DNA from: Bryobacterales bacterium
GTDB taxonomy: Bacteria; Acidobacteriota; Terriglobia; Bryobacterales; UBA6623
Assembly (NCBI GenBank): GCA_965204435.1
Contig: OZ241997.1
Location: forward strand, 5,817,132 to 5,881,131
Length of the DNA: 64,000 nt
Reading direction: 5' to 3'
Shown here piece after piece: positions 1-64,000 of this stretch. The notes under the pieces were generated by a model that was not told the DNA's origin, ran no database searches, and saw only the letters and a program-made list of their open reading frames with translations. Position 1 is the stretch's first letter, and every line of letters begins with the position of its first letter. A program made the translations under genes and the position numbers.

Positions 1-293
1 GAGCGCTGGCGGCAGGGTTGGTGGAAGAGCAGGCGGTCGAGGCGCAGGCTGCGGGCGAGGCCGAGCAGGGCGGAGACGGCGCCGTGCTGGCGCGCGCGCC
101 CGGCCTGGACGGGCGCGTGGGGGCTGCCGAGAGGGAGTTGGCGGTCGAGGGCGGCCTTGAGCAGGTCGATGAGGGGCTGGGGCAGAGCGGAGAGATTGGC
201 GAGGGTGCGTTTGTGGACCTTGCCGTCGCGCCAGTAGGATTCGCGCAAGAGGTGGCAGGGGGACTTGCGGGCGAAGGAGGAGGTGATGTGCAT
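1..293 (-). CDS. DDE transposase, N-terminal part (3' end outside window)
   Basis: ATG on the complement at 293-291. It translates to MHITSSFARKSPCHLLRESYWRDGKVHKRTLANLSALP, one substitution from the 590-aa ORF at 30935. Confidence 0.85.
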   Translation of the reverse strand, partial: MHITSSFARKSPCHLLRESYWRDGKVHKRTLANLSALPQPLIDLLKAALDRQLPLGSPHAPVQAGRARQHGAVSALLGLARSLRLDRLLFHQPCRQR

Positions 294-389
294 TGTATGA
301 CTAGGAACCGGCAGGTTCTAACCTGTAATAATGATAGCAAAAAAATGGATTAATGACAACTGGTGCAAGTCCTATTGTATGACTAGGAA
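292..389. repeat. IS-internal 16-bp direct repeat pair (ATTGTATGACTAGGAA at 292-307 and 374-389)
   Basis: Exact 16-mer occurs twice, 82 bp apart. The same pair with the same spacing is in copy 2. Confidence 0.8.
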
Positions 390-766
390 AAACAGTTTTT
401 GAGGGGCCATTCTGGGGGCATTGGGAGGGATAGCCAGTAGTGCTCGGAGGCTAAGCTATTGAATGCGAAGAGGTTAGGTGCCGGGCCTCAGGCACGCAAA
501 GGCCCATAGCACAAAAAGTGGTCGGGGTAAGTTGGGCTTAGCGCTTGCGTTCCTCGACAGGGAACACGCTGTCCGGGCCGGTCGTGACTCAATCCCCCAA
601 AGTGATCTGTCGGTTTCACCCCCAGCTCCCCCGCTAGCTTGGGACAGGTGCCGGGTGAGCCAACGTCGGGTCCGAAGGCGAACGTGTTGTTGCCGTGCCA
701 GACAGAACTTCGGCTGGCAGCCGAGACCCGCTGCTCAAGTGTCCACCGTCCCGATGGGGCGCAGCG

Positions 767-1714
767 TTACTCGGCGAGCTCGCGAAATCGGCCCATGGCT
801 GCCTCGGCGTCACCCTGTCGGCCGAGGCGTCGGTAGACCGAGACCAGGCTGTACTGGACGCTCGCATCGAGCGGCGCCAGCTGCGCGGCGCTCTCCAGCG
901 CTTCCGCTGCGAGGCGGAGCTTGTTCGCCTTCGCGTACACGATGCCCAGTTCCCGTTGGGCGGGGGCGTGGCCGCGGTCCGCGGCCAACGCGGCGGCGAG
1001 CGCAGTCTCAGCCGCCTCCAAGTCGCCGAGGTCGTGTAACAGGCTGCCTAGGTGATAGTGCGGCCAAGCAGACACCGTGAGCTCTTCGCGGTTTAGCGAA
1101 ATCGCCCGCTCCAAGGCCGTGATCGCGGCGCTAGGCCGGCCTAGCCCCTCAAGGCACTGCCCGCGCAGATCGTGCGCCGCCGCCAGTTCAGGCGTGCTTT
1201 CGAGGATCTGATCCAGCTGTGACAGTGCTGCGGAAAACTGCCCTTGGTCGTAGTGAACCTGAGCTAGGGATAGCCTGTAGCGGTCCGAGTCCCCTTGCTG
1301 CGCGACCAGCCGATCCAGTTCCGCTCGGGCCCAGTGTCGTCGCTCTAGGCGAATAAACGAACCGGCAAGTAGGAATCGCGCCTCGGGCTCCAGCGGCGCA
1401 AGCGCGTCGGATCTCTTCAGGGCCGAGGCAGCCGAGAAGTAGCGCCCCGCTTGGTAGTGCGCGATGCCTAGAGCACGCAGCAGGGTTGCGGGCTGCGGAC
1501 TGCTGCTGGCCGCCTTGAAGAGGATGTCCTCGACAGCTGGCCACTGTTCGGCAGCGATGGCGGCCCGCAGTCGCTCGGCGGTGGCGGGCTGCAGGCCGAG
1601 TTCCTCGGTCCGCAGCGACACTGCGTTCTCAACCCCGAGAGCGCGCGGAGCGAATTGTAGTGCAACTGCAGCCACGGCTAGCGGGCCGACCAACAAACGT
1701 ACTCGTCCGTTCAA
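767..1714 (-). CDS. TPR-repeat protein, secreted
   Basis: 315-aa ORF. TTG start with AAGGGAGG 8 nt upstream. Signal-like N-terminus LLVGPLAVAAVALQFAP. Repeated A/L/Y-rich helical units of roughly 34 aa. Confidence 0.75.
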   Translation of the reverse strand: MNGRVRLLVGPLAVAAVALQFAPRALGVENAVSLRTEELGLQPATAERLRAAIAAEQWPAVEDILFKAASSSPQPATLLRALGIAHYQAGRYFSAASALKRSDALAPLEPEARFLLAGSFIRLERRHWARAELDRLVAQQGDSDRYRLSLAQVHYDQGQFSAALSQLDQILESTPELAAAHDLRGQCLEGLGRPSAAITALERAISLNREELTVSAWPHYHLGSLLHDLGDLEAAETALAAALAADRGHAPAQRELGIVYAKANKLRLAAEALESAAQLAPLDASVQYSLVSVYRRLGRQGDAEAAMGRFRELAE

Positions 1715-1718
1715 GTGG

Positions 1719-2420
1719 CTAGCCTCCCTTGCAGTCCGGGGGCAGGGCCGGATTGATCCGGCGCAATCGTGTGCAAGCCGTTGCTGCGCCCGCCGCGTCG
1801 CCGGTCGATTCCAAGAGCAGGATGAGAGGTTCGTAGGGGCTCACGAACCAGGGGTCGGCTTGCACGCTCCGCTGAAACGCCTGTAGCGCACTGGATGCAT
1901 CGCCAAGTGCCAGCTGCAGCCTGCCAATCTCGAACCAAGCCTGTGCGTATCCAGGGTGCGCTTGGGTCGCGCTCTGAAGATGTGCGAGAGCCTTGTCGAT
2001 CTCTCCGCTTGATCCGCGTTCCAGTTCCCTCACTGCCGCGTGGAAGTGTCTTGTCGCGTCGGCAGGAGCGGCGAGGTGCGACACGCTGATGCTCTCGCCG
2101 TGGTGCTTGCCCAAGCGGTGCAGGACAACCCCAGGAATGAGCGGATCCACCGGGAGCTCGGCCAACTCAACGCTGGCCGTCCTGTAGCCCCGTGCGGTGA
2201 CGGTCGCCGAGCAGCCTAGCAGGTCGGAGAGACTTGAGAACTCGAACCAGCCCTCCGGATCTACGCCCACCTCGGACTGTGCCGCGGCGCCGCAGCGCAA
2301 GGCCACTTGCGTGGACCCCGGCAGGGGCATGCCGTCGTCTGTGACGATGCGCCCCCGCACGGAGCCGCTAAGCGCCGACGCGGCCGCGAGGCCCAGCAGC
2401 ACCACTAGCTTCGCGCCCAT
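1719..2420 (-). CDS. Secreted protein with carboxypeptidase-regulatory-like N-domain and TPR-like C-terminus
   Basis: The track ORF runs to 2717 but that extension overlaps the divergent gene. The internal ATG at 2420 gives signal peptide MGAKLVVLLGLAAASALSG followed by GRIVTDDGMPLPG. It lies 4 nt upstream of the next TPR gene. Confidence 0.65.
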   Translation of the reverse strand: MGAKLVVLLGLAAASALSGSVRGRIVTDDGMPLPGSTQVALRCGAAAQSEVGVDPEGWFEFSSLSDLLGCSATVTARGYRTASVELAELPVDPLIPGVVLHRLGKHHGESISVSHLAAPADATRHFHAAVRELERGSSGEIDKALAHLQSATQAHPGYAQAWFEIGRLQLALGDASSALQAFQRSVQADPWFVSPYEPLILLLESTGDAAGAATACTRLRRINPALPPDCKGG

Positions 2421-2445
2421 GCGGCACCATGATACTGGGGTGTCG

Positions 2446-4140
2446 ATGCTGCCGGTGCGGATCATGGCCTGCCTGCTGGCTCTAGCCACTGGTACGGCAG
2501 TGGCGCAGCGATTCGAGGATGCCCTCGCGCGCACTGGAATCGATTTCGTGCACGCCCCGTCGAAGACACCGCGCAAGTACCTGCCGGAGACCATGGGTGG
2601 CGGAGTCGCCCTGTTAGACGCCGATCTTGACGGGCGCTTGGACGTATTCTTCGTCAATGGTGCCGGCCTCTCGTTCCCGCACGCCGAAGGTGTCGAACCG
2701 GACAAGTCCGATCCCAACTATTGGAATCGCCTCTACATCAACCGCGGCGACTGGCGCTTTGAAGATGTCACCGAGACCTACGCGCTGCAGGGGCGAGGCT
2801 ACGGCATGGGTGCGGCTGTGGGCGACTATGACAACGATGGCGACCCTGACCTATTGGTGACGAGTTTGGGCACCGGGGACTCGCCGGCGGCCCAGCTCTA
2901 CCGCAATGACGCCGGGCGCCGCTTTGTTGAGGTCACGCGGGAGGCGGGTATTGATGTACAGGGCTGGGCCACCAGCGCGGGGTTTTTCGACGCCGACAAC
3001 GATGGGGACTTGGACCTGCTGATCCTGCGCTACATGCGGTGGAGATTTGATGTCGACCATCGCTGCGGCATGGAAGCCAGCCACGGCCGCTCGTACTGTC
3101 ACCCGGATCTGTTCCCGCCCGAATCGAACGTGCTCTACCGCAACAACGGGGATGGCACCTTCAGCGATGCGAGTGTTTCCTCGGGCATCGCCGACCATGC
3201 CGGCAAGGGCCTGGGGCTCGCCTTCGCGGACTACGACCTAGATGGCTGGACGGACGTCGCCATTGCGAATGACTCGCACCGGCAGTTCTTGTTCCGCAAT
3301 CTTGGGAATGGCAAGTTTTCCGAAGAGGCGCTCATAGCGGGCACCGCCTTTGACGACCACGGCGCGGAATTCGCCGGCATGGGCATCCTGTTTGAGGATC
3401 TGGATGACGACAGCCTTGCAGACTTGGTCGTTACGACGCTCTCGCAGGAGCGCTATGCGCTCTTCTTTAATGCCGGCGGCGGCTTGTTCGACTACTCCAC
3501 GGGGCGCTCAGGGCTCGGGAGCGCGACCCAGCTGTTCGCGGGTTGGGGTCTCGCTGCATTTGATGCAGATGCAGACGGACGGCGCGAGATCTTCTTCGCC
3601 AACGGACATGTGATGGACAACATCGAGCAGTCCCAGCCACACATCAGCTACCTGCAGCCGCCGCTGCTGTTTAGACTCGACGGCCGCGCTCTGACGGATG
3701 CGTCCGACTCGGCAGGGGCGTTGTTTTCGACCGCATGGGCGAGTCGAGGCGCTGCTGTCGGGGACTTGGACGACAACGGCTTGCCGGACCTAGTCGTGTC
3801 GAACCTCGGCGGCGTGCCGTACGTTGCGCGAAACGTGTCTAGCGGAGGCAACGGCTGGATCGGGGTGCGACTCGAAGGCTGCGCGAGCAACCGCGACGGT
3901 CTTGGTGCCAGTGTCATGCTGGAGGGCGACGACGGCCGGGCCCAGCGCCGGACGGTGACGCGTAGCGGCAGTTACTTGGCTGCTCGGGATCCCCGAGTGT
4001 TCTTCGGAACCGGCCCGCGGCAGGCGGTGGGAAGCCTCACTGTGACTTGGCCGAGCGGAGCTGTGTCGACATTCGAGGACGTGCGAGCCAATGAGGTCAA
4101 CGTGATCCAAGAGACGCCCGGCTGCAATCTGGACCTCTGA
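2446..4140 (+). CDS. CRTAC1-family protein (FG-GAP/VCBS repeats plus ASPIC/UnbV C-terminal domain)
   Basis: Multiple DxDxDG repeats (DADLDGRLD, DYDNDGDPD, DADNDGDLD, DYDLDGWTD, DLDDNGLPD). C-terminal NGWIGVRLEG...RSGSYLAARDPRVFFGTG. Start set at ATG 2446, giving signal-like MLPVRIMACLLALATGTAVA. Confidence 0.85.
   Translation: MLPVRIMACLLALATGTAVAQRFEDALARTGIDFVHAPSKTPRKYLPETMGGGVALLDADLDGRLDVFFVNGAGLSFPHAEGVEPDKSDPNYWNRLYINRGDWRFEDVTETYALQGRGYGMGAAVGDYDNDGDPDLLVTSLGTGDSPAAQLYRNDAGRRFVEVTREAGIDVQGWATSAGFFDADNDGDLDLLILRYMRWRFDVDHRCGMEASHGRSYCHPDLFPPESNVLYRNNGDGTFSDASVSSGIADHAGKGLGLAFADYDLDGWTDVAIANDSHRQFLFRNLGNGKFSEEALIAGTAFDDHGAEFAGMGILFEDLDDDSLADLVVTTLSQERYALFFNAGGGLFDYSTGRSGLGSATQLFAGWGLAAFDADADGRREIFFANGHVMDNIEQSQPHISYLQPPLLFRLDGRALTDASDSAGALFSTAWASRGAAVGDLDDNGLPDLVVSNLGGVPYVARNVSSGGNGWIGVRLEGCASNRDGLGASVMLEGDDGRAQRRTVTRSGSYLAARDPRVFFGTGPRQAVGSLTVTWPSGAVSTFEDVRANEVNVIQETPGCNLDL
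3946..4140 (+). repeat. Left copy of a ~195-bp imperfect direct repeat (functional 3' end of the CRTAC1/ASPIC gene)
   Basis: Aligns by eye at about 80% identity with 6737-6932. The first ~57 nt differ at 2 positions plus one 1-nt indel. Confidence 0.8.
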
Positions 4141-4173
4141 TGAGTGCAGACCATGCTCGTTTGCGCGCAGGCT

Positions 4174-4220
4174 ATGCACAGGTCGGCCAGACGTGGTTCG
4201 CGTGGGGCCGACCTGTGCAT
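4174..4220 (+). terminator. Strong hairpin 34 nt after the ASPIC stop (15-bp perfect stem, 17-nt loop)
   Basis: ATGCACAGGTCGGCC at 4174-4188 is the exact reverse complement of GGCCGACCTGTGCAT at 4206-4220. There is no U-tract, so intrinsic-terminator function is inferred only. Confidence 0.45.
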
Positions 4221-4501
4221 CTTGAGCGTCCCTAGGAACTGTGCGTCGTCCAAGCTAATCCGCTTTCCCAATCATTGCGTAACGGTGGAATCTGGCACGC
4301 GAAATCGACATGGAGACCAAGTTGGTGTACCTGACGCTCTCTAACGGCGTTGTCTGTACTGCCAAGTGCGTCGGCGATCAAGGTTACGTCACGCTGCCTC
4401 TTGGGGAAGACAGGCTCCCTCGATCGGCAGCTTCGGAAGCGATTATTACTACGAGCCGCACCGGATCTTGCCGGCGATCGGTGCCGGGGTGGCAGTGTCT
4501 C

Positions 4502-5473
4502 TCAGGACAATCCCCTGTGACGGCGTACGTTGAGGGCCTTCCATTTGAGAAGCGGCTGGGCCTGGATCCGTTGTTGTAGGGTGGTGTTGGCGGTCAAGAG
4601 CGCCCCGTCGATTTCCCCTCGGTCCAACAGCAGATCTAGAAATGCGAGTTCGGCGTCGGTGAACGGCAGAACATTGGACAGCGCCCGCCTGCATTCTTCA
4701 ACGAGCCGCGCACCGTACTCCGCCAATGCCTCCTGATCTCGCGGTGGGCGGATGCGAAGGGTGGGTCCGAGTTGCCTCACCAGCTCCACGCTGTCGAAGT
4801 CTACATCGTCGGCCGAGACGGTCCGCCAGTCTCTGCGGTTCATACCCCCGTAGACAACGAAAGCAGTGCGGAGCCGTTCCCGCTGCAATTCGAACGCATC
4901 AAAGATGCGATGGCAGTCGAACAGGTCTCTTGCTTGCTGGCGCGAGAGTAGAGCAGAGAGCTTGCCGGCCACGAGCTCATGCAGGTCGAGAATGGGAACA
5001 CGCTTGGCTTGAAGATCCCCGAGCGGGTACGAATCGGCGTGGTGAATCTCCCAGAGCGGCTGCCGGTACATGAAATTGAAGTCCACCTCAATCTTCGCGG
5101 GCTGCCCGGCAAAGTTCGGGTAGCTGAGGCGCCACTTTCCGCCGGCGTGTTCGGCCGGCACTCTCCGGACAGCGAACCCTTCACGGGAAAAGACCGCTTG
5201 GGCCGCTTCCTCGATCCTAAGGCGGTCCGCCAGCATGTCCTCACGCCCTAGTGCACCGATGTAGTTGAGATCGATGTCTACTGACAACCTCGGGAGGTTG
5301 AGGACGAACAGGTTCAAGGCGGTGCCTCCCTTCAATACCCACTTCCCCCTCAGCGACGGGTGTGAGTTCAGGACGTTCAGAAGATGCGCTAGATGGAGAA
5401 CCTTCTCTACCGTACCCTCGTCGAACCCGTCGGGTCTGGCGATACTGCGGATTTCCGCCAGGGGGAATCTCAC
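4502..5473 (-). CDS. abiEii: AbiEii/AbiGii-family nucleotidyltransferase toxin (type IV TA / abortive infection)
   Basis: 323 aa. Contains KGGTALNLF and LSVDIDLNY motifs typical of DUF1814/AbiEii. The start overlaps the upstream antitoxin stop by 4 nt. Confidence 0.85.
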   Translation of the reverse strand: MRFPLAEIRSIARPDGFDEGTVEKVLHLAHLLNVLNSHPSLRGKWVLKGGTALNLFVLNLPRLSVDIDLNYIGALGREDMLADRLRIEEAAQAVFSREGFAVRRVPAEHAGGKWRLSYPNFAGQPAKIEVDFNFMYRQPLWEIHHADSYPLGDLQAKRVPILDLHELVAGKLSALLSRQQARDLFDCHRIFDAFELQRERLRTAFVVYGGMNRRDWRTVSADDVDFDSVELVRQLGPTLRIRPPRDQEALAEYGARLVEECRRALSNVLPFTDAELAFLDLLLDRGEIDGALLTANTTLQQRIQAQPLLKWKALNVRRHRGLS

Positions 5474-6309
5474 AGCGTTTCCCCCCAGGACCGATCTAGG
5501 ATTTCGGCCGGGATCATGAGGTTCCAGTCCTTGACCCAGCGGCAGCCTTTGGGTCGGCCGCGTGTCAGGTAGTGTGGCCGGCGCGGACAGAGTTCGCGCA
5601 GCGCCTCGAGGTGTGCCTCCTCCACCATCAACGGCTTGCGCTGCTGCTCCAGGAAGAATCCCACCTTGGCGGCGGTAGTCGCATTCCCCAGCAGTCGGGT
5701 GTAGGCGATGACCTGATCGAGGTCAAAAAACTCCACAGACTCCAGAGACCGCCAGATCTCCTCCCAGCCTCCGGACAACTCCGGCCGGTCCAGCACATCT
5801 ACCAGAGTGCGCTCGTGGTTAGTCACCCGTAGTGCGACGCCAGAGCGATCATGGCGGGTGACCCCGAACATCGCCTCGCCCTTCGCCAAGAGCGGCAATG
5901 GTGTGGGAGCGCCCCGGAACTCGTGCGACTGGAAGGTGAGCGGGAGCGACCTGCCCGCCGAGACATATACCAGCTGCCAATGGGCCGAGTAGGCCCTGCC
6001 GTGGAATTCCAAGGCCGTGTGATAGGCCAGCACGGAGTCCTCGGTCATCTTGGCCGCCACCAAGTACGGATCAACCGTCATGGAGGCCGCGTCCATGCCC
6101 CAGGGCACGGTCGTATATAGACCGCGACGCACTCGGAGGATGCGGCGCTGCTTGCGGTGATAGGCCAGCAGAGAGTTGCGTGTGTTCGTGTTGCGTGATC
6201 CCCGATCGTGCAGATAACGGTCCAACTCGTCTACCGTAAATACAGGGTGCCGTTCCAAGAAGCGATTGAGCCTGACGGGACCGTTCGTTTGATGATCGGT
6301 CGACATCAC
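5470..6309 (-). CDS. abiEi: AbiEi-family antitoxin / transcriptional regulator
   Basis: 279 aa with an N-terminal wHTH-like segment (FTVDELDRYL) and a C-terminal AbiEi_4-like region (LDRPELSGGWEEIWRSLE). It lies directly upstream of abiEii. Start is GTG 6309 or ATG 6306. Confidence 0.85.
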   Translation of the reverse strand: MMSTDHQTNGPVRLNRFLERHPVFTVDELDRYLHDRGSRNTNTRNSLLAYHRKQRRILRVRRGLYTTVPWGMDAASMTVDPYLVAAKMTEDSVLAYHTALEFHGRAYSAHWQLVYVSAGRSLPLTFQSHEFRGAPTPLPLLAKGEAMFGVTRHDRSGVALRVTNHERTLVDVLDRPELSGGWEEIWRSLESVEFFDLDQVIAYTRLLGNATTAAKVGFFLEQQRKPLMVEEAHLEALRELCPRRPHYLTRGRPKGCRWVKDWNLMIPAEILDRSWGETL

Positions 6310-6316
6310 ACTAGTT

Positions 6317-6345
6317 AATTTAGTTGTTTCCAGTTAATTTGTCAA
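6317..6345 (-). promoter_or_regulatory. Sigma70-like promoter of abiEi-abiEii (TTGACA-17 nt-TAAATT) embedded in short repeats
   Basis: On the minus strand, TTGACA is at 6345-6340 and TAAATT at 6322-6317. It ends about 8 nt before the start codon. AAATTAACT occurs twice, and GTCAAA...TTTGAC form an inverted repeat just upstream. Confidence 0.4.
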
Positions 6346-6415
6346 AAAAGGATTTGACGAAACGTCGAAATACTAGGCAGATTGCTCTGAGTCTCTGACC
6401 TGAAACACCATCATC

Positions 6416-6735
6416 CTATTGTTCCGTGGGCTGACGTTCTACGTAGCTGAGCGCTGCGCGAGCAAGCAAACTGGACCGGGTTTCGCCTTCTCGCGCCGCC
6501 GCCGCGCCCACGATTGCCAGAACGTGCGCTGGACCGTGATGTTGATCCGCCTCGTCTTGCTCTAGCTTGGAGGCATCGACATTCACGAGCGCCCAGATGC
6601 CACCCTTGTAATGCTCGCTCGCTCAGTGCGTTTCGAGCGATTCCCTTGCGGGTCTGGATTCTCCCTCCATCAACAGTCCCTCCAGATGGCAGGAGATGGC
6701 CTCGTGAGTAGATTCGACGGCTTCCTCAAGCGTAT
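6416..6735 (-). pseudogene. hicB: hicB antitoxin remnant (5'-truncated, in-frame TGA)
   Basis: Translates to GDTLEEAVESTHEAISCHLEGLLMEGESRPARESLETH*ASEHYKGGIWALVNVDASKLE...AAAAREGETRSSLLARAALSYVERQ. This matches the HicB N-domain end plus the RHH tail. The N-terminus is cut at the junction with the ASPIC fragment, and the in-frame stop is at 6623-6625. Confidence 0.7.
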
Positions 6736-6736
6736 C

Positions 6737-6932
6737 GCCGGGCGGTGACGCGTAGCGGAAGTTACTTGGCTGCTCGGGACCCCGAGTGTTCTTCGGAACT
6801 GGCCAGCGGCGGGTGCCGGAAAGCCTGACCGTGACCTGGCCGAGCGAAGCGGTGTCGAGGTGCGGGGATCTGCAAGCCAACGCGGTGAACGTGATCTCAG
6901 AGACGCCCGGCTGTAACCCGGTTCCCCGCTGA
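6737..6932 (+). pseudogene. Decayed duplicate of the CRTAC1/ASPIC gene 3' end (right copy of the direct repeat)
   Basis: About 80% identical by eye to 3946-4140. A 1-nt deletion (gggacccc versus gggatcccc) shifts the frame. After the shift it reads PRVFFGTGQRRVPESLTVTWPSEAVS...NVISETPGCNPVPR*. Confidence 0.8.
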
Positions 6933-7033
6933 GTCCCCCTTGCTCTGTTGCGGCCGCTAAGGATTCGCTTGCGCCGAGCCGCGGCCAGCTTGGTAGACTC
7001 TGTTTCGCTTCGCTGATCGCGAGTTGAACCGTA

Positions 7034-8476
7034 ATGCGGTTGATTGTCCGATGCGCCATCGTCGCTGGGCTTCTCGCCGGCCTGCTCCCGGCTGCTTCTC
7101 CTCCGCCAAACGTGATCGTGGTTCTGGTGGACGACTTGGGCTGGATGGACTTGGGTTGCCAGGGCTCGGACTTCTATCGCACCCCGAACATCGACCGCTT
7201 GGCTGCAACGGGCATGCGGTTTACCGATGGTTACGCCTCGTGTGCGGTCTGTTCGCCCACGCGGGCTGCCTTGATGACCGGACGGTCGCCGGCCAGACTT
7301 GGCATCACCGACTGGATCCGTGCTGAGTTCCAACTCAGCGCGCGCCAGTGGCCTAACGTCCGGGACAGATTCGGCTACCACCGCACGGGCACCGCCGATC
7401 GTGAATTGCTCACTCCCGTGAACGAGTTGCAGCTGCCGCACAGCGAGATCACGCTGGCTGAGCTGCTCAAGCCGGTCGGGTACGCCAGCGCCTTCATCGG
7501 GAAGTGGCACCTGGGAGGACGGGGTCACTTGCCGGTCGACCAGGGCTTCGACGAGAACTATGGCGGATGGGACTATGGACAGCCGCCGTCGTACTTCGAC
7601 CCGTTCGTGGAGCTTCCTCGGTTGCCGATGGGCATCCCTACGCTCGCGCCGCGGCAGCCCGGAGAGTATCTGACGGATCGTGAGGCAGACGAGGCCGTCG
7701 CGTTCATCGAGCGCAACAAGGACCGGCCGTTCCTGCTGTATTTGTCGCACTACGCGGTGCATACGCCGATTCAGGCCAAAGAGGACTTGATTGAGGAATA
7801 CGAGCGTCGCCGGGATGGCCAAGGGCAGGACGATGCTGTCTACGCGGCCATGGTGCATAGCGTGGATGACGCCATGGGGAGGTTGCTCGAGACTCTCGAC
7901 CGGACCGGCCTCACTGATCGCACGTTGATCGTGTTCACAGGCGACAACGGCGGGCTTGACCGTCAGGGCCGCCCGACCGAGAACGCTCCGTTGCGCAGCG
8001 GCAAGGGATACGCCTACGAAGGTGGGCTGCGAACGCCTTGGATCGTGCGCTGGCCGGGTGTCACAGAGGCCGGAGCGGTCTCTCCGGAGCCGGTTGCCAG
8101 CATTGATTTATTGCCCACGATTGCCGCAGCTGTCGGAACCAGGCCGCCCGCCGACCGGGAGATCGATGGCATTGACCTAGGCCCGGCCCTGCGGGGCGGC
8201 AAACTCCCTGAGCGGGCGCTCTTGTGGCACTTCCCGCACTACCGGCACGGCCCGGGCCACGATCCGTACTCAGTAGTGCGCAAGGGAGACTGGAAGCTGA
8301 TCCGCTTCTACGATCCGGCCAAGACCGAACTCTACAATCTTGCCGACGACCTCGGCGAAGCCAACGATCTGGCAGCCTCGGAACAGGATCGGGCCGACCA
8401 GCTCTCAGCCCTATTGGACGAGGGTCTCAAAGCCGTCCGCGCACGAATGCCGATCGCGACGCAACAGGCCCCGTGA
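7034..8476 (+). CDS. Sulfatase (Cys-type, arylsulfatase A family)
   Basis: 480 aa. Signal peptide, PNVIVVLVDDLG, and the CSPTRAALMTGR formylglycine signature. Confidence 0.9.
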   Translation: MRLIVRCAIVAGLLAGLLPAASPPPNVIVVLVDDLGWMDLGCQGSDFYRTPNIDRLAATGMRFTDGYASCAVCSPTRAALMTGRSPARLGITDWIRAEFQLSARQWPNVRDRFGYHRTGTADRELLTPVNELQLPHSEITLAELLKPVGYASAFIGKWHLGGRGHLPVDQGFDENYGGWDYGQPPSYFDPFVELPRLPMGIPTLAPRQPGEYLTDREADEAVAFIERNKDRPFLLYLSHYAVHTPIQAKEDLIEEYERRRDGQGQDDAVYAAMVHSVDDAMGRLLETLDRTGLTDRTLIVFTGDNGGLDRQGRPTENAPLRSGKGYAYEGGLRTPWIVRWPGVTEAGAVSPEPVASIDLLPTIAAAVGTRPPADREIDGIDLGPALRGGKLPERALLWHFPHYRHGPGHDPYSVVRKGDWKLIRFYDPAKTELYNLADDLGEANDLAASEQDRADQLSALLDEGLKAVRARMPIATQQAP

Positions 8477-8477
8477 T

Positions 8478-9857
8478 TCAGATGCCCTCGGTTTGTCCGA
8501 GCAATTCGAGGAAACGGCCGGTCGATGCGATGCCCATGTGAAAATTCCGTAGGCTGAACTTCTCGTTGGGCGCGTGTAGCGCGTCATCAGGCAGTCCGTA
8601 GCCCATCAGTGCAGTCGGTATGCCCAAGTGCTCCTGGAAGTCGCCCACCACGGGGATGGACCCGCCGGAGCGGATGAACACTGTCTCGCTCCCCCACACC
8701 TCTCCCAGCGCTCGGGCAGCGGTCGTAATGGCCGGGTGATCCGTCGGAGCGAGTGTGGCCGGGGCCGTGTGGATCAGGCGCACCTTGACCTCGATGCCCG
8801 CCGGGGCGTTTGCGGCGGCGAAGTCTTGCATGAGACCCAGGATCTCTTCCGGATTCTGGTCGGGGACCAGCCTCGCGCTGACCTTGGCCGTTGCGCTGGC
8901 AGGGATCACCGTCTTGGCGCCCGGTCCCATGAATCCCCCCGGAATGCCGTGAACCTCGAACGTAGGCCTTGCGCCGACGCGCTCGAATACGCTGTAGCCG
9001 GGCTCGCCGGTAAGCGTCGAAGCGCCGACCTCCGTGCGCCTGTAGCTGTCTTCGTCGAACGGGATGCGGTCCCAGCTGGCCTTCTCTGCTGCCGAAGGCG
9101 CTTGAACCCGGTCATAGAAGCCCGGAATCAGCACGCGGCCGCTTGCGTCCTTGCACTTGGCCAGCAGCTCGACGAGTCCGAAGACGGCGTTTGGAGCGAC
9201 CCCGCCGAAGAGGCCCGAGTGCAGGTCGCTCTCGGCACCCTTGGCGAGCCACTCGGTATAGACCATGCCGCGCAGACCCGTGCAGATGGTCGGGGTTTCC
9301 GGCGCATACATCGCCGTGTCGGAGACCAGGGCCGCGTCTGCGGCCAGCCGTTCTTTGTTGGAAGCGACGTAATTGGCTATCACTTCGCCCCCGACCTCTT
9401 CTTCGCCCTCGATCAAGAACTTCACGTTGACCGGGAGCTCCCCGTGAGCCTGACGAAGCGCTTCCAGCGCCTTGATGTTGGCCAAGACCTGGCCTTTGTC
9501 GTCGGAGGCGCCACGAGCATACACTTGGCCGTTGCGCACCGTGGGTTCGAACGGGGGCGAGTCCCACTCATCCAACGGGTCGACCGGCTGGACGTCGTAG
9601 TGGCCGTATAGCAGGATGGTGGGCTTGCCCGTGGCGCCAAGCCATTCGCCGTACACCAGAGGGTGCCCGCTGCCCTCGATCAATTCCACCGATTCGAGGC
9701 CCGCTTGACAGAGTTGCTGCTTGGCGAATTCGGCGGCCCGAGCAATGTCGGGCTTGTGCTCAGGCAGGGTGCTGATACTGGGGATGCGAACGAAATCGAA
9801 CAGCTCGTCCTCAAAGCGCGAGCGTTGCCGATCCGCGAAGTCTGAGAAGGATGGCAT
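8478..9857 (-). CDS. M20-family dipeptidase
   Basis: 459 aa. Contains LYGHYDVQPVDP and ARGASDDKG motifs of M20 metallopeptidases. Confidence 0.85.
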   Translation of the reverse strand: MPSFSDFADRQRSRFEDELFDFVRIPSISTLPEHKPDIARAAEFAKQQLCQAGLESVELIEGSGHPLVYGEWLGATGKPTILLYGHYDVQPVDPLDEWDSPPFEPTVRNGQVYARGASDDKGQVLANIKALEALRQAHGELPVNVKFLIEGEEEVGGEVIANYVASNKERLAADAALVSDTAMYAPETPTICTGLRGMVYTEWLAKGAESDLHSGLFGGVAPNAVFGLVELLAKCKDASGRVLIPGFYDRVQAPSAAEKASWDRIPFDEDSYRRTEVGASTLTGEPGYSVFERVGARPTFEVHGIPGGFMGPGAKTVIPASATAKVSARLVPDQNPEEILGLMQDFAAANAPAGIEVKVRLIHTAPATLAPTDHPAITTAARALGEVWGSETVFIRSGGSIPVVGDFQEHLGIPTALMGYGLPDDALHAPNEKFSLRNFHMGIASTGRFLELLGQTEGI

Positions 9858-10071
9858 GAATCCTCAGGATACCGGTCGTTCCGATTCAAGCCGCGTTCGA
9901 CGGGGCTCGGGCTGCGCAGTTTTGGTGTACCCAGGGCTGCCGATCTCCGCTTGACCAGCTTCATCGCTCCATAGACCGCTCAATTCGGCCCGTGCTAAGT
10001 GAAGGCCTTCTCGAAGAGAGGCGGCACGGTGCCGCTCCCGGCGGGCGTGCCAAGATGGGATTCGTACCTGC

Positions 10072-11145
10072 ATGAAGACCGCCATCATTGGCTTGCCCCA
10101 AGTCGGCAAGACATCGCTGTTCAAGATTCTTACCGGCGTTGCGGCAGAGAGCAGGGTCGGAGCCACCAAGGTCCAGCTTGGGATTGCAAGGGTGCCGGAC
10201 GCGCGGCTTGACGCCTTAGCCGAGACTTTCGCGCCTCGCAAGGTCACGCCCGCCACGGTGGAATACGCCGACATGCCGGGGCTCTCGCGAGAGACGCTGC
10301 GCGAGCCGAGCTACATCGGCAGCCTGCGCACGGTCGATGCTTTCGCCCATGTCCTGCGGCTGTTCGACGATGACACCGTGATGCATGTCGAGGGCAGTCT
10401 GGACCCATTGCGCGATTGGGCCAACATCGACCTCGAACTCGTGTTGAATGATCTACAGGTGGTGGAAAACCGCCTCGCGCGTTTGGCCAAGGATCTCAAG
10501 CGGGGGAGAGATGCGAACCTGCAGGCCGAACACGACCTGCTACAGCAGTGCCGCGCATGGCTGGAACAGGAACAGCCGCTCCGCCAAATGGAACTAGGCG
10601 CCGATCAGGCCAAGCTCCTAAAGGGCTTTCAGTTCCTGTCCGAGAAGCCGATGCTGCTCGTGCTCAATATCGGCGAGGAGCGGACGGACGAAATGGAGCG
10701 ATTGCAAGCCCGGTACGAGGCCGAGCTTGTTCAGGGGCGCAAGAACCTGGCGCTCTCTACCGTTTGCGGCAGTGTCGAATCGGAGCTGGTGGATCTTGAC
10801 GAGGACGACCGCCAAGAGTATCTCGAAAGCTACGGGCTTGCGAGTTCGGGCATCGAGCGTCTCGTGGCGGCGACCTACGATCTGCTGGGGCTGATGTCGT
10901 TTCTCACGGCCGGAGAAACCGAGTGTCGCGCTTGGACCATTCGGCGGGGGGCCACGGCCGTCTTGGCCGCGGGCACGGTCCATACCGACTTCGCCAAGCG
11001 CTTCATACGGGCCGAGACGATCCAGTGGGACGGTCTCGTCTCGCACGGCGGCTATACCAAGGCCAAGGAAAGCGGCGAGTTACGCCTTGAGGGCAAGGAC
11101 TACGTCGTCCAAGACGGGGACGTTCTGGTGTTCCGGCACGGTTGA
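10072..11145 (+). CDS. ychF: YchF-like P-loop GTPase/ATPase (DUF933 C-terminus)
   Basis: 357 aa. Has a G1 motif GLPQVGKTSLF and a C-terminal TGS/DUF933-like FLTAGETECRAWTIRRG...TVHTDFAKRFIRAE. Confidence 0.75.
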   Translation: MKTAIIGLPQVGKTSLFKILTGVAAESRVGATKVQLGIARVPDARLDALAETFAPRKVTPATVEYADMPGLSRETLREPSYIGSLRTVDAFAHVLRLFDDDTVMHVEGSLDPLRDWANIDLELVLNDLQVVENRLARLAKDLKRGRDANLQAEHDLLQQCRAWLEQEQPLRQMELGADQAKLLKGFQFLSEKPMLLVLNIGEERTDEMERLQARYEAELVQGRKNLALSTVCGSVESELVDLDEDDRQEYLESYGLASSGIERLVAATYDLLGLMSFLTAGETECRAWTIRRGATAVLAAGTVHTDFAKRFIRAETIQWDGLVSHGGYTKAKESGELRLEGKDYVVQDGDVLVFRHG

Positions 11146-11166
11146 CACGGTCGTCAACCGCGCCGC

Positions 11167-11685
11167 TCAGCGCGGGTCGCGGACGAAACCGTCCCGATTC
11201 GGCATGACGACCTGAGGCAGGCTCTCGCGATCCAAGACATCGTCCTCGCCCACCAACCCGTTCAAGTACAGGACGTACGCGGTCACGGCGTAGACTTGGT
11301 CGGCGGTCAACGTCCCAGGCTCTTCGAACGGCATAGCGCGGCGCGTGTAGTCGAACAATGTTGTAGCGTACGGCCAGTAGCTGCCAACCGTCTTGACCGG
11401 CGGAGTCTCCTTGAGCTGTTCAGGATTGCCTATCAGTGCGGCATGGTCGCCACCCACGCCCTCTTCGCCGTGGCATTCCTTGCAGCGCACTTCATAAACC
11501 TGTGCGCCGTCCTTTGCGGTGCCGCTGCCCTCAGGCAGCTCGTGCCCTTCCGGGCCAATCGTCACATCCCAAGCGGCAACTTCTTCCGCACTGGCCGGGC
11601 GTCCCACTCCGTAGGACTGGGCTGAGACCACAGCCGCTCCCAGGCCGAGCAGAATCGAAACCGACAGCAAACTAGGCTTCAGCAT
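11167..11685 (-). CDS. Monoheme c-type cytochrome, SoxD/SorB-like partner of the molybdoenzyme
   Basis: 172 aa with a signal peptide and a single CKECHG heme-binding motif. Its start overlaps the upstream gene end by 14 nt. Confidence 0.75.
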   Translation of the reverse strand: MLKPSLLSVSILLGLGAAVVSAQSYGVGRPASAEEVAAWDVTIGPEGHELPEGSGTAKDGAQVYEVRCKECHGEEGVGGDHAALIGNPEQLKETPPVKTVGSYWPYATTLFDYTRRAMPFEEPGTLTADQVYAVTAYVLYLNGLVGEDDVLDRESLPQVVMPNRDGFVRDPR

Positions 11686-12895
11686 TGGTCACGCTCCCAT
11701 CGGCGGCGATCCGCCAGCCCTTGATCCGATTGCAGTGGTAGGCGGATTTCCGGCCGCGCTCTTCGATCAGCTCCGCCCGCCCGGGTTGCAGGTAGCCGGA
11801 TTCGTCGCGGCAGCGCGACAGCAGCACGGTCTCGCTTCCATCCCATTCCCACGGCAGCCGAAAGCGCGTGAACGCCTTCGAATAGACCGGAGTCTGCAGT
11901 TCCGCTTCAGTCCAGGTCTGACCGCCGTCGGTGGAGACTTCCGCCTGGGTGATCTTGCCCCGTCCCGACCAAGCCAGCCCGGAGATCTCCAAGAATCCCG
12001 GTCCGTCGATCGCGTGTCCGCCCGAGGGCGCTGTAATGACCGACTTGGCGTCCATCTCGAACGTAAAGATCCAAGCGGTGCCGTCTTCCATCAGCTCGGT
12101 GTACTTGGATGTCTCGTCCTTGACGTACTGCGGCCCAGCGGTCAATTTGATGCGTCGGAGCCACTTGACGTTGGTGTTGCCCTCCCAGCCCGGCAGGATC
12201 AGCCGCATCGGATAACCCTGCTCTGGACGGATCGCCTCTCCGTTCTGTCCATAGGCGACGATGCCGTCTTCCAGCGCCTTTTCGAGGGTGGCGCTGCGTT
12301 GCATCAGGCAGGCATCGGCACCTTCTGCGAGAATCCATTTCGCTTCCGCTTGAATGCCGGCTTCTTCAAGCAGGGTTCGCAGCGGGACGCCCGTCCATTC
12401 GCTGCAGCTGGCTAGGCCATGACTGAGTTGAACTGTTGGAGCCCCGGCCGGGCTCCATTCTCCGCCGCTATTCCCGGAACACTCGACAAAGTGGACCCTC
12501 GAGACTGACGGCAGCCGCTTGATGTCTTCAACGGTAAATGCCATCGGACGGTCCACCAGCCCGTGGACGAGCAGCTTGTGCGTCGCCGGGTCAATTTCCG
12601 GCACGCCCGCATGGTGGCGTTCGAAGTGCAATGCCGAAGGCGTGATGATGCCGTAGGTCTGATCCAGCGGCGTCCTTGACGATGCCGCCTCGGGAGTCTG
12701 GCTTTCGCGCACTCCCCGCGCGGCCTTCTCGTACGGGCTGCGCTGCCCGTAGCGCCTCACGGGCGTACCCAGAGACGATGGTTGGTCCGGCTCCGCCGGT
12801 GCCTGGGCCTCGGGTGCGCTGCAGGCGGTCCACGCCGCGCCCGCGAGCGCGCCGGTGCCGAGAAACGACCTACGGGTTGCGTCTCGTGGTTTCAT
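11672..12895 (-). CDS. Sulfite-oxidase-family molybdopterin oxidoreductase (SoxC/SorA-type)
   Basis: TAT signal MKPRDATRRSFLGTGALAGA from ATG 12895. Contains ITPSALHFERHHAGVPEIDP...FVECSGNSGGEW, typical of SoxC/SorA. Confidence 0.85.
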   Translation of the reverse strand: MKPRDATRRSFLGTGALAGAAWTACSAPEAQAPAEPDQPSSLGTPVRRYGQRSPYEKAARGVRESQTPEAASSRTPLDQTYGIITPSALHFERHHAGVPEIDPATHKLLVHGLVDRPMAFTVEDIKRLPSVSRVHFVECSGNSGGEWSPAGAPTVQLSHGLASCSEWTGVPLRTLLEEAGIQAEAKWILAEGADACLMQRSATLEKALEDGIVAYGQNGEAIRPEQGYPMRLILPGWEGNTNVKWLRRIKLTAGPQYVKDETSKYTELMEDGTAWIFTFEMDAKSVITAPSGGHAIDGPGFLEISGLAWSGRGKITQAEVSTDGGQTWTEAELQTPVYSKAFTRFRLPWEWDGSETVLLSRCRDESGYLQPGRAELIEERGRKSAYHCNRIKGWRIAADGSVTNAEA

Positions 12896-13094
12896 GAGTG
12901 GCTTGATTCTAGCGCGGGTGACTCGCGAGTGCCGGTCTGGCCACGTCAGAGCCAGCGTCATTGCAAGCGGGCGCAGGCCTGAATGGGGTTCGAGTTGAGA
13001 GCATGTCAAAGTCTGCGCTGATCACCCTGGATTCGGGCCGTTGATTGGAGTTGCCCGTCGTTTCGACTCCTGATCAGCGCTCGGTGTCTGTAAG

Positions 13095-16007
13095 ATGGAC
13101 TTGGCAATGTGCCGTCCTGGCAATCTTGGTGCGGGGCTCGCCGTCGTGGCGGCGTGGTGCGTTGCCTTTAGCGCCCAAGGCTCAGACTTCGAGTCAAGCG
13201 TACTCCCTATCTTGGAGCGGCGGTGCGTGGCTTGTCATGGCGAACAGCCGCAAGGCGGGCTCAAGCTCGACACCCAGCGACACATCTTGGAAGGAGGGCA
13301 ATCGGGGGCCGCGGTGGTGCCCGGATATCCGGATCGCAGCTTGCTGCTGGCCAAGGTGGTCTCAGGGCAAATGCCAATGGGGGGTGAGAAACTGCCCGAG
13401 TCAGAGATCGACACGATCCGCCAATGGATAGATGAGGCTGGCCGGTCTGCGGCGGTCACGGCGGAGTTGCGCACGGCTGAATCCCATGTGCTGCCGATCT
13501 TCCAGATGCGTTGTCAAGTCTGCCATGGCAAGCGAAAACAGGAAGGTGGCTTGGACCTGCGCACGATGGCCTCGCGCCTGAAAGGCGGTGAGTCCGGGCC
13601 CGCCCTAGTGCCTGGCAAGCCGGAGGAAAGTCTCTTGCTGCAGCGCATCGAGCGTGGCGAGATGCCCCCGCCGGAAATGCTCTTCGAGAACCATGTCAAG
13701 ACGCCGACCGACGCTGAGGTTGCTTTATTGCGGAAATGGATCGCCGAAGGAGCGCTGCCGTCTGAGAATGACGAACCCGTCGCGGACCACCCGCTAAGCG
13801 CTGAGGAACTCTCTCACTGGGCGTTTCAGACTCCGGTGCGGCCAGAGCCGCCGGAAGTGCAGAACGCTGCTAGGGTGCGCAATCCGATCGACGCCTTCAT
13901 TTTGCAAGAGCTTGAAGCCAAGGGTCTCGCCCTGTCGTCTGAAGCCAGCCCTAGAGCCCTGCTGCGCCGCGCCTATCTGGACCTGACGGGCATGCCGCCG
14001 ACGCTCGAACAAATTCGCGCCTTTGCCGACGAATCGGGGCCCGGCGCATACGAGCGGCTGGTCGACCAGCTGCTTGATTCACAGGAATATGGAGAGCGCT
14101 GGGCGCAGGTCTGGCTGGATTTGGCGGGCTATGCCGATTCGGAGGGCGTGATCGACGAGGACAGGCTGCGGTTGCACGCTTGGCGCTACCGCGACTACGT
14201 GATTCGTGCCCTCAACAGCGACAAGCCCTACGATCGCTTCCTGATCGAGCAGTTGGCAGGCGACGAGATAATTGACTACGCGAGCCTTGAAAGCGTTACC
14301 CAAGAGCATGTCGACACGCTCGCCGCCACGGGCTTTTTGCGCATGACTCCAGACGGCACTTACGGCTCCGCCACTGGATCAATCGCCGAGCGCTTCACTG
14401 TGGTTGCGGATGAGATCGAGGTGCTGAGTTCCGCGGTCATGGGAGTCACCGTAGGGTGTGCCCGCTGTCACGATCACAAGTACGACCCACTCTCCCAGCG
14501 GGAGTACTACAGCCTTGGGGCGGTGTTTCAGTCGGCGCTCGACCCGTATGACTGGTTGGATCCCACCGAGCGTTTCCTTGAAGTCGGCCTGGCTTCCGAG
14601 CAAGAGGCCGCTGCCGCCGCGAATGCTCCGCTAGAGGCTGAGATCGAGCAGTTGCAAGCCGAGTTCGATGCATTGGTGACGCCGTTCTTCGAACGTGAAC
14701 TTGAGCGGCGGTTGGCTGAGTTGCCAGCGGATCTGCGAGAGGGCTTGAGGGAAGTGGCGAACACTCCGCGCAAGATGCGGACCGCCGCTCAGAAGAGGCT
14801 TGCCGGCGAGCACAGAGACTTGCTACAGATTCCCAATGCCGATGGCGAATGGCACCAGATCGCCGAGGCCTTTCCGGAACTGAAGGACACCGCCGGGCCG
14901 GTCAACACCAAGATCAAGGAACTGAAGGACCAGCTAATCCCTACGCCGAAGATTCGGGCCGTGTTTGACATGGGAGGCGAGCCATCGCGCACCTACCTGC
15001 TGCAGCGTGGTGATGCGCAGGCAATCGGGGAGCGCGTTGCGCCCGCTGTGCCGCGTATGCTCGCGGCTCGCACCGCGCCGCTAAATCCCGCGCCTACCAG
15101 GGCGGGCACCAGCGGGAACCGCCTGGCATTCGCGCGCTGGCTCACCGACCCCGAGCATCCTCTGACCTCGCGGGTAATGGTCAACCGCATCTGGCTCGGC
15201 CACTTCGGACGGGGCATCGTCTCCACGCCCTCGAACTTCGGCCTTACCGGGGCGACCCCCTCGCATCCCGAGTTGCTGGATTGGCTGGCGACTGAATTCG
15301 TACGCCGGGGGTGGAGCATCAAGGCCATGCATCGGCTAATCATGACATCCGCCACGTATCGGCAGACGTCCCGAGTTTCCGAGGAATCTGCCTCTGCTGA
15401 TCCTGAGAACCTCCTTCTGTCACGCATGCCATTGCGGCGTATGGATGCCGAATCCTTGCACGATTCGATCCTGCGTACGACCGGCAGATTGGATGCGAAA
15501 CGCTTCGGGCGTCCGGTCAAGGTCACCAAGAAAGAGAATGGCGAGATCGTTCCCGAGGCAACTGAAGATGGTTGGCGGCGGGCTGTCTATGTGCTGCGGA
15601 AACGGCGCACGCCGGTCACCTTGCTAGAGGTGTTCGACGCACCGAAGCCGGCGCCGAACTGCACTGAGCGACGAGAGTCCAACGTTGCGCCGCAAGCGCT
15701 CCAGATGATGAACGGTGAGGCGGCCCTCGAACACGCCAGGTTCTTAGCGGGTCGACTGATTGACGAGCACCCTGGCGATCGTGCGTCACAGGTTTCGGAA
15801 GCGTACGAGCGCATCTTGTCGCGACCGCCCACCGATGCCGAAACCGATCTGGCGATGAAGGACTTAGAATCCTTGGACCAGCACTGGGTAGCCCACCTTG
15901 AGACGACAAAGCATCCCGGCCCTCGCCGCGAGGCGGCGCGCTGGATGGCCTTGGGTTCGTTCGCCCACGCCCTGCTGAACTCGGCAGAATTCCTGTACAT
16001 CGATTGA
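13095..16007 (+). CDS. PSCyt/DUF1549/DUF1553 protein (Planctomycete-type cytochrome c domains)
   Basis: 970 aa. Two N-terminal CxxCH motifs (CVACHG, CQVCHG), a CARCHDHKYDP motif, and a DUF1553-like C-terminus. Confidence 0.85.
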   Translation: MDLAMCRPGNLGAGLAVVAAWCVAFSAQGSDFESSVLPILERRCVACHGEQPQGGLKLDTQRHILEGGQSGAAVVPGYPDRSLLLAKVVSGQMPMGGEKLPESEIDTIRQWIDEAGRSAAVTAELRTAESHVLPIFQMRCQVCHGKRKQEGGLDLRTMASRLKGGESGPALVPGKPEESLLLQRIERGEMPPPEMLFENHVKTPTDAEVALLRKWIAEGALPSENDEPVADHPLSAEELSHWAFQTPVRPEPPEVQNAARVRNPIDAFILQELEAKGLALSSEASPRALLRRAYLDLTGMPPTLEQIRAFADESGPGAYERLVDQLLDSQEYGERWAQVWLDLAGYADSEGVIDEDRLRLHAWRYRDYVIRALNSDKPYDRFLIEQLAGDEIIDYASLESVTQEHVDTLAATGFLRMTPDGTYGSATGSIAERFTVVADEIEVLSSAVMGVTVGCARCHDHKYDPLSQREYYSLGAVFQSALDPYDWLDPTERFLEVGLASEQEAAAAANAPLEAEIEQLQAEFDALVTPFFERELERRLAELPADLREGLREVANTPRKMRTAAQKRLAGEHRDLLQIPNADGEWHQIAEAFPELKDTAGPVNTKIKELKDQLIPTPKIRAVFDMGGEPSRTYLLQRGDAQAIGERVAPAVPRMLAARTAPLNPAPTRAGTSGNRLAFARWLTDPEHPLTSRVMVNRIWLGHFGRGIVSTPSNFGLTGATPSHPELLDWLATEFVRRGWSIKAMHRLIMTSATYRQTSRVSEESASADPENLLLSRMPLRRMDAESLHDSILRTTGRLDAKRFGRPVKVTKKENGEIVPEATEDGWRRAVYVLRKRRTPVTLLEVFDAPKPAPNCTERRESNVAPQALQMMNGEAALEHARFLAGRLIDEHPGDRASQVSEAYERILSRPPTDAETDLAMKDLESLDQHWVAHLETTKHPGPRREAARWMALGSFAHALLNSAEFLYID

Positions 16008-16015
16008 GAACTGCC

Positions 16016-17434
16016 ATGCAACGCCCCTCTCGTCGCGACTTCTTCTCTCGCATCGGCGATGGCCTCCACGGGGCAGCGTTGGCATCGCTGCTAAGCAGTG
16101 ACCTCTTGGCCAGCGACGGACGTGCCACCTACGATCAGAAGCCGCGACAGCCGCATTTCGCGCCCAAGGCGAAGTCAGTCATTCACCTATTCATGAACGG
16201 TGGGCCGAGCCAGGTCGACCTGTTTGACCACAAGCCGGAACTGGAGAAACATGCTGGAGCCGCGGCTCCGCGCGATATCGCCAACCAACTCGAATTTACC
16301 GACGAAGTAGGCACGTTGATGCCTTCCCCGTACGGCTTCAGCCGACACGGCCAGTGTGGCATGGAGATTTCGGATCTCTTGCCGGGTCTCGGCAGCGTCG
16401 CGGATGACATCACGCTAGTCCGCTCGATGTACGGCGAGCATTTCAACCACGAACCGTCGTTGTACCTGATGCATTCCGGACGCACCCTGCCGGGGCGGCC
16501 CGCCTTGGGGGCTTGGGCAGTCTATGGGCTGGGAACCGAGAACCAAAACCTGCCGGGCTATATCGTTCTCGACGACCCGCTCGGCTATCCGATCAACGAT
16601 CTTCAGAATTGGCAGTCCGGATGGCTCCCGCAGGTCTACCAAGGCACGAAATTCCGTGCGGAAGGGCCACCGGTCTTGAACCTGCGGCGGGAGCAGGAGT
16701 TGCCTAGCCCGCTGATGGAAGCCGAGCGGGCGCTGGTGCGCCGACTGAACCTGGCCCATCGGGACGCTAGGCCGCTGCAGCCGCAACTAGATGCGCGCAT
16801 CGAAAGCTACGAACTGGCGGCCCGCATGCAGATGGCTGCGACCGACGTTGCTGATCTATCGTCCGAGAGCGAGGCGACGAAAGAGATGTACGGAATGAAC
16901 GACGAGCGGACGCGGGCCTACGGAGCGCGTCTGCTACTGGCGCGGCGCATGGTCGAGCGAGGCGTGCGCTTCGTGCAGGTTTTCATTGAGTACCAGATCT
17001 GGGACAACCACCTGAATCTAGATCGCGAGCTCGGCTATGCGTGCGCCAAGACCGACAAGCCAGTTGCGGCGCTGATCAAGGATCTGAAACAGCGCGGCCT
17101 GCTGGACTCCACCCTAGTGATCTGGGGCGGGGAATTTGGCCGCATGCCGGTGGCACAGGTCGGTCAGGCGGGCACTACTGGGCGTGACCATGGCCCGGCT
17201 GGCTTTAGCATTTGGATGGCCGGCGGGGGTGTCAAGGGCGGACATGTCCACGGTGCCACCGATGAGATCGGGCACAAGGCCGTCGAAGATCGCGTCAGCG
17301 TGCATGATTTCCACGCGACGATGCTGCACCTGCTGGGTCTCGACCCTGAGAAATTGGTCTTCAACGTCCATGGCCTCGAAGAGCGCCTCATCGGCCAGTA
17401 TCCGGCTCGCGTGGTCAAAGAGATTTTGGCCTAG
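16016..17434 (+). CDS. DUF1501 protein (TAT-exported, sulfatase-fold)
   Basis: MQRPSRRDFFSRIG twin-arginine signal and GGEFGRMP...GRDHGP. The alternative TTG start at 16004 overlaps the upstream stop. Confidence 0.85.
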   Translation: MQRPSRRDFFSRIGDGLHGAALASLLSSDLLASDGRATYDQKPRQPHFAPKAKSVIHLFMNGGPSQVDLFDHKPELEKHAGAAAPRDIANQLEFTDEVGTLMPSPYGFSRHGQCGMEISDLLPGLGSVADDITLVRSMYGEHFNHEPSLYLMHSGRTLPGRPALGAWAVYGLGTENQNLPGYIVLDDPLGYPINDLQNWQSGWLPQVYQGTKFRAEGPPVLNLRREQELPSPLMEAERALVRRLNLAHRDARPLQPQLDARIESYELAARMQMAATDVADLSSESEATKEMYGMNDERTRAYGARLLLARRMVERGVRFVQVFIEYQIWDNHLNLDRELGYACAKTDKPVAALIKDLKQRGLLDSTLVIWGGEFGRMPVAQVGQAGTTGRDHGPAGFSIWMAGGGVKGGHVHGATDEIGHKAVEDRVSVHDFHATMLHLLGLDPEKLVFNVHGLEERLIGQYPARVVKEILA

Positions 17435-17884
17435 CGGCCCTGTTCTCAGTGCGAGAATGTCAAGCTGAAGCTACGGGTTGCCGGGTGACCGAACGGCGAG
17501 ATCTCCTTGGGTCCCCACTGTGCCCCTCTGCCTCCCTGCTCAGCCTTCGGAGCAAACTTGTCGAGGGCTGCTACCACTTCGGTGAATAGTGTTCGCCGAA
17601 TACTGGCCTGTGCTACGTGGCCCGCGCGACTGCGCTTCTGACTTAGAGAGTGAGAATTAAAGCAACCGGCACTGATGGGGTACTCCTGCCTTCGCCGCGC
17701 TCTTCGGTTAGGGAAACGCTCGGTTGAGAGTCCAACTCACTCTCGCATCACCCAGCGTGGGAACTACGCTTGCAAGATTCGGCTTTCGAGTGAGCAAATG
17801 CGACGCTTGGGCAGCTTGTGGAGCCCAGCCGAGGGCCTTGATTCGGAGCCCACGACGATCTAACCGGGTCTGTATCCTTGTGTT

Positions 17885-19351
17885 GTGATTCGACGCGAAT
17901 TCCTCCAGTCCTCTCTTGCCGCCGCTAGCTCCACGCTTCTTCCGAGCTGTAGCGATTCCGGGCCAGAGCACGGGGCGGCCAAGCGACCGAATGTCGTTTT
18001 CATCCTCACCGATGACCAGCGCTGGGACTGCCTCTCGGCAGCTGGGCATCCGTTCCTAAAGACGCCCAATCTCGACCGGCTCGCCAACGAGGGTGTGAGG
18101 TTTGCCAACGCGTTCGTCACCACCTCGCTCTGTTCCCCTTCGCGGGCCAGCTTCCTTTCAGGACTCTACGCGCACTCGCACGGTGTGATGAACAACTTCA
18201 CCGAGTACCCCGCTGACTTGGCGAGTTTCCCCGTCGCCCTGCAGGATGCCGGCTACGAGACCGCCTATATCGGCAAGTGGCACATGGGCGAGGACAACGA
18301 CGAGAAGCGCCCTGGCTTCGACTACTGGATGAGCCACAAGGGCCAGGGCCAATACTGGGACACCACCTTCAACGTCAATGGCGAGCGTGGTGAGGTCAAG
18401 GGCTACTACTCGAACGTCGTCACGGACTTCGCCGTCGACTGGCTCGAACAGGAGCACGAAGAGCCGTTTCTTCTGTGTCTCGGCCACAAAGCGCCACACG
18501 GCGTCTGGATTCCCGATACGCCCTACGAGCATGTCTACGACGACCTTGAAGTGACCGAGCCCGAGACCGGGCGCCTACTCGAACCGCTGCCTGACTGGGT
18601 CGGCGAGCGCATCGAGACGTGGCACGGAATCGATGGCAACCTCTACGGGCTGGAGGACTTCGGCAAGTTTATCCGCAACTACCATGCGACGATCCTCTCG
18701 GTTGATGACTCGGTCGGCCGCATCTATGACGCACTCGAGCGGACGGGCAAACTCGATGAGACGCTGATCGTATTTGCCGGCGACAATGGATTCCTGCTGG
18801 GCGAACACGCCTCGATCGATAAGCGCACCATGTGGGAGGAGTCGATCCGCGTGCCGCTGCTGGTGCGCTATCCTCCACTGATCGATCAGCCGCGCGTCAT
18901 CGAGCAGCAAGTGCTGAACCTAGACGTCGCGCCTTCGATTGTCGACATCTGCGGGCTACCGCCGCTTGGCGACATCCACGGTCGCAGCTTCAAGCAACTC
19001 GTCAGCACGGGTGAAGATCCGGGTTGGCGCAAGAGTTGGCTTTACGAGTACAACTTCGAGACCCAGTTCCCGTACACGCCGAACGTGCGCGGCGTTCGCA
19101 CAGACGAGTGGAAGTACGTCCACTACCCCAACGGCGAAGGCCGACCCGAAACCCACAAGGCCGAACTTTATCGCGTTGCTGACGATCCGCTCGAGAAGCG
19201 CAACCTCATTGACGACCTGGTGCATGCCGACAAGCTGGCCGAGCTCCAGGCTGAGCTTGAAAGGCTCAAGCGGGAGACCGGTGCGGTTCCGGATGAGATG
19301 CCTGCCGACCCGGAACTGCGGATGGAACTGCCCGACAAGGACATTCGCTAG
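17885..19351 (+). CDS. Sulfatase (Cys-type)
   Basis: 488 aa. RREFL signal with lipobox-like LLPSCS. Contains PNVVFILTDDQR and CSPSRASFLSG. Confidence 0.9.
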   Translation: MIRREFLQSSLAAASSTLLPSCSDSGPEHGAAKRPNVVFILTDDQRWDCLSAAGHPFLKTPNLDRLANEGVRFANAFVTTSLCSPSRASFLSGLYAHSHGVMNNFTEYPADLASFPVALQDAGYETAYIGKWHMGEDNDEKRPGFDYWMSHKGQGQYWDTTFNVNGERGEVKGYYSNVVTDFAVDWLEQEHEEPFLLCLGHKAPHGVWIPDTPYEHVYDDLEVTEPETGRLLEPLPDWVGERIETWHGIDGNLYGLEDFGKFIRNYHATILSVDDSVGRIYDALERTGKLDETLIVFAGDNGFLLGEHASIDKRTMWEESIRVPLLVRYPPLIDQPRVIEQQVLNLDVAPSIVDICGLPPLGDIHGRSFKQLVSTGEDPGWRKSWLYEYNFETQFPYTPNVRGVRTDEWKYVHYPNGEGRPETHKAELYRVADDPLEKRNLIDDLVHADKLAELQAELERLKRETGAVPDEMPADPELRMELPDKDIR

Positions 19352-19645
19352 CCCCAACGGCCCCGAACCAGCCTATGGCCAAGCTCAGTCTTGGGCTGCG
19401 TGATCGAACTGAGGCAACTCTCCAGATTTCAATCATTTAAGCGATTTCGACAAGCTTCGGCTTGGTTCGCTCTTGGACGGTATCACGGCGTTTTCGTCGG
19501 GTCGCTACTGGCTAGGTTGACACCTTCGGCATACTGCCGACAGCCTCTTTGGGTTCGGTCGACCACCGTGCTGGGCGCGTTTGGAACCCAGGCAACTCAA
19601 ACACGCGCTCGTGTGGTGGTATCAGATGTCAAGAGTCTCTTTGCC

Positions 19646-19879
19646 TCAGGAATCTTCGGCTTGCGAATGCACTCGGTCCAGTTCGTCGAGCACCGCCAAT
19701 CCGTGCTCGACTTTGCCGCGGGCCGCTCGCAACCGGAAACGCATCTCGGTATCGTGCTCGGTCGACGCACGGACGGAGAGTTCCCCCATCAGTTCGCTTA
19801 CGCTCACACCGCGTTGAGCGGCCATCGCCGCCAAGCGATCTCGATGGGCATCGGGTACCCGGATCGTCAATGTTGCCAT
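19646..19879 (-). CDS. hicB: Small RHH antitoxin of the short HicB-family type
   Basis: 77 aa: MATLTIRVPDAHRDRLAAMAAQRGVSVSELMGELS...TEMRFRLRAARG. GAAGGAGGAGG lies 7 nt upstream of the ATG. It sits directly downstream of the hicA pseudogene. Confidence 0.8.
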   Translation of the reverse strand: MATLTIRVPDAHRDRLAAMAAQRGVSVSELMGELSVRASTEHDTEMRFRLRAARGKVEHGLAVLDELDRVHSQAEDS

Positions 19880-19944
19880 GTCAGTCCTCCTCCTTCAGCC
19901 AGTTGCCAAGCGAACCGATCCATTTGCAAGCCGGTTGCTCGATG

Positions 19945-20136
19945 CTACGATCCGATCGGTGGTACCGACAGCCGACGGCAGATCTTGCGGACCAGTGGGC
20001 TTGGGATCTCTGTATGGCGAGGTACAGCTTCAATTACCCCTGTTCCTGGATTCGACCAAAGCGAGTGAGATGCACCTTCGCGCTTGAGATAGCAGCCATG
20101 TTTGCGCAGGTGTCACAGCAGGCCGACGCGCTTCAT
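19945..20136 (-). pseudogene. hicA: hicA toxin with an opal stop at codon 8
   Basis: My own minus-strand translation is MKRVGLL*HLRKHGCYLKREGASHSLWSNPGTGVIEAVPRHTEIPSPLVRKICRRLSVPPIGS*. This is clear HicA-family sequence. The TGA is at 20115-20113, and I see no in-frame start after it. The gene is absent from the ORF track. Confidence 0.8.
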
Positions 20137-20348
20137 TGCACGACGATCGTGTCACGCTCGGCGTCGGCCGGTAATCCGCGAAGGCCTTCTTCGCGTCGGT
20201 CCTCAAGAACCAACGCGATGGCTTGCGCAAGACTCTCTCTCGCTTCGTCCTTCGTCCGTCCCTGCCCGTTAGCGCCTGGGATTTCGGGGCAGTACGCGAT
20301 GATCCATTGCTCGTCACGCTCGAAGATTGCTGTGAATTCGTTTTGCAT
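20133..20348 (-). CDS. hicB: Short HicB-family antitoxin (UPF0150 fold only)
   Basis: 71 aa from the internal ATG at 20348: MQNEFTAIFERDEQWIIAYCPEIPGANGQGRTKDEARESLAQAIALVLEDRREEG. Its stop overlaps the hicA start (ATGA at 20136-20133). Confidence 0.85.
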   Translation of the reverse strand: MQNEFTAIFERDEQWIIAYCPEIPGANGQGRTKDEARESLAQAIALVLEDRREEGLRGLPADAERDTIVVQ

Positions 20349-20558
20349 CGCCGGAAATCGGCATTCTACCAGCGAATCTCGCCTCGAAGTTCCAATCGGC
20401 CATAGCGGGGTTCTGTCAATAGATGGGCGACTAGTTCGAGAGTAGTCGCAACTGGAACGGCGTTGAGAGACGGAGGGCGAACAGCGAGGCTGATTCCGGA
20501 GGCGTCGCGTCGTCTGTTCCACCTGCCGGCAGTCGCCACCGATCAATGCCGCCGGCAA
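20349..20558 (-). pseudogene. Possible degenerate hicA, in frame with and directly upstream of the UPF0150 hicB
   Basis: The 70 codons upstream keep a HicA skeleton (RQV..RRL...VSQRRSSCDYSRTSRPSID..LWPIGTSRRDSLVECRF, compared with R.V..LL...V..RGSHRQFKHP..KPSDDLAPGTLNSILKQAGL). The GSH motif is lost and no stop precedes the hicB ATG. Confidence 0.35.
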
Positions 20559-20730
20559 GGCGCGTCGACGAGCGTCGGGCGGCGACAGCCGAATCGAGCG
20601 ATGGATTCAGACATTCCAGCGCCGCCACCCCGACGCCATGAAGTGGGCCGATACGTGCTAAATTCTGGGTGGCCCCGGGGCTTGCGGGGCGACTTGAAGA
20701 CCGGCCAGCGCGCTCTGCGCCAACACAACC

Positions 20731-22323
20731 ATGAAGACTTCCCTTACTCACACGCTCGTCACAGTCACGCTCGCTGCCTTCGTCGCCTCCTGCACGTCGG
20801 ATGTGACACCCGCAACCAAGGAGATCGCACTCGCTGAGCTGCGTGACAAGATTGCCGGCGGCTGGGCCGGTCAGATGGTCGGCGTGACCTTCGGCGCACC
20901 TACGGAGTTTCGCTACCTAGAGGAGATCATCGCCGAGGAAGACCTGCCGCAATGGGATCCGGACATGGTGGAGAACGCGCTTCGCCAAGACGATCTCTAC
21001 GTTGACATGACGTTTGCGCAGGTGCTGGACGACAAGGGGCTGGACGCGACCACAGAAGACTTCGGTGCCATGTTCCGGGATGCGAAATACCGTCTCTGGC
21101 ATGCCAACTTGGCTGCCCGCAGGGCGCTCAAGCGCGGCGTGCCGGCCACGCTCAGCGGCACGCCGAAATACAACGCGCACGCGAATGACATCGACTTCCA
21201 GATCGAGGCTGATTTTGTGGGGTTGATGTGCCCCGGCCTGCCCCAAGCGTCCAACGACCTTTGTGATCGGGCCGGTCGCGTCATGAATTACGGGGACGGG
21301 ATCTACGGCGGCATGTTCGTCAGTTGCATGTACGCGGCGGCCTTCTTCGAAAGTGACCCAGAACGATTGGTCGAGGCCGGGCTGGCCTGCCTTCCGCCCG
21401 AAAGCCCGTACGCAATGACGATCGCGGATGTGCTCGCCTGGTCGAACGAGCATCCCGACGACTGGATCGAGGTTTGGGGTCTGATCGAGGACAAGTGGAA
21501 CGACCGCGAGCCCTGTCCAATCGGTGCCACCCAGCCTTTCAACATCGACGCCAAGATCAACGGGGCCTACGTGGCGCTGGGCATGCTGTATGGCGAGGGC
21601 GATTTCGGCAAGACAATGACCATCTCGACCCGTTGCGGGCAGGATTCTGACTGCAACCCGGCCAGCGCCCTCGGCATTCTTGGCGTGGTCTTGGGCTACG
21701 AGGCTATTCCGGACGCGTACAAGAGCGGCATCGAGAATATGGCCGATGAAAAGTTCAGCTATACCAACTATTCGTTCCGCACGATCGTGGATAGCACCTA
21801 CGACCGCGCCATCTCCATGGCAGAGCGCCACGGAGGGCGCGTCGACGGCGACCGGCTGGTGATCGCTGTCCAAGACGCCATCCCAGCCGCGCTTGACATC
21901 TGGGACGACTATGGGTCGCCGGTCGAACGCATCGCGGTTACCGATTCACGTTGGTCTTGGAAGGGAGAGTGGATCGAGTCCACGACGAGAAGGCGCTCGG
22001 CGTACACCGTCAAGACCAGTTCGCAAGAAGGGTCCGAAGCGCTGATCGAGTTTGAGGGCACTGGCGCGATCATCACGGCATCCTTCGTGCCCACTGGCGG
22101 CCAAGCCGATGTCTACCTCGATGGCGAATTCTCTCGTACCGTCGATGCTTATCCGGATGAGGACTCGTTCAAGCGCTCTGACGCGCTGTGGCACGACTAC
22201 TACCTTGAGGACGGCAAGCACACGTTGCGAGTCGTCGTGCGGGGCGAGCCCTACCACGGCTCAGCGGGCTCCGAGATCCAACTGCTTGATTTAGTGGTGT
22301 TCCGCGGAGCTCGGCAGCTTTAG
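20731..22323 (+). CDS. ADP-ribosylglycohydrolase-family lipoprotein
   Basis: 530 aa. Lipobox LAAFVASCTS. Contains GGWAGQMVGVTFGAPTEF, GDGIYGGMF and RCGQDSDCNPASALGILG motifs. Confidence 0.8.
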   Translation: MKTSLTHTLVTVTLAAFVASCTSDVTPATKEIALAELRDKIAGGWAGQMVGVTFGAPTEFRYLEEIIAEEDLPQWDPDMVENALRQDDLYVDMTFAQVLDDKGLDATTEDFGAMFRDAKYRLWHANLAARRALKRGVPATLSGTPKYNAHANDIDFQIEADFVGLMCPGLPQASNDLCDRAGRVMNYGDGIYGGMFVSCMYAAAFFESDPERLVEAGLACLPPESPYAMTIADVLAWSNEHPDDWIEVWGLIEDKWNDREPCPIGATQPFNIDAKINGAYVALGMLYGEGDFGKTMTISTRCGQDSDCNPASALGILGVVLGYEAIPDAYKSGIENMADEKFSYTNYSFRTIVDSTYDRAISMAERHGGRVDGDRLVIAVQDAIPAALDIWDDYGSPVERIAVTDSRWSWKGEWIESTTRRRSAYTVKTSSQEGSEALIEFEGTGAIITASFVPTGGQADVYLDGEFSRTVDAYPDEDSFKRSDALWHDYYLEDGKHTLRVVVRGEPYHGSAGSEIQLLDLVVFRGARQL

Positions 22324-22767
22324 CCTGGAGCGGCGACATTCAGGCCTAGCGGTACTGCCTCGGTGAGTGCCTCGCGGGAAGTCTCATCTGCGGTTGCTCC
22401 GCTTCGGAAGCGTGGTCTTGCCGGCCTGGCGGGGGCTCCAAAGGAAGAAGGTCTCGGTCCCAGCAGCGGGCAGATTCAAGGGACGGTTGAACCTCAAGTC
22501 CAAAATTTCATGAAATAATGCATTGCAACTCCCAAATTCCTCGCTTTCGGAGCGGCCAATGGCCGCGCAAATCGCCGAATTCTCGTAAACCTACCTAGCA
22601 TCAGGCATGCCGCTATTCGGCCGATACAGCACTGGCTAGTGGCACTGCCCTCAGCTCAGCCGTCGCTTCGCGTCAGGCGGGATGGTGCGCTCGTATAGGC
22701 ATGGCCCTGCAGGCCGACAGCCATGGTGGTGAGCTCTCGAACGATCCCATCGGCTACAATCGCCGCG

Positions 22768-25023
22768 ATGCCGCCGATCGATCGCAGAAGGTTTCTCCAG
22801 CAAACCGCGGCCGGGGTCGCGGCCGCGAACGCCGGCTGGGCGAGTTCGGCAGCGAGTGGGATTCCACCCCATGCGGAAATCTCCGTGCCCGGGGTGCATG
22901 CCTATGCACAGCGCAGTCTGGACGCGGGAGCGAGTGTCGACTTGCGGGTCAGCAGCGACACGCCCTATGAATTGACGGTCGGCCGGGCCGGCGCCGAGGA
23001 GACCATCGCCAGGCTGCGGGAGCCGCGTCCGTCAATGCAACCGATTCACGTGGGTTCGTACGCTCACGTGGAGGGTGGCTTGGCTGGAAGGACATTTGAT
23101 GCGCTGACGATCGAGGTCTGGATCCGCAGCTGGTCGGCCGAACGCAGGCAGGGTATCGTCACTGCCTGTGATGGCGACCGGGGCATTGGATTGTTCGTGT
23201 CCGCGGGGGCGTGGGTCGAGTTTCTGCTCGGGGATCGGAACATCGCGCACGTGCCTCTGCATCGACGCCGCTGGCGCCACGTCGTGTTGGCTTGGGATGG
23301 AGCGTTGACGAGCCTGTACGTCGATGGCCTGTTCCAAGGCAGCTGGAAGCAGCCTGAGGCCATTGTGGCCGTGGAAGCGCCACTGCGTCTTGGAGCGTCC
23401 GGAGATAGCGGCCGGGCGGCCGAGTTCCTTGATGGCGACATCGCGATGCCGGCGATTTACAGCAGGGCGCTGTCGTCTCGGGAAGCAATGGAGCGTTTCA
23501 GATCCGGCGGGCTCGAGCCCCCCGCCAGGGATGTGCTGGCCTGCTGGCCTCTTGATGAAGAGCGCGGCGACAGGATTCGCGATATCGGCGGCGACGGTCT
23601 CCATGGAGTGATCATCAATCGCGCCACTTGGATGATCGGAGGGCCGTCGTTCGATGCTGGCTCGGTGCCGCGCTACGGCGACTACCGCCCAGCGAGCGAT
23701 CCGAAGCGCGGGCACGGACTCCGATTCGCCTCGGACGATCTCTATGACTGCCGCTGGGAGCCGAGCCACAGCGTCAATATCCCCGCAAGCGCCAAGCCGG
23801 GAGTTTATGTCGGCCGGTTCGCCTTCCGCCGCGAGGGCAAGCCGCTCCGCTACGATGTCGCGTTCTTGGTGCGCCGCTCACCCGCTCGTCCCAAGGCACC
23901 GATCCTTGTGATTTGCTCGACCAATACTTGGCAGGCCTACAGCGCGACGCCGTTCGCGGTGAACTCCTTGGAGCCGTTCTGGGAGACGACCGGCCAGGAT
24001 AACGCCCACCCGGGCGCGCCGGCCTATTGCTGCTACCGCAATCACGCGCAGGGGCAGCCGACGTACGCCGTCGGGATGAGACTGCCGTGGCCGGTAGCGG
24101 GGCCGGAGGTGATCTTCAGCCAGCGGGATCTCAACTACAGCCACCTCATGCGCGGCGAGCTCTTCGCCCATCGCTGGCTGGAGCAGAACGGCTATGAGTT
24201 TGACGTGGCCAGCGATCACGATCTGCATCTCGACCCCGATCAACTCCGGGGCTACAGGGTCGTAGTGATCAACGGTCACAGCGAGTACTGGTCCGAGGAG
24301 TCCTATCGGGCTGTGGACCACTTCCTACATTCGGGCGGCGCAGCGATTGTCATGAGCGGCAACACGATGTTCTGGAGGGTGTCCTACGATGCGGACGGCT
24401 CTGCGATGGAGTGCCGCAAGCACGGCATCGACATCGGGGGCAGGGAGGGTGCCGACATCGGAGAGATCTTCCACAGCCACGACGGCCGCCGCGGCAGCTT
24501 GATGCGATTCTGCGGCTTGCCCGCTTGGAAGGTGCTGGGCTTGGAGTGTATTGGCTGGTGGCCGATTACCGAGGCTCACTTCGGGGCCTACCAAGTGGTC
24601 CGTCCCGACCACTTCCTCTTCCACGAACCGGAGCCGGTCGGGCTGCAGGCGGGAGAGATGTTCGGGCAGGCCCCGGACGGGAAGCCGCCCCGCGTAGGCG
24701 GTCACGAGTCCGACGTGCGACCAAGCCTGATCCAGGCAATCACTCGACAGAACCCAGCCGGCGCGTCGGTGCCCGACGATCCGGAGGGCATCGTGCCCTT
24801 GGCGCAGATCGTGGATCGCGAGCGCAGGGGAATCGACTACTTCGGGCGCTGGGAACCGCTCGAGCACGGCGTGTACGCCGAAATGACATATTGGGAGCGG
24901 CCACAGGGCGGAAAAGTGTTTCACACCGGCTGCATCGCCGGGGGCTGGGCGCTGTCAGCCGATTCCAAGATGCAGGCGCTGATGAGAAACGCACTGCACC
25001 ACTTCGGAGTGAAGCGCGCCTAG
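22768..25023 (+). CDS. TAT-exported LamG-domain protein with N,N-dimethylformamidase-large-subunit-like C-terminal region
   Basis: MPPIDRRRFLQQTAAGVAAANAG signal from ATG 22768 (the track starts at 22723). LamG-like LTIEVWIRSW...LYVDG. C-terminal VVINGHSEYWSEESYRAVDHFLHSGGAAIVMSGNTMFWRV. Confidence 0.7.
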   Translation: MPPIDRRRFLQQTAAGVAAANAGWASSAASGIPPHAEISVPGVHAYAQRSLDAGASVDLRVSSDTPYELTVGRAGAEETIARLREPRPSMQPIHVGSYAHVEGGLAGRTFDALTIEVWIRSWSAERRQGIVTACDGDRGIGLFVSAGAWVEFLLGDRNIAHVPLHRRRWRHVVLAWDGALTSLYVDGLFQGSWKQPEAIVAVEAPLRLGASGDSGRAAEFLDGDIAMPAIYSRALSSREAMERFRSGGLEPPARDVLACWPLDEERGDRIRDIGGDGLHGVIINRATWMIGGPSFDAGSVPRYGDYRPASDPKRGHGLRFASDDLYDCRWEPSHSVNIPASAKPGVYVGRFAFRREGKPLRYDVAFLVRRSPARPKAPILVICSTNTWQAYSATPFAVNSLEPFWETTGQDNAHPGAPAYCCYRNHAQGQPTYAVGMRLPWPVAGPEVIFSQRDLNYSHLMRGELFAHRWLEQNGYEFDVASDHDLHLDPDQLRGYRVVVINGHSEYWSEESYRAVDHFLHSGGAAIVMSGNTMFWRVSYDADGSAMECRKHGIDIGGREGADIGEIFHSHDGRRGSLMRFCGLPAWKVLGLECIGWWPITEAHFGAYQVVRPDHFLFHEPEPVGLQAGEMFGQAPDGKPPRVGGHESDVRPSLIQAITRQNPAGASVPDDPEGIVPLAQIVDRERRGIDYFGRWEPLEHGVYAEMTYWERPQGGKVFHTGCIAGGWALSADSKMQALMRNALHHFGVKRA

Positions 25024-25126
25024 CAAGATGCTTGGCCTGAGACCGCGCTCACTGCTTGCGCCTCAACCTCGACGCATTGGCGGCACAGATCGAGGCGCTG
25101 CCCTACCTCTAGCCATGACCGCCAGC

Positions 25127-25441
25127 CTACGCAGCCGCAGCCAGCCGCTTGCGGGCTTGCGCCAGATCGTAGCGCGCTTGACGCCATAGCCACGATTCCG
25201 CGCTGCCCCATCCCACGGACTCCAATCGGACGGCCATGTCCGGCGAGATCGCGCAATGACCGTGGATCACGCGGGACAGTGTCTTGCGATCCACGCCGAG
25301 CCGCTCAGCAGCCGTGCTCACGCTCGCCGCTCCGCCATGCGGCGCCGCTTCCGGTCCGATGCAGGCGTCCGCGATGGCCGCACCCGGATGCTGCGGATTC
25401 AGCCGCTGCCACGCATCCTCTCGCGCTTCGATCTCTCCCAT
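25127..25441 (-). CDS. higA: HigA-family HTH antitoxin
   Basis: 104 aa: HPGAAIADA...AAERLGVDRKTLSRVIHGHCAISPDMAVRLESVGWGSAESWLWRQARYDLAQAR. Confidence 0.85.
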   Translation of the reverse strand: MGEIEAREDAWQRLNPQHPGAAIADACIGPEAAPHGGAASVSTAAERLGVDRKTLSRVIHGHCAISPDMAVRLESVGWGSAESWLWRQARYDLAQARKRLAAAA

Positions 25442-25453
25442 GAGGCCCTCCTG

Positions 25454-25580
25454 TCGGTGGCGGTAGTCTGACTTCAGCTCACGGCGGGCTCTCGCAGGTG
25501 GCGAGCCACATCCCGCCAGAGACTCATGTTGGCAGGTGCGGGCTGCTGTTTGCGAGCCCGGGGAAAGGCTGGCCCGGGCT
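25454..25580 (-). pseudogene. higB: higB toxin remnant (frameshifted, stop lost, N-terminus missing)
   Basis: Minus-strand frames give VSGGMWLATCE (compare VSGNWRITFE) and then, after a 1-nt shift, ...SDYRH (compare EDYH*). These are followed by CGA where TGA is expected, then AGGAGG and the higA ATG. Only ~230 nt separate higA from the next gene. Confidence 0.45.
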
Positions 25581-25673
25581 CGCGTGCACGCTCGCCCCGG
25601 AAAGGCGGGCCGGTGATACAGTGGATTGCGACGGATGCGGGAGCGGCGAACACATGGTCAGCCAGGCCACCGC

Positions 25674-28600
25674 ATGCCGGTCTTGGTGTTGGCGATCGTC
25701 GGTGCCGTCTGGCCGGCTACGGCCGAGGTCGACTTCGGCGAGCAGGTCTTCCCGATTCTGCAACGGTCTTGCCTCGGCTGCCACGGGCCGGACCAGCAAC
25801 TTCGCGGTTTACGGCTCGATGCGAGAGCGTCCGTTGTGGGCGCCTCCGCGCCGCGCTCCATAGTGGTGCCAGGAAGCGCCCAAGACAGCGAGCTGTACCG
25901 GCGAATTGCCGGTCTCAGTGATGGCCCGCGCATGCCGATGGGCGGCACCCTCTCTGCCGTTGAGATCGACACGATTCGCCAGTGGATCGAGGCCGGAGCG
26001 GACTGGCCGGAGGGCGCTGGGGCGGAGGAAGTCAGACAGCACTGGGCGTTCGTAGCTCCCGAGCGCCCGCTGCCGCCGGGCGATCGGTCTCTCCACCCGA
26101 TTGACGCGTTCGTTCGAGCTGGGCTCGCTGACGCTGGCTTGGAACCTATGCCGCGAGCGAGCGACGCTGCCCTCCTTCGGCGCGTTAGTTTGGACCTGAC
26201 AGGCCTGCCCCCGGCTGTGGAGGAGTTGGAAGAGTTCCAAGAGGAACCGGACTTCGGGGCACTGGTCGGGCGCTTGTTGGCCTCCCCTCACTACGGGGAA
26301 CGCTGGGGCCGCCTCTGGTTGGATGCCGCCCGGTACGCCGATTCCGATGGCTACGAAAAGGACATGCCGCGCCAGGTGTGGTTCTACCGCGATTGGGTCG
26401 TGGACGCGCTGAACCGGGATCTTCCGTATGACCGCTTCGTGGTCGAGCAGATTGCTGGCGACTTGCTCCCGGGAGGGACCCAGCAGCAGCTTATTGCAAC
26501 CGGCTACCTGCGCAACTCCATGGTCAACGAGGAGGGCGGGACAGACCCCGAACAGTTCCGCATGGAGGCGCTATTCGACCGCATGGATGCCATCGGCAAG
26601 GGCATTTTGGGCCTCACCATCCAATGTGCGCAGTGCCATTCGCATAAATACGACCCTCTCACGCACGACGAGTACTACCGCCTGTTTGCGTTCCTCAACA
26701 ATGCCGACGAGGCCAAGGTGGCGGTCTACACTGCCGAGGATGCTCAAGTTCGCGAGGCGGTGATCGACGAGATCCGTGCCATCGAAGACGAACTGATGGC
26801 ATCCAATCCCGACTGGCAGTCACGCATGGCCTCGTGGGAGCGGGAAGTGCGCGGCAACCAGCCGCAGTGGAAAGTGCTGCATCCCGAGGTGGTCGACCTT
26901 TCCACGGGGGGCCAGCGCTACCTGCTGCAGAGCGATGGCTCGCTGCTGGCACAGGGTTACGCACCGACCGAGCATGTGGCCGAGTTCGCCGCGCAAACGA
27001 GCCTGCCAGACATCACAGCCGTCCGGCTCGAGGTACTGACCGACCCCAATCTCCCGCTCGGCGGGCCAGGACGGTCTGTGTACGGCACCGGCGCCCTAAG
27101 CGAGTTCCGGTTGCGGGCCGCGCCCGCGGACGACCCGACCTCGCAGCAAGACGTCTGGATCCGGACCTCCAGCGCGGACATCGACTTGCCCGAGCGCAGC
27201 TTGGACCCGAAAGTCTTCCCTCACAAGGAGGGCTCGGAACGCTTCACCGGACCGATCCACTTCGCCTACGACGACTGCGTCGACACGGCTTGGGAACTCT
27301 TTGCCGGGCATGGCCGCAGCAACCAGCCGCGCAAGGCTGTCTTTGTCTTTGACCGGCCGATCAGGCACAGTTCCGGCACGCTGCTGACGTTCTTTCTGGA
27401 TCAGAGCCACGGAGGGTACGACAGCAACGTTGGCCAAAACAACAATCTCGGCCGGATCCGCCTCTCGGTGACCAACGCCGACGATCCGGTGGCGGATCCG
27501 CTGCCCGCACGAGTCCGCGCCATCGTGGAGCAGGGTCGCGATGGCCGCACGCCCCAAGAGGACAGGGAGGTGTTCAGCTTCTGGCGGACCACAGTTCCGG
27601 CTTGGGCCGGTGCGAACGAGCGCATCGAGCAGGCTTGGGGGCGCTACCCGCAAGGCAACACGCAACTAGTCCTTCAGCGGCGTTCGGAACCGCGCCAGAC
27701 CCACCTGCTGCAGCGCGGAGATTTCCTAGAGCCAGCGCATGAGGTCAAGCCGGGCGTGCCCGAGTTCCTCCATGCCTTGGGCGCAAGCGGCCGCCCTCCC
27801 CGCCTAGCGTTCGCCGAGTGGCTCGTCGACCGCGGCGCTCCCACAACAGCCAGAGTCATCGTGAACCGTATTTGGCAGGCGTACTTCGGCACTGGCTTGG
27901 TCGCAACCGCCGAGGATTTCGGGATGCAAGGGGATTTGCCGTCGCATCCAGAGCTGCTCGACTGGCTGGCGGTGGAGCTGATGGACAGCGGTTGGAGCTT
28001 GAAACACATCCACCGCTTGATCGTGACCTCCGGGACGTATCAGCAGGCGTCGCGCCTGACTGATCAGGCCAGCGCCGTCGATCCGGACAACCGCTTGCTT
28101 TCGCGCGGCCCGCGAGTGCGGGCCGACGCGGAGATCGTTCGGGACATCGCGCTAGCCGCGAGCGGCCTGCTGAGCCATCAGGTCGGCGGCCCACCGGTGC
28201 ACCCGCCTGCCCCGGAGTTGCTGTTCAAGCCACCCATCAGCTTCTCCGAAAAACCGTGGCCCGCCGCGGCGGGAGAGGACCGCTACCGGCGGGCGCTCTA
28301 TACGTTCCAGTACATTTCGGCACCATATCCGGCCTTCGAAGTCTTCGACGCGCCCAACGGGTCCACCGCCTGTGTGAGGCGCGGCCGCTCGAACACCCCG
28401 TTGCAGGCGCTCACTACCCTGAACGAGGAGCTTTTCATGGCAGCCGCGCGCGCACTGGCGAGGCGAACCGTCGCGGCGGCAACGGACGAGCGGGAGCGAC
28501 TCGACCACGCCTTCCGTTCGTGCTTGTCTAGGGAGGTCCGATCCGATGAAGCAGAGCTCCTGCTGGAGTTGCTGCGAAAGACGCGGGAGCAGCTCGCTGC

Positions 28601-28730
28601 CGGCCTCCTGGATGCGCGCGAACTGACCGCCGCCGATTCCGACGAGGGTCCCAGCCCGGATGATGAGGCAGCGTGGACGGTGTTGGCGAGGGCGCTGCTC
28701 AATCTCGACGAGACCATTACGAAGCAATGA
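25674..28730 (+). CDS. PSCyt/DUF1549/DUF1553 protein
   Basis: Start set at ATG 25674 (MPVLVLAIVGAVWPATA). Contains CLGCHG, a CAQCHSHKYDP motif and a DUF1553-like C-terminus. Confidence 0.85.
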   Translation: MPVLVLAIVGAVWPATAEVDFGEQVFPILQRSCLGCHGPDQQLRGLRLDARASVVGASAPRSIVVPGSAQDSELYRRIAGLSDGPRMPMGGTLSAVEIDTIRQWIEAGADWPEGAGAEEVRQHWAFVAPERPLPPGDRSLHPIDAFVRAGLADAGLEPMPRASDAALLRRVSLDLTGLPPAVEELEEFQEEPDFGALVGRLLASPHYGERWGRLWLDAARYADSDGYEKDMPRQVWFYRDWVVDALNRDLPYDRFVVEQIAGDLLPGGTQQQLIATGYLRNSMVNEEGGTDPEQFRMEALFDRMDAIGKGILGLTIQCAQCHSHKYDPLTHDEYYRLFAFLNNADEAKVAVYTAEDAQVREAVIDEIRAIEDELMASNPDWQSRMASWEREVRGNQPQWKVLHPEVVDLSTGGQRYLLQSDGSLLAQGYAPTEHVAEFAAQTSLPDITAVRLEVLTDPNLPLGGPGRSVYGTGALSEFRLRAAPADDPTSQQDVWIRTSSADIDLPERSLDPKVFPHKEGSERFTGPIHFAYDDCVDTAWELFAGHGRSNQPRKAVFVFDRPIRHSSGTLLTFFLDQSHGGYDSNVGQNNNLGRIRLSVTNADDPVADPLPARVRAIVEQGRDGRTPQEDREVFSFWRTTVPAWAGANERIEQAWGRYPQGNTQLVLQRRSEPRQTHLLQRGDFLEPAHEVKPGVPEFLHALGASGRPPRLAFAEWLVDRGAPTTARVIVNRIWQAYFGTGLVATAEDFGMQGDLPSHPELLDWLAVELMDSGWSLKHIHRLIVTSGTYQQASRLTDQASAVDPDNRLLSRGPRVRADAEIVRDIALAASGLLSHQVGGPPVHPPAPELLFKPPISFSEKPWPAAAGEDRYRRALYTFQYISAPYPAFEVFDAPNGSTACVRRGRSNTPLQALTTLNEELFMAAARALARRTVAAATDERERLDHAFRSCLSREVRSDEAELLLELLRKTREQLAAGLLDARELTAADSDEGPSPDDEAAWTVLARALLNLDETITKQ

Positions 28731-30127
28731 CTGCACCTGACACGGCAAACCCGATCGCCCGCCGCTGGTTTCTCGAGCGCTGCGGATTCGGGCTGGGCAC
28801 GGCGGCACTGGCGCACCTGTTGCGCGGCGACTCGCGCGCGGCGACCCGCCTGCCGCACTTCGCGCCCAAGGCCAAGAATGTCATCTTTCTCTTCCAAGCG
28901 GGTGGGCCGAGCCATCTAGAGCTCTTCGACTACAAGCCGGAGCTGGCAAAGTTCGACGGCACGCTCCCGCCCCCGGATCTGCTCGAGGGCTACCGGGCGG
29001 CGTTCATTGATCCGAATTCCAAGCTCCTAGGCCCGAAGTACAAGTTTCGGAGGGCAGGGCAGAGTGGTTTCGAGATCTCCGAACTCCTGCCGCATATGGC
29101 GACCGTGGTCGATGATGTCGCCTTTGTCCGTTCGACCGTCACGGACGCATTCAATCACGCACCGGCGCAGCTTCTCATGAGCACCGGCGCCCAGCAGTTC
29201 GGCAGACCCAGCATGGGAGCTTGGGTGACCTACGGACTTGGCAGCGAGTCAGAGGACCTGCCGGGCTTCATCGTTCTGAACTCGTCGGACTCGGGGCCAA
29301 GCGCGGGTACTGCTCTGTGGGGCGCGGGCTTCCTGCCCACGGTGCACCAAGGCGTGCCGTTCCGCTCCGGCGGGGAACCGGTCTTGTTCCTTTCCAACCC
29401 GCTGGGAATCACCGACCGTGTCCAACGCGACACTCTCGATGCGATCAACGGGATGAACCGCATCCAGCTCGAACGAATGGGGGATCCGGAGATCCAGACC
29501 CGCATTCGGTCATTCGAACTCGCGTTTCGCATGCAGAGCGCCGCTCCAGCCCTGATGGACATCAGCAACGAGGCCCCCGAGACGCTGGAGCTGTACGGGG
29601 CCGAGCCGGGCAAGGCCTCGTTTGCCAACAACTGCCTGCTGGCCCGACGGCTGGTGGAGCAGGGGGTGCGGTTCGTGCAGCTCTACCACGAGGCTTGGGA
29701 CCACCATGCCAACTTGACCAAGGGAATCCAGCAAGTCGCCAAGGATGTCGACCAAGGCTCGGCAGCGTTGATCAAGGATCTCAAGCGGCGCGGCTTGCTG
29801 GATGAGACCTTGGTTCTGTGGGGCGGGGAGTTCGGGCGAACGCCCATGACCCAGGACACCAATGGGATTGGCGACGGGCGCGATCACCATCCGGGCGCCT
29901 TCACAACGTGGATGGCCGGAGCCGGGATCCGCCGAGGCGTTACCTTGGGGCGGACTGACGAACTAGGCTTCCGCACGGTCGAGGACAAGGTTCACGTCCA
30001 CGACCTGCACGCGACCGTGCTGCACCTGCTTGGCTTCGACCACACCAAGCTAACCTACCGCTTCCAAGGTCGTGACTTCCGGCTGACGGACGTGAGTGGA
30101 GAGGTGGTCGAGAAACTGCTGGTGTGA
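28727..30127 (+). CDS. DUF1501 protein (TAT-exported, sulfatase-fold)
   Basis: ATG 28727 overlaps the upstream TGA (ATGA). ARRWFLERCGFGLGTAALA signal and GGEFGRTP...GRDHHP. Confidence 0.85.
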   Translation: MTAPDTANPIARRWFLERCGFGLGTAALAHLLRGDSRAATRLPHFAPKAKNVIFLFQAGGPSHLELFDYKPELAKFDGTLPPPDLLEGYRAAFIDPNSKLLGPKYKFRRAGQSGFEISELLPHMATVVDDVAFVRSTVTDAFNHAPAQLLMSTGAQQFGRPSMGAWVTYGLGSESEDLPGFIVLNSSDSGPSAGTALWGAGFLPTVHQGVPFRSGGEPVLFLSNPLGITDRVQRDTLDAINGMNRIQLERMGDPEIQTRIRSFELAFRMQSAAPALMDISNEAPETLELYGAEPGKASFANNCLLARRLVEQGVRFVQLYHEAWDHHANLTKGIQQVAKDVDQGSAALIKDLKRRGLLDETLVLWGGEFGRTPMTQDTNGIGDGRDHHPGAFTTWMAGAGIRRGVTLGRTDELGFRTVEDKVHVHDLHATVLHLLGFDHTKLTYRFQGRDFRLTDVSGEVVEKLLV

Positions 30128-30211
30128 GTTGCTGTAGGGCACTCTTGCGACACGGCCCGTCGGTCCGGCACGAAGGTAAGCACCGACGAGTTCTTCAGAC
30201 GACTGGGTGCC
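29993..30211. repeat. Left copy of the duplicated convergent junction (intact DUF1501 3' end plus decayed SMP-30 3' end)
   Basis: Colinear with 30561-30691 plus 32867-32945. An ungapped stretch of 88 nt across the DUF1501 stop has 67 matches by hand count. Confidence 0.75.
30132..30211 (-). pseudogene. Remnant of an SMP-30/gluconolactonase gene 3' end
   Basis: The minus strand reads VLTFVPDRRAVSQECPTA, against MLPFLPAQGPCRESAS* for the intact gene at 32891. The DNA block GGGCCGTGTCGC is identical. The stop codon is replaced by CAG. Confidence 0.5.
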
Positions 30212-30253
30212 GCTCATCGCCCGCAATCCCTCGAAGCGGCATGGCGCCCCGTT

Positions 30254-30484
30254 CTATTCGCCCCACGATGCTGCGGCCTCCCATCCTGTCAGGTCGCTTT
30301 CCACGTGCGGGGCGCGTTCGTATCCCAATCGGTCTTGCTCCTCCAGTCTCACTATGTGAAGACGTCGCAGGTGTTCCTTCAGAGCGTCTCGGATCAGAGC
30401 GGAGCGGTTCGTGCCAGCCCGACTAGCGGCTTCGTCAGCTCTAGCGAGAAGGTCGGCGTCGAGAACTACTTGGACTGTCTTCAC
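30254..30484 (-). CDS. CopG/RHH-family antitoxin-like protein with no adjacent toxin
   Basis: MKTVQVVLDADLLARADEAASRAGTNRSALIRDALKEHLRRL...EEQDRLGYERAP...WEAAASW from GTG 30484 (the track starts at 30505). This is the pattern seen in MazF/PemK-partner antitoxins. Confidence 0.75.
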   Translation of the reverse strand: MKTVQVVLDADLLARADEAASRAGTNRSALIRDALKEHLRRLHIVRLEEQDRLGYERAPHVESDLTGWEAAASWGE

Positions 30485-30560
30485 AACCTGCAAAATAGTC
30501 CACACCCAACGCTATAACTTGCTTGTAGGTATTCATGGGGTCATCGATCCATAGCTGCTA

Positions 30561-30691
30561 CACGTCTCTCAGCCGCTCCGCGCTGCAGAAGCAACGTGCT
30601 TGGCAAGGGTGTCCTAGCGACGCCAAGTTGACCTACCGCTTCTAGGGACGCGACTGCCGGCTGCCGGGTGTCGGTGGGTCGTTGTTCTAGA
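30561..30691 (+). pseudogene. Decayed DUF1501 3' end fragment, split by the IS (continues at 32867-32890)
   Basis: About 73-76% identical, ungapped, to 30043-30127. Contains an in-frame TAG and indels further upstream. Confidence 0.75.
30686..30691. repeat. Target-site duplication TCTAGA (left)
   Basis: The same hexamer directly flanks both IS termini. The paralogous uninterrupted site at 30108-30113 reads TCGAGA. Confidence 0.75.
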
Positions 30692-30838
30692 CCCAACTTA
30701 CCCCGACCACTTTTTGCGCTATGGGCCTTTGCGTGCCTGAGGCCCGGCACCTAACCTCTTCGCATTCAATAGCTTAGCCTCCGAGCACTACTGGCTATCC
30801 CTCCCAATGCGCCCAAAATGACCCCTCGAAAACCGTTT

Positions 30839-30936
30839 TTCCTAGTCATACAATATGACTTGCAGCAGTTGTCATTGATCCATTTATCTGCTATCATTGT
30901 TGCCAGTTAGAACCTGCTGGTTCCTAGTCATACAAT
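30839..30936. repeat. IS-internal 16-bp direct repeat pair TTCCTAGTCATACAAT (30839-30854 and 30921-30936)
   Basis: Exact repeat 82 bp apart. Each copy contains TACAAT. The second overlaps the transposase ATG at 30935. Confidence 0.8.
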
Positions 30937-32707
30937 GCACATCACCTCCTCTTTCGCCCGCAAGTCCCCCTGCCACCTCTTGCGCGAATCCTACTGGCGC
31001 AACGGCAAGGTCCACAAACGCACTCTCGCCAATCTCTCCGCTCTCCCCCAGCCCCTCATCGACCTGCTCAAGGCCGCCCTCGACCGCCAACTCCCTCTCG
31101 GCAGCCCCCACGCGCCCGTCCAGGCCGGGCGCGCGCGCCAGCACGGCGCCGTCTCCGCCCTGCTCGGCCTCGCCCGCAGCCTGCGCCTCGACCGCCTGCT
31201 CTTCCACCAACCCTGCCGCCAGCGCTCGCTGGCCCTCGCCCTGATCCTCGCCCGCCTGCTCAAGCCCGGCGCCAAGCTGCGCCTGGAACGCGAACTCGGC
31301 CCCGCCGGCCAAACCACCCTCGCCCACCTGCTCGACATCCGCAACGCACCCGTGGACGAACTCTACGACGCCATGGACTGGCTGCTCAAGCGCCAGCCCG
31401 CCATCGAGCGCAAGCTCGCCAAACTCCACCTCCGGCAAGGCGGCCTGGCCTTGTACGACCTCTCCTCCAGCTACGTCGAGGGCTCCTGCTGCCCGCTGGC
31501 CAAACGCGGCTACTCGCGCGACCATCGCTCCGACCGCCCCCAGATCACCTACGGCCTGCTGTGCAATCAGGACGGCTGCCCGATCGCGGTCGAGGCCTTC
31601 GCCGGCAACACCGCCGACCCCAGCACGCTCAGCAGCCAAGTCAACAAGTTGCGGCAACGCTTCGGCTTGCAACGGCTGGCCCTGGTCGGCGACCGCGGCA
31701 TGCTGGCCCAGACGCGCATCGCGGGCGAGCTGCAGCCAGCCGAGCTGGACTGGATCACGGCCCTGCGCCACGACAGCATTCGCAAGCTGGCTGCCGAGGG
31801 GCACTTCCAGCCCTCGCTGTTTGACACGCACGGCTTGGCCAGCATCACCGCGCCGGACTTCCCCGACGAGCGCCTGCTGGTGTGCTACAACCCGCTGGTG
31901 GCCGCCGAGCGGCGGCGCAAGCGCGCCGACTTGCTGGCCAGCACCGAGGCCGACCTGGCCGGGATGGCCAGCGCCTACGCGGCCGGCAAGATCGACCGCG
32001 ACGAGTTCAACCGGCGCTTGGGCACGCTGCGCAGGCGCAAGATGGGCAAGCACTTGCAGTGGTGCTTCGACGAGCACACGGAGGCCTTCAGCTCGACGCG
32101 CGACGAGGAGTCGATCGCGGCCGAGGCGCGCCTGGACGGCTTCTACGTGGTGCGCACCAGCCTGGCGGAGCAGGATCTGGACGATGCCGGGGTGGTGCGC
32201 GCCTACAAGAGCCTGGCGCGGGTGGAGCGGGCTTTCCGCTCACTCAAGACGAGCGGGCTGCGGGTGCGCCCGATCTTCCACTGGAAAGAGACGCGGGTGC
32301 GGGCGCACCTGCTGGTGTGCATGCTGGCGTACTACGTGGAATGGCACCTGCGGCGCCAGCTGGCGCCGCTGTTGTTCAGCGAGGAAGGCGAGCCCCAGCA
32401 TGCGGGCGGGCCGGTCGGGCCAGTGCAGCGCAGTGAGGCTGCCAAGCGTAAGGATCGCACGCGCCGGACGGCTGATGGGAGCCTGCCGGTGCAGAGCCTG
32501 GCAGACCTGTTGGCGGGGCTGGGCACGCTCAGCGCAGTGGAGTTGAAATACGCACAGGTGCCCGGCTATGCGGTGCCCACGCTGAGCGAGCTGGAGCCGT
32601 TACACGAGCGCGTGTTCGAGCTCCTGGGCTTCCAGCCCCACCCGGCACCGGCGCTGAGCGAGCCACCAGACAACCCAGGCAATGCGCCGCCCAAGACGCC
32701 AACCTAG
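30935..32707 (+). CDS. IS1634-family (IS4 superfamily) DDE transposase
   Basis: 590 aa. N-terminal YWRNGKVHKRTLANLS is typical of IS1634-type transposases. LYDLSSSY and LVGDRGM are candidate DD residues, and YKSLARVERAFRSLK is the Y-R-E-K-type motif. Confidence 0.85.
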   Translation: MHITSSFARKSPCHLLRESYWRNGKVHKRTLANLSALPQPLIDLLKAALDRQLPLGSPHAPVQAGRARQHGAVSALLGLARSLRLDRLLFHQPCRQRSLALALILARLLKPGAKLRLERELGPAGQTTLAHLLDIRNAPVDELYDAMDWLLKRQPAIERKLAKLHLRQGGLALYDLSSSYVEGSCCPLAKRGYSRDHRSDRPQITYGLLCNQDGCPIAVEAFAGNTADPSTLSSQVNKLRQRFGLQRLALVGDRGMLAQTRIAGELQPAELDWITALRHDSIRKLAAEGHFQPSLFDTHGLASITAPDFPDERLLVCYNPLVAAERRRKRADLLASTEADLAGMASAYAAGKIDRDEFNRRLGTLRRRKMGKHLQWCFDEHTEAFSSTRDEESIAAEARLDGFYVVRTSLAEQDLDDAGVVRAYKSLARVERAFRSLKTSGLRVRPIFHWKETRVRAHLLVCMLAYYVEWHLRRQLAPLLFSEEGEPQHAGGPVGPVQRSEAAKRKDRTRRTADGSLPVQSLADLLAGLGTLSAVELKYAQVPGYAVPTLSELEPLHERVFELLGFQPHPAPALSEPPDNPGNAPPKTPT

Positions 32708-32866
32708 TCACCAACGGCCTGTTCGAAATGCGGCTGTTCCGCCCAATGGCGTACGCAGCAGGGACTCGACGAAATCACCTAAGTGACTGATCCATCGCGA
32801 GGTACATCAGCCCAAGGTTGGAGCTTACGATGGCGTACAGCCATAAACTAGTTGGGGTAAGTTGGG

Positions 32867-32872
32867 TCTAGA
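32867..32872. repeat. Target-site duplication TCTAGA (right)
   Basis: See the left copy at 30686-30691. Confidence 0.75.
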
Positions 32873-32890
32873 AACTGCCGGCGTGAGCTG

Positions 32891-33754
32891 CTACGAGGCG
32901 CTTTCGCGACACGGCCCTTGGGCAGGCAGAAACGGAAGCATCGGCTCAAGCGGATGCTCTACCGCACCGATGTGCCAGCCACCAAGGTTCGCGAAGTAGA
33001 TCTCGTCTTTGCGCAGGGCGACGTTGGTCGGCCGGTTCATCCATTCTGCTAACGGGTCTCGATACAGCACTTCGAATCGGTCGTCAGTTCGGATCACGCC
33101 AATTTGGTCAGGAGAGTAGTAGGCAACATAGATATTGCCTTCGGTGTCTAGGGCGACTCCGTCGGGTACGGTACCAGACTCCAAGGGAATCTGGCGTACC
33201 GGTTCCATGCTCGCCACTTGCGGGCCATCGATTCGAAACGCGAGGATGCTGGGAGCGGTGCTCTCGACCACGTAGAGCAGCGAGTTGCCATGGTCGACGA
33301 AGACACCGTTGGTGAACCGGAACGGCCCGGGGTGTGCGCAGAGCGTCTCGCCTTCTGGAGTTATGGCGAATAGCCGACCGCTATGTCGCGTGGGATGGTA
33401 CGTGCCCGACTCGCTGAAGAACAGATTGCCCTTTGCGTCGAACGCACAGTCGTTCGGGTTGTCGAATTGACCCGTCGAAATCGCTTCGACGCCGCCGTTC
33501 GGTTCGATCCGCAAGACTTCGTTGCGACCTGCGTCGCAGGCGTAGACGGCACCAGCTTGGTCAGAGCACAGTCCGAGGACAAAGCCTCCGGTCTGCGCTG
33601 TAGCCTCGAACGAACCAGTCGTCGGATCAATGCGGTAGATTGCTCCCGCCTCGCTACCGCACACCAGCGAGCCGTCGGCTGCAAAGCACAGGCCCTCGGG
33701 GTGGTCCAAGCCGGCACACACGAATCGGACGATCTCAGGGGAAGCGGGTGTCAT
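32891..33754 (-). CDS. SMP-30/gluconolactonase/LRE-family beta-propeller (putative sugar lactonase)
   Basis: 287 aa. Repeated propeller blades with PEGLCFAADGSL, NDCAFDAKGNLFF, TNGVFVD and PDGVALDTEGNIYVA. Confidence 0.85.
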   Translation of the reverse strand: MTPASPEIVRFVCAGLDHPEGLCFAADGSLVCGSEAGAIYRIDPTTGSFEATAQTGGFVLGLCSDQAGAVYACDAGRNEVLRIEPNGGVEAISTGQFDNPNDCAFDAKGNLFFSESGTYHPTRHSGRLFAITPEGETLCAHPGPFRFTNGVFVDHGNSLLYVVESTAPSILAFRIDGPQVASMEPVRQIPLESGTVPDGVALDTEGNIYVAYYSPDQIGVIRTDDRFEVLYRDPLAEWMNRPTNVALRKDEIYFANLGGWHIGAVEHPLEPMLPFLPAQGPCRESAS

Positions 33755-34031
33755 GGGCCGGGAAGCGACGTTCGTTCCAGCATATCGCTGCGTGATCAGG
33801 CCGAACCGTCCGATAATCTCGAGCGAACGGCCACGATCCTCCTCGGTCGTGCGCCGCAGAAACGAGGTGTGCTCTCCCCATAGGACCGGAGCTAAGCGGA
33901 ATCACAACACGAATCTGCCCGAGTACAGACATCTGCTAGTCTTCAGCGGTCGCACGATCCGTGTTCTGGGGTAGTTGTTGGAGTTGGTTGCGAGATTCCG
34001 AGCCTAGTAATGTTTATGATGGATTATGAAT

Positions 34032-34060
34032 TTGACTAAATTTATAATTTGCAGTAAATT
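34032..34060 (+). promoter_or_regulatory. Sigma70-like promoter of the ATPase gene (TTGACT-17 nt-TAAATT) in an AT-rich tract with tandem short repeats
   Basis: TTGACT at 34032-34037 and TAAATT at 34055-34060. TAAATTTAT occurs at 34037 and 34055. TTTAGTGG occurs at 34064 and 34073. Confidence 0.4.
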
Positions 34061-34093
34061 TATTTTAGTGGCTTTAGTGGGGTAAGTTTCAAA

Positions 34094-35299
34094 ATGACGA
34101 CATTCTCAAACCCCTTTCGCCCTGGCGCGGGTCACACGCCGCCCTATCTGGCTGGGAGAGAAACGGAGCGCAATGAGTTTCTAAGACTACTCAATCAACA
34201 GACAGTCTTGGAGAACATGGTTCTGACCGGGCTTCGAGGAGTGGGCAAGACAGTCCTGCTCGACTCGCTCAAGCCATTGGCAACGAGTCGAGGCTGGATA
34301 TGGGTCGGAGCTGATCTCTCCGAGTCCGCTAGCTTGAGCGAGCATAACTTGGCAACTCGCGTCTGTGCAGACCTGGCTCTGGTCACATCAAACATAGTCG
34401 TGGCCACGGAGGAGGTTAGGAGGGCAGGATTCTCTGCCGAGCGGGAAGAAATCCCTCGCACACTCGGATTCCGAGATTTGATGGATACCTACGAAAGAGT
34501 TCCCGGCTTGTCTCTCGACAAGATCAAGGGCGTACTTGGCGTTGCGTGGCGCGCTGTTTCCAGCATGCCGAACGTGCGTGGGATCGTCTTCGCCTACGAC
34601 GAAGCGCAGAACCTCGCGGACAGATCAGCTAATGAGCAGTATCCCTTGTCGTTGCTGCTTGATTCCTTTCAATCCCTGCAGCGGCAGGGATTTCCCATGA
34701 TGCTCGTTCTGACTGGTCTTCCGACCCTATTCCCCAAGCTAGTCGAGGCGAGAACATTCTCCGAGAGGATGTTCAGAGTTGTGTTCCTTGACCGCCTTTC
34801 CGAGAGCGAGAGCACGGAAGCAGTCCGCAGACCCATCGACGATGCAGAGTGTCCTGTCCGACTTGAAGGTGGCTCCGTGAGCAAGATCGTCAAGATGTCT
34901 GGAGGCTACCCGTACTTCATCCAGTTCATCTGCAAAGAGGTGTACGACGCATTTATTCAACGCCATGATCGAGGGGAAGATGCCTCCGTTCCGACTGCAG
35001 AGATTCAGCACAAGCTAGACACGGACTTCTTTTCAGGGCGATGGGAACGAGCGACTGATCGGCAGAGAGCACTGCTGTCTGTGATTTCTCGCCTTGAGAA
35101 CTGCGAAGAAGAGTTCACGGTCCAACAGGTGGTTGAAGAATCGCAACGGTCGTTGGAGAGACCGTTCGGCGGCAGCCAGGTCAGTCAGATGATGGTCGCC
35201 CTAGCATCCCAGGGGCTGGTGTACAAGAATCGGCACGGGAGGTACTCCTTTTCAGTGCCTCTATTGGGTCAATTCATCCGCAGGCAGATGCACGGTTAG
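34094..35299 (+). CDS. P-loop ATPase (AAA_16/archaeal-ATPase-like) with C-terminal winged-helix-like domain; function unknown
   Basis: 401 aa. NPFRPGAGHTPPYLAGRETE, then Walker A GLRGVGKT and Walker-B-like IVFAYDEAQNL. The C-terminal FTVQQVVEE...LASQGLVYKNRHGRYSF looks like a wHTH. G+C is lower than in the neighbouring genes. Confidence 0.75.
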   Translation: MTTFSNPFRPGAGHTPPYLAGRETERNEFLRLLNQQTVLENMVLTGLRGVGKTVLLDSLKPLATSRGWIWVGADLSESASLSEHNLATRVCADLALVTSNIVVATEEVRRAGFSAEREEIPRTLGFRDLMDTYERVPGLSLDKIKGVLGVAWRAVSSMPNVRGIVFAYDEAQNLADRSANEQYPLSLLLDSFQSLQRQGFPMMLVLTGLPTLFPKLVEARTFSERMFRVVFLDRLSESESTEAVRRPIDDAECPVRLEGGSVSKIVKMSGGYPYFIQFICKEVYDAFIQRHDRGEDASVPTAEIQHKLDTDFFSGRWERATDRQRALLSVISRLENCEEEFTVQQVVEESQRSLERPFGGSQVSQMMVALASQGLVYKNRHGRYSFSVPLLGQFIRRQMHG

Positions 35300-35692
35300 A
35301 ACCGATTTGGCTGTCGGCTCCCAGCAATACGGACCGGGCTCTTCGTACCGCCTTCCAGCAGTACAGGTGACTTCGCCGCAAGATGTCTGGTTGTCGCCGG
35401 GATTGTGCCAGAGCGTTTGGAGGGATCGAAACCGCAGCGTTTGCGGCGCTCGACGGAATTCTCTTCAGCGTCCGGCGGGCTCGAGTTACTGATCGGCTTG
35501 CGGGGCCGGAGCTCTCTTGGGCACCTGCTTTCTCAAATCGACGAGATCAAGGCACGGCGCAACGGACGGCACGCTGGTGCGCTTTTCCGCGCAGCCGGGC
35601 ACTACGACCATCGCCAGCACAAGTGAGAATCGGCTCGTGGGCTGTTTCAGAGCGTATTCGTGGTTCGCTGGACCGATTCTCTCTCTAGAGTT

Positions 35693-37471
35693 CTACGGCG
35701 CCGGATCCGCGAGGATTTGGTTGTAGGTGCGTTGCCGCATGGGTATCGCTTCGAGCTGGGGCAGTGCGCCGTTCTTTTCCGCCTCGATCCACCACAAGTC
35801 CTGCAGTTCCTTGAGCTTCTCCGGGTGTTGGGTAGCTAGGTCGGTCGTCTCTGTGAAGTCCGCCTCAACGTTGTAGAGCTCCCAATGGTCGGACTCAAAA
35901 TCCGTCCCCGGGGTATGGAACGCTACCGCCTTCCAGCCCCTGTGGTAGATTCCTCGGCTGCCCCACAGCTCGAAGAACTGCGTGTCGCGTGGAGCTGGAG
36001 CCGCCGGATCCTCGAACGCCGCCCTCATGCTTCCGCCGTGCATGGGCATCTGGCAGACGCCATCGAAGGCTTGCGGTGCCTCGATTCCGAGATAGTCGAG
36101 CACGGTTGGAGTGATGTCGATGACGTCGACGAACTGCTCGCGCAATCCGGGTCTGCGAATTCGATCGGGCCACGAGACGATCATCGGCGTGCGCACTCCG
36201 CCGTTGAACGGCCACAGCTTGTAGTACTTGAACGGCGCGCTGGAGGCCATCGCCCAGGGCCGGGGATAGAGCGGCTGCGTGCCGGGGCCGCCCAGTTCGT
36301 CCAGCCGTTCGTGCATCTCCTGCACGGTTGTGGGATCGCCGTACGAACGTGCGAAATTCCCTTTCACGCCAGCTTCCGGCGCGCCGCCATTGTCCGAGAT
36401 CAGGACGATCAGGGTGTTGTCGAACTGGCCGTTCTCCCCCAGAAACGAGATCAGCCGGCCGATCTGCTCGTCGGTGTGCTCGGTGAACCCCGCGTAGGCT
36501 TCCATGAACCGTGCGTAGACTCTGCGCTCGGTCTCGCTAAGGTCGCTCCAAGCCGGGTCGCCCGGATTGCGCGGAGGAAGCCTGGCTCCCGACGGAATGA
36601 TGCCGAGCTCCAACTGCCGGCGATAGCGCCTCTCCCTGACCGCGTCCCACCCGTCGTCGAACGCGCCTTCGTAGCGCTTGATATAGCGCTTGGGTACTTG
36701 GATCGGCGCGTGCGTGGCCCCGAACGCCAGGAGCAGGAAGAAGGGTTTCTCGCTGTCCGATTCGAGATTTCCCGACAGCATCGCGATCGCCTGATCCACG
36801 ATGTCTTCCGAGAAATGGTAGTCCGTCCGCTCGGGCGCCGGAACTGCGTGGTTGTCCACCACAAGGTCGGGCTGATACTGGTCGGTCCAGCCGGAGAGGA
36901 ACCCATGGAAACGGTCGAAGCCTTTCTGCAGCGGCCAGTGCGTGCGGTCCCCTGCCGGCGTCATGTCTTCGCGCGGTACCAAGTGCCACTTCCCGGCCGC
37001 GAAGGCGCTATAGCCGTGGCGGCCCAGGATCTGTGCGATGTTCGCTGCCGATGCTGGCACCCGCCCGCGCGTATGGGGGTATCCTTGGTCCCCGCCCGGG
37101 AGCTCCTTCATCCCGACCGAATGCGCGTTGCGGCCTGTCAGCAGCGAGGCCCTCGTCGGAGAACACACGGCCTTCGACTGGAAGTTGTTGAATAGCAGGC
37201 CCCCTTTGGCGAGCGAATCGATATTGGGTGTCGAGACCGAGGAGCCATAGCAGCCCAAGTCTCCGAAACCGGTGTCGTCGAGGACGATGTACACCACATT
37301 CGGACTGCCCGCGGGAGGCCGTGCCGGCTGCAGCGGGGAGGGTGTGGAATCTTCGGCTGTGCGCCCGATGACACCCTCGAATCTCGGTTCCGGAGCTGTT
37401 TCGCAGGTCTCTTGGGCGTAGGCCCCTACCGCGACAGTCCAGAGGAGGGGAATGGCTACGAGCTGTTTCAC
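35693..37471 (-). CDS. Sulfatase (Cys-type arylsulfatase)
   Basis: GTG 37471 overlaps the upstream TGA (GTGA). Signal VKQLVAIPLLWTVAVGAYA. Contains PNVVYIVLDDTG and CSPTRASLLTGR. Confidence 0.9.
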   Translation of the reverse strand: MKQLVAIPLLWTVAVGAYAQETCETAPEPRFEGVIGRTAEDSTPSPLQPARPPAGSPNVVYIVLDDTGFGDLGCYGSSVSTPNIDSLAKGGLLFNNFQSKAVCSPTRASLLTGRNAHSVGMKELPGGDQGYPHTRGRVPASAANIAQILGRHGYSAFAAGKWHLVPREDMTPAGDRTHWPLQKGFDRFHGFLSGWTDQYQPDLVVDNHAVPAPERTDYHFSEDIVDQAIAMLSGNLESDSEKPFFLLLAFGATHAPIQVPKRYIKRYEGAFDDGWDAVRERRYRRQLELGIIPSGARLPPRNPGDPAWSDLSETERRVYARFMEAYAGFTEHTDEQIGRLISFLGENGQFDNTLIVLISDNGGAPEAGVKGNFARSYGDPTTVQEMHERLDELGGPGTQPLYPRPWAMASSAPFKYYKLWPFNGGVRTPMIVSWPDRIRRPGLREQFVDVIDITPTVLDYLGIEAPQAFDGVCQMPMHGGSMRAAFEDPAAPAPRDTQFFELWGSRGIYHRGWKAVAFHTPGTDFESDHWELYNVEADFTETTDLATQHPEKLKELQDLWWIEAEKNGALPQLEAIPMRQRTYNQILADPAP

Positions 37472-38394
37472 GATTCGTTCGCAGTGTTTGTATTTCCGAA
37501 CAACGACATCACGCGGTCGATGAGATAGTCCGCGTAACGATCCGTGTGCGGATCGAGCGTCAATGTGGTCTGCCGGACGGTGTCGCACTCGATGAGCCCG
37601 CGACGCACGAGGAGCCTCTTCTCCATCTGCAGCAGCAGCTCCATGTTCTGCAGGCTGTAGGCCAGGTAGGGCAGCACCGCTTGGAACCGATCCATGGCAC
37701 CGTCGCGGTTGCCCCCGATCGCGAGATCGTAGACTTGCTGGAGTATGTCGGCGACGCCCAGCGCCGGCATGGCCCCGCAGATTCCAGCGTCGATGCCCTC
37801 TAGCAGGTACATGCCTCCCCAGCCTTCGAGGACTTGCACGCCGCCATCTGTCGCCTCTAGGATTTCGGCCACTCTCGGTGCCATCAGCGGCTGTTCCAGC
37901 TTGAGGTAGCAGAAGTTTGGGAAGTCCGAGTGCAGGCGCTTCGCCGTTTCAGGCGAGATCGTCGGACCGCCCGGGTTGAAGTCCTGCACTAGTACCGAGA
38001 GGGATGTCGCGCCTGCCACATCGGCCACAAACTTGTACACGTCTTCCTCGGAAATGTCGAACATTCTCGGCACGGCCACTGAGATGACGTCGGCGCCTCT
38101 TTCTTCATTGGCGCTTGCGATCGTCGCAGCATGGATGCCGGCAAAGTGGTTCGACTGCGCGATGACTTGGATTTCTCCGTCCGCGGCATCGACTGCGGTG
38201 CCGACCACCATTTCCCGCTCCAACTCGGTCAGCTTGTAGAACTCGCTCGCGTACGCTGGCAGGCAGACGGCGCTGAAACCGCTGATCGCACAGAATCGAA
38301 CGAGTCGCTCCAGCGACGCGAGGTCGAGCTGCTCCTCTCTGTCGAACGGTGTCGGCAGGACAGGGACGATGCCTGTGATCTGGGCGGTCTTCAT
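37468..38394 (-). CDS. DapA/N-acetylneuraminate-lyase-family aldolase (putative 2-keto-3-deoxy sugar-acid aldolase)
   Basis: ATG 38394 overlaps the upstream TGA (ATGA). MKTAQITGIVPVLPTPFDREEQLDLASLERLV is typical of the DHDPS family. Confidence 0.8.
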   Translation of the reverse strand: MKTAQITGIVPVLPTPFDREEQLDLASLERLVRFCAISGFSAVCLPAYASEFYKLTELEREMVVGTAVDAADGEIQVIAQSNHFAGIHAATIASANEERGADVISVAVPRMFDISEEDVYKFVADVAGATSLSVLVQDFNPGGPTISPETAKRLHSDFPNFCYLKLEQPLMAPRVAEILEATDGGVQVLEGWGGMYLLEGIDAGICGAMPALGVADILQQVYDLAIGGNRDGAMDRFQAVLPYLAYSLQNMELLLQMEKRLLVRRGLIECDTVRQTTLTLDPHTDRYADYLIDRVMSLFGNTNTANES

Positions 38395-39161
38395 TTTGGT
38401 GCCGATGCTGCTCCGACGACACACCCGCCGTCGCAGGTGATGGTTGTGCCAGTGACGTAGTTCGAGGCGTCCGAGACCAAGAATCCGACGATGTCGGCCA
38501 CATCCGATGCCTGCTGGATCTTGCCCAACGGGATCAGGCTCATGAACTCCTCGCGAAATTCCGGAAAGTCTCTCAGCTCGCGCGCGGTCAAGCCTGCCTC
38601 AACGATTCCCGGCGCTATCGCGTTCACGGTGATTCCGTGCGGGGCCAGCTCCAAAGCGGCACAGCGCGCGAGCATCCATACTCCTGCCTTGGAAACGCAG
38701 TACGGGGCGATCAGCTTGTAGGGGACATCCTGCACCCATGATCCCGTGAAGATGACCTTGCCCTTATGGCCGTCGGCTACCCACCGCTTGGTCACTTCCT
38801 GGGTGACATGGAAGTAGCCGTTGAGGTTGACTTCCATGTGCTGGTTCCATTGCTCGACCGTGTACTCGAGGAACGGCACGTTCATCGAGATGCCTGCGTT
38901 GCACATGCACACGTCCAAGCGACCAAATTCCGCCCACACAGCTTCCAGTGCAGCCTGCACAGCCGCCCGGTCGGCCACGTCGACCTGCAAGTACAGCACG
39001 CGGGCGCCCTTGCTGCGAAGGGCGTCGACCCGCTGGGCGTTCGGCTTGATGTCCAGCAGGGCAACGTTCATGCCCATGGCGACCATCTTTTCGGCAGAGG
39101 CGTATCCCAAGTCGCCGATTCCGCCCGTGATCAATCCCACTTTCCGCTCTTGTTGCGCCAT
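38391..39161 (-). CDS. SDR-family oxidoreductase
   Basis: ATG 39161 with GGAGAGAA upstream. Contains GLITGGIGDLG, NAG and a YCVSK catalytic motif. Confidence 0.85.
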   Translation of the reverse strand: MAQQERKVGLITGGIGDLGYASAEKMVAMGMNVALLDIKPNAQRVDALRSKGARVLYLQVDVADRAAVQAALEAVWAEFGRLDVCMCNAGISMNVPFLEYTVEQWNQHMEVNLNGYFHVTQEVTKRWVADGHKGKVIFTGSWVQDVPYKLIAPYCVSKAGVWMLARCAALELAPHGITVNAIAPGIVEAGLTARELRDFPEFREEFMSLIPLGKIQQASDVADIVGFLVSDASNYVTGTTITCDGGCVVGAASAPK

Positions 39162-39169
39162 TTCTCTCC

Positions 39170-40681
39170 TCACCCCGACTGCTCTCCAGTCAGTTCCACA
39201 TCGATATCCTGTCCGTCCTCGCTGCCCAAGATGCTCGCCACTTCGTATGGCCACAGGTGGCGGTCGAAGCTCTCTGCGGCTTGCCGTTTCGGCCAGCCCG
39301 AGAGGGTGGTCCGGCGCGGGCGGTCGAGCAAGTAGTTCGCATAGATCTGGCGGGCGTGTTCCCGGTGCGGGGCCACCGCCTCGGCACTATAGCGGTACTT
39401 CTCCAGACGCTCCGGATCCAAGCGCAGCCCATGCCCGGGTTGCGGGGACAGCCTCAGGTGTCCGCCGTTCCAGTCAAACTGTCCGCCCGCGATCACGTCG
39501 TCGCTTACGTGAATCGTCTCGTTGTCGATCGGATGACAGGTGCGCGGCGTGCGGCCCATGTAAATCCCTACCCGCTCCGGCTCCTGCAGGAACGTGGCCG
39601 CCATCGCGCCCCGGAATGCCAGTTGCGTGCAGAGTTCAAAATTGCTGTGCAGGGCGAGATGCAGTCCCATGAACTTCGCCAGTTGCGCAAAGCGCCATAG
39701 CCCCCAGGGCCCGAGGTTGATGTCCGGCACCGACACGTCCGCCCCCTCGTAGCGCTCAAGCATGTACCAATCGGGCTCCCATCGGTTGGCCATCGGGCCG
39801 GCGCCAGGCGGGTGGATGATCGGCGGCCACCAATGGCACGACAGCGGCGTGCGCAATTCGCCGCGCAGAGCCGTCATCCGCCTGTAGTAGTACTCGGCCT
39901 GATAGCTGCCCTTGGAGGTGTCGCGCTGCGGCGGGCGCTCCGACCGCGGGTAGAAGCGCTGGGGCAGCAACGAGTGCACGGGCTGCTCTGCGTACTCCAG
40001 GTGACAGTCCTCGACGGCATGCAGGATGCGCCTAGCCTCTTGGTAGTTCCATGTGCCGTGAGCGTCGATGCGGATTGCGGTGTCCGGGCCGACGGCATCG
40101 CGAATCCTGTGGATCAGCTCGATGTGATCTTCGGGCTGGTATGCGGTCATCGAGACCTTGACAGCCGGGAATCCCTCGCGAGCCCGCTCGGCCGCGAATT
40201 CCGGCCACGTCTCGTACGTGATCGCGTCGTTGCCCTCCCGGTCGGCGAACCGTTGCCAGGTGTAGGCTGCCATGGGAACTCGATCTGGCGGCGTGAAATC
40301 GGCCTCGAACAGCTCGGCCCAAAGCTGGTGCAGGGGCTTGCCCAGCACCTGCCCCACCAGATCCCACCAAGCCATGAACAGCGGCTCCTCGAGTTCCGTG
40401 TCCAGCAGGTTCCGGCCCGGCTGTCCTTGCAGTCGCGCGACACAATCCCGGGCGTTGCTGTCGAGGTCAACCGACCACTCTCCCGTGCCTACCAGACCCT
40501 GCTTGGTCCGCAATTCGACGAATGCCCACGACACTGCTGGTAACGCCTGCCAGCCGGGCGTGTACACGCCCACCATCGGGATAAGAACCTTGTGAACCGT
40601 GGCTTCGCCAAGCGTCAGCCGGTGTGGTGCCAACAGATCTGCCAGCTTTTCTCGGAACAACCCGATCCGACGCTTGAGCAT
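39170..40681 (-). CDS. Enolase-superfamily (mandelate racemase/muconate lactonizing enzyme-like) dehydratase
   Basis: Contains FPAVKVSM...IRIDAHGTWNYQEARRILHAVEDCHLEYAEQPV. The start is uncertain: ATG 40681, while the track extends to 40813. Confidence 0.75.
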   Translation of the reverse strand: MLKRRIGLFREKLADLLAPHRLTLGEATVHKVLIPMVGVYTPGWQALPAVSWAFVELRTKQGLVGTGEWSVDLDSNARDCVARLQGQPGRNLLDTELEEPLFMAWWDLVGQVLGKPLHQLWAELFEADFTPPDRVPMAAYTWQRFADREGNDAITYETWPEFAAERAREGFPAVKVSMTAYQPEDHIELIHRIRDAVGPDTAIRIDAHGTWNYQEARRILHAVEDCHLEYAEQPVHSLLPQRFYPRSERPPQRDTSKGSYQAEYYYRRMTALRGELRTPLSCHWWPPIIHPPGAGPMANRWEPDWYMLERYEGADVSVPDINLGPWGLWRFAQLAKFMGLHLALHSNFELCTQLAFRGAMAATFLQEPERVGIYMGRTPRTCHPIDNETIHVSDDVIAGGQFDWNGGHLRLSPQPGHGLRLDPERLEKYRYSAEAVAPHREHARQIYANYLLDRPRRTTLSGWPKRQAAESFDRHLWPYEVASILGSEDGQDIDVELTGEQSG

Positions 40682-41079
40682 GGCGTCGAATTCGCGGACA
40701 TCGTCAATGCAAAGCAACACGTTTCGGCCGATCCGCGGCGGCCTAGGTGCCAATCCGCGCCAAGGATTATTCGCTCGCTCCGTCGGACGGCCGTCCGCAG
40801 AACTGCGATCCAATGGCGCCTAGAATACTACAGTTCGCTTAGGCCCCGAGTGAACCCGTTCTGGTCCACTGTCGGCAGCCGGGGCCTGACCTCGATTGAG
40901 AAAGAGACCAGCCACATGCCGCGCATTGACAGGCTCGACGCCCTCGGCCTCCTAGTCGCATATCCGTCAATCTGGTGAGCGCCCCTGCGGAGTTTCTCAC
41001 GCGGGCGGGGAGCGAAGCCGTTTGCTCTGCCTCTGAGATTCTCGACCACGGTTGGAACCTGCCGGCAAGCCGTGCTTGG

Positions 41080-41105
41080 CAAGGTAGCAACCGGTTGCTA
41101 CCTTG
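41080..41105. promoter_or_regulatory. 26-bp perfect palindrome, putative operator of the Phd-VapC module
   Basis: CAAGGTAGCAACC|GGTTGCTACCTTG, with every position checked for complementarity. It ends 6 nt before the antitoxin ATG at 41112. Confidence 0.55.
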
Positions 41106-41111
41106 AATCGC

Positions 41112-41414
41112 ATGAGAGCGGTCGGGATCAAGGTGCTCAAGAGTCGGCTCAGCGAGTACATGCGACTGGCAGCGGCCGGGGAGACCATTCTGGTTACCGA
41201 CCGTGATCGGGTCGTGGCGGAAATAGGCCCACCTCGGGAATCAAAGAGCCCCGTCTTGGGGGATGCGGTGCTGGCCGAAGCGGTGCGCAAGGGTTGGTTG
41301 ACACCTCCGGCCGTGCGTCTAGACGGCCCTCCACCTAGGCCGAAGCCGGTTCTGCCGCTACAAGAAATGCTCGCGGACCTAGAGGTCGACCGAAGCGACC
41401 GGTCAAAGTCGTAG
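41112..41414 (+). CDS. Phd/YefM-type antitoxin
   Basis: MRAVGIKVLKSRLSEYMRLAAAGETILVTDRDRVVAEIGPP. It lies directly upstream of a PIN gene. Confidence 0.8.
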   Translation: MRAVGIKVLKSRLSEYMRLAAAGETILVTDRDRVVAEIGPPRESKSPVLGDAVLAEAVRKGWLTPPAVRLDGPPPRPKPVLPLQEMLADLEVDRSDRSKS

Positions 41415-41422
41415 ACACGGCC

Positions 41423-41797
41423 GTGGCCCTTGCGCATCTCCTCGCGGAGGACCGCCGCCCGCCGCCCGCACTCTGGGAAGGGACCCTCGTCGCCAGCCGA
41501 TTGATCGAGTACGAGATTTGGACTCGGCTACACGCGTACAAGCTATCGGAGTCCCACGGCGAAGCAGCCCACGGAATCATCGAGCGCATCGCGTTGGTGG
41601 AGTTGGCTCCTCCAGTAGTTGAGCGGGCCTTGGACGAGTTCCCTTGTCCTGTGCGCACCCTCGACGCTCTGCATCTGGCGACGTTCGACTTTCTGTGGCG
41701 CCAAGGACAGCCGATCAAGCTTGCGAGCTACGACCACCGGATGGTCGCCGCAGCCCGTGCCATGGGAATGCCCTTGCTGGACATGCGAGCTAGTTGA
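41423..41797 (+). CDS. vapC: PIN-domain VapC toxin, probably N-terminally disabled (no start codon upstream of the catalytic Asp)
   Basis: Homology begins at 41402 (VKVVDTAVALAHLL...). The first in-frame start is GTG 41423, after the VVDT Asp. The remaining acidic residues (IEYE, TLDALHLA, SYDHR) are present. Confidence 0.7.
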   Translation: MALAHLLAEDRRPPPALWEGTLVASRLIEYEIWTRLHAYKLSESHGEAAHGIIERIALVELAPPVVERALDEFPCPVRTLDALHLATFDFLWRQGQPIKLASYDHRMVAAARAMGMPLLDMRAS

Positions 41798-41956
41798 TGG
41801 TCGGGACCGCCGCTGCCGGAATCGCTGCCCCGACCGATGGCAGCGCAAGGCCGCTGACCTTCGGGTTCTGTCACAAGCCGCTTCTTGGTGCTCGCGAGCC
41901 AGGCCCCAAGTGCTAGCGGAACACTCGGGCGCTTCTGCGCCGGCGCCTCGCGGAGC

Positions 41957-43522
41957 TTACCAGTAGACGATGTAGAGCGTCACGAACATACCCACCGTGA
42001 GTGCCCACCACAGGCTCACGCGGCGGTAGATCGGATAGCCGCTAGCCACGAGCGCCCCTGGAAGCCGCGATACCGCCCGCGACCAGATGACGCGGTCCAC
42101 CGACTTGGAGTCTGGCGGCGGAGTTGCCAGGCTGAGCAGCGCCATGCAAGCGAGGGACGCGACGTATACGATTCCCGCGATGTTGAACGCGTTCATCTCC
42201 ACTCCGGCAATGCGCAGCCAGTACGGCAGCACGAACATCGGAAAGCACAGCCCTAGGGTCCAAGCCGCCGCGGTTGCCGTTGCGCGCCGCCAGAAGACGG
42301 CCAGCAGGAAAATCGCCATGATGGGCGCGGCGATCAGGAACCAGCACTCCTGGAAATACGAAAAAATGTTGCCGAAGCTCATCACGACCGGAGCCCACAA
42401 CGCCCCCACGACCAGGATCGCGACCCCTGACCACCGTCCGAAACGGATCAGTGCGGCCTCAGACGCGTGTCGCCGGTAGAGTCCCTTGTACAGGTCCACG
42501 GTGAGGATCGTGGCGCTGGAATTGATCAGGGCTTGGATGGTCGACATGATTGCGCCGCATAGGCCGGCCAGAATCAAGCCCCGCAGCCCGGTCGGGATCA
42601 CCGTCTTGATCAGGAATGGCAGCGCCTCGTCCCCGGCGGCGAGATCGGGCCGCAGCGCGTAGGCAACCATGCCGGGGAAGATGTACGCCAGCGCGGTGAA
42701 TACGCCCAAGAAGCAGGCCAGGACGATGCCCATGCGGGCGTGCCATTCGTTCTTCGCGCCGAGCGAGTTCTGGTTGATGTACTGGTTGGTGCAGAAGTAC
42801 CACGGCCCGGTTGAGAGGGCCAGCACTACCATGGCCGTCCATGGCAGTTCGGGGTCGGAGGCGGGCAAGATGAGATGGGCGCGCTCGCCTGTGCCCACGA
42901 CCGCTTGCCAACCGCCCGGGACTTCGGTCAGGCCGAGGAAGAACACTAGCAGTCCGCCGGCGATGAGCAGGGCTGACTGGAAGACTTGCGTCCAGGCTAC
43001 GGAACTCATGCCGCCGTAGACGGTCAACGTGCCCGAGAGGATCGCAAGCCCCCAAATGCCCGCCTGCAGCGGGATTCCCAGCATCTGCTCCAGCAAGTAG
43101 GCGCCCGAGAAGATCACGCCGGCAAGGTTGATGAATACGTAGCTGATCACGCTGATCACGGCGTACATCCGGCGCACTGTCACGCTGTAGCGCAGTTCGA
43201 GGAACTCCGGCATCGTAACCACGCGGTTGCGCAGATACACCGGGAGGAAGACGCCGATCAGCAGGCTGTAGCCCACGAAATTGAGCCATTCCCAGTTGGC
43301 GACGGCCATGCCGTGCGTGTAGGCGTAGCCCACCACGCCGACCAGTTGTTCGGTGCTCAGCGATGCTCCGATGGTCGAGAATCCGATGACCGCCCACGAA
43401 AGCGTTCCCGATGTCAGGAAGAAATCGCGGGAAGACTCCTTCTTGCGACGACCCGCCCAGAACCCGATCGCCAGGGCCGCGACAAAGTAGGCCCCGAATA
43501 TCGATAAGTCCAACGAGCCCAT
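41957..43522 (-). CDS. Sodium:solute symporter (SSS family)
   Basis: 521 aa, polytopic and hydrophobic. Contains SSS-type motifs such as FFLTSGTLSWAVIGFSTIGASLSTEQLVG. Confidence 0.85.
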   Translation of the reverse strand: MGSLDLSIFGAYFVAALAIGFWAGRRKKESSRDFFLTSGTLSWAVIGFSTIGASLSTEQLVGVVGYAYTHGMAVANWEWLNFVGYSLLIGVFLPVYLRNRVVTMPEFLELRYSVTVRRMYAVISVISYVFINLAGVIFSGAYLLEQMLGIPLQAGIWGLAILSGTLTVYGGMSSVAWTQVFQSALLIAGGLLVFFLGLTEVPGGWQAVVGTGERAHLILPASDPELPWTAMVVLALSTGPWYFCTNQYINQNSLGAKNEWHARMGIVLACFLGVFTALAYIFPGMVAYALRPDLAAGDEALPFLIKTVIPTGLRGLILAGLCGAIMSTIQALINSSATILTVDLYKGLYRRHASEAALIRFGRWSGVAILVVGALWAPVVMSFGNIFSYFQECWFLIAAPIMAIFLLAVFWRRATATAAAWTLGLCFPMFVLPYWLRIAGVEMNAFNIAGIVYVASLACMALLSLATPPPDSKSVDRVIWSRAVSRLPGALVASGYPIYRRVSLWWALTVGMFVTLYIVYW

Positions 43523-43576
43523 AGCGTCGCCTGCTGGTAGCGGTAATCCCTTTCTTGCGGACGCTCCGGACTCGGT

Positions 43577-46306
43577 CTACGCCTGCGGCGTGAAACGGAG
43601 CGTCACGATTTCCCAAGGGCGGATTTGGAACGACGCTTGGTCGCCGTCGTGCCTGATGCTGGGAGATGCCAGCGGCTTGCCGTTGAAGTCCACCGCTTGA
43701 CACGAAGACGCCCGCATCGGCAGGTGGACCTTGACAGTGCCGTTGCGGCCGACAGCGTCGTAGAGGCGGATCTCGTACCCTCCGTCGCGGTAGAGCCAGC
43801 TGGAAGCGGCGATGCTGTCCGGTGTCGCCGACAGCAGGCTCTTGCTCAGCGGCAGGTCCGCTCCCGCGCGGCTATAGACGAGCCGCGACGAGCAGGCATG
43901 GGTGCGCTCGGCCGCCCGCTGCGGCACTCGCGCAGTGCGCCAGTCGCCTCCGTGAGGAACCAGCGAATAGCGGAAGCTGTGCTCGCCTTGGCCCGTGAAA
44001 TAAGGATTTGCGAACAGGTTCTCCATTTCGCCCCGTGGATCAATCGTCATCATCAGGATGTGCTCGAGCGAACGCTTCTCCGGGTGGAACAGCCAGCCCC
44101 GCTTGCCCTCGGCGCCTAGCACTGCCAGGCCCTTGCCGGCTGCGCTGTAGTCGACCCAGTGGTGCGCGAAGAACACGTTCCTGCGCAGCAACTCCTCGTT
44201 CGGGTCCGTGCCGTCCCCCCAGGGCTCGCCCGACAGGTCTCGCGGTTCGGCCCCGAACGGGATCCCCGCCGTTGGAATGGCATCGAAGTCAAACAGCGCA
44301 TTGGCCGCGAAGTAGCCGGAGCCTCCGACACTGTCGATGTCGCAAGCGAAGTCGATCTGTTCCCGGTTGTGGTCCAGCGATACGGTCAGCTCGACCGAGT
44401 GGTCGCCAATGTGACCGGTCATCTTGGCCGAACTGCGCAGGGGGCCGTGTTCTACAAGCCGCCATCGAGCGCCTTGGATGTGTTCCTCGCCGGTCACCGG
44501 TCCGCCGTGCCACGGCCAGGGATCTTCGTTCTTGTAGAACACAACGTTTCCAGCCCGTCGATACGTGCTGCCGCGCCGCTTGTCGTGTATCGCCCGCACT
44601 CCGCCCGCGTCCAGCTCGACCCGGGCGAACTCGCTCTCCACGGCGCTCAAGGGCTCGTCTGGATAGCTCGGCTCCTCGTCCCCGTCCACCCGCACGACGC
44701 GCAAGGTCGTGTATCCCAGGGCGGGCACCGTGATGTCGGCCAGCAGCCAGGCTTCCTTGTAGGTGTTCTTGGCGCCGGGGGGAAGGTGTTCGCTGGAGTT
44801 GTTGAAGTGGCGCACCCGCAGCAACTGGTGGGGCCGCTCGGCCCCATCGGCGTCGACCAGCTTGAGCTTCGTGAACCTCGGTTCGGCAAAGACTGCCTTG
44901 ATCTCGACGGGTCCTTGGCGCTCCCAGGCCAGCGGATTGAACACAGCGATCGTCTGTGTTTCGCCGTCTGTCTTGATGCGACGTGTCAGGTGGCGCATCG
45001 CCTCCTTGCGAAGCCTGTCGGCTTGGAAGGTCACGTTCCGCCCCACTTCGATGGCGTCCGGCATGTCCTCATCGCCGACGTAGAGACCGTCGTGGGGGTA
45101 CAGCGTGAGCGCTTCGTGCCACAGGTCCTCCATCTTGGCCTCGGGGTAGGCCGCGCCCACTTGGGCCGCGAGGGCGCTGTAAGTCTCCGCCTCGACGAGC
45201 TCGTTGTTCACGCGGTCGCGCCAGTTGTCCAGGCCGTGGCTGCCGCACTGCCCGTACCAGAACGGCCAGCCAACGGGATCGACCGGTCCGCTGAAGCGCG
45301 GGATCGCCGAGCGCGCCTTCTCGAGTTCGGCGAAATACTCTGTGGGCGTTACAAAGCGTAGCGGCGTCGACTCGCGCTGCTGCCACGCTTTGACGAACCC
45401 AGGCATGTCAAGCGTGGGCTCTCCATCTGCGGCAGCGTTGTAGGTCGGCAGGGAAAGCGGCAGCGTGTGGTCGAGGCCGACTGGCACCCAGATGATCTTG
45501 GTTTCGCTGGCCGGCATCAGGAAGCGCAGCGCCGAATCGTACAGCGCCCGGACCGCGCCTTCCCAGTCATCTTCGTAAGCATTCAGCTCGTCCAGGTAGC
45601 CGCCCGGACCCTTGCCCATGCCCCAACCGCCGGCCAGCCAGCCGTACGGGCCGTAAGTCAGGGTCACCTCGCTGCCGTCAAGACCTTCCCAGATGAACTC
45701 CCGCTTGTAACCCTTGCGGTCCAGCGCCCAGATGGGCCGCGTGAACCGGTAGTAGTCGTAGCCGGCCTTGCGCAGGATTTGCGGCATCTGCGTGTGGCCA
45801 GGATGGATGTCGATAAAGGAGGCGACGTCGAGCTTGGCGTCCGGAAACTCACGCTCGAAAAACTTCCGGCCCAGCGTCATGTTGCGGATCACCGCCTCGG
45901 GCTCGTTGAACGGGTTGTCGTTGTTGACGACGGTGCCCGCCGAGATTCCTACGCGGCCTTCTTGGGAGAAGCGCTTCAACTCGGCGTAGACATCCGGTTT
46001 GAGCTCGGCCGTGCGATCAATACGCTCCAGCTTGGCGTCGATGAACCACTTGAAGTTCTCGTCACGCTGCATGATCTCCACCGCTCGCTCGTCGATTAGC
46101 GCCGCGCGTGCCCAGTGCCAAGCCTCCGAAGCGAACCAGGAAAAGTCGTTGTGACTGTAGGGAACAAGCAAGATCTTTGCGCCGGCTATCTTTTCCCGAA
46201 CCTCCTCATAGGAGGTGGACTCCGGGTCGCCCACCTGGGCCGCAGCTTGCGCCACCGCTCCGAGCAGGGCCATCATGCCGAGGAACTCGCGTCGGTCAAC
46301 CGCCAT
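43577..46306 (-). CDS. GH38-like glycoside hydrolase (alpha-mannosidase family), TAT-exported
   Basis: MAVDRREFLGMMALLGA from ATG 46306. Contains LLVPYSHNDFSW (the GH38 HxDxxW-type motif) and FIDIHPGHTQMPQILRKAGYDYYRFTR. Confidence 0.75.
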   Translation of the reverse strand: MAVDRREFLGMMALLGAVAQAAAQVGDPESTSYEEVREKIAGAKILLVPYSHNDFSWFASEAWHWARAALIDERAVEIMQRDENFKWFIDAKLERIDRTAELKPDVYAELKRFSQEGRVGISAGTVVNNDNPFNEPEAVIRNMTLGRKFFEREFPDAKLDVASFIDIHPGHTQMPQILRKAGYDYYRFTRPIWALDRKGYKREFIWEGLDGSEVTLTYGPYGWLAGGWGMGKGPGGYLDELNAYEDDWEGAVRALYDSALRFLMPASETKIIWVPVGLDHTLPLSLPTYNAAADGEPTLDMPGFVKAWQQRESTPLRFVTPTEYFAELEKARSAIPRFSGPVDPVGWPFWYGQCGSHGLDNWRDRVNNELVEAETYSALAAQVGAAYPEAKMEDLWHEALTLYPHDGLYVGDEDMPDAIEVGRNVTFQADRLRKEAMRHLTRRIKTDGETQTIAVFNPLAWERQGPVEIKAVFAEPRFTKLKLVDADGAERPHQLLRVRHFNNSSEHLPPGAKNTYKEAWLLADITVPALGYTTLRVVRVDGDEEPSYPDEPLSAVESEFARVELDAGGVRAIHDKRRGSTYRRAGNVVFYKNEDPWPWHGGPVTGEEHIQGARWRLVEHGPLRSSAKMTGHIGDHSVELTVSLDHNREQIDFACDIDSVGGSGYFAANALFDFDAIPTAGIPFGAEPRDLSGEPWGDGTDPNEELLRRNVFFAHHWVDYSAAGKGLAVLGAEGKRGWLFHPEKRSLEHILMMTIDPRGEMENLFANPYFTGQGEHSFRYSLVPHGGDWRTARVPQRAAERTHACSSRLVYSRAGADLPLSKSLLSATPDSIAASSWLYRDGGYEIRLYDAVGRNGTVKVHLPMRASSCQAVDFNGKPLASPSIRHDGDQASFQIRPWEIVTLRFTPQA

Positions 46307-46686
46307 ACGCAACAGACTACACCAGCGCGGCGGCGGCTTCGTTGCGTGACCGGACTGCACCCGAGTGCGGTTGGCTAGCAGCCAAGATCACTCGCCCCGG
46401 GGCGGACCATGCTCTGGTCGCTCCAATGAGGGTACGTCCGAGCCCCTCGGCTGGAGCCCGTTGGGCGCTCTCGAAGCCGCGCTGGTGTGTCCTGTTCTGT
46501 TCCGCTCGCGATCGCTTCGGGAACCTGCATGGAGTAGTCGCACGCTGCGTCGTCCTGCAGTGCCGGTCGCGACCTCTCGTGGCCAAGTGGCAGGGCCACT
46601 TGTGCACCGAGGATGTTGAGAGGGCAGGATGAGGGTTGCAAGAAACATGCTCTAGATGCGGATTACCGTGCGTGAAATGCGTAATT

Positions 46687-46699
46687 CTGTAAAATACAG
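46687..46699. promoter_or_regulatory. Short palindrome CTGTAAAATACAG just upstream of the second Phd-VapC module
   Basis: 5-bp arms with a 3-nt spacer, ending 4 nt before ATG 46704. Operator role is a guess. Confidence 0.25.
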
Positions 46700-46703
46700 A
46701 CTT

Positions 46704-46973
46704 ATGGAGCATACGATTCAGGCCACCGAGCTTGCCCGCAACCTCGGGGATGTCCTGTCCAAGGTGCGCTATCGCCGAGACTCGTTTGTCATCAAGCGGA
46801 ACGGAAGGCCAGTGGCGCGAGTCGTGCCGGTTGAGCCACACGCTGACGAAGCCACTCTTGGAGAAGCGCTCGCCGCGTGGTGCGATGGTGCCTCGGGCGA
46901 TCGCGAGTTCGCCGATGACCTCGACGCCGTCAACGCATCTGACAAGCCCCCGACGGATCGATGGGAGTCGTAG
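46704..46973 (+). CDS. Phd/YefM-type antitoxin
   Basis: [43 protein letters not shown] from ATG 46704 (the track starts at 46656). Confidence 0.8.
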
Positions 46974-47392
46974 TCGATACGAGTGCGCTCGTGGCCGCCG
47001 AGCGTGGTCGCGAAACCCAGTCAGCTGGTGCTCAATTGACGTGGAGCGATCTGCTTGGACACCTAGCCAACGAGAGCGCCGTGCTGCCGGCCGTCGTGTA
47101 CGCGGAACTGCTTGCCGGGGTGCATCTCGCCAGCAGCGACCGACAAGCGACGCTCCGTCGGGCTCGAGTTGACGCCCTCACAGCACGCGTGCCGATCATC
47201 GAATTCAATGCTGCCATCGCCCGCCACTGGGCGCGGGTGTTCGCCGAACTTCGCCGCTCTGGCGAAGCCATTCCGGCGAACGACCTTGCCATTGCCGCGA
47301 CGGCTTTGCATCTGGACTTCGCGGTGTTGGTGGGACCCTCTGGCGAACGGCACTTCCGACGAGTCGCGGGTCTTGAGGTGGAGCAGCTGTAG
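46961..47392 (+). CDS. vapC: PIN-domain VapC toxin (apparently intact)
   Basis: [14 protein letters not shown]...VYAELLAG...[12 protein letters not shown]. Overlaps the antitoxin by 13 nt. Confidence 0.85.
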
Positions 47393-47563
47393 GTTCCGCC
47401 TATCCGCGATGGCACCCGTCGGGGGACTGCGCCGAAGGGTGCCTGCCTGCGCGTAAGGCTTGGATCGCGAATTGCAGGATACGCTGCTGATGGCGAGCCT
47501 GAGGCTGGTCGCGGGCGACTCAAGTCCTTGCGAGCCGCACATCGGCAAGGGGCAGCCCGGTCT

Positions 47564-49084
47564 CTACAAGTGGGGCAATTCGTCCCGCACTTCAAGCCAT
47601 GGTGTTGCGCGATGCCAATCGACCAGCGTGTCTCGCAGCCGCGCGGCTCCTGGAAACTGCTCGGCACGGGACGCGAGATTGTCGAGCTCGTACGGATCGG
47701 ATCGCAGATCGTGGAAGGCCGCGCGGTCGTTGCGAATCGTCTTATCGTCTTCCTCGACTTCAATCGCGTACTTATGCGACGGCGTGCGGATGCCCATCAT
47801 GGAATAGGGCATCGCATACGAAACCCCTTGGTAGCCCGCTGCCTCGACGAAGGCGTAGTCGCGCTCCAGCGACGCGCGCTCGGCACTGAGTACCGGCGTC
47901 AGGCTCTGTCCCTGCATGTGGGGCGGAATAGGCAAGCCGCACGCTTCGAGGATTGTTGGGGCGATGTCGATGTTCGATGCGACTTGGCGCGTATTGACGG
48001 ATGGGCCGAAGCCGTTCGGATAGCGGTAGATCATCGGCACGCGAATCGCTTCCTCGTACAGGCGATCCTTGTTGAAGGTGCCGTGGTTTCCGAGTAGCTC
48101 TCCGTGATCCGCCGAGAGCACGATGATCGTGTTGTCGGCGATTCCGTTCTCTTCCAACGCTGCCAGCAGCTCGCCGATCAGATCGTCGGTACAGGTGACC
48201 GCGGCGCAGTAGTGCGCGATCAGATCGCGCAGGTCGAAGCCCTCCGGCAGAGCGTCGCCGGGGGCATCCGGCGCGCCGCCGCGCGTACGCCAGAAATAGT
48301 CCCACTTGGTGTAGACCTTGAACCACCAGTCGTCGCGGAAGAGGTTGCCGTCTTGGTCGTAGACGTTGTCTCGCAGCAGCACCTCCTCCCGGCTGTACAT
48401 GCGGTCGTAGCGCTCTGGCAGGTTGCCCGGGCCGATGGGCATGTGCGGCGGCGAAACCCAGTAGTTCAAGAAGAACGGGCGATCCCTGTTGGCACGGATG
48501 TACTCGCGCGCCTTGTCGCTCGCTGCTTGCGGCATGAACGATTCGACAACGGACTCAGTCCCGGTATCGGTGGAGAGCTTGGCCCCATCGCGAACCGCCT
48601 CGCGCATCGCCCGCCCATAGTAGCGATGGGGGATCTCGACCGGGTAGTAGGCATAGTCGAATCCCAGCAGGAACGGATCCACGTGCGCATGCCACTTTCC
48701 CACGTGCCCGGTGTTGTAGCCGGCCGCGGACAGGATTTCGGGTAACGTGGGGTCCAGTAGCCGGGTGCGGGTTGTTCCGATCGAGCCGACGTTGCGGATA
48801 GAGCCCGCGCAGGTCCTTGCGTATTGACCGCTGAGCACGTTGCCCCGGGCTGGAGAGCAGACCGGGCTGTTGGTGACTCCGACTTCGAACCGGCATCCCT
48901 GCGCCGCCAGGCGATCCATGTGCGGCGTGCGGACTATCGGATTGCCATAGCAGCCGATTTCGAACGGCCGCAGCTGATCCGTGAGGCACACCACCACGTT
49001 GGGCGGGCGAGTTTCGCCCGAGCATCCAGCCATGAATGCGGCGGCGCCAAGCGCCGAGCTGGACGTGAATTCGCGACGGTTCAC
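47564..49084 (-). CDS. Sulfatase (Cys-type)
   Basis: 506 aa. GTG start, RREF signal with lipobox FMAGCSG. Contains PNVVVCLTDQLR and CSPARGNVLSGQ. Confidence 0.9.
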   Translation of the reverse strand: MNRREFTSSSALGAAAFMAGCSGETRPPNVVVCLTDQLRPFEIGCYGNPIVRTPHMDRLAAQGCRFEVGVTNSPVCSPARGNVLSGQYARTCAGSIRNVGSIGTTRTRLLDPTLPEILSAAGYNTGHVGKWHAHVDPFLLGFDYAYYPVEIPHRYYGRAMREAVRDGAKLSTDTGTESVVESFMPQAASDKAREYIRANRDRPFFLNYWVSPPHMPIGPGNLPERYDRMYSREEVLLRDNVYDQDGNLFRDDWWFKVYTKWDYFWRTRGGAPDAPGDALPEGFDLRDLIAHYCAAVTCTDDLIGELLAALEENGIADNTIIVLSADHGELLGNHGTFNKDRLYEEAIRVPMIYRYPNGFGPSVNTRQVASNIDIAPTILEACGLPIPPHMQGQSLTPVLSAERASLERDYAFVEAAGYQGVSYAMPYSMMGIRTPSHKYAIEVEEDDKTIRNDRAAFHDLRSDPYELDNLASRAEQFPGAARLRDTLVDWHRATPWLEVRDELPHL

Positions 49085-49319
49085 GTTCTGGATTGTGCAA
49101 ATCGCGGCAGAATCGAGCCGACAGACCCGTGAGCTGGGAGTTTGGCAGGCACTTGCGCTTCAGTCTACTCGGAGCCGGTCGGAAGGACGCAGGCGCGGGC
49201 CAGGTTGAGCTGCCTCGCGAACCAAGCACTCGGTAGGTCCTGAGCGGCAAAGCCTATGGTGCCGAGCAGGGGCAGCTGCCCGACCCATCTCTGTGCTCGG
49301 CAATCCACGCCTCACCCGT

Positions 49320-50093
49320 CTAGCGTCGTCTTGACCGATGCAGGTGCTCGATCGCGGCCGAGGTCAGCTTGCTCAGTCTGACCCTCTGCTGGCCTAGCTC
49401 GTCGAAGTTATCCGGCGCGAGCCATTGTTCGTAGGCTGCCTTCAACGAGGGCCATTCCTCGGCGATCATTGCGAACCATGCGGTGTCGCGGGTTCGGTTG
49501 CGAACGATTGCGGCGCGGCGAAAGGTTCCCTCATATGTCAGGCCGAATCGGCGCGCGGCCATGCGCGACCGAGCGTTCAGCGCATCGCACTTCCACTCCA
49601 AGCGTCGGTATCCAAGAGTCTGCATGGCGTAGAAGACAAACAGGTACATCGCATCGGTCGCGACTCGCGTGCTCGCAATCCGCGGGCCCCAGTAGATGTG
49701 GCCGATCTCGATGGACTGATGAGCAGGATTGATCCTCATCAGCGATTGCCGGCCTTCAACTCGGTTGGTGGAGCGATCGATCACCGCGAAAAAGAGGGGG
49801 TCCGTAGACGCGGCTGCGCCGGCAAGCCAGGCATCGAATTCTCCGAGCGAGGCTGGTGCCGGCTCGGGCAAGTAGCGAAAGCGCGCGGCCCGATCCGGTG
49901 GGCTTGAGGCGGCGAATAGGTCGTCCCGGTGAGTGTCGGGGTCGAGAGGTTCGAGGCGCGCATACCGCCCTCGGAGCACGACCCGTTCAGGCATACCGGC
50001 AGGCCGTGGGTTGGCAACTCTTGGACCGATCGGCAGTTCCGAAGTGGGATCGATTTCCTGCGGTATCGGTGCCGCGTGAGTTTCTTGGTCCAT
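49320..50093 (-). CDS. GNAT-family N-acetyltransferase (RimJ/RimL-like)
   Basis: From ATG 50093. Contains LRGRYARLEPLDPDTH...IEIGHIYWGPRI...GYRRLEWKCDALNARSRMAARRFGLTYEGTFR. Confidence 0.8.
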   Translation of the reverse strand: MDQETHAAPIPQEIDPTSELPIGPRVANPRPAGMPERVVLRGRYARLEPLDPDTHRDDLFAASSPPDRAARFRYLPEPAPASLGEFDAWLAGAAASTDPLFFAVIDRSTNRVEGRQSLMRINPAHQSIEIGHIYWGPRIASTRVATDAMYLFVFYAMQTLGYRRLEWKCDALNARSRMAARRFGLTYEGTFRRAAIVRNRTRDTAWFAMIAEEWPSLKAAYEQWLAPDNFDELGQQRVRLSKLTSAAIEHLHRSRRR

Positions 50094-50243
50094 AAGCAGG
50101 AGACAGGGAATCAATGAGCGATCATATCGCCGGGTCGGCTTTCCCGACCGGGCACGCCGACACGCCGCGCCGATCGCGTGCACATCGAGCAGCCGCTGCA
50201 GTTTCGTGTTGTACGGGTAGCACTCGCGACCTAGCCATGAAGA

Positions 50244-51656
50244 TCATTGCTTTGAGACTTGCCGTGATTGGTCCAAGACGATCGTCAGCACTCGTGCTGT
50301 CTCCGCGTCGTCGGGATTATCCCGCAGGATCGCCTCGAGTTCCTCAATGCCCTCGTCCCAGCGATTTAGGCGACACAAGACCAGGGCGTAGTTGCGACGT
50401 GCTGTGACGTTGAGCGGTTCAAATTCCAAGACCTTCTGGTAGGTGGCTAGTGCCGTCGCGTAATCGCCGCTTTCTTCTAGGCGAACCGCCTCGCCGTGCA
50501 GGCGAGCCGTCTCGAGCTCGTGCTCGCGAGCGCGATCAGCGACCGCGATCAGGGCGGACAGCTTCGTGCGATAGACCTCTGACTCTGCAAGCCGTCCGGC
50601 GCTGTGCAGGGCCCGGGTCAAGTTGTACAGGATGGCCTGGTCTTCTGGGCTGAGCTCGTGCGCGCGCAGCAGGTGGTCGGCGGCTCCCCCGGCGTCGCGG
50701 CGACGGAGCAGCTCGAGTGCCGCTTGGTAGTGCGCGGCCGAATCTTCTGGAAGCAGCTCGACTGCCTGCATTATCAGCGGATAGGCCTCTGCGTCACGCT
50801 GGAGGCGCTTGAGCGTCACGCCCAGAGCGAGGTGGGCCTCGCCGTTGGAAGGGTTGCCCTCCATGGACTTCCGAAACTCCTCCGCAGCCTCCTCTAGTTG
50901 CTCTCGCTCGGCATGCATCTTTCCCTTGAGCATGTGGAGATGTGCCCTCTGCGGGCCGTCGCTCTCGAGATTCACCGCTGTCGTAATGTGGCGCAGCGCG
51001 CGCTGAAATTCTCCCTTGCCTGCTGAGATGATCGCGATGTTCAGGTGGGCCGCCCCTAGGTGCGGATCCAGCTTGACCGCTCGTTCGAACACCTGCAGCG
51101 CCGCGTCTTGCTCACCCAGTTTCGCCAGTGCCATTCCGGCTGAAGCGTGGATTTGCGCGTCATCGGGGCTCAGTTCCAGAGCGCGCAGCAGAGCTTGGAT
51201 CGAGTCCCCCCGCTGCGGTACCAGGGACAGTGCAGCCCCTAGGAGCAAATGGGCCTCGGCGTTGTCGGGATTCGCGCGAGTGATCCCTTTCAAGAGCGAC
51301 ACCGCTTCGCTCAGATTGCCGTCTTCGATCATCGCCGCCGCCTCATCGGTGCGGGACGGGGCGGAGCTACCGGGCGCTTGGGCCGGGCCGTGGGAGGGCC
51401 CGGCGACCAGAGCGAGCGCAACAGCGCCCGCTAGCAATAGCCTGCGGCTGGACGAAACGGGCGGCGAGCCGGTTGCCGACTGAGATGTGCGCAGATCGGC
51501 GCTCGAGGCCCGCCCAAGTTGTGCGGTGACCCCACTTGGCGCCGCACGCGCCGACGCTGTTGAGCCAATCTGCGACGATCCCGGCTGTTGAGGCAAAGCT
51601 TTGGCGAGCGGCCTGATGGAACCTAGCCTAGGCCCCACGGGGAGCCTTGGTCGCAC
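50244..51656 (-). CDS. TPR-repeat protein (start uncertain)
   Basis: 470-aa ORF with about 9 TPR-like units (AEAHLLLGAAL, AAHLNIAIISAGKGEF, and others). The N-terminal ~100 aa are low-complexity, so the true start may be internal. Confidence 0.7.
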   Translation of the reverse strand: MRPRLPVGPRLGSIRPLAKALPQQPGSSQIGSTASARAAPSGVTAQLGRASSADLRTSQSATGSPPVSSSRRLLLAGAVALALVAGPSHGPAQAPGSSAPSRTDEAAAMIEDGNLSEAVSLLKGITRANPDNAEAHLLLGAALSLVPQRGDSIQALLRALELSPDDAQIHASAGMALAKLGEQDAALQVFERAVKLDPHLGAAHLNIAIISAGKGEFQRALRHITTAVNLESDGPQRAHLHMLKGKMHAEREQLEEAAEEFRKSMEGNPSNGEAHLALGVTLKRLQRDAEAYPLIMQAVELLPEDSAAHYQAALELLRRRDAGGAADHLLRAHELSPEDQAILYNLTRALHSAGRLAESEVYRTKLSALIAVADRAREHELETARLHGEAVRLEESGDYATALATYQKVLEFEPLNVTARRNYALVLCRLNRWDEGIEELEAILRDNPDDAETARVLTIVLDQSRQVSKQ

Positions 51657-51705
51657 GGATCTAGGCCACCTCGGGGGCGTGCTGTTGGCTCCATCGAACC
51701 ACGGG

Positions 51706-54700
51706 TCAGAATATTATCTTCAACCCGAACTGCACTTGGCGCATGGGCACGATCGTGTTGACAATCCTGCCCATGGTGGGCGAGAGCACCGTGGTGTCCG
51801 GCGGGCCGTAATTGGCCAGATTGAGGACATTGAAGAACTCCGAGCGCACCTCCACCCAACGACTGTCGCCCCAAGCGAAGCGTTTGAAGAGCGAGAAGTC
51901 CAGATAGGTCACAGTCTCGGTGTACACCAGTCCGCGCCCGGCGTTGCCGAAACTGCCGAAGGCGGGCGGTTCGAAAGCGTCCGTGTTGAACCATCTGGCT
52001 GAGCTGCGCGAGCCCGCGTTGGGGTCTCCGACCAGATTTGGCCGCATGTAGCTCCACCAAGCGACAGTATTGCCGATGTTGGCTACGTCGCCGCTGACCA
52101 CCATGTTGACCGGCTGGCCGCTCCGGGTCTGGAACAGGCTATTGGCGTGCCAGTTTCCCAGCACCCATGCGGCGGGACCCCTGTTGAATATCCGCTTACC
52201 TTTGCCGGCAGGCAGTTCCCAAACCGAAGACACCGACAGGAAGTGTGGGACGTTGTAGCCTGCGACTCCCTTGTTGTTTTCCAAGTTGTAGAAGTCCTGC
52301 ACGTACGAGCTACCGCCCGGGCCGTTCTCGGCGGTAAAGAAGCCGCTCGCCCCGTTGTCGATGGCGCGCGACCAAGTGTAGGACGCGAGCAGCGAAAAGC
52401 CGCCCGAGAACCGTTTGTCGGCCTTGAACTCAAGGCCGTGGTAGCTGGACCGCCCGCGGTCGTCACCCCAGAACAACGTGGGATAGTGAGGCTGCGGTTT
52501 GCTCGCAGCTACTTGTTCCGCAGTGCCTGTACTGGGAGCTGCCGTGTTGCCAAGCCCTGTGATCTGGAGGCGTCGGCTGATGCTCCCCACGTAGGCCCCG
52601 GACAGCACGAGATTCTGGCTGACTTGCTGTTGCAATTCGACGTTCCACTGATGGCCGATGGGATTCTTGTTTTCGCGGTCGACGCACCAGCACGTATCGC
52701 CCCACGGATTCGGGCCCGGTAGCGGGCTCCCCAGCTTGTTGCGAAGGTCGTCGATGAATTGGACTGGCTCCCCGACGGCGTTCGCGGGCTGGAAGAAACC
52801 ATCGTTATTGGGCCACCCGCCTGAGCCTTGCCAAGATTGGTTGACCCCCGTTAGCTGGTCAAACACGATGCCGTAGCCAACCCGCAGAACTGACTTAGGA
52901 TTCATGCTCCAAGCCAAGCCGAATCGGGGCTGCCAGTTGTCCCAGACGGGGATCGGGCCGATGCTCGTGTGATCAGCGAGTCGGATCTTGTCGCCGTGCA
53001 GCACGTCCTGCAGGCCGTCACCCGGAATGCATGGCGCGATTCCTGCTTGATTGCAGGGCGGAGGCATGGACTCGAGGCCCAGCAGGAATTCCCCCGTGTG
53101 AAGGTCTTGGTAGTTCTTGAACCGGCCGGTGGAGGATTCAACGTCAGGCCACATCAAGTGGTCGAAACGAAGGCCAATATTCAGCGTGAGGTTGGGCCTT
53201 ATCCTCCACTCGTCCTGTACGTAGGCTCCGAAGGTCTGGTATCCGAAGAAAATCGATGAGGGCAGTCCGCCTGACACCTGGGACGGGACTCCGAGCAGGG
53301 CCGTGGCGACTGGATCACCCGTCGATCCCACCTCGCCTGGCCGGAGGCCTTGCGTGGGCACCTCGGTGAAGTTGAAGCTGATCCCACCTGTGGCGTTGGG
53401 AGTCAGGGTGTGGCGCAGAGTCTGCGCTCCGAATTTGAGGGTGTGGTTCCCTCGAATCCAGCTTAGGTTCCCGGTGTAGTGATACTGCTCGTAGTGGAAC
53501 TCCAGCGGCCCTTCCATCCTTCGCAGTGCCCCCACGTCGCCACCTGCAAAGCCGCCGCTGCCGATGGCAATCGAAGGAATCGCACGTACGCCCTCAAGGT
53601 TGCCGAAGCCGGCTGCTAGGGCCGGGCCGTCACCGACTTCATCATCTGGAATCGTGCCCTGCCGGTAGGGCTCCTTGGCGTAGCCGAAGCTGTGATCCAT
53701 GATCACGGTCGGAGAGAAGCTATGAAACCAGCCGCCGCCGTAGTTGACGAACGGGAACTCGCCGACCTCATTGATCAGCTGAGTTGACGGGGTCAGCTGT
53801 GCGCCATTGATCTTGCTGTATCGAACCCAAGCCCGGTCCAGCTCGCTGAACTGGTGGTCGAAGCGGACTTGGAAGTTGTCTGCATTGTTGGTTGCCGCAT
53901 CTTGGTTGATCACGTTGAATTGCGGATCGCCCTGCAGGTTCGGCTTGTCGTAATAGCCCCTCAGGTAGGTTTGCATTGTTTGGTTCAGGCGCGAAGACGG
54001 GATCACGTTGCCGGGAAACTGGTCACGGATCAATCCCCCGGTATCGGGATCCATCCGGGTTGTGAGCGGGTCGAAAATGTTCATGCCGGTGGGCCAGTTG
54101 GAGAGGTCCCCGCCCAGCTGAGCATCCGTCGGCACGTAATAGCGGTTCGACCGTGGATTGCTGAAGCGCCAGCCTTCGTAGGCAAAGTGGAAGAATGTCT
54201 TGTTCTTTATGATCGGTCCGCCAACGGCCGCTCCGAACTGGTTCTGGCGGAACGCCGCGGGCTTCACGTTGAACTCATCCGTGAAAGGATCGCGCGCGTT
54301 GAGGGCGTCATTGCGGACGAACTCCCACAGCGAGCCGTGAAACTCATTGGTGCCGGTCTTGGAGATGACATTGATGATGCCCCCGAGCACACCGCCAAAT
54401 TCGGCCTTGTCGTTGTGCGACTGGACTTTGAACTCTTCGATGGCGTCGATGATCGGCGGGATGACGTACATGTTGCCGATGTAATTCGTATTGTTGACAC
54501 CGTCTAGGAGGTGGATGTTCATGCGATTCCACTGCCCGTGGATGGAGGGGTTGGAGAATGACGCTCCCGGAACCCCGACGTTGGCAAGGTCGTGGCTGCC
54601 AATGCCGCTGCTCTGGGCAGTGCTAATGGGAGTTGCGCCCGGCGTGAGCGTGAGAAGCTGCGTGAAGTTCCTGCCGTTCAAGGGCAGGTCCTCTACCTGC

Positions 54701-55134
54701 TTGACGCCAATCACCGTGCCCAGCTCGGACGTGGACTGCTGGAGCTGCTCGGCTTGCGCCATCACCTCGATCGTTTCCGTCACGTTGCCTACTTCGAGGG
54801 AGATATTCTGCGTGACGGTCTGGTTGACGCCCACGTTGAAGGTTGGCAACACGGCCGTCTTGAAGCCGGTTTGTTCGGAGACGAGAGTGTAGTTGCCTGG
54901 CTGCACATTGACGAACACGAAGAAGCCGCTGGCGTTCGCCGCGGTGGTTACCTCCACTCCGGTCCCCACGTTGGAAAGGGTGACCGACGTGCCCGGCACA
55001 ACCGCCCCGGTCGTATCGGTAATCGTCCCGTTCACGCCCCCTGTCGTGCTCTGTCCGAACGCGGCGGCGGCAACGATGACGCAGACCGCCAGCAACTGCG
55101 CAGCTCGGCGGGCAAGATGGGGAATCTGAAACAT
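51706..55134 (-). CDS. TonB-dependent receptor with N-terminal carboxypeptidase-regulatory-like domain
   Basis: 1142 aa. Signal peptide, then GTITDTTGAVVPGTSVTLSNVGTG...FFVFVNVQPGNYTL and a plug (LPLNGRNFTQLLTLTPG). C-terminal beta-barrel ending in F. Confidence 0.9.
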   Translation of the reverse strand: MFQIPHLARRAAQLLAVCVIVAAAAFGQSTTGGVNGTITDTTGAVVPGTSVTLSNVGTGVEVTTAANASGFFVFVNVQPGNYTLVSEQTGFKTAVLPTFNVGVNQTVTQNISLEVGNVTETIEVMAQAEQLQQSTSELGTVIGVKQVEDLPLNGRNFTQLLTLTPGATPISTAQSSGIGSHDLANVGVPGASFSNPSIHGQWNRMNIHLLDGVNNTNYIGNMYVIPPIIDAIEEFKVQSHNDKAEFGGVLGGIINVISKTGTNEFHGSLWEFVRNDALNARDPFTDEFNVKPAAFRQNQFGAAVGGPIIKNKTFFHFAYEGWRFSNPRSNRYYVPTDAQLGGDLSNWPTGMNIFDPLTTRMDPDTGGLIRDQFPGNVIPSSRLNQTMQTYLRGYYDKPNLQGDPQFNVINQDAATNNADNFQVRFDHQFSELDRAWVRYSKINGAQLTPSTQLINEVGEFPFVNYGGGWFHSFSPTVIMDHSFGYAKEPYRQGTIPDDEVGDGPALAAGFGNLEGVRAIPSIAIGSGGFAGGDVGALRRMEGPLEFHYEQYHYTGNLSWIRGNHTLKFGAQTLRHTLTPNATGGISFNFTEVPTQGLRPGEVGSTGDPVATALLGVPSQVSGGLPSSIFFGYQTFGAYVQDEWRIRPNLTLNIGLRFDHLMWPDVESSTGRFKNYQDLHTGEFLLGLESMPPPCNQAGIAPCIPGDGLQDVLHGDKIRLADHTSIGPIPVWDNWQPRFGLAWSMNPKSVLRVGYGIVFDQLTGVNQSWQGSGGWPNNDGFFQPANAVGEPVQFIDDLRNKLGSPLPGPNPWGDTCWCVDRENKNPIGHQWNVELQQQVSQNLVLSGAYVGSISRRLQITGLGNTAAPSTGTAEQVAASKPQPHYPTLFWGDDRGRSSYHGLEFKADKRFSGGFSLLASYTWSRAIDNGASGFFTAENGPGGSSYVQDFYNLENNKGVAGYNVPHFLSVSSVWELPAGKGKRIFNRGPAAWVLGNWHANSLFQTRSGQPVNMVVSGDVANIGNTVAWWSYMRPNLVGDPNAGSRSSARWFNTDAFEPPAFGSFGNAGRGLVYTETVTYLDFSLFKRFAWGDSRWVEVRSEFFNVLNLANYGPPDTTVLSPTMGRIVNTIVPMRQVQFGLKIIF

Positions 55135-55228
55135 GGTCTGGCTCCTAGTCGGCGGGCAGCGTGTGAATCAGGACTGCCCCCGTCAACCAGCCGATCCGCA
55201 CCAGTGCCGATGTCGGCGGGCCGCCCCG

Positions 55229-55258
55229 ATTCTACACGAGCAGGTATGTGGTGTCCAA
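55229..55258 (-). promoter_or_regulatory. Candidate promoter for the TonB-dependent receptor (TTGGAC-18 nt-TG-n-TAGAAT)
   Basis: On the minus strand, TTGGAC is at 55258-55253 and the extended -10 TGTAGAAT is at 55236-55229, about 95 nt upstream of the ATG. Confidence 0.3.
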
Positions 55259-55308
55259 CGCTGGGCCGCGGAGGCCAGCTGTGTCCTGCGGCCTGCGCCA
55301 AGGCAGAC

Positions 55309-57846
55309 TCACACGCGCGTGACGAACTCCACTAGGTTGAGCAGTACGCTCGCCACGGCGGCCCACACCGCATCGTCCCCTACAGACTGAGACGTTTCGG
55401 CTTCCACGTTGAAGATCTGTCGTTGCCTCTCGTGGTACGCAGCCAGCCTTTGCAACTCGGCGGCGCTGGGTTCCCGCGCCACGCACAGTCGAAACGCATA
55501 GCTGAGGCGCTGATCCAGCGTTGGCCCGCCCTCGCGTTGGATCCGTTCTCCCAAGTGCACGGCCGCTTCTTCGAAGACCGGGTCGTTCAGCAGCGTGAGG
55601 GCTTGCAGCGGGGTGGTCGAGCGGTCCCGCCGGCAGACGACTTGGACATTGTCGGGCGCGTCGAACGTTTCCAGCTGCGGGTACGGCAGCGTGCGCTGGC
55701 GAAAGATATACAAGCCTCGCCTGAAGTTGTCCGCGCCCTCGCTCTGCGGCCACTTCACGAAGTTTCCGAAGCCGATTTCGGTAGCCCCTTCGGGCAGGTA
55801 CGGCCGCACGCTGGTCCCGCCGATTCGGCGGTCGAGCAATCCTGCCGCGGCAAAAGCCGAGTCTCGGATAGTCTCGGCAGGTAGCCGGATGCGCGACTGG
55901 CGCGCGAGCAGCCGGTTGGCCGGATCGATTTCCGAGAGATCGGGGCGGACATCGGAGGACTGCCGATAGGTCGCGGACATTACGATCAGGCGGATCACGG
56001 CCTTCGTGTCCCAGCCGTTCTCCATGAATTCCACCGCCAGCCAGTCGAGCAGCTCGGGATGGCTGGGAGCCTCTCCACGCGTTCCGAAGTCGTCCGAGGT
56101 CGAGACTAGGCCCGTTCCGAAGTAGCGCTGCCAGAGCCGGTTGACCGTGACCCGCGCCGTGAGGGGGTTGTCGCCAGATACCAACCACTCGGCCAGCGCG
56201 AGGCGGTCGCGCTTGCCGGCTGGCAACGGCGGCAGGGTGGACGGCGCGGACGGGTCTACCCGAATCCCGGGGTTGCGGTAGTCTCCGCGAACCAAGATCC
56301 GAGTATCGGGCGGGTCCGGGTTCTCGGCCATCGTGTAGGCCTGGGTGAGGGCAGGGTATCGCTCCTGCAATGCCTTGAATTCCCGCTTCAGCTCGGCGAA
56401 GTCGAGGTCTTCAAAGCCCTCCGGCGTTTGAAAGTCATATCCCCCTACAACATTCCCTACGAAATACGCGGACAATCGGTCGTTTTGCTTGGCGGTGCGT
56501 AGTTCGGGTGCCGTGCGGACCGTCTCGGCCCCGCCGTCCAGCTCGAACTCGAGCAGGTCCCACAGGATCTTCCAGATCGGCTCCAGGCTTGTGCCAGAGT
56601 CGGTCGCAGCTGCGAGGATGCGACGTTCCCAGTAGTCCTGCAGCTCCGGGACCCGGTACCGCTCGAACAGCTCCGCCCGCCGCCTCTCGAACTCGGGACG
56701 GCGCGCCAGGTATGCTCGACGCTCCCCTGGCAGCGGGGCGTCGATGTCGCGCTCGATGGCGGTGTTGAAGAATGCGTACAGGCTGTAGAAGTCCTTTTGG
56801 CTGATCGGGTCGAACTTGTGATCGTGACATCGGGCGCAGCCGGCCGTCAGGCCCAGCCAGACTGTCGCGGCAGTGCTGGTCCGCTCAACAACACGCTCCA
56901 CCCGGTCCATCTCGAGGGGGAAGCCGCCCTCTCGGTTGTGGAGGGCGTTGCGGTGGAATCCGGTTGCGACGACTTGGCCGCGGTCTGCGCCCGGGATCAG
57001 ATCCCCGGCCACTTGCTCGACTGTGAACCGGTCGAACCCGAGGTTGCGGTTGAACGCATCGATCACCCAGTGTCGCCAGCGCCACGCGTACGGACGGATG
57101 TAATCGGCCTGATAGCCATCGCTCTCGGCGAAGCGCGCTTGGTCCAGCCAGTGCAGGGCCTGCATCTCGCCGCTGTGCGGGGATGCCAGCAGGCGCTCGA
57201 CGGCCTGCTTGTAGTGAATCTCTCCGCTGGAGAACGCAGCGATTTCGCCGGGGCTTGGGGGGATCCCGGTCAGATCCAAGCTCAGACGTCGCAGCAGGAC
57301 GGCCGGGGGCGCTTCCGGTGAAGCTTCCAGACCCGCGGATTCCAGCTTGGCCGCGATGAACGAATCGATCGGATTCCGCACCCACCCCGCGGCCCGCGTC
57401 GTTGGGATCTTCGGCCGGACCGGCGGTACGAAAGACCAATGCGCCGCGTCTGGGCTGGGTCCTGTTCCCGATGCGCGGGAATCCGGCCACAGCGCCCCCT
57501 GATCGATCCAAGCCGCGATACGGTTGATCTGTTCGGCAGGGAGGCGCTCGCCGTCGAACGGCATTACCGGGCCGTCCGAAGCGGGCCGGCTGAGCATCTG
57601 AACAAGTCGGCTGCCGGCACCGTCACCGGCCTTGATCGCCGGACCCGAAGAGCCGCCGCGCATTGCAGCGGCGGCATGGTCGAGGCGCAAGCCCCCTGAC
57701 TGGCTGGCCGGTCCGTGGCACGCGATGCAGCGCTGGCGGAAGATCGGCTCGATGTCAGCGCGAAAATCGATCTGGGCCGTCTGTGCTGCGAGCTGTGGAA
57801 TCCAGAGGCTGGCTAGCAGCAGGGACAGACGGAAGGGCGTCGCCAC
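55309..57846 (-). CDS. PSCyt/DUF1549/DUF1553 protein (no adjacent DUF1501)
   Basis: 845 aa. GTG start, signal peptide, CIACHG, CARCHDHKFDP and a DUF1553-like C-terminus. Confidence 0.85.
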   Translation of the reverse strand: MATPFRLSLLLASLWIPQLAAQTAQIDFRADIEPIFRQRCIACHGPASQSGGLRLDHAAAAMRGGSSGPAIKAGDGAGSRLVQMLSRPASDGPVMPFDGERLPAEQINRIAAWIDQGALWPDSRASGTGPSPDAAHWSFVPPVRPKIPTTRAAGWVRNPIDSFIAAKLESAGLEASPEAPPAVLLRRLSLDLTGIPPSPGEIAAFSSGEIHYKQAVERLLASPHSGEMQALHWLDQARFAESDGYQADYIRPYAWRWRHWVIDAFNRNLGFDRFTVEQVAGDLIPGADRGQVVATGFHRNALHNREGGFPLEMDRVERVVERTSTAATVWLGLTAGCARCHDHKFDPISQKDFYSLYAFFNTAIERDIDAPLPGERRAYLARRPEFERRRAELFERYRVPELQDYWERRILAAATDSGTSLEPIWKILWDLLEFELDGGAETVRTAPELRTAKQNDRLSAYFVGNVVGGYDFQTPEGFEDLDFAELKREFKALQERYPALTQAYTMAENPDPPDTRILVRGDYRNPGIRVDPSAPSTLPPLPAGKRDRLALAEWLVSGDNPLTARVTVNRLWQRYFGTGLVSTSDDFGTRGEAPSHPELLDWLAVEFMENGWDTKAVIRLIVMSATYRQSSDVRPDLSEIDPANRLLARQSRIRLPAETIRDSAFAAAGLLDRRIGGTSVRPYLPEGATEIGFGNFVKWPQSEGADNFRRGLYIFRQRTLPYPQLETFDAPDNVQVVCRRDRSTTPLQALTLLNDPVFEEAAVHLGERIQREGGPTLDQRLSYAFRLCVAREPSAAELQRLAAYHERQRQIFNVEAETSQSVGDDAVWAAVASVLLNLVEFVTRV

Positions 57847-58016
57847 GAAGAAGGCCTCGCAGCCAAAATATCAGACTTCGCCCGCCCAGGTCTGTTCGAA
57901 GCGATTCGGCCGCGCGCCAGACGCCCGGCCGCGTAAGCGATAGCGATGTGCTGCTGGCACGCGGAGAGTCTGAGCGCACCGTTAGCGCGGCGTCTACAAT
58001 ACGCTGGAAGTACAAG

Positions 58017-59843
58017 ATGAAGTGCCCGATTCTGCTCCAGACACCTCTGAAGATCGGCTTGGCTATGCTGGTCTCAACCGTGACCATCGCCGCCGGCACG
58101 CGACCGTATGTCATGGGCACGCGAGGCGTCGTCGTTTCGGGCCACCACCAAGCCAGCGATGCCGGCCTCGACATGCTCAAGGCCGGCGGCAACGCTGTCG
58201 ATGCGGGAGTCGCCACGGTGTTCGCGCAGGCGGTCACGGAATTCGATCGCTTCGGACTTGGCGGTGAAGTCCCGATCCTGATCCACAACGCTGCCGATGG
58301 CCGCGTGGTCGCCGTGAACGGGCAGGGCCAAGCACCCCGCAAGGCGACGCTGGAATGGTTCCGCGCCAACGGCATCGCGGCCATTCCCGGGGATTGCTTC
58401 CTGCCGGCTCCAGTGCCGGCCGTCGTAGGCTCGCTGATCGCAGCGCTGCGCGAATTCGGCACGATGAGCCTGGGAGAGGTGCTGGGCCCGGCCATTCGTC
58501 TCGCAGACGAGGGGTTCGCGGTTTTTCCGAGCTATTTGGACAACTTGCGCAGGGTCCAAGGCCGCATGCGGGCAGAGTGGCCGACCTCCGCGCGGATCTT
58601 CCTCCCCGGCGGGGATCTGCCCAGCGTCGGGGACCTGCTGGTGCAGAAAGACCTGGCCCGCACGCTTCAGCGGCTGGTCGAAGCCGAGCGGCAGGCCTCG
58701 GCCGCCGGCCGGGATGCGGGCCTGCAGGCCGCTCACGACCTGTTCTATAGCGGCGACCTCGCCGCGGAAATCGTTCAGTTTCAGAAAGATTTCCGGTGTA
58801 CCGACGCCAACGGCTTCACGTCTTCCGGCCTCTTGGAAGTCGAGGACTTCGCGGCGTTCCGCCCGGTGATCGAAGAGCCCGCCCGCACCTCGTATCGCGG
58901 CGTGGACGTATACAAGGTGGGCTTCTGGTCCCAGGGGCCCGTCCTGCTCCAGACGCTGAACCTGCTGGAAGCCTATGACCTGCGCTCGCTGGGGCACAAT
59001 AGCGCGCCGTACCTGCACTTGCTGGCAGAAGCCATGAAGCTGGCCTTCGCCGACCGCGAGTGGTACTACGCCGATCCTGACTTCGTCGGAGTCCCCGAAC
59101 ACGGCCTGCTCTCGAAGGAGTACGCAGCGCATCGGCGCGAGCTCATCGACTTGGAGGCGCCTTCGCTGAAGTTGCAGCCGGGCAATCCGTACCCGTTCCA
59201 CAACGAGCAGCTCGCGCACGCCGCCGTGCCCGATTCCGTCCCGTTTCGGCCCGACCCGCCAGGTACGACTGGCACTCGCGTGGCGGACGCGCAGGGCAAC
59301 GTGTTCTCGGCGACGCCGAGTGGCGGCTGGTTTACGGCGTCGCCGATTATCGAGGGCCTCGGCTTCGTGCTCGGCACGCGCGGCCAGAGCTTCGTCTTGT
59401 CCCAGGAACAGGCGAACAGTCTGCAGCCGGGCAAGCGCCCGCGCACTACTCTCACGCCCACCTTGGCGATGAAGGATGGCCAGCCCTTCATGGCCTGGGG
59501 CACGCCAGGCGGTGACGCCCAGGACCAGGTCAACCTCCAGTTCCTCCTCAACGTGCTGGAGTTCGGAATGGACATCCAAACGGCGCTGGACGCGCCCCTG
59601 ATCCAGATCCTGGACTTCCCCCCGTCGTTCTTCCCCCGGCAGACGCAACCCGGCGTCATGCGTGTCGAGTCGCGCATGGCGCAGTCCACGGTGGATGCTC
59701 TCACTGCCATGGGGCACACTGTTCTCGACGCCGGGCCATGGTCAATCGGCGACGCCACGGCCCTGATGCTGGATCGTCAGCGCGGGGTGCTTTACGGGGC
59801 GGCCGGGCCGCGCCGCGACAAATCGTACGCTCTGGCTTGGTAG
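58017..59843 (+). CDS. ggt: Gamma-glutamyltransferase-family protein
   Basis: From ATG 58017 (MKCPILLQ...). Contains VVVSGHHQASDAGLDMLKAGGNAVDAGVA and a later PPGTTG...GNVFSATPSGGW autoprocessing region. Confidence 0.8.
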   Translation: MKCPILLQTPLKIGLAMLVSTVTIAAGTRPYVMGTRGVVVSGHHQASDAGLDMLKAGGNAVDAGVATVFAQAVTEFDRFGLGGEVPILIHNAADGRVVAVNGQGQAPRKATLEWFRANGIAAIPGDCFLPAPVPAVVGSLIAALREFGTMSLGEVLGPAIRLADEGFAVFPSYLDNLRRVQGRMRAEWPTSARIFLPGGDLPSVGDLLVQKDLARTLQRLVEAERQASAAGRDAGLQAAHDLFYSGDLAAEIVQFQKDFRCTDANGFTSSGLLEVEDFAAFRPVIEEPARTSYRGVDVYKVGFWSQGPVLLQTLNLLEAYDLRSLGHNSAPYLHLLAEAMKLAFADREWYYADPDFVGVPEHGLLSKEYAAHRRELIDLEAPSLKLQPGNPYPFHNEQLAHAAVPDSVPFRPDPPGTTGTRVADAQGNVFSATPSGGWFTASPIIEGLGFVLGTRGQSFVLSQEQANSLQPGKRPRTTLTPTLAMKDGQPFMAWGTPGGDAQDQVNLQFLLNVLEFGMDIQTALDAPLIQILDFPPSFFPRQTQPGVMRVESRMAQSTVDALTAMGHTVLDAGPWSIGDATALMLDRQRGVLYGAAGPRRDKSYALAW

Positions 59844-59950
59844 CGCCCGCGGGCCGCCGCGCCGGGCCTCGTCCGGCGCTATATGGCGGTGCTACGATGG
59901 GACTTCCGCAGCTTGCCGAGGTGCTGTCTTAGGCTGCGGAATCCCCCTGG

Positions 59951-61663
59951 ATGCGCTGGAACAGCCTCTTTATTCCGACGTTGCGCGATGCCCCGTCCGA
60001 CGCCGAGGTCGTGAGCCACAAGCTGCTCTTGCGTGCGGGCTACGTGCGCCAGCTCTCGGCCGGGCTGTACTGCTACCTGTACCTCGCCCAGCGGAGCCTG
60101 CGCAAGATTGAGCGCATCATTCGGGAGGAGATGGACGCCATCGGGGCACAGGAGATCTATACGCCGGAACTTCATCCGGCAGAGATTTGGAAAGAGAGCG
60201 GGCGCTGGGACGCGATCGGCGACGACATGTTCCGGCTCAAGGACCGCTTCGGCCGGGAGCACTGCTTGGGGATGACCGAGGAGGAGGTCGTCACCTTCAT
60301 CGCCCGCGGCGAACTGCGCAGCTACAAGCAACTGCCGCAGATCTGGTATCAGATCCAGGCGAAGTTTCGCGACGAGCCGAGGCCCAAGGCGGGCCTGATG
60401 CGCGTGAGGCGCTTCACCATGAAGGACTCATACACGTTCGACATGGACAGCGCTGGCCTTGACGCCGCGTACCAGCGCCACTACGTTGCCTACTGCCGCA
60501 TCTTCGACCGCTGCGGCTTGGAGTACCTGCCCGTCGACGCGCATTCCGGCGCGATGGGGGGCAGCGAGTCGTGTGAGTTCATGGTGCCGTCCCCCGCTGG
60601 CGAGGATTGGCTGATCGAGTGCCCCGCGTCTGGCTATCGCGCCAATTTGGAGAAAGCGGTCACCCTGTCGCGGCCGCCTTCCGTGCCGGACCCGGAAGGC
60701 GACGCCTCGCCCGAAGAGTTCGCCACACCGGGCAAGAAGACGATCGAAGAAGTGTCCGGGTTTGACGGGCTGCCCGCGTCGTCGCATATCAAGGCGTTGG
60801 TGATGGTCGCTCAGGGAAAGCCCCTGATGGCGTTGTTGCGCGGCGACCACCAGCTCAGCGAGACAAAGCTCGCAGCCGAGGCGCAGGATCCAGACGTCCG
60901 GCCTGCCCATCCCGCGGAAATCGAACAGTGGCTCGGGGCCGAAGCGGGCTTCATTGGCCCGGTCGGTGCGGGCGATATCGCACTGCTCGCCGACAAGGCT
61001 CTGGAGGGGCGCCGCAACCTGATCGCTGGTGCCAACAAGGCCGACACGCACTTGCGAAACGTCACGCCCGGGCGCGATTTCCCGGCGCGGTACGCGGATC
61101 TGCGCGAAGCCGAGGACGGCGACATCGATGTGGCCTCGGGCCAGCCTGTGAGGCGGCGCAAGGCCATCGAAGTCGGACATATCTTCAAACTGGGCTACAA
61201 GTACTCCGAGTCCATGGGCCTTTCCGTCCTGGACGAGAACGGCAAGGCCGTCACCCCGATCATGGGCTCGTACGGCATCGGCGTCGAGCGCGTCCTAACC
61301 GGCGCGATCGAGCAGAACCATGACGATGCCGGGATGGCCCTGCCGGTCTCGATCGCCCCGTTCGAGGCAGTCATCACGCCGGTCAACCTCAAGAACGAGG
61401 ACCAGCGGCGGGCGGCGGAGACGCTCTATGCCGAACTGCGCGAGGCTGGCGTCGACGTCCTTCTGGACGACCGGGCCGAGCGCGCCGGCGTCAAGTTCAA
61501 GGACGCTGAGCTGATCGGGATCCCGTTTCGGATCACGGTGGGGCGAAACATTGCCGATGGATCGGTGGAATTGACCGAGCGCAGCACGGGACGCTCCGAG
61601 AATGTTAATCTCGAAGAGATAGCGAAACTGCTGGTTGGCCGGATCAGCGAGGCGGTGGCCTAG
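59951..61663 (+). CDS. proS: Prolyl-tRNA synthetase
   Basis: 570 aa: MRWNSLFIPTLRDAPSDAEVVSHKLLLRAGYVRQLSAGLY...RFTMKDSYTFD...GHIFKLGYKYS. Confidence 0.95.
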   Translation: MRWNSLFIPTLRDAPSDAEVVSHKLLLRAGYVRQLSAGLYCYLYLAQRSLRKIERIIREEMDAIGAQEIYTPELHPAEIWKESGRWDAIGDDMFRLKDRFGREHCLGMTEEEVVTFIARGELRSYKQLPQIWYQIQAKFRDEPRPKAGLMRVRRFTMKDSYTFDMDSAGLDAAYQRHYVAYCRIFDRCGLEYLPVDAHSGAMGGSESCEFMVPSPAGEDWLIECPASGYRANLEKAVTLSRPPSVPDPEGDASPEEFATPGKKTIEEVSGFDGLPASSHIKALVMVAQGKPLMALLRGDHQLSETKLAAEAQDPDVRPAHPAEIEQWLGAEAGFIGPVGAGDIALLADKALEGRRNLIAGANKADTHLRNVTPGRDFPARYADLREAEDGDIDVASGQPVRRRKAIEVGHIFKLGYKYSESMGLSVLDENGKAVTPIMGSYGIGVERVLTGAIEQNHDDAGMALPVSIAPFEAVITPVNLKNEDQRRAAETLYAELREAGVDVLLDDRAERAGVKFKDAELIGIPFRITVGRNIADGSVELTERSTGRSENVNLEEIAKLLVGRISEAVA

Positions 61664-61815
61664 CGCCGGCAGGCGGGCACGGGCGCGAAACGGACGCAGC
61701 TGGAGTTGCGTCAAGACGTTAAAGCGCCGCCCGTTTCCGAAGGCGCTGGCCGGGCCGTGCAGCCAACCGCAGTCGCTTGAGCCAGAGAATCGCCTCTCGT
61801 CGGGTGCACCGCAGC

Positions 61816-64000
61816 ATGACCACTGCGAAGAAGGGCCATCCGGGACCGAGCGGGGCCCGGCATCGAGGGGCCAAGGTGCGCTTTCGCCTCGGCTTCCTCA
61901 ACCGGCTCGCCCGATTCGTGCGGACTCCGCTCGGAACTGTGTTGCTGGGCGTGTGCCTGGTCGCCGGCGTGGTCGGCGGCGTTGTGTACAACCATTTCTA
62001 CTGGAAGTACAGCGCGATCATTGACTTGCGCCTAGATGGCGGCGCGTTTGACCGGACTGCCCGCTTCTTGGCCACGCCTCGCACGATTTCTGTCGGCGAC
62101 CCGGGGGCCGTGGCGGCAATCGCTCGCAACCTGCGAGCCGCCGGCTACACGCGCGATACGGACAACCGCGTCGGCTGGTACGAACTCGGCGACGGCCACA
62201 TCGAGATCCAACCCGGCCCCCTGTCGCACTTCACACCCGACCCCGCCCGCATCTCTGTCGAAGATTCCCGCATCGCCGAGATTGTCCTGACAGAGACCGG
62301 CGAGGAGTTGGAGGCCTACCAGATCGAGCCCGAGCTGATCACGAACCAGTTCGACCAAGAGCGCTCCAAGCGTCGGCTGTTCAAGTTCAGCGACTATCCC
62401 CAGCACCTGATCGATGCGGTCATTGCGATCGAGGACCACCGGTTCTACTCGCACCACGGCATCGACTTCATCCGCACCACCGGAGCGGCGATCGAGGGCC
62501 TGAGGGAGTGGAAGCGGCCCAGGGGAACGTCAACGCTGAGCCAGCAACTCGCCCGCAACTTCTTCCTCACGAGGGAAACGACGGTGAAGCGCAAGCTTGC
62601 CGAGGCCATGATCGCCATCCAACTCGAGGGTCGGCTGACCAAGGAGCAGATCTTCGAGAACTACTCGAACCAAGTCTTCATGGGACGGCAGGGCAGCTTC
62701 AACGTGCACGGCTTCGGGGAGGCCGCGCGGGGCTTCTTCGACAAGGACGTGCGCGATGTGACCCTGCCCGAGGCGGCCCTGATGGCCGGCTTGCCCCAAG
62801 GGCCCAGCTACCTCAACCCGTACCGCTACCCCGAGCGGGCCAAATTCAGGCGCAACCAGGTGCTGTCGGCAATGCTGCGCGAGGGCTTCATCGACGACGC
62901 GACTTTCGAAGAGGCCTCGGCCGCGGAGATCGAGCTGTCGCGCGGGCACATGGAGTCGCGCGACGCGCCGTACTACATCGACTTGGTCAACAAGAGCCTC
63001 ACAGGCCATTTCGAGACGGACGATCTCGTCACGAAGAACTACTGGGTGTACACCACGCTGGACAAGCGCCTGCAGGAATTTGCGGTCGAAGCCGTCCGCG
63101 ACGGCATGAAGCTCGTGGATGAACGTATCGCCCGGCAGCGCCGCTACCGCGACCAGGAGCCCCCGCGCGCGCAGGTCGCGCTCGTCGCGATGGACCCCCG
63201 CACGGGCGAAATCAAGGCGGTTGTGGGCGGCCGGGACTACGGCGGCAGCCAGCTCAACCGCGCGCTGGCAAGGCGTCAGCCGGGTTCGGTCTTCAAGCCG
63301 TTCGTGTTCGCGGCCGCGCTTGACACAGTCTTGGACCGCGAGCGCCGGCTGACCATCGACCGCGGCTACGGCCACGCGCTGCCCGAGTACGCCCGCTCGC
63401 AGTATCCGCCGCCTCCCGGCGTGCTGACGCCGAGCACCCTGGTGCTCGACGAGCCCACTTCTTTCGAGTTCAGCGAATTGCAGCCGCCCTACGAGCCGTC
63501 GAACCACCTTGACCACTACTACGGACTGATCAGCCTGCGCTACGCGCTGATGCGCTCGATCAACGTCGCGACGGTGAAAGTGGGGCAGATGGCCGGCTAC
63601 CAGCGGGTGCTAGATCTTGCCCGCCGCGCCGGAATGGGAAGCGAGTTCCTGCCGGTCCCCTCCATGTTTCTCGGCACGTACGAGGTCACGCCGGTCGAAG
63701 TCGCCGCGGCATACTCATCGTTCGCCAATGGCGGCGTGCGCGTCGAGCCCCGCTTCGTGCGCTACGTGCGCGACGATGCAGGCGGGACGCTGTACCAGAG
63801 CGAGGTCGAACAACAGCCGGTGATGGACACCCGCGTGGCCTACATGGTGACGCACATCATGCAGGATGTGATCCGGCACGGCTCGGGCATTCGGGCACGG
63901 TTTACGTACGGCATCACCGACGCTGCGGGCAAGACCGGCACCGACGATGACGGGTGGTTCGCGGGCTTCACGAATGACCTGATTTGCGTGGTGTGGGTCG
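61816..64000 (+). CDS. mrcA: Class A penicillin-binding protein (GT51 transglycosylase plus transpeptidase), 3' end outside window
   Basis: Not in the ORF track because no stop falls within the window. My translation from ATG 61816 is open to 64000. It contains EDHRFYSHHGID, RGTSTLSQQLARN, RKLAEAMIAIQLE, PGSVFKPF (SxxK), SINV (SxN) and GKTGT. Confidence 0.9.
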   Translation, partial: MTTAKKGHPGPSGARHRGAKVRFRLGFLNRLARFVRTPLGTVLLGVCLVAGVVGGVVYNHFYWKYSAIIDLRLDGGAFDRTARFLATPRTISVGDPGAVAAIARNLRAAGYTRDTDNRVGWYELGDGHIEIQPGPLSHFTPDPARISVEDSRIAEIVLTETGEELEAYQIEPELITNQFDQERSKRRLFKFSDYPQHLIDAVIAIEDHRFYSHHGIDFIRTTGAAIEGLREWKRPRGTSTLSQQLARNFFLTRETTVKRKLAEAMIAIQLEGRLTKEQIFENYSNQVFMGRQGSFNVHGFGEAARGFFDKDVRDVTLPEAALMAGLPQGPSYLNPYRYPERAKFRRNQVLSAMLREGFIDDATFEEASAAEIELSRGHMESRDAPYYIDLVNKSLTGHFETDDLVTKNYWVYTTLDKRLQEFAVEAVRDGMKLVDERIARQRRYRDQEPPRAQVALVAMDPRTGEIKAVVGGRDYGGSQLNRALARRQPGSVFKPFVFAAALDTVLDRERRLTIDRGYGHALPEYARSQYPPPPGVLTPSTLVLDEPTSFEFSELQPPYEPSNHLDHYYGLISLRYALMRSINVATVKVGQMAGYQRVLDLARRAGMGSEFLPVPSMFLGTYEVTPVEVAAAYSSFANGGVRVEPRFVRYVRDDAGGTLYQSEVEQQPVMDTRVAYMVTHIMQDVIRHGSGIRARFTYGITDAAGKTGTDDDGWFAGFTNDLICVVWV

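Follow-up and report, generated by a model that had tools for sequence, protein, structure and literature searches.

The closest analogues of the ASPIC locus described here are the displacement of C-terminal ends in rhs genes and the insertion of e14 in icd. In rhs genes, displacement leaves behind dissociated fragments that consist of a piece of the core plus a tip, and a circle model has been proposed (Jackson et al. 2009, PMC2935791). Related cases are the orphan tips in CDI systems and in T6SS effector-immunity arrays; for the displacement of T6SS effectors, homology-facilitated illegitimate recombination (HFIR) has been proposed (Kirchberger et al. 2017, PMC5361080). HFIR has been shown for Acinetobacter, Pseudomonas stutzeri, Streptococcus pneumoniae, and conjugation in E. 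coli (PMC3240628). When e14 or phage 21 is inserted in icd, the live 3' end of the gene comes from the element and the original end persists as the pseudogene icdC (PMC13626634).

We analyzed a locus in a 64-kb stretch of DNA (“the window”) that resembles these systems. As in rhs, CDI, and T6SS displacement, a dissociated core piece with the former tip lies downstream of an intact gene, cargo separates the two, and there is no integrase. The core pieces are near-identical and the tips differ, and the candidate routes are the same (a circle with homologous recombination, or HFIR). The population, too, has many alternative tips for one conserved body: the C-terminal ends of ASPIC proteins are hypervariable, and 35 orthologues (four 90%-identity clusters) show at least 10 types. 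However, the host is an FG-GAP/UnbV_ASPIC gene and not a polymorphic toxin; the tips are homologous UnbV_ASPIC alleles (~75% nucleotide identity) rather than unrelated toxin domains; instead of an immunity gene, the cargo consists of an AbiE toxin-antitoxin pair with gene fragments; and there is a single displaced end, not a string of them.

As with the elements in icd, the inserted DNA supplies the live 3' end, the original end is a pseudogene at the other boundary, a segment is shared by both junctions, and an intact, chimeric gene would be restored if the insert were lost by recombination. In contrast to these elements, no variant of the ASPIC islet has an integrase, an excisionase, or phage genes; the insert is only 2.7 kb and consists largely of gene remnants; and its right boundary cuts hicB. 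The likeness to HFIR (PMC3240628) is that one end is joined by homology (with the ASPIC body as the anchor), the other end is non-homologous, and foreign sequence is captured beside the anchor. The difference is that the ASPIC case is read from a natural scar in uncultured bacteria.

Two versions of the ASPIC gene end

The live gene (2446..4140, plus strand) belongs to the ASPIC/CRTAC1 family. It has FG-GAP repeats (Pfam FG-GAP_3, E = 1e-36), an UnbV_ASPIC domain (E = 1.7e-15), and an N-terminus that resembles a signal peptide, and its start (MLPVRIM at 2446) agrees with those called for its orthologues. The first-pass annotation had noticed that the end of this gene recurs downstream as a direct repeat of ~195 bp, with ~80% identity as judged by eye, and had left its significance to a formal alignment. 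A local alignment of 3700–4400 against 6500–7200 bears this reading out: positions 3946–4165 (copy 1) and 6736–6952 (copy 2) align over 220 columns with 178 identities (81%) and 3 gap columns, and the similarity is significant, with a score of 227 versus 22.1 ± 2.2 (maximum 32) for 300 shuffles. By self-BLAST (E = 9e-52), this is the sole duplicated gene end within the 64-kb window. The first 58 columns contain two substitutions and a 1-nt deletion, just as had been counted over the first ~57 nt. The deletion (near 6780, in copy 2) is specific to the window and is absent from copy 2 of the related contigs L160 and L163. The homology extends ~25–30 nt beyond the stop codons, and copy 2 does still translate to an UnbV/ASPIC C-terminus (PF07593, E = 4.8e-5) with its own stop (6930–6932), which the annotation had also claimed.

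The similarity between the copies is concentrated at one end. Copies 1 and 2 differ at 3 of 65 positions in the core and at 32 of 130 positions in the tip (p = 3e-4), and only the first ~46–65 nt are truly the same sequence; the remainder is two different alleles. In the left copy, the shared segment takes up the first 65 nt of the repeat (3946..4010, plus strand) and codes for the conserved RRTVTRSGSYLAARDPRVFFG motif. A small dyad, CTCGGG-ATC-CCCGAG, can be read within the shared segment.

The two alleles can be told apart by comparison with L180, a related contig without the islet. Copy 1 is of the resident type in the shared segment (1/65 differences from L180) and then differs at 30 of the 130 positions downstream (Fisher p = 3.9e-5). 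In copy 2, the differences from the live gene end of L180 are 4/65 and 7/130 for the window and 4/65 and 2/130 for L160, and copy 2 of the occupied strains is ~94–98% identical to that end. In L180, the live gene ends in the copy-2 sequence; copy 2 (6736..6932, plus strand) is therefore the displaced resident end of the ASPIC gene, now a fragment. The protein P0245 bears an end of this type intact. Copy 2 runs continuously into the native intergenic region (102 nt) and the sulfatase gene (94.6% identity to L180), which together make up a conserved right flank (6933..8476, plus strand; PF00884, E = 2e-58). The sulfatase orthologues are up to 97% identical and synteny is kept.

The end of the live gene has a different origin. 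Its last ~43 codons (...STFEDVRANEVNVIQETPGCNLDL) and ~30 nt past the stop (4011..4170, plus strand) are ~75% identical to all native ends, and the ~30 nt retain homology to the native intergenic region. This haplotype, in which differences are dense from 4071 on, is present in 10/10 occupied contigs and in none of the empty-site contigs, and the corresponding protein end is also found in seven orthologues. The live gene is thus a hybrid of resident sequence to ~4010 and an imported end from 4011. The junction (J1), between ~3992 and 4010, is in register and in frame, and the hybrid has an intact UnbV_ASPIC domain.

Contents of the islet

Between the two copies lies a patchwork of 2.6–2.7 kb: a hairpin, a fragment of a beta-lactamase-family gene, an AbiEi/AbiEii module, and a decayed hicB. 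The first-pass annotation had described this region as purely accessory, with a hairpin, abiEii-abiEi, a hicB truncated at its 5' end, and no integrase or transposase; we find the same features, and neither an integrase nor a transposase was found inside the islet of the window. The G+C-rich hairpin (4174–4220, plus strand; an inverted repeat with arms of 20 nt that are 90% complementary) sits 34 nt past the stop codon of ASPIC, on the left margin of the unique imported DNA. The minimum free energy for 4141–4240 is -51.9 kcal/mol (z = -4.15), and L160, L163, and L174 have an interrupted stem. The hairpin is probably a terminator-like or mRNA-end structure, with no U-tract. Another ~300 nt had been left without an assignment, and this no longer holds for 4298..4411 (plus strand): tblastn identifies 38 codons of a beta-lactamase-family (PF00144) gene, which match residues 109–146 of a 506-amino-acid protein from L178 (76% identity, E = 1.3e-13).

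The two AbiE genes are intact and lie on the minus strand. The abiEii gene (4502..5473), for the nucleotidyltransferase toxin, matches PF08843 (E = 1.3e-30; 107.6 bits versus a cutoff of 22.5) and the full length of the PADLOC profile for AbiEii (E = 6.8e-102). The abiEi gene (5470..6309), for the antitoxin/regulator, matches positions 2–264 of 265 of the PADLOC profile (E = 1.3e-114), and its match to Pfam's AbiEi_4 is below the cutoff (17.2 versus 25 bits). It is immediately upstream of abiEii in one operon, with a 4-nt overlap at 5470–5473. In the region upstream of both genes (6310..6401, minus strand), a promoter scan found a promoter-like site, TTGACA-17-TAAATT (6345–6317), along with two AGTTAATTT repeats. 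By these matches, the pair can be assigned to the type IV toxin-antitoxin or abortive-infection system AbiE. It has strong family matches and the usual layout (antitoxin first, two overlapping genes, a predicted upstream promoter), so the pair itself is ordinary, and what is notable is its location and arrival. A 1.9-kb AbiE module (4484–6401), of which this upstream region is the right end, recurs with 89% identity at a different locus in L178/L179. There, the beta-lactamase-family gene is collinear with the module, but 3.5 kb farther away.

The hicB pseudogene (6416..6736, minus strand; PF15919, E = 1.2e-6 on the fragment) has an in-frame stop and one frameshift. If the reading is repaired, it matches positions 28–123 of the 123-position profile with E = 8.9e-26. 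The annotation had placed its contact with the repeat at ~6736, and the remnant ends at exactly this position. Its truncated 5' end forms a non-homologous junction (J2, 6735/6736), so that hicB and copy 2 are both broken at one shared point. We considered an intact HicAB toxin-antitoxin system and rejected it: hicB lacks the first ~27 profile positions, and there is no hicA open reading frame next to it in the islet, where the displaced ASPIC end takes the expected place.

The locus in related Bryobacterales

A search for the empty site, as suggested in the first-pass annotation, found it in nine related Bryobacterales contigs (L180 among them), in which the ASPIC stop is followed after ~101–106 nt by the sulfatase ATG. 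The islet is present in 10 contigs (the window, L160–164, and L174–177) in four structural variants, and strains that share the insertion differ by only ~5%. Copy 2 is missing in one variant (L174/175/177). Furthermore, a sister lineage (L080, L166, and L181) has a different islet behind a different ASPIC end, without any duplication; therefore, donor-like arrangements exist. In all of the sampled relatives, ASPIC occurs only once ahead of the sulfatase, either directly next to it or with an islet in between. The ancestral state is a single ASPIC gene, and the ASPIC-sulfatase interval is a strain-variable hotspot in this Bryobacterales (Acidobacteriota) population.

Routes of arrival and what they mean

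With moderate confidence, we explain the locus as the scar of gene-end (C-terminal) displacement, for which the likeliest route is HFIR of linear donor DNA. The incoming DNA, from another lineage, carried an alternative version of the last ~43 ASPIC codons with ~30 nt of downstream sequence and, in the same 2.7-kb piece, the hairpin, the beta-lactamase-family fragment, the intact abiEi-abiEii pair, and the decayed hicB. In the donor strain, the islet would already have followed the imported end allele. A homologous, in-register join (J1), probably anchored by the long, ~95%-identical ASPIC body, was made in the conserved part of the 3' region (~3992–4010), and at J2 the broken hicB was joined, without homology, to position -195 of the resident gene. 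The imported end now completes the live gene, and the resident end (6736–6932) has been pushed 2.8 kb downstream and is decaying.

HFIR calls for one homologous and one non-homologous junction, which is what we find at J1 and J2. A short, G+C-rich microhomology would be expected at the illegitimate joint; at J2, a GCC/CGCCGG overlap with the conserved glycine codon of HicB (GCC on the plus strand) is a plausible candidate. The donor configuration (the imported end followed by an islet in which hicB is longer or intact, and no copy 2) was not seen among the relatives sampled. L174/175/177, which have no copy 2, were rejected as the direct donor because their hicB is 30 nt shorter than the window's.

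The first-pass annotation had proposed that a cassette entered at the gene end with duplication of ~195 bp. The entry point stands, given the nine empty sites and an imported end that is linked to the islet in every occupied strain, but the duplication does not. Its third idea, an incoming mimic of the gene end, turned out to be correct in that the end of copy 1 is a ~23% different allele tied to the islet.

That both copies are nearly the same over their first 65 nt fits a crossover inside this segment, via a circle or at an att site, equally well. A Campbell-type integration is possible, but we think that it is rather unlikely. A small circle with hicB', a ~195-bp homologue of the ASPIC end (near-identical over 65 nt and ~75% identical over the rest), the hairpin, bla', and AbiE would have entered by one RecA-dependent crossover within the 46–65-bp shared segment. 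This predicts the observed topology, in which both ends have a near-identical segment, the hybrid on the left is in register, and the boundary on the right is non-homologous. A circle also accounts for an old tip that is shunted without deletion (Jackson et al., PMC2935791), and any occupied chromosome could regenerate the circle via its two 65-bp segments. However, the circle would offer only a short stretch (65 nt) of highly identical sequence for the crossover, it would first have to form by an illegitimate circularization, small circles without replication or transfer functions pass poorly between cells, and no circle junction was observed. A reciprocal-mosaic test (p = 0.057) is superseded by L180, which shows that the whole of copy 2 is a natural resident allele.

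We judge it improbable that the islet is the remnant of an integrase-dependent element that had an attP core identical to the ASPIC 3' region and a replacement end, and that later lost its integrase and most of its other DNA by deletion. The anatomy is that of icd-e14-icdC, in which the live gene continues into the inserted DNA and a pseudogene of its C-terminal part lies at the distal boundary (PMC13626634), and both junctions have a 46–65-nt block of identity with the dyad inside it. On the other hand, no integrase or transposase, nor any integrase remnant, is present in 10/10 occupied contigs across the four variants, and the ~350 nt of the islet without assigned content are too little for an integrase remnant. 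The deletion would also have had to stop exactly at the core boundary. Furthermore, the contents look chromosomal (a bla remnant, and an AbiE module that recurs at a chromosomal locus) rather than like phage or ICE genes, and the islet has no matches in viral contigs or plasmids.

The remaining explanations fare much worse. A second ASPIC gene upstream of the sulfatase, reduced by deletion, would leave hicB and copy 2 truncated at the same point, as observed, but the loss of a tandem paralogue, which the annotation had also raised, is contradicted by the relatives sampled: a second full-length ASPIC gene upstream of the sulfatase is found in none of the 9 empty-site, 3–4 type-B, or 10 type-A contigs, and the window contains no other ASPIC homologue. 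Least credible of all is a very long target-site or tandem duplication of ~195 bp at insertion, followed by divergence, which was another of the annotation's proposals: a direct repeat does flank the insertion and its first 58 nt are nearly identical, but the copies differ by ~23–25% over the last 130 nt versus ~5% among strains that share the insertion, copy 2 matches the live L180 allele and the end of copy 1 does not, and, with two alleles and neither a transposase nor terminal inverted repeats in the islet, we reject target-site duplication of the transposon type.

Displacement of the gene end by HFIR thus remains our preferred reading, and the locus is a clear but fairly ordinary recombination scar. 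AbiE is the only cargo predicted to be functional; it should give abortive-infection or addiction activity and so help the islet to persist. RecA-mediated loss of the islet between the 65-bp near-identical repeats would be possible and would restore an intact native gene, and deletion of copy 2, as in the L174 type, would lock the islet in.

More broadly, small gene-end cassettes that lack an integrase could land repeatedly in the conserved stretch near the 3' end of ASPIC/CRTAC1 genes that encodes the motif RSGSYLAARDPRVFFGTG, although we regard this as a long shot. Such cassettes may consist of a substitute gene end plus a toxin-antitoxin or defense module, and, like rhs and CDI tips, they would pass from strain to strain by recombining with the conserved ASPIC body. 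If true, this would account for the hypervariability of the C-terminal ends among Bryobacterales strains as well as for the turnover of the islets downstream, and C-terminal displacement, so far a matter of polymorphic toxins, would then include the gene for an ordinary secreted protein.

The repeated end of the ASPIC gene

In the window, two TPR genes on the minus strand (767-1714 and 1719-2420) are followed by an FG-GAP/UnbV_ASPIC gene (2446-4140), by abiEii and abiEi (4502-5473 and 5470-6309, both on the minus strand; PADLOC E = 7e-102 for AbiEii and 1e-114 for AbiEi), by a hicB remnant (6416-6736, minus strand, covering positions 28-123 of 123 of the HicB profile), by a second ASPIC end (6736-6932), and by a sulfatase gene (7034-8476); an M20 peptidase gene is also present. 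The first-pass annotation had noted that the end of the ASPIC gene recurs beyond the accessory genes, and local alignment bears this out: 3946-4165 and 6736-6952 are identical at 178 of 220 columns (81%), with 3 gap columns, and the alignment scores 227, as compared to 22.1±2.2 (maximum 32) in 300 shuffles. In a self-BLAST of the 64-kb window, the repeat has E = 9e-52, and this ASPIC pair is the only duplicated gene end. We refer to the end of the live gene (3946-4140) as copy 1 and to the second end as copy 2. Over the first 58 columns, the only differences are two substitutions and one nucleotide missing from copy 2.

When we scanned species-representative genomes with ASPIC, none of the matches listed was above 52% identity, and a metagenome scan gave one 85% orthologue (on contig L080). 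For the sulfatase, close orthologues are plentiful (up to 97% identity), and those that are named are from Bryobacterales or Terriglobia; an exact look-up found no identical record for either the sulfatase or AbiEii. Our population set comprises the contigs that were reached via sulfatase orthologues, AbiEii matches, and members of the ASPIC cluster. An empty site, which had been suggested as something to look for in relatives, is present in nine of these contigs (L165, L167-L173, and L180): TPR-TPR-ASPIC is followed by ~101-106 nt and then by the sulfatase.

Among the cluster members (P0241-P0275), the last ~45 residues of ASPIC (the equivalent of window 4011-4140) are hypervariable, with at least 10 types of ends, while conservation is much higher across the other ~520 residues. 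This variability may stem from relaxed constraint, from selection, or from repeated replacement of the end. One orthologue, P0245, ends with an intact copy-2 sequence (...GQRRVPESLTVTWPSGAVSRYEDLQANAVNVISETPGCSPDPR), and its contig, L180, has the empty site. We counted differences from L180 across the first 65 nt and the last 130 nt of the repeat, with the empty allele of L165 as a control. Copy 2 differs from L180 at 4/65 and 7/130 positions in the window and at 4/65 and 2/130 positions in L160 (a contig with the islet), while copy 1 of the window differs at 1/65 and 30/130 positions. This step within copy 1 (Fisher p = 3.9e-5) is not seen in the control (8/65 and 19/130). Copy 2 also runs on into the native flank, with 94.6% identity to L180. 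From the match to the L180/P0245 allele, the difference counts, and the continuity with the native flank, we conclude that copy 2 is the resident end of the gene in its entirety, now displaced.

Copy 1 is a hybrid, with an in-register and in-frame junction between ~3992 and 4010. The divergent end of copy 1, along with ~30 nt past the stop codon, is found in all of the occupied strains and in none of the empty ones; the differences from the empty strains are dense from 4071, and an example stretch of this end is GTGCGAGCCAATGAGGTCAACGTGATCC. The foreign DNA spans ~4011 to 6735, and at its right edge (6735/6736), the broken hicB is joined to position -195 of ASPIC. We had considered that copies 1 and 2 might form a reciprocal mosaic that breaks near column 125 (max-chi-square p = 0.057), and we withdrew this idea because P0245/L180 carries the whole of copy 2 as a natural live allele; the actual breakpoint in copy 1 is at ~3992-4010, not at column 125.

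These results bear on how the repeat was first explained. Since the 130-nt tails are distinct alleles and another strain uses one of them in a live gene, duplication in situ, including a long target-site duplication, is excluded. The check set beforehand for the reading of the locus as an insertion was to look for a second full-length ASPIC gene. None was found in any relative sampled, so the insertion reading survives and the loss of a tandem paralogue, another of the proposed routes, is excluded.

The islet and its states in relatives

The hicB remnant is legible only if an in-frame stop codon is read through and one frameshift is repaired (E = 8.9e-26), and there is no hicA beside it in the islet. 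A hairpin lies 34 nt after the ASPIC stop codon (folding z = -4.15) and is perfect in this window only. A stretch of 38 codons at 4298-4411 matches a beta-lactamase-family protein from L178 (residues 109-146) with 76% identity (E = 1e-13). L178/L179 carry a copy of the AbiE module (4484-6401 in the window, promoter-like site included) elsewhere on the chromosome, with 89% nucleotide identity, and there the beta-lactamase-family gene is 3.5 kb from the AbiE module, in the same order and orientation as in the window. That locus (9074-10990 for the AbiE module, and 13454-14974) is unrelated and is from another Bryobacterales genome; its AbiE module is flanked by a 137-amino-acid unknown gene and a second sulfatase, with IS110 and Tn5-type transposases nearby. 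Upstream of abiEi in the window, two direct AGTTAATTT repeats (6313-6321 and 6332-6340) straddle the promoter-like site (TTGACA-17-TAAATT, 6345-6317, minus strand), and these repeats may be the AbiEi operator.

We found no recombinase or phage genes in the insert. An origin from a phage or plasmid was considered and rejected: the pattern of the imported end (the allele from ~4011 onwards) had no match in viral contigs, and its sole match in the plasmids searched was an irrelevant 74-nt stretch. The insert looks like chromosomal DNA of a related lineage that was reduced by deletions. AbiE, a standard pair of its kind, appears to be its sole intact cargo.

The same islet is present in ten contigs and has four forms. 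Besides the form in the window, L160-162 have a Uma2-family gene in place of 4639-5252 within abiEii; L163-164 share this change and have also lost 6285-6655; and in L174, L175, and L177, AbiE is intact and 6706 is joined to ~6963, without copy 2. L176 has the same islet with intact AbiE, and the contig stops at window 6460, before the position of copy 2. Erosion of the islet is thus under way along several independent lines. The loss of 6285-6655 (at 9617-9621 in L163) took away the start of abiEi together with its promoter, as well as half of what was left of hicB. In two groups of strains, the abiEii toxin gene was killed by the swap of 613 bp for the Uma2-family gene (L160 7046-8218, gene at 7237-8133; L163 7604-8500), which matches the PADLOC candidate system PDC-S03 (E = 1e-14). 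L169 has a further Uma2 gene (12903-13646), which lies as an insertion between the M20 peptidase gene and ychF; these genes behave like mobile insertions.

Four other contigs (L080, L166, L181, and L182) have unrelated DNA that begins ~45-55 nt past the ASPIC stop codon, behind a divergent ASPIC allele and with no duplicated gene end. This second islet is in the same ASPIC-sulfatase gap (L080 7608-8855; L166 9474-10000; L181 11672-12198) and is reduced to a 527-bp remnant in L166, L181, and L182. By eye, the downstream ORF of L080 (at least 219 amino acids) had seemed AbiEi-like; it has no match in Pfam, PADLOC, or NCBIfam, so we dropped that reading and describe it simply as a different islet.

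The far side of the TPR-TPR-ASPIC block is also variable among strains. Some lineages have a PIN-domain gene and a small upstream partner between the methyltransferase and the TPR gene (L166 5260-5941; L167/L168 5626-6307; L181 7458-8139; L080 1942-2440), and L165, L169, and L180 lack it. The window itself begins inside an IS copy: 1-536 is an inverted copy (96% identity) of 30692-31227, the 5' part of an IS element (30692-32707) whose transposase is the ORF 30935-32707 (DDE_Tnp_1). Synteny with the relatives restarts exactly at 537, where they carry a TPMT-type methyltransferase gene, so the IS is at, or replaced, that gene.

Routes to the two junctions

The product has one homologous, in-register junction and one non-homologous junction, and the resident end is kept. 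Three routes yield this product. The first, homology-facilitated illegitimate recombination (HFIR) of linear DNA, has in our judgment about an even chance of being correct. The donor would have had an alternative ASPIC end already in place with the islet behind it; the crossover would lie upstream of -195, within the ~95%-identical body of ASPIC, and the illegitimate joint at -195. The advantage of HFIR is that it needs a single event of a documented type and has a long anchor, and it was proposed for the displacement of T6SS effectors by Kirchberger et al. (PMC5361080). It is also favored by sister lineages in which a divergent ASPIC end is backed by an islet and nothing is duplicated. Two points weigh against it: the donor form is not among the sampled contigs, and the variant that lacks copy 2 has 30 nt less hicB than the window.

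We had considered this variant (L174 type) as the donor or the ancestral form, and its shorter hicB remnant led us to reject it as the direct donor. It is better explained by a deletion of ~260 bp between GGAGATGGCCTC and GGAGGATTC, an imperfect microhomology that, in the window, lies on either side of the missing 260 bp. The junction (at ~8773 in L174, and also in L175 and L177) is at most ~2 nt from the end of the imported post-stop homology, and therefore the islet there looks like a clean intergenic insertion. That the deletion ends where this homology does, despite the shorter hicB, is explained in part but not fully.

Instead of HFIR, a circular intermediate could have integrated by a single crossover inside the 46-65-bp shared segment, as Jackson et al. 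proposed for the displacement of rhs C-termini (PMC2935791). This accords with the near-identity of the segment, but the circle must first have formed by illegitimate recombination and the homology on offer is very short; we consider this route unlikely. The third route, a decayed integrase-dependent element, seems very improbable: its anatomy equals icd/e14/icdC (PMC13626634), but the ten contigs have no recombinase and the islet has no space for the remnant of one.

Implications for the locus and the ASPIC family

The locus works like the C-terminal displacement of rhs, CDI, and T6SS genes, except that there is no polymorphic toxin, and its structure looks like icd-e14-icdC, except that there is no integrase. 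It belongs to a known and well-understood class of recombination scars and is not a new mechanism. The UnbV_ASPIC domain of the hybrid gene is intact. The two 65-nt segments could recombine, which would remove the islet and restore the native gene; as a toxin-antitoxin pair, AbiE would select against this loss. In strains of the L174 type, the deletion of copy 2 would have fixed the islet in place.

Overall, the empty, occupied, and decayed states of this locus are all represented in uncultured Acidobacteria from soil and freshwater, and they resolve cleanly. This natural example shows how a toxin-antitoxin or defense module can become fixed beside a core gene without an integrase or a transposase, via its own copy of the gene's end. 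For annotation, a short "duplicated" gene end near accessory genes can be a resident allele and an imported one, and not a duplication. A more novel reading, in which ASPIC ends are routinely swapped along with downstream cassettes, is compatible with the hypervariability of the ends and with the presence of two independent islets. If repeated events of this kind do drive the hypervariability of ASPIC ends, then tip displacement is not limited to polymorphic toxin loci.

Follow-up and report, generated by a model that had tools for sequence, protein, structure and literature searches.

Accessory cargo between doubled gene ends in a Bryobacterales genome: probably a known kind of recombination scar

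The window analysed here is a stretch of 64,000 nt from a Bryobacterales bacterium (assembly GCA_965204435.1, contig OZ241997.1, positions 5,817,132-5,881,131 of the forward strand), and the comparison contigs and genomes set against it carry L-numbered labels. At its first locus, a CRTAC1-type FG-GAP/ASPIC-UnbV host gene (2446..4140, plus strand, 564 aa; Pfam FG-GAP_3 and UnbV_ASPIC; product P0241, 100% identical) ends in about 43 codons of a divergent allele, designated A-type. The last ~195 nt of the gene and ~30 nt downstream form copy A (3946..4170, plus strand), comprising block C (3946-4012), which is near-identical to copy B, and the divergent block D' (4013-4140, plus a tail at 4141-4170). 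An inverted repeat, detected as a self-BLAST match to its own reverse complement, forms a hairpin just past copy A (4174..4220). The second gene end, copy B or the orphan (6736..6955, plus strand), is 79-81% identical to copy A over 155-220 nt, and its reading frame is open in L002 and L024. It is followed by the native downstream neighbour, a sulfatase gene (7034..8476, plus strand; Pfam, with alignments to L003, L004, L007, L088 and L014), which is convergent with an M20 peptidase gene (8478-9857, minus strand; Pfam).

The cargo between the two copies begins with debris of a beta-lactamase-family gene (4298..4417, plus strand), 80% identical in nucleotides to L085 11268-11387, which sits within a gene with a Beta-lactamase Pfam match. 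An AbiE cassette follows (4484..6401, minus strand), comprising intact minus-strand genes for the AbiEii toxin (4502-5473) and the AbiEi antitoxin (5470-6309) together with the upstream promoter region, all assigned by Pfam and PADLOC (PADLOC values for the AbiEi/AbiEii pair, 1e-114 and 7e-102). An AbiE block with the same 4484 boundary occurs at 81-89% identity in the unrelated contexts of L085 and L087. At the far end lies an N-terminally truncated hicB pseudogene (about 6412..6741, minus strand; HicB_lk_antitox match and translation). It is missing its first ~27 codons, hicA is absent, and an in-frame stop lies at 6623-6625. Intact hicA-hicB homologues from metagenomes (L090-L092; 86-89% nucleotide identity) preserve the original sequence at this point. 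Comparison of the window with intact hicB and with the resident gene of L088 shows that the cargo and the orphan meet at a microhomology junction: the 6 bp CGCCGG (6736..6741) are common to hicB and the host gene, and the joint cuts hicB after about codon 27.

At the second locus, a DUF1501 host gene (28727..30127, plus strand, 466 aa; Pfam 7e-159, with gene calls in L001 and L081-L084) is convergent with an SMP-30/gluconolactonase-like (SGL) gene (32891..33754, minus strand; Pfam), whose protein is identical in L001. Copy A (30044..30187, plus strand) consists of the intact DUF1501 end, that is, the last 84 nt of the gene, then a short spacer and ~55 nt of a decayed SGL 3' end. Of a pemK/mazF toxin gene, the cargo retains about the first 20 codons (30195..30265, minus strand; alignment with L084), the remainder having been deleted between CGCCGA microhomologies, and it also carries a now orphaned RHH (CopG-type) antitoxin gene (30254..30505, minus strand; Pfam RHH_1), whose RelB-like NCBIfam match of 20.5 bits is far under the cut-off of 50; L084 retains the full RHH-PemK pair. 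Copy B is split into a left part with the decayed DUF1501 end, in which there are two stop codons (30622..30691, plus strand), and a right part with the spacer and the functional SGL 3' end (32873..32945, plus strand). With the intervening insertion sequence (30692-32866) removed, the copies are about 73% identical. The locus 2 orphan, which carries stops and indels, is older and too decayed for an allele test, and in L084 it retains a further piece of DUF1501, internally deleted.

The element that splits copy B belongs to the IS1634 family (30692..32866, plus strand; NCBIfam NF033559, 313 bits; terminal inverted repeats found), with its transposase gene at 30935-32707 on the plus strand. As the initial annotation had observed, this complete element made a 6-bp duplication, TCTAGA, found at 30686-30691 and 32867-32872. 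It is missing from L001, a contig 98.5-99.9% identical to the window; there, the cargo and both repeats are already in place, and the element is therefore a later arrival. The cargos of window locus 1, of locus 2 in its L084 form and of L014 were tested for terminal inverted repeats, and none of the three had any at its ends. The suggested link between IS1634 and the layout is not supported, although the element itself is genuine.

Related genomes contain empty sites for both loci. At locus 1, the sulfatase gene comes directly after a single gene end in L003, L007, L004, L005 and L088; at locus 2, L082 and L083 have a single junction with convergent stop codons 4 nt apart. Since the empty sites have one gene end, the filled loci are insertions with a doubled gene end, and chance repeats are excluded. 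The shared layout proposed in the initial annotation, a gene end, cargo and a second gene end, thus holds at both loci and is borne out by the filled and empty sites of relatives. It also recurs beyond them, with a third case in L014 at the sulfatase/M20 junction, whose empty counterpart is the window's own junction (8476/8478), and a fourth in the Poribacteria genome L059.

Both repeats align to one sequence in the empty genomes, which is the formal criterion of PMC2853133 for a long target duplication made in place. Under that explanation, cargo would have entered at a widely staggered break, a target of ~150-500 bp would have been copied to either side, and the unselected copy would have decayed, either by the process proposed for restriction-modification genes or through an IS1634/IS1549-type transposase acting in trans. 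Such transposases are able to produce repeats of 8-514 bp (PMC2266710), an IS1634-family element lies in the window, and locus 2 is old enough for decay alone to give 73% identity. Locus 1 speaks against it.

Its two ends can be compared with the functional gene end of L088, an empty-site genome closely related to the window: the ASPIC proteins (P0247 in L088) share 94% identity, and the ASPIC region is 94% identical in nucleotides. In block D, the orphan agrees with L088 at 121/128 positions (94.5%) in the window and at 126/128 (98.4%) in the sister genomes L002 and L024, whereas the intact copy A agrees at only 99/128 (77%); in the post-stop tail, the counts are 24/25 for the orphan and 11/25 for copy A. 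Copy A switches from L088-like to divergent sequence at about 4012. Native-type SPDPR tails are found in many clade members; the exception is the A-type NLDL tail. Between the inferred ancestral copies, 1/67 sites differ in block C and ~29/128 in block D (Fisher p = 3e-5, an alignment count), an unevenness that uniform decay after duplication would not produce. The two copies give an intermediate dN/dS of 0.33-0.39, indecisive taken alone. The two ends of locus 1 are alleles that had diverged before the event. The second of them is of the resident type and was probably displaced as the gene end of a relative and its cargo recombined in. What had been read as a duplicated and then decayed copy is instead a displaced allele, lightly damaged in the window by a 1-bp deletion between 6779 and 6780.

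The two independent cases agree with this reading. In L014, the 524-bp copies (92.7% identity) differ by codon position as 8:5:22, with orphan-specific changes at 1:2:11 (p = 7e-4), a dN/dS of 0.25 and an orphan frame open for 172 codons. In L059, the 371-bp copies differ as 11:17:47 (p = 2e-7), with one stop codon. By these counts, the differences in both pairs fall mainly at third positions, as they would between diverged alleles. This bias, the 94-98% match of the locus 1 orphan to a functional allele from which the functional copy itself diverges, the contrast between blocks C and D, the lack of inverted repeats at the cargo ends tested, the late insertion sequence with its 6-bp duplication, and the truncation of a cargo gene at a microhomology joint all stand against a target duplicated in place. 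For locus 1 that explanation is already contradicted, and as a general account of the layout it is very improbable.

Additionally, the cargos of L014 and L059 contain no recognisable TA systems, other TA insertions near these loci in relatives lack a duplication, and the AbiE cassette of locus 1 is found in other contexts without flanking repeats. The idea that TA genes are specifically seeded at gene 3' ends is therefore not upheld. That TA cassettes often travel as passengers would reflect their abundance in accessory DNA and their resistance to loss, and the gene-end duplication would not be part of their own mobility.

Neither window cargo contains a recombinase gene, as the initial annotation had noted, and the layout does without one in its cargo. 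The arrangement of locus 1 is nevertheless the classical one of an integrase-mediated island, in which block C would be the attachment core, the island would bring its own replacement gene end, and the integrase and most of the island would later have been deleted. The near-identity of block C in the two copies and the divergent replacement end that comes after it fit this layout, as do the several different tail alleles in circulation within the clade and the three tyrosine recombinases arranged in tandem in the L006 cargo. This trio, however, belongs to a secondary insertion with IS66 and Uma2 that destroys abiEii. The cargos of the window, L002 and L024 contain no integrase, the 0.4-0.8-kb cargo of locus 2 has none in any of its versions, and Pfam and NCBIfam gave no recombinase domain in the four L014 cargo ORFs tested. 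Locus 2 lacks an identical core, and the island-side flank at locus 1 is hicB cut at a 6-bp microhomology, which points to illegitimate joining rather than to the arm of an attachment site. An integrase origin is thus unlikely.

A remnant of two successive steps can also be envisaged, in which a large segment with a second, complete allele of the host gene was imported or tandemly duplicated to give a merodiploid, and a microhomology deletion reaching from hicB as far as position 3946 in the second copy of the gene then left only the 3' end of that copy. Orphans do shrink by later deletion, as the internally deleted DUF1501 fragment of L084 illustrates; pemK was lost through a CGCCGA-mediated deletion; and repeats are longer in younger cases (524 bp/93% vs 225 bp/81% and 144 bp/73%). 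Merodiploids reportedly arise by transformation (PMC3784515). Two rare events would be needed where one suffices, a full second gene copy is present in none of the four filled relatives, and the orphan start is identical across all filled genomes at both loci, so we regard this course of events as quite unlikely.

Each locus is probably the scar of an additive recombination between diverged relatives, with one homologous crossover and one illegitimate joint. A fragment from another lineage would have carried the 3' end of the conserved host gene together with the accessory genes that followed it in the donor. On one side, this fragment would have entered by homologous recombination within the host gene, and on the other an illegitimate joint at a short microhomology would have attached it upstream of the gene end native to the recipient. 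The host gene would then end with the donor's end, the copy described as intact, and the recipient's end would be left beyond the cargo as the orphan described as decayed, which would subsequently have been eroded by point mutation and deletion. The route may have been homology-facilitated illegitimate recombination (HFIR) of a linear fragment, or microhomology-mediated recircularisation followed by a RecA-type single crossover (Campbell-type insertion); both would yield an identical product. We infer the order of these steps and the route of DNA entry, and the allelic nature of the two locus 1 copies, the microhomology joint, the empty sites and the later erosion are directly observed. Locus 2 presumably formed in the same way as locus 1.

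In favour of recombination between lineages, the flanks on the two sides of the cargo point to different relatives. At locus 1, L088 is nearer to the window than the filled L024 on the left and farther on the right; at locus 2, the DUF1501 side is nearest to the empty L082 (93%) and the SGL side to the filled L081 (86%). Some points weigh against the explanation. The empty site of L088 might have arisen by secondary excision and not represent the ancestral state. A donor configuration with an A-type gene end, cargo and intact hicBA but no orphan was not recovered among the sequences found, the sole additional A-type contig, L089, stopping 270 nt past the gene; sliding-window identity against more distant relatives did not locate the upstream homologous crossover.

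The layout is best read as a known kind of recombination scar, and a new transposition mechanism is not supported. The architecture, in which the initial annotation saw a possible under-appreciated route, is already on record under the name "insertion with long target duplication" (ILTD; Nobusato et al. 2000; Furuta, Abe & Kobayashi 2010, PMC2853133), where it concerns restriction-modification genes. There, as here, a small addiction-type gene set without mobility genes lies between direct repeats of tens to ~420 bp, both of which align to a single sequence in a related genome and often overlap gene 3' ends. The present cargos, in contrast, are TA/Abi or unrelated genes, the repeats are 73-93% identical, and in locus 1, L014 and L059 they represent two pre-existing alleles rather than a copied target; those authors suggested breakage of both DNA strands by the restriction enzyme (PMC2853133), and no such enzyme is present here.

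IS1634 and IS1549 are likewise known for long, variable direct repeats of 8-514 bp (PMC2266710), a range into which the present lengths fall, and a family member is in the window. That element, however, lies inside one repeat, whereas the cargo lies between repeats; it has a 6-bp duplication, is missing from the near-identical L001, and the tested cargos lack inverted-repeat ends.

HFIR and the single-crossover insertion of recircularised DNA (de Vries & Wackernagel 2002; Prudhomme et al. 2002; PMC3240628) share with our cases one homologous and one microhomology junction (6 bp here) and foreign DNA trapped beside a conserved gene. In an E. coli HFIR assay, 56/60 events were single crossovers of recircularised, partly degraded plasmid, which duplicated 109-950 bp of the lacZ end (PMC3240628), a gene-end duplication like that seen here. 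Experimental HFIR mostly deletes recipient DNA instead of duplicating it, a point against our proposal, and its classical form differs in this respect from the present loci. Those laboratory events, moreover, took place in competent or conjugating model bacteria, whereas ours are inferred from natural genomes of uncultured Bryobacterales.

Together with ILTD, the nearest precedent is the C-terminal displacement at Rhs/CDI loci and the orphan immunity arrays of T6SS clusters (PMC5361080, citing Jackson 2009 and Poole 2011): a new 3' end with linked cargo takes over from the working end of a conserved gene, the old end is displaced downstream as an orphan, and an HFIR-like mechanism has been put forward. 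Here, the hosts are ordinary genes (ASPIC/CRTAC1, DUF1501) and likely metabolic enzymes (M20 peptidase) instead of polymorphic toxins; the displaced end serves neither as a toxin nor in immunity, and the cargo is unrelated to the host gene. Prophages e14 and 21 integrate in E. coli icd and supply a phage-borne substitute 3' end. There too, the gene stays intact via the incoming 3' end, the resident end lies beyond the insert and a near-identical segment marks the exchange, whereas the present loci have neither an integrase nor a phage or island body, and the far junction is a microhomology joint in a truncated cargo gene.

The layout described by the initial annotation, in which a host gene end is followed by toxin-antitoxin cargo and then by a second copy of the same gene end, was recovered at both loci, and the corresponding sites of relatives without the cargo hold a single end. 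The window has a G+C content of 63% and belongs to an uncultured Bryobacterales lineage (Acidobacteriota). The genomes nearest to it are metagenome-assembled Bryobacterales, several of which appear, going by isolate and sample names, to come from sponge microbiomes. At locus 1, a CRTAC1-type FG-GAP/ASPIC-UnbV gene (2446-4140, assigned by Pfam, with the 564-aa product P0241) ends in the apparently intact copy A, followed by 2.6 kb of cargo and an orphan gene end, copy B. A repeat finder pairs 3991-4145 with 6780-6934 at 79% identity, while alignment and BLAST place the repeats at 3946-4170 and 6736-6955, with about 81% identity over 220 nt. The cargo comprises an intact AbiEi/AbiEii pair (Pfam AbiEii 1.3e-30; PADLOC AbiEi 1.3e-114 and AbiEii 6.8e-102), a beta-lactamase-family gene fragment, and a hicB pseudogene that abuts copy B. 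The adjacent abiEi and abiEii genes overlap by 4 nt, matching a predicted AbiE type IV toxin-antitoxin/abortive infection system. The same structure is found in the relatives L002, L006, and L024 (93-97% identity), while L003, L004, L005, and L007 (77-87% protein identity) carry one gene end that leads directly into the sulfatase gene.

The second copy had been described as decayed, yet at locus 1 the two copies proved to be different alleles. Protein searches revealed that the tail of the ASPIC gene is polymorphic within the clade, with several close relatives encoding 565-aa proteins with SPDPR-type tails, as in distant relatives. P0247, a protein 94% identical overall, ends with the very sequence that copy B encodes, and its locus on contig L088 is an empty site in which the sulfatase gene directly follows the ASPIC gene. 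Over block D, the distal part of the repeat (4013-4140), the orphans of L002 and L024 share 98.4% nucleotide identity with the functional gene end of L088 and the window orphan shares 94.5%, whereas the A copies share 77-78%. In the 25 nt past the stop codon, the orphans are 92-96% identical to L088 and the A copies 44%. Since the orphan lies near the L088 allele and the A copies lie far from it, the orphan is, on this sequence comparison, a resident-type allele that has barely changed, and the gene end in use is the one that diverges and looks imported. The argument stands even if L088 is a secondary excision product, because duplication followed by decay predicts a native-like selected copy and a drifting free copy, the opposite of what was found. 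The A-type tail, NLDL, always leads into cargo wherever the sequence is traceable (the window, L002, L006, L024, and L089). Between the copies of locus 1, dN/dS is intermediate at 0.33-0.39, and a parsimony polarity test was suggestive only. The C-terminal ~40 residues of the ASPIC/CRTAC1 protein (3946-4140; P0241-P0264) are highly polymorphic and mosaic in a clade otherwise 89-97% identical, with at least five tail types (NLDL, SPDPR, SLDL, SLDR, and SLDP), which suggests repeated recombination at this gene end.

The junction between cargo and orphan was clarified by a metagenome scan, which recovered intact hicA-hicB homologues in L090-L092, 86-89% identical to the hicB pseudogene of the window. 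A three-way comparison placed the joint within a 6-bp CGCCGG motif present in both intact hicB and the resident host gene, with loss of hicA and the first ~27 codons of hicB. The joint is therefore illegitimate and microhomology-mediated rather than the edge of a defined element, and its length falls within the 3-10 bp of microhomology that characterizes the illegitimate junction in homology-facilitated illegitimate recombination (HFIR) or single-crossover insertion. Beside the intact hicAB genes of L090, 300 nt from the 5' part of a PSCyt-type gene are directly repeated (710-1009 and 1407-1706; 96% identity, 697 bp apart), which may be another partial gene duplication near a toxin-antitoxin cassette on a low-quality contig that contains Ns.

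The proximal part of the repeat, block C (3946-4012), behaves differently from block D: by our count on the alignment, the inferred ancestral copies are separated by about 1 difference over the 67 positions of block C and by about 29 over the 128 of block D (Fisher p = 3e-5). Such a near-identical 67-bp segment at both ends of locus 1 could be the core of an integrase-borne island, a reading that is hard to square with the hicB microhomology joint and that we hold to be quite improbable. The cargos of L002, L024, L081, and L084 contain no recombinase, in line with its absence from both window cargos, as the initial annotation had noted; these also have no other mobility gene. Domain searches of the tested ORFs of a further cargo, in L014, found none either. 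The tyrosine recombinase trio of L006, with its IS66 and Uma2 genes, lies in a secondary insertion, and locus 2 has no identical core common to both of its ends.

This secondary insertion (L006:12444-19530, at the place that corresponds to 4640-5251 of the window) is 7 kb long, destroys abiEii, and looks like a recombinase-in-trio element, containing an IS66-family transposase, a D12-methylase fragment, a Uma2 endonuclease gene, and three tandem tyrosine recombinases. At the same site L024 has the Uma2 segment only and L002 has a deletion; compared with these three relatives, abiEii is intact in the window only. The AbiE cassette forms a discrete unit of 1.9 kb (4484-6401) that recurs at 81-89% identity in unrelated contexts (L085:5907-7823 and L087:5905-7793), with an identical abiEii-side boundary (window 4484) and with no flanking repeats in either contig. 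AbiEi relatives with 80-89% identity, one of them source-labelled Spirochaetaceae, occur in contexts unrelated to the host gene, and those with 69-72% identity are labelled Caldilineaceae and Planctomycetota. Exact-protein look-ups of four window proteins found the SGL protein, while AbiEii, RHH, and sulfatase gave no match, probably owing to start-codon choice.

At locus 2, the repeated segment (30044-30187) comprises the end of a DUF1501 gene, a short spacer, and ~55 nt of the convergent SGL gene; its second copy lies at 30622-30691 and 32873-32945 once an inserted IS element is removed. The 0.43-kb cargo between the copies retains an RHH antitoxin gene and only ~20 codons of a pemK toxin gene, so that the RHH-PemK/MazF pair is not intact in the window. 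The site is empty in L082 and L083, where the convergent stop codons lie 4 nt apart, and filled in L081 and L084, the latter keeping the complete 837-bp RHH-PemK cassette. The loss of pemK beyond about codon 20, shared by the window and L081, is a deletion bounded by CGCCGA motifs at the end of copy A and inside pemK. The L084 orphan also carries an extra DUF1501 fragment from ~210-250 nt upstream of the stop codon, with an internal deletion; the orphan of locus 2 was thus once at least 250 nt long, and the present repeat boundaries partly reflect erosion. Given this demonstrated erosion of orphan copies, a two-step history of import followed by deletion is conceivable, though improbable. The flanks of locus 2 tell conflicting stories, with the window closest to the empty L082 on the DUF1501/PSD side (93% and 88%) and to the filled L081 on the SGL side (86%), which indicates a breakpoint of homologous exchange at the cargo. 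Decay at locus 2 has gone too far to tell alleles from copies of one target in the way done for locus 1.

The RHH gene (30254-30505) remains intact in the window and L081 despite the loss of the toxin, and its frame is also intact in L084; this could reflect selection for an orphan antitoxin, for example as an anti-addiction factor or regulator. The right boundary of copy A (30178-30187; 32938-32957) falls in the loop of a perfect hairpin at the 3' end of the SGL gene, where the empty site reads GCATCGGC-TCAA-GCCGATGC, and this hairpin may be a fragile or template-switch site.

The element interrupting the locus 2 orphan (30692-32866) is a genuine IS1634-family insertion sequence (NCBIfam NF033559, 313 bits) with clear terminal inverted repeats, which served as a positive control, and a target duplication of 6 bp (TCTAGA). 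L001, a sequence 98.5-99.9% identical to the window that already has the RHH cargo and both repeat copies, lacks the element, which is thus a late insertion into the orphan copy. Long duplication by an IS1634-type element, a link that had been proposed speculatively, was therefore rejected, as the element is late, duplicated only 6 bp, and is nested in one repeat. A transposon-like nature of the cargo was likewise rejected, since the ends of the three cargos tested have no terminal inverted repeats above shuffled background, and the combination of a transposase and terminal inverted repeats between long repeats was not found. Members of the IS1634 family normally duplicate 5-6 bp, with duplications of 8-514 bp reported only for IS1634 and IS1549 themselves (PMC2266710). 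L001 matches the window at 99.9% to the right of the IS site and 98.5% to the left, a step that hints at a recent recombination boundary; it stops matching at ~22400, with a strain-specific difference just upstream (L001:17668-18388).

The generality of the layout was assessed with a direct-repeat scan of 85 sequences totalling 1.65 Mb, in which repeats had to be 60-700 bp long and separated by less than 9 kb, and candidates were filtered by ORF context. Many repeat matches fall in tandem arrays of query-gene homologues, and the other candidates checked were paralogs, intragenic repeats, or non-coding repeats, leaving two further cases beyond the window. In the Bryobacterales contig L014, at a sulfatase/M20-peptidase junction that is empty in the window (8476/8478), 524-bp copies with 92.7% identity surround 1.9 kb of cargo. 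Their 35 coding differences are distributed by codon position as 8:5:22, with orphan-specific changes at 1:2:11 (p = 7e-4), a dN/dS of 0.25, and an orphan frame open for 172 codons. In L059, from Poribacteria, 371-bp copies with 81% identity differ at 11:17:47 (p = 2e-7), with one stop codon. Such third-position bias implies that most of the divergence arose in separate lineages, when both sequences were still functional genes, and the description of the second copy as decayed fits neither case. The intergenic stretch that separates the M20 peptidase gene from its neighbour (9858-10040) is another variable site, at which L003 and L007 have ~1.2 kb of extra sequence, while L004 is collinear with the window.

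The suggestion that the pattern is a general means of seeding toxin-antitoxin or defence genes at gene ends was not sustained. The L014 cargo contains no recognizable toxin-antitoxin or defence genes, with no PADLOC or NCBIfam matches and DUF7689 as its sole Pfam match. Duplication is also not universal among toxin-antitoxin insertions, as PIN-PhdYeFM in L082, HTH-HipA in L081, and AbiE in L085 and L087 lack repeats; these unduplicated insertions and AbiE cassettes elsewhere indicate that duplication is not a property of toxin-antitoxin mobility as such. The DHDPS/SGL junction is a second hot spot (L082:7035-7663; L081:6284-7887; L084:8001-8004; window 34094-35299), empty in L084 with a 4-nt gene overlap, occupied by PIN-PhdYeFM in L082 and HTH-HipA in L081, and by a sulfatase and an AAA_16 ATPase in L001. 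No duplicated host sequence was found at the L082, L081, and L001 insertions, and in L082 and L001, but not in L081, other sequence takes the place of the final ~35 nt of the DHDPS gene.

An origin of the orphans as paralog remnants finds a potential source in the DUF1501/PSCyt-PSD paralog pairs that the window does hold (repeat families D2, D3, D5, and D6). This explanation was rejected because the orphans share post-stop and neighbour-gene sequence with the adjacent gene end and because empty sites are single-copy. The paralogous PSCyt/PSD and DUF1501 pairs at 13095-17434 and 25626-30127, ~12.7 kb apart, have 70-74% nucleotide identity and belong to a gene family usually associated with Planctomycetes, found here in an acidobacterium.

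Collectively, the data are most readily explained by additive integration, with a diverged relative as the source of the fragment. This donor fragment would bring the end of the gene together with the cargo that lay next to it downstream in the donor. A homologous exchange within the conserved gene would join one side, and a microhomology joint upstream of the recipient's own gene end would join the other; at locus 1, the A-type end, unlike the resident allele, is a segment of the expected donor-derived kind. Linear HFIR could accomplish this, a mechanism already put forward to explain T6SS effector-immunity displacement and Rhs orphan arrays (PMC5361080). Alternatively, the fragment could recircularize and enter by a single crossover; when assayed in E. 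coli, this route dominated (56/60), with 109-950 bp of the end of lacZ duplicated (PMC3240628). The alleles switch at ~4012, just 67 bp into the repeat, which fits a crossover in block C; the simplest reading takes it as the crossover of the circular route, although the donor allele may already have contained the switch. Upstream, sliding identity against L003, L004, L005, and L007 revealed no clear discontinuity that would mark a crossover breakpoint. The donor configuration was not found among the sequences recovered, where contig L089, with an A-type end, stops shortly after the gene and close AbiEi homologues lie in unrelated contexts.

A bolder reading, which we regard as doubtful though conceivable, is that block C, the substitute gene end, and the cargo together form a mobile islet that perpetuates itself without an integrase. 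A circle would be excised by homologous recombination between the two copies of block C, and after transfer a RecA-dependent single crossover at the conserved motif would reinsert it, each time stranding the resident end as an orphan. The near-identity of block C, the allele switch exactly at its end, the conflict between filled/empty states and flank relationships, and an empty relative with an orphan-type end are all compatible with the islet. If true, it would open a general route between related genomes for toxin-antitoxin and defence cassettes, in which part of a host gene is borrowed to serve as a portable attachment site.

The spread of chromosomal toxin-antitoxin and small defence cassettes without mobility genes of their own is poorly understood, and the present loci offer a clear case from nature in which the filled and empty sites and the junction sequence are all available. 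Under additive integration, the cassettes are seen arriving by ordinary host recombination, which combines a homologous crossover within a conserved gene with a single joint at a microhomology and does not involve their own machinery. "Decayed duplicate" fragments beside accessory genes call for caution, since they can be displaced resident alleles whose divergence cannot date the insertion. The conceptual novelty is modest; the practical value lies in a genome-scan signature, namely an orphan gene end with allele-like, third-position-biased divergence.

Among known systems, the closest formal likeness is to insertion with long target duplication (ILTD), described for restriction-modification genes (PMC2853133) and recognized by an insert present in one of two related genomes whose flanking repeats (>30 bp) align to a single empty sequence (Furuta et al. 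2010). Exactly this was observed for locus 1 against L003, L004, L007, and L088, for locus 2 against L082 and L083, and for L014 against the window, with inserts below 20 kb and free of mobility genes, the recombinases and IS66 of L006 being secondary. The systems differ in cargo, as no restriction and modification genes were found in the window cargos, which hold AbiEi/AbiEii, the hicB pseudogene, and RHH with the pemK remnant. They also differ in mechanism, as ILTD takes the repeats to be identical copies of one target when formed, whereas locus 1 carries different alleles and the differences in L014 and L059 are third-position-biased. Formally, the layout passes as ILTD in all but cargo type and the assumption that the repeats copy one target, which suggests that restriction-modification cases of long target duplication are worth rechecking for allelic repeats. 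The mechanism proposed here would work like HFIR or Campbell-type insertion and like C-terminal displacement in Rhs/T6SS loci. The layout also resembles the arrangement of phage e14 at icd, without the integrase. To this known kind, the present loci add the refinement that orphan gene ends beside accessory cassettes can be displaced alleles.

Follow-up and report, generated by a model that had tools for sequence, protein, structure and literature searches.

Among the closest described cases of toxin-antitoxin (TA) decay is ccdO157 of E. coli, a chromosomal type II TA system at a conserved site. Many lineages carry an inactivated toxin gene next to an antitoxin that is still functional or intact, a state interpreted as the gradual breakdown of a selfish module (Mine et al. 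2009, Genetics 181:1557; PMC7167474), and TA decay in E. coli has been reviewed (PMC7167474). In Photorhabdus, 185 toxin-only pseudogenes were reported versus 8 antitoxin-only ones (Belot et al. 2026, Mol Biol Evol; PMC13617665). A stepwise model was presented there, in which MGE-mediated acquisition at permissive intergenic spots is followed by pseudogenisation or deletion of the toxin and then by loss, with independent acquisition at the same spots (PMC13617665).

The stretch analyzed here, 64 kb from an uncultured soil acidobacterium of the Bryobacterales (Acidobacteriota) and hereafter called the window, presents the same toxin-first pattern as Photorhabdus. Its seven small TA-type loci belong to five families, i.e., AbiE, HicAB, HigBA, MazEF (RHH MazE with PemK/MazF) and VapBC with a Phd/YefM-type antitoxin, and domain content, gene order and gene overlaps of 4 to 13 nt agree with each of them. 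Both partners are intact at two loci (abiEi/abiEii and one phd-vapC pair), and at one locus (hicB', which lacks hicA) the antitoxin side and the toxin side are both dead. At the other four (hicA, higB, mazF and vapC), a functional toxin gene is missing beside an intact antitoxin, which sets the window apart from the known families. We consider it very probable that these modules stand at different points along a single, already known life cycle in which toxins are lost first; the case is a well documented yet ordinary example of selfish-module decay, since toxin-first erosion has already been described. The ccdO157 study followed CcdAB, in another phylum, at one locus across a species and assayed toxin and antitoxin activity, and the Photorhabdus work concerned Gammaproteobacteria and included experimental validation, whereas the present loci lie in a single window and are known from sequence alone.

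The core of the initial annotation, seven TA-type loci with most toxins disabled beside intact antitoxins, is thus borne out, with several details corrected below. Profile matches support the identity of the loci, and a search of all reading frames in the intergenic gaps from 4 to 48 kb revealed no further TA-type domain. The relatives compared, given by their L labels, are all MAGs or metagenome contigs. Feature coordinates are presented in Table 1.

Table 1. TA-type genes, remnants and bordering repeats in the window.
Feature	Position	Strand	State and profile match
Direct repeat copy 1, ~200 bp	3946..4145	+	left border of abiE island
abiEii, type IV TA toxin (nucleotidyltransferase, predicted)	4502..5473	-	intact, 323 aa
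abiEi, antitoxin/regulator	5470..6309	-	intact, 279 aa
hicB' pseudogene	6416..6739	-	5'-truncated at island/repeat junction; in-frame TGA 6623-6625
Direct repeat copy 2	6736..6934	+	right border of abiE island
RHH antitoxin-type gene	19646..19879	-	77 aa; downstream of hicA'; Pfam RHH_1 3.4e-4
hicA' toxin pseudogene	19945..20136	-	63 codons; TGA at codon 8 (20113-20115)
hicB antitoxin	20133..20348	-	intact, 71 aa; putative HicB/UPF0150 fold only
higA antitoxin	25127..25441	-	intact orphan, 104 aa; TIGR02607 antidote_HigA
higB deletion scar	25442..25472	-	about 4 terminal higB codons and junction
mazF' remnant	30195..30266	-	first 23 codons (VGRIERGAMPLRG...), then stop; remainder deleted
mazE-type RHH antitoxin	30254..30505	-	intact, 83 aa; Pfam RHH_1 1.4e-7, 31.7 bits
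phd/yefM-type antitoxin	41103..41414	+	intact, 3 codons longer; Pfam PhdYeFM 1e-5
vapC' PIN toxin	41402..41797	+	start lost, GTG to GTC at 41402-41404
phd/yefM-type antitoxin, second pair	46656..46973	+	intact; Pfam PhdYeFM 5.5e-7
vapC PIN toxin, second pair	46961..47392	+	intact, 143 aa; Pfam PIN 3.3e-15

Neighbouring AbiEi (wHTH) and AbiEii (DUF1814) genes, joined by a GTGA overlap, form one operon in which both are full length, as had been claimed. The PADLOC profile for AbiEii is matched from position 6 to 305 of 306 at 6.8e-102 (Pfam AbiEii, 1.3e-30) and that for AbiEi from position 2 to 264 of 265 at 1.3e-114, and AbiEii homologues, 320-330 aa long, can be aligned along their full extent. 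The translation of abiEii, a predicted nucleotidyltransferase and putative toxin, contains GGTAL and SVDID motifs. In L093 and L094, abiEii is reduced to 74 aa, with a Uma2 gene replacing the remainder.

Each locus had been described as sitting alone in an intergenic gap, which does not apply to abiE and hicB', given that the two occupy one common island between the direct repeats. In a repeat search the copies present 79-94% identity. Copy 1 is the present 3' end of an ASPIC/UnbV gene (2197-4140), and copy 2 is the orphaned native ASPIC 3' end (Pfam UnbV_ASPIC fragment, 1.1e-5), which resembles the 3' end in L095. The latter genome has an empty site, i.e., the abiE island is absent, and its one repeat copy aligns to both window copies. 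The island's hicB' is truncated and interrupted by a TGA, as annotated: Pfam HicB_lk_antitox matches at 1.1e-18 over profile positions 27-123 of 123 only, in a match that spans the TGA, and Pfam detects no hicA partner in any frame. Hence, neither a complete HicB_lk_antitox domain nor a hicA is found at 6.4-6.7 kb, and the claim that antitoxins remain intact fails here, as hicB' is itself a pseudogene. A different nonsense codon interrupts hicB' in L093 and L094.

The second Hic locus retains a recognizable toxin domain in a frame that is not open. The hicA' gene reads MKRVGLL*HLRKHG, in agreement with the opal codon reported earlier, and Pfam HicA_toxin yields 29.1 bits as found (cut-off 27) and 36.2 bits with the stop repaired. 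The codon-8 TGA is also present in L024 and L008; codon 8 is Arg in L007 and L012, yet frameshifts or other stops occur there. By lineage, the lesions are the R8 stop (window, L024 and L008), a W27 stop (L008 and L007) and frameshifts (L007 and L012). Given that the R8-stop and W27-stop patterns do not jointly fit one simple tree, recombination or recurrence is implied. The stop of hicB and the start of hicA' share an ATGA overlap, and hicB is intact and 94-97% identical in L007, L008 and L024. Its Pfam UPF0150/HicB_lk matches are weak and below threshold (E about 0.08), and PDB 2yzt (TTHA1756) matches with an E value of 5.5e-4. The "possible hicA at 20558" is an in-frame 5' extension of the hicB ORF, with a Pfam match in none of the six frames.

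Two traits distinguish this locus from known families: HicB appears to be a fold-only protein that lacks a DNA-binding domain, and a separate RHH gene, absent from the initial annotation, follows hicA. The RHH gene is one of a widespread family of proteins of about 77 aa; on plasmids, homologues bear the annotation "HicB family antitoxin" and are placed behind a PIN toxin. It is conceivable, though unlikely, that hicB, hicA and the RHH gene once made up a Hic system of three genes, in which DNA binding was left to the separately encoded RHH domain.

At the higBA locus, the XRE-HTH antitoxin is intact, as stated earlier, matching TIGR02607 with 64.1 bits (cut-off 47.7; 8e-18), and no RelE-like HigB toxin gene stands directly upstream of it. 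The annotation had seen frameshifted higB remnants; the alignment shows instead a roughly 330-bp deletion, which left about four terminal codons (DYRH, against NYHH* in relatives). Beyond these, no higB was found elsewhere in the window by tblastn with the L008 HigB or by Pfam. HigB is intact at the same site in L008 and L011 (Pfam HigB-like_toxin, 1.4e-13), the deletion is common to the window, L001-L003, L007 and L024, and higBA is absent in L009 and L012.

The RHH gene at 30254, previously described as having no toxin, is mazE, and the start of a MazF/PemK gene, cut to 23 codons, is preserved beside it. A full MazF of 107 aa occupies the same site in L007, L010 and L011 (Pfam PemK_toxin, 1e-14), and mazE is kept in L007, L024, L011, L010 and L012 at 77-86% amino acid identity. 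The mazF lesions consist of a 3' deletion in the window, a 5' loss in L024, and a stop plus truncation in L012.

In the phd-vapC pair at 41.1-41.8 kb, one G-to-C change removed the vapC start codon and the phd stop codon (TGA to TCA) together, and the new phd stop is TAG at 41412-41414. The pair phd-GTGA-vapC is intact (97 + 130/131 aa) in L088, L089 and L091; VapC stands at the same site in L088 and L091, where the junction comparison shows a phd of 97 aa ending in ...CGG TGA. Most of the closest VapC homologues have a length of 131 aa and span the whole reconstruction, and many begin with MTYIDTS. The earlier statement that no start codon precedes the catalytic Asp is confirmed, as no ATG, GTG or TTG lies between the upstream stop (41336) and the Asp of VVDT. 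The next in-frame start is GTG 41423, whose product of 124 aa lacks the first catalytic Asp, and a PIN toxin with four acidic residues and its own start codon is therefore not present.

Some of the disabled toxins may still be made, vapC' through reinitiation at GTG 41423 or a non-canonical start, or hicA through readthrough of its TGA, which would leave the loci active. The new phd stop is followed 8 nt later by GTG 41423, and the 124 codons are open, with an ω of 0.26-0.29 against L087 (P = 0.007). Of the PIN acidic residues, the three that are left are conserved, and the vapC nucleotide sequence is 100% identical across four assemblies in which the adjacent phd varies. The gene also differs from a free-running pseudogene in that an excess of nonsynonymous change against the outgroup is absent. 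However, a PIN protein deprived of the first active-site Asp, as is the product from 41423, should be catalytically impaired, and that product reaches only 16.3 bits with Pfam PIN (threshold 23.6; 30.8 bits for the 131-aa form of L011). In addition, the first seven vapC' codons fall in a junction diverged at 9 of its first 24 nt, as expected of untranslated sequence, and no slippery site for a -1 shift is seen by eye in the junction sequence. For hicA, the further lesions in relatives (the W27 stop, frameshifts, and a His to Arg change in the G-x-H motif) form a dead-gene pattern. Residual toxin activity thus appears quite improbable. The start-less vapC may nonetheless not be a simple dead gene: it is conceivable, if unlikely, that 41423-41797 encodes a domesticated, catalytically crippled PIN protein made by termination-reinitiation and kept by selection. 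If so, candidate roles would be a co-repressor, a partner stabilizing Phd, or a decoy, and the single change to toxin start and antitoxin stop would have been the switch.

Given that the relatives are metagenome-derived like the window, the lesions might also be read as artefacts of sequencing, assembly or binning. This reading draws on the window's mazF deletion, for which independent support is only indirect: the length of contig SRR33343646_8924 agrees with an arrangement in which the IS is absent and mazF is deleted. Against it, the vapC junction is identical in the assemblies of four different samples from two studies (the window and L004-L006), with the same lesion in L087; the higB deletion is found in six other assemblies, and the hicA stop in two other MAGs. 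Moreover, the lesions are not homopolymer indels but substitutions and clean deletions that exceed 300 bp. Since the hicA, higB and vapC lesions are common to independent assemblies, they are not assembly errors and the claim of toxin loss stands; the artefact reading is largely refuted, and we give it hardly any credence.

Among the lineages sampled, at least seven toxin-first events and zero antitoxin-first events are counted, and none of these lineages combines a broken antitoxin with an intact toxin. The antitoxin lesions, those in hicB of L012 and in hicB', are confined to loci whose toxin is already dead. Loci that are intact in some relatives are toxin-disabled in others, and the lesions in hicA, mazF and abiEii differ between lineages and are independent of one another. 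Such independent lesions, together with the intact HigB, MazF and VapC of relatives, support the earlier proposal that toxin loss is ongoing while antitoxins are retained, and the suggested presence/absence comparison across related genomes reveals filled, empty and toxin-dead sites.

These observations are consistent with the following course of events. Each module would have entered its intergenic site separately, by horizontal transfer, as in related Bryobacterales genomes the sites of some modules are empty and those of others are occupied. In line with established TA biology, the remaining toxin would kill or arrest a cell whose antitoxin is lost first, so that the surviving lineages would be those in which the toxin was hit first, here by a nonsense codon (hicA), by deletions (higB and mazF) and by loss of the start codon (vapC). 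The orphan antitoxin would then linger under weakened purifying selection, for which autoregulation, cross-neutralisation or anti-addiction are plausible reasons. Later it would decay too, as hicB' at 6416 and hicB in L012 may illustrate, and deletion of the whole locus would be the end stage.

The dN/dS analysis suggested with the annotation gave values below 1 for three orphan antitoxins. With 5-30 substitutions per comparison and pairs that share branches, which makes the P values rough, dN/dS is 0.29-0.48 for higA among higB-less lineages (0.29 at P = 0.003), 0.14-0.19 for hicB (P = 0.01-0.08), and 0.17-0.48 for mazE (0.38-0.48 as an orphan). Such values hint at selection. They also bear on a different reading, in which the antitoxins left without a toxin, and possibly the truncated VapC as well, have been domesticated as regulators or as anti-addiction or cross-neutralising factors against plasmid, phage or paralogous toxins. 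In line with it, higA is open in three lineages that have the higB deletion in common and lie about 0.07-0.2 apart in dS, and five species have a conserved mazE, two more lineages with a dead mazF among them. Anti-addiction is established for ccd (references in PMC7167474), the case being a complete chromosomal ccd acting against plasmid ccd (Saavedra De Bast, Mine & Van Melderen 2008, J Bacteriol 190:4603; PMC7167474). That model would offer a reason for keeping a chromosomal antitoxin once its own toxin is useless; for the orphan HigA, HicB and MazE, a related incoming toxin would be hypothetical.

Domestication is weakened by the small substitution counts and by the eventual decay of hicB' and of hicB in L012. 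In addition, orphan higA values exceed those against the toxin-bearing L008 and L011 (0.09-0.19), which indicates relaxation, and evolution of the RHH gene at 19646 appears close to neutral, with a dN/dS of about 0.3-1.1 (about 0.8-1.1 against L007 and L008). We therefore regard domestication as a tentative reading, somewhat doubtful on balance, and any role that the orphaned antitoxins now have would be conjectural; toxin-first decay remains the preferred account.

The second phd-vapC pair, annotated as intact at 46704, is indeed so. The overlap between its genes measures 13 nt; the PIN match, with 57.2 bits, covers positions 1-119 of the 120 in the profile, and PhdYeFM scores 29.7 bits, at the cut-off of 29.8 bits. 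The pair is absent in L091, its phd is present in L087, L088 and L089, and its vapC presents a dN/dS of 0.13-0.44.

Among the sampled lineages, at least seven toxin-first events are counted (hicA, higB, mazF three times, vapC, and abiEii in the lineage of the relative L024) versus no antitoxin-first event, and antitoxin lesions are confined to loci where the toxin was already gone. In the window, both genes are intact in abiEi/abiEii and in the phd-vapC pair at 46.7 kb; the toxin is disabled and the antitoxin intact in hicA/hicB, higB/higA, mazF/mazE and the vapC'/phd pair at 41 kb (a prime denotes a disabled copy); both genes are dead at hicB' (6.4 kb). The initial annotation had described seven toxin-antitoxin (TA) loci, with most toxins disabled and antitoxins retained, possibly as anti-addiction factors or regulators. 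The core of this observation and the order of loss stand, but no such role is demonstrated for the orphan antitoxins, and several details (higB, mazF, a possible hicA at 20558, and hicB') were revised.

The window has a G+C content of ~63%; within the GTDB genome collection, the MAGs most closely related to it are from uncultured Bryobacterales (Acidobacteriota). According to a GC3-based ORF map combined with Pfam, the long genes encode sulfatases, an ASPIC/UnbV protein, PSCyt/PSD1 proteins, an SSF transporter, a GH38 glycosidase and other similar functions, and the gaps between them house the small TA-type genes. Relatives (labeled L001 to L012, L024, L087 to L089, L091 and L093 to L095) were found via HigA, a 124-aa VapC call, a scan of genome contigs, and homologues of the neighbouring sulfatase. 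Exact-protein matches were found for none of hicB, phd (103 aa), RHH 19646 (the ribbon-helix-helix gene starting there), a 766-aa neighbour and AbiEii, likely due to different start calls or strain differences. The features are presented in the table below.

Coordinates, support and state of the features in the window
Feature	Coordinates	Strand	Support or description	State
Direct repeat, ~200 bp	3946-4145 and 6736-6934		copies 79-94% identical	
abiEii	4502-5473	minus	PADLOC AbiE profile, end to end, 6.8e-102	intact
abiEi	5470-6309	minus	PADLOC AbiE profile, end to end, 1.3e-114	intact
RHH gene	19646-19879	minus	77 aa; 68 bases downstream of hicA'	
hicA'	19945-20136	minus	MKRVGLL-TGA-HLRKHG...	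TGA at codon 8
hicB	20133-20348	minus	71 aa, HicB/UPF0150 fold only	intact
AAA_14/DUF4143 ATPase gene	22384-22503	minus	~39 first codons incl. LWSPRQAGKTTL	stub
higA	25127-25441	minus	TIGR02607, 64.1 bits	intact
mazF	30195-30266		first 23 codons only	remnant
mazE	30254-30505	minus	RHH_1, 1.4e-7	intact
Insertion sequence	30685-32873		180 bp upstream of mazE	
Its transposase	30935-32707		590-aa DDE_Tnp_1	
AAA_16 island	33850-35670		low G+C (~53%)	
AAA_16 ATPase	34094-35299		401 aa	
phd-vapC'	41103-41797		phd 41103-41414; vapC' 41402-41797	phd intact, vapC' disabled
phd-vapC	46656-47392		PIN 3.3e-15	intact

At the hic locus, the hicB stop and the hicA start overlap in an ATGA. HicB is supported by weak Pfam matches and by PDB TTHA1756 at 5.5e-4, and hicA' matches the Pfam HicA_toxin profile with 29.1 bits in its present form, rising to 36.2 bits with the stop repaired. 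L024 shares the window's state, with hicB intact. In L008, hicA has the same TGA plus a stop at W27; L007 has Arg at codon 8, a frameshift after codon 23 and the W27 stop; hicB is intact in both. L012 combines Arg at codon 8 and a later frameshift with two stops in hicB, and an intact hicA was found in none of these five lineages. Recoding of the TGA was rejected on account of the extra stops and frameshifts in relatives. The possible hicA at 20558 has no profile support in six frames; it only prolongs the hicB ORF, in frame, at the 5' end. The RHH gene next to hicA', overlooked in the initial annotation, belongs to a widespread family whose members on plasmids carry the annotation "HicB family antitoxin" and are preceded by a PIN toxin. 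Given these homologues, a PIN remnant was searched for beside it with Pfam, which gave no PIN signal.

In the case of higA, HigB is intact in L008 and L011 (94 aa, Pfam 1.4e-13), and alignment with these two relatives reveals a ~330-bp deletion common to the window, L007 and L024. What had been read as frameshifted higB remnants is thus this deletion, after which only the last ~four codons are left (...GACTACCGCCACCGA vs ...AACTACCACCACTGA); upstream of higA, no Pfam match to HigB exists in any of the three minus-strand frames. L001 to L003, which come from other samples and are 96.7-98.8% identical, are collinear with the window at higA, and higBA is wholly missing in L009 and L012.

The RHH gene at 30254 had been considered to have no toxin at all. 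It is mazE, adjoined by the first 23 mazF codons; in L007, L010 and L011, a full 107-aa PemK/MazF toxin (Pfam 1e-14) comes directly after it. L024 lost the opposite end of mazF (the first 24 codons), and L012 presents a stop and a truncation. These three lesions are independent, and mazE is open in every lineage. Upstream of mazE lies a window-specific insertion sequence with 32-nt terminal inverted repeats (88% complementary), ~71% G+C and a GC3 of 0.91. L007, L024 and L011 lack this element, and so, judging from contig size, does the strain contig SRR33343646_8924 (99.9% identical).

At 41 kb, the claim that vapC' has no start codon ahead of its catalytic Asp was confirmed: the PIN frame reads ...RPVKVVDTAVALAHLL. 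Most of the closest VapC homologues have 131 aa and span a 131-aa reconstruction end to end, many beginning MTYIDTSVALAHLL. In L088 (from the L007 genome), L089 and L091, the junction is ...CGGTGACCTACATAGACACC, where the stop codon of phd (TGA) and the start codon of vapC (GTG) overlap. In the window, L004 to L006 and L087, it is ...CGGTCAAAGTCGTAGACACG, with GTG changed to GTC and TGA to TCA, so that phd gains 3 codons. One G-to-C change alone does not account for the whole lesion: the start and stop codons are indeed hit, but as part of a cluster of nine substitutions in 24 nt. The lesion is identical in four assemblies from different samples (window, L004 to L006) and also occurs in L087.

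The other 124 codons of vapC' are open. Comparison with L087 yields 11 synonymous changes, 9-10 nonsynonymous ones and an ω of 0.26-0.29, which departs from neutrality with a binomial P of 0.007. When both are compared with the outgroup L091, nonsynonymous changes are no more numerous in the window's vapC' than in the intact L088 copy. The start-less vapC' is apparently constrained. Reinitiation at GTG 41423, 8 nt past the new phd stop, could give a PIN protein without the first catalytic Asp. A Phd-VapC fusion through -1 frameshifting was rejected, as inspection by eye revealed no X_XXY_YYZ slippery site in the junction sequence. Among the window, L004, L005 and L006, vapC' has no nucleotide difference in 396 nt, so dN/dS is uninformative there; phd next to it differs at 3-8 positions and the flanks by ~1%, which suggests a recent sweep or recombination tract over vapC'. 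The L088 VapC (130 aa, 6001-6393) has Glu for Asp in the conserved TLDALHLAT motif and a changed C-terminus, and may itself be attenuated. The phd-vapC pair of 46.7 kb is present in L087 to L089 and missing from L091.

The abiE genes overlap in a GTGA, and AbiEii aligns over its full length with homologues of 320-330 aa. They are adjoined by a HicB_lk_antitox gene matching only profile positions 27-123 (1.1e-18), a match that spans an in-frame TGA (6623-6625); no hicA partner exists in any frame according to Pfam. Its 5' truncation at 6739 coincides with a copy of the direct repeat, a duplicated ASPIC/UnbV gene 3' end (a Pfam fragment) that brackets the 2.6-kb abiE/hicB' island. Given that in the relative L095 the ASPIC gene is directly followed by the sulfatase gene (an empty site), the whole abiE segment (4.1-6.9 kb) is an island that was inserted together with a replacement gene end. 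Of the two repeat copies, the one beside the sulfatase gene looks native; the other, which now terminates the ASPIC gene, seems to have arrived with the island. This pattern resembles an integrative element targeting a gene 3' end, with no integrase remaining. L093 and L094, both of the L024 lineage, keep the island, with abiEi intact beside an AbiEii stub of 74 aa; a Uma2-family (PF05685) gene substitutes for the 3' two-thirds of abiEii in L093 (5047-6217) and L094. Their hicB fragment has Gly at the window's TGA site and another nonsense codon instead. Hence, hicB' is a decaying pseudogene, not a retained antitoxin.

Using the Nei-Gojobori method, orphan higA presents ω of 0.29-0.48, versus 0.09-0.19 against higB-keeping relatives. 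Values are 0.14-0.19 for hicB, 0.38-0.48 for mazE (window vs L007 and L024), about 0.3-1.1 for RHH 19646, and 0.06-0.19 for neighbouring housekeeping genes. Given the small substitution counts (5-30), these values show only relaxed, still present constraint.

The anti-addiction idea belongs to the same school of work as TA-decay studies. For E. coli, ccdO157 has been described as decaying toxin-first while the antitoxin persists (Mine et al. 2009, as cited in PMC7167474). In Photorhabdus, the toxin alone was pseudogenised 185 times versus 8 for the antitoxin alone, and a stepwise acquisition-erosion model was put forward (PMC13617665). The pattern was shown experimentally in E. coli and Photorhabdus; the window, from a different phylum, fits this model and adds one more example of an already known process. 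Toxin-first erosion of chromosomal TA modules is thereby extended to an uncultured Acidobacteriota lineage, with five TA families at different stages in 64 kb and the "before" states surviving in relatives. When such genomes are annotated, orphan RHH, HTH and HicB genes are best read as TA relics, and lesions such as a hit on a shared GTGA start/stop, clean deletions and nonsense codons are easily overlooked. The understanding of TA biology is unchanged; only the apparently constrained start-less PIN gene could open something new.

Other spots also vary. At the AAA_14/DUF4143 junction (about 22392-22399), L002, L007, L024 and L008 have an extra 1.2-3.1 kb, annotated in L002 as a 388-aa AAA_14/DUF4143 gene; hence, the window has a strain-specific deletion there. 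The AAA_16 island, without a PADLOC match, is absent in L024, L011 and L009, and L007 has a larger, different insert at that position. L009 and L012 have neither RHH 19646 nor the sulfatase gene at 17885-19351. The intergenic gap 17435-17884 is another variable spot, with ~2.2 kb of extra DNA in L007 (1417-3623) at window position ~17460.
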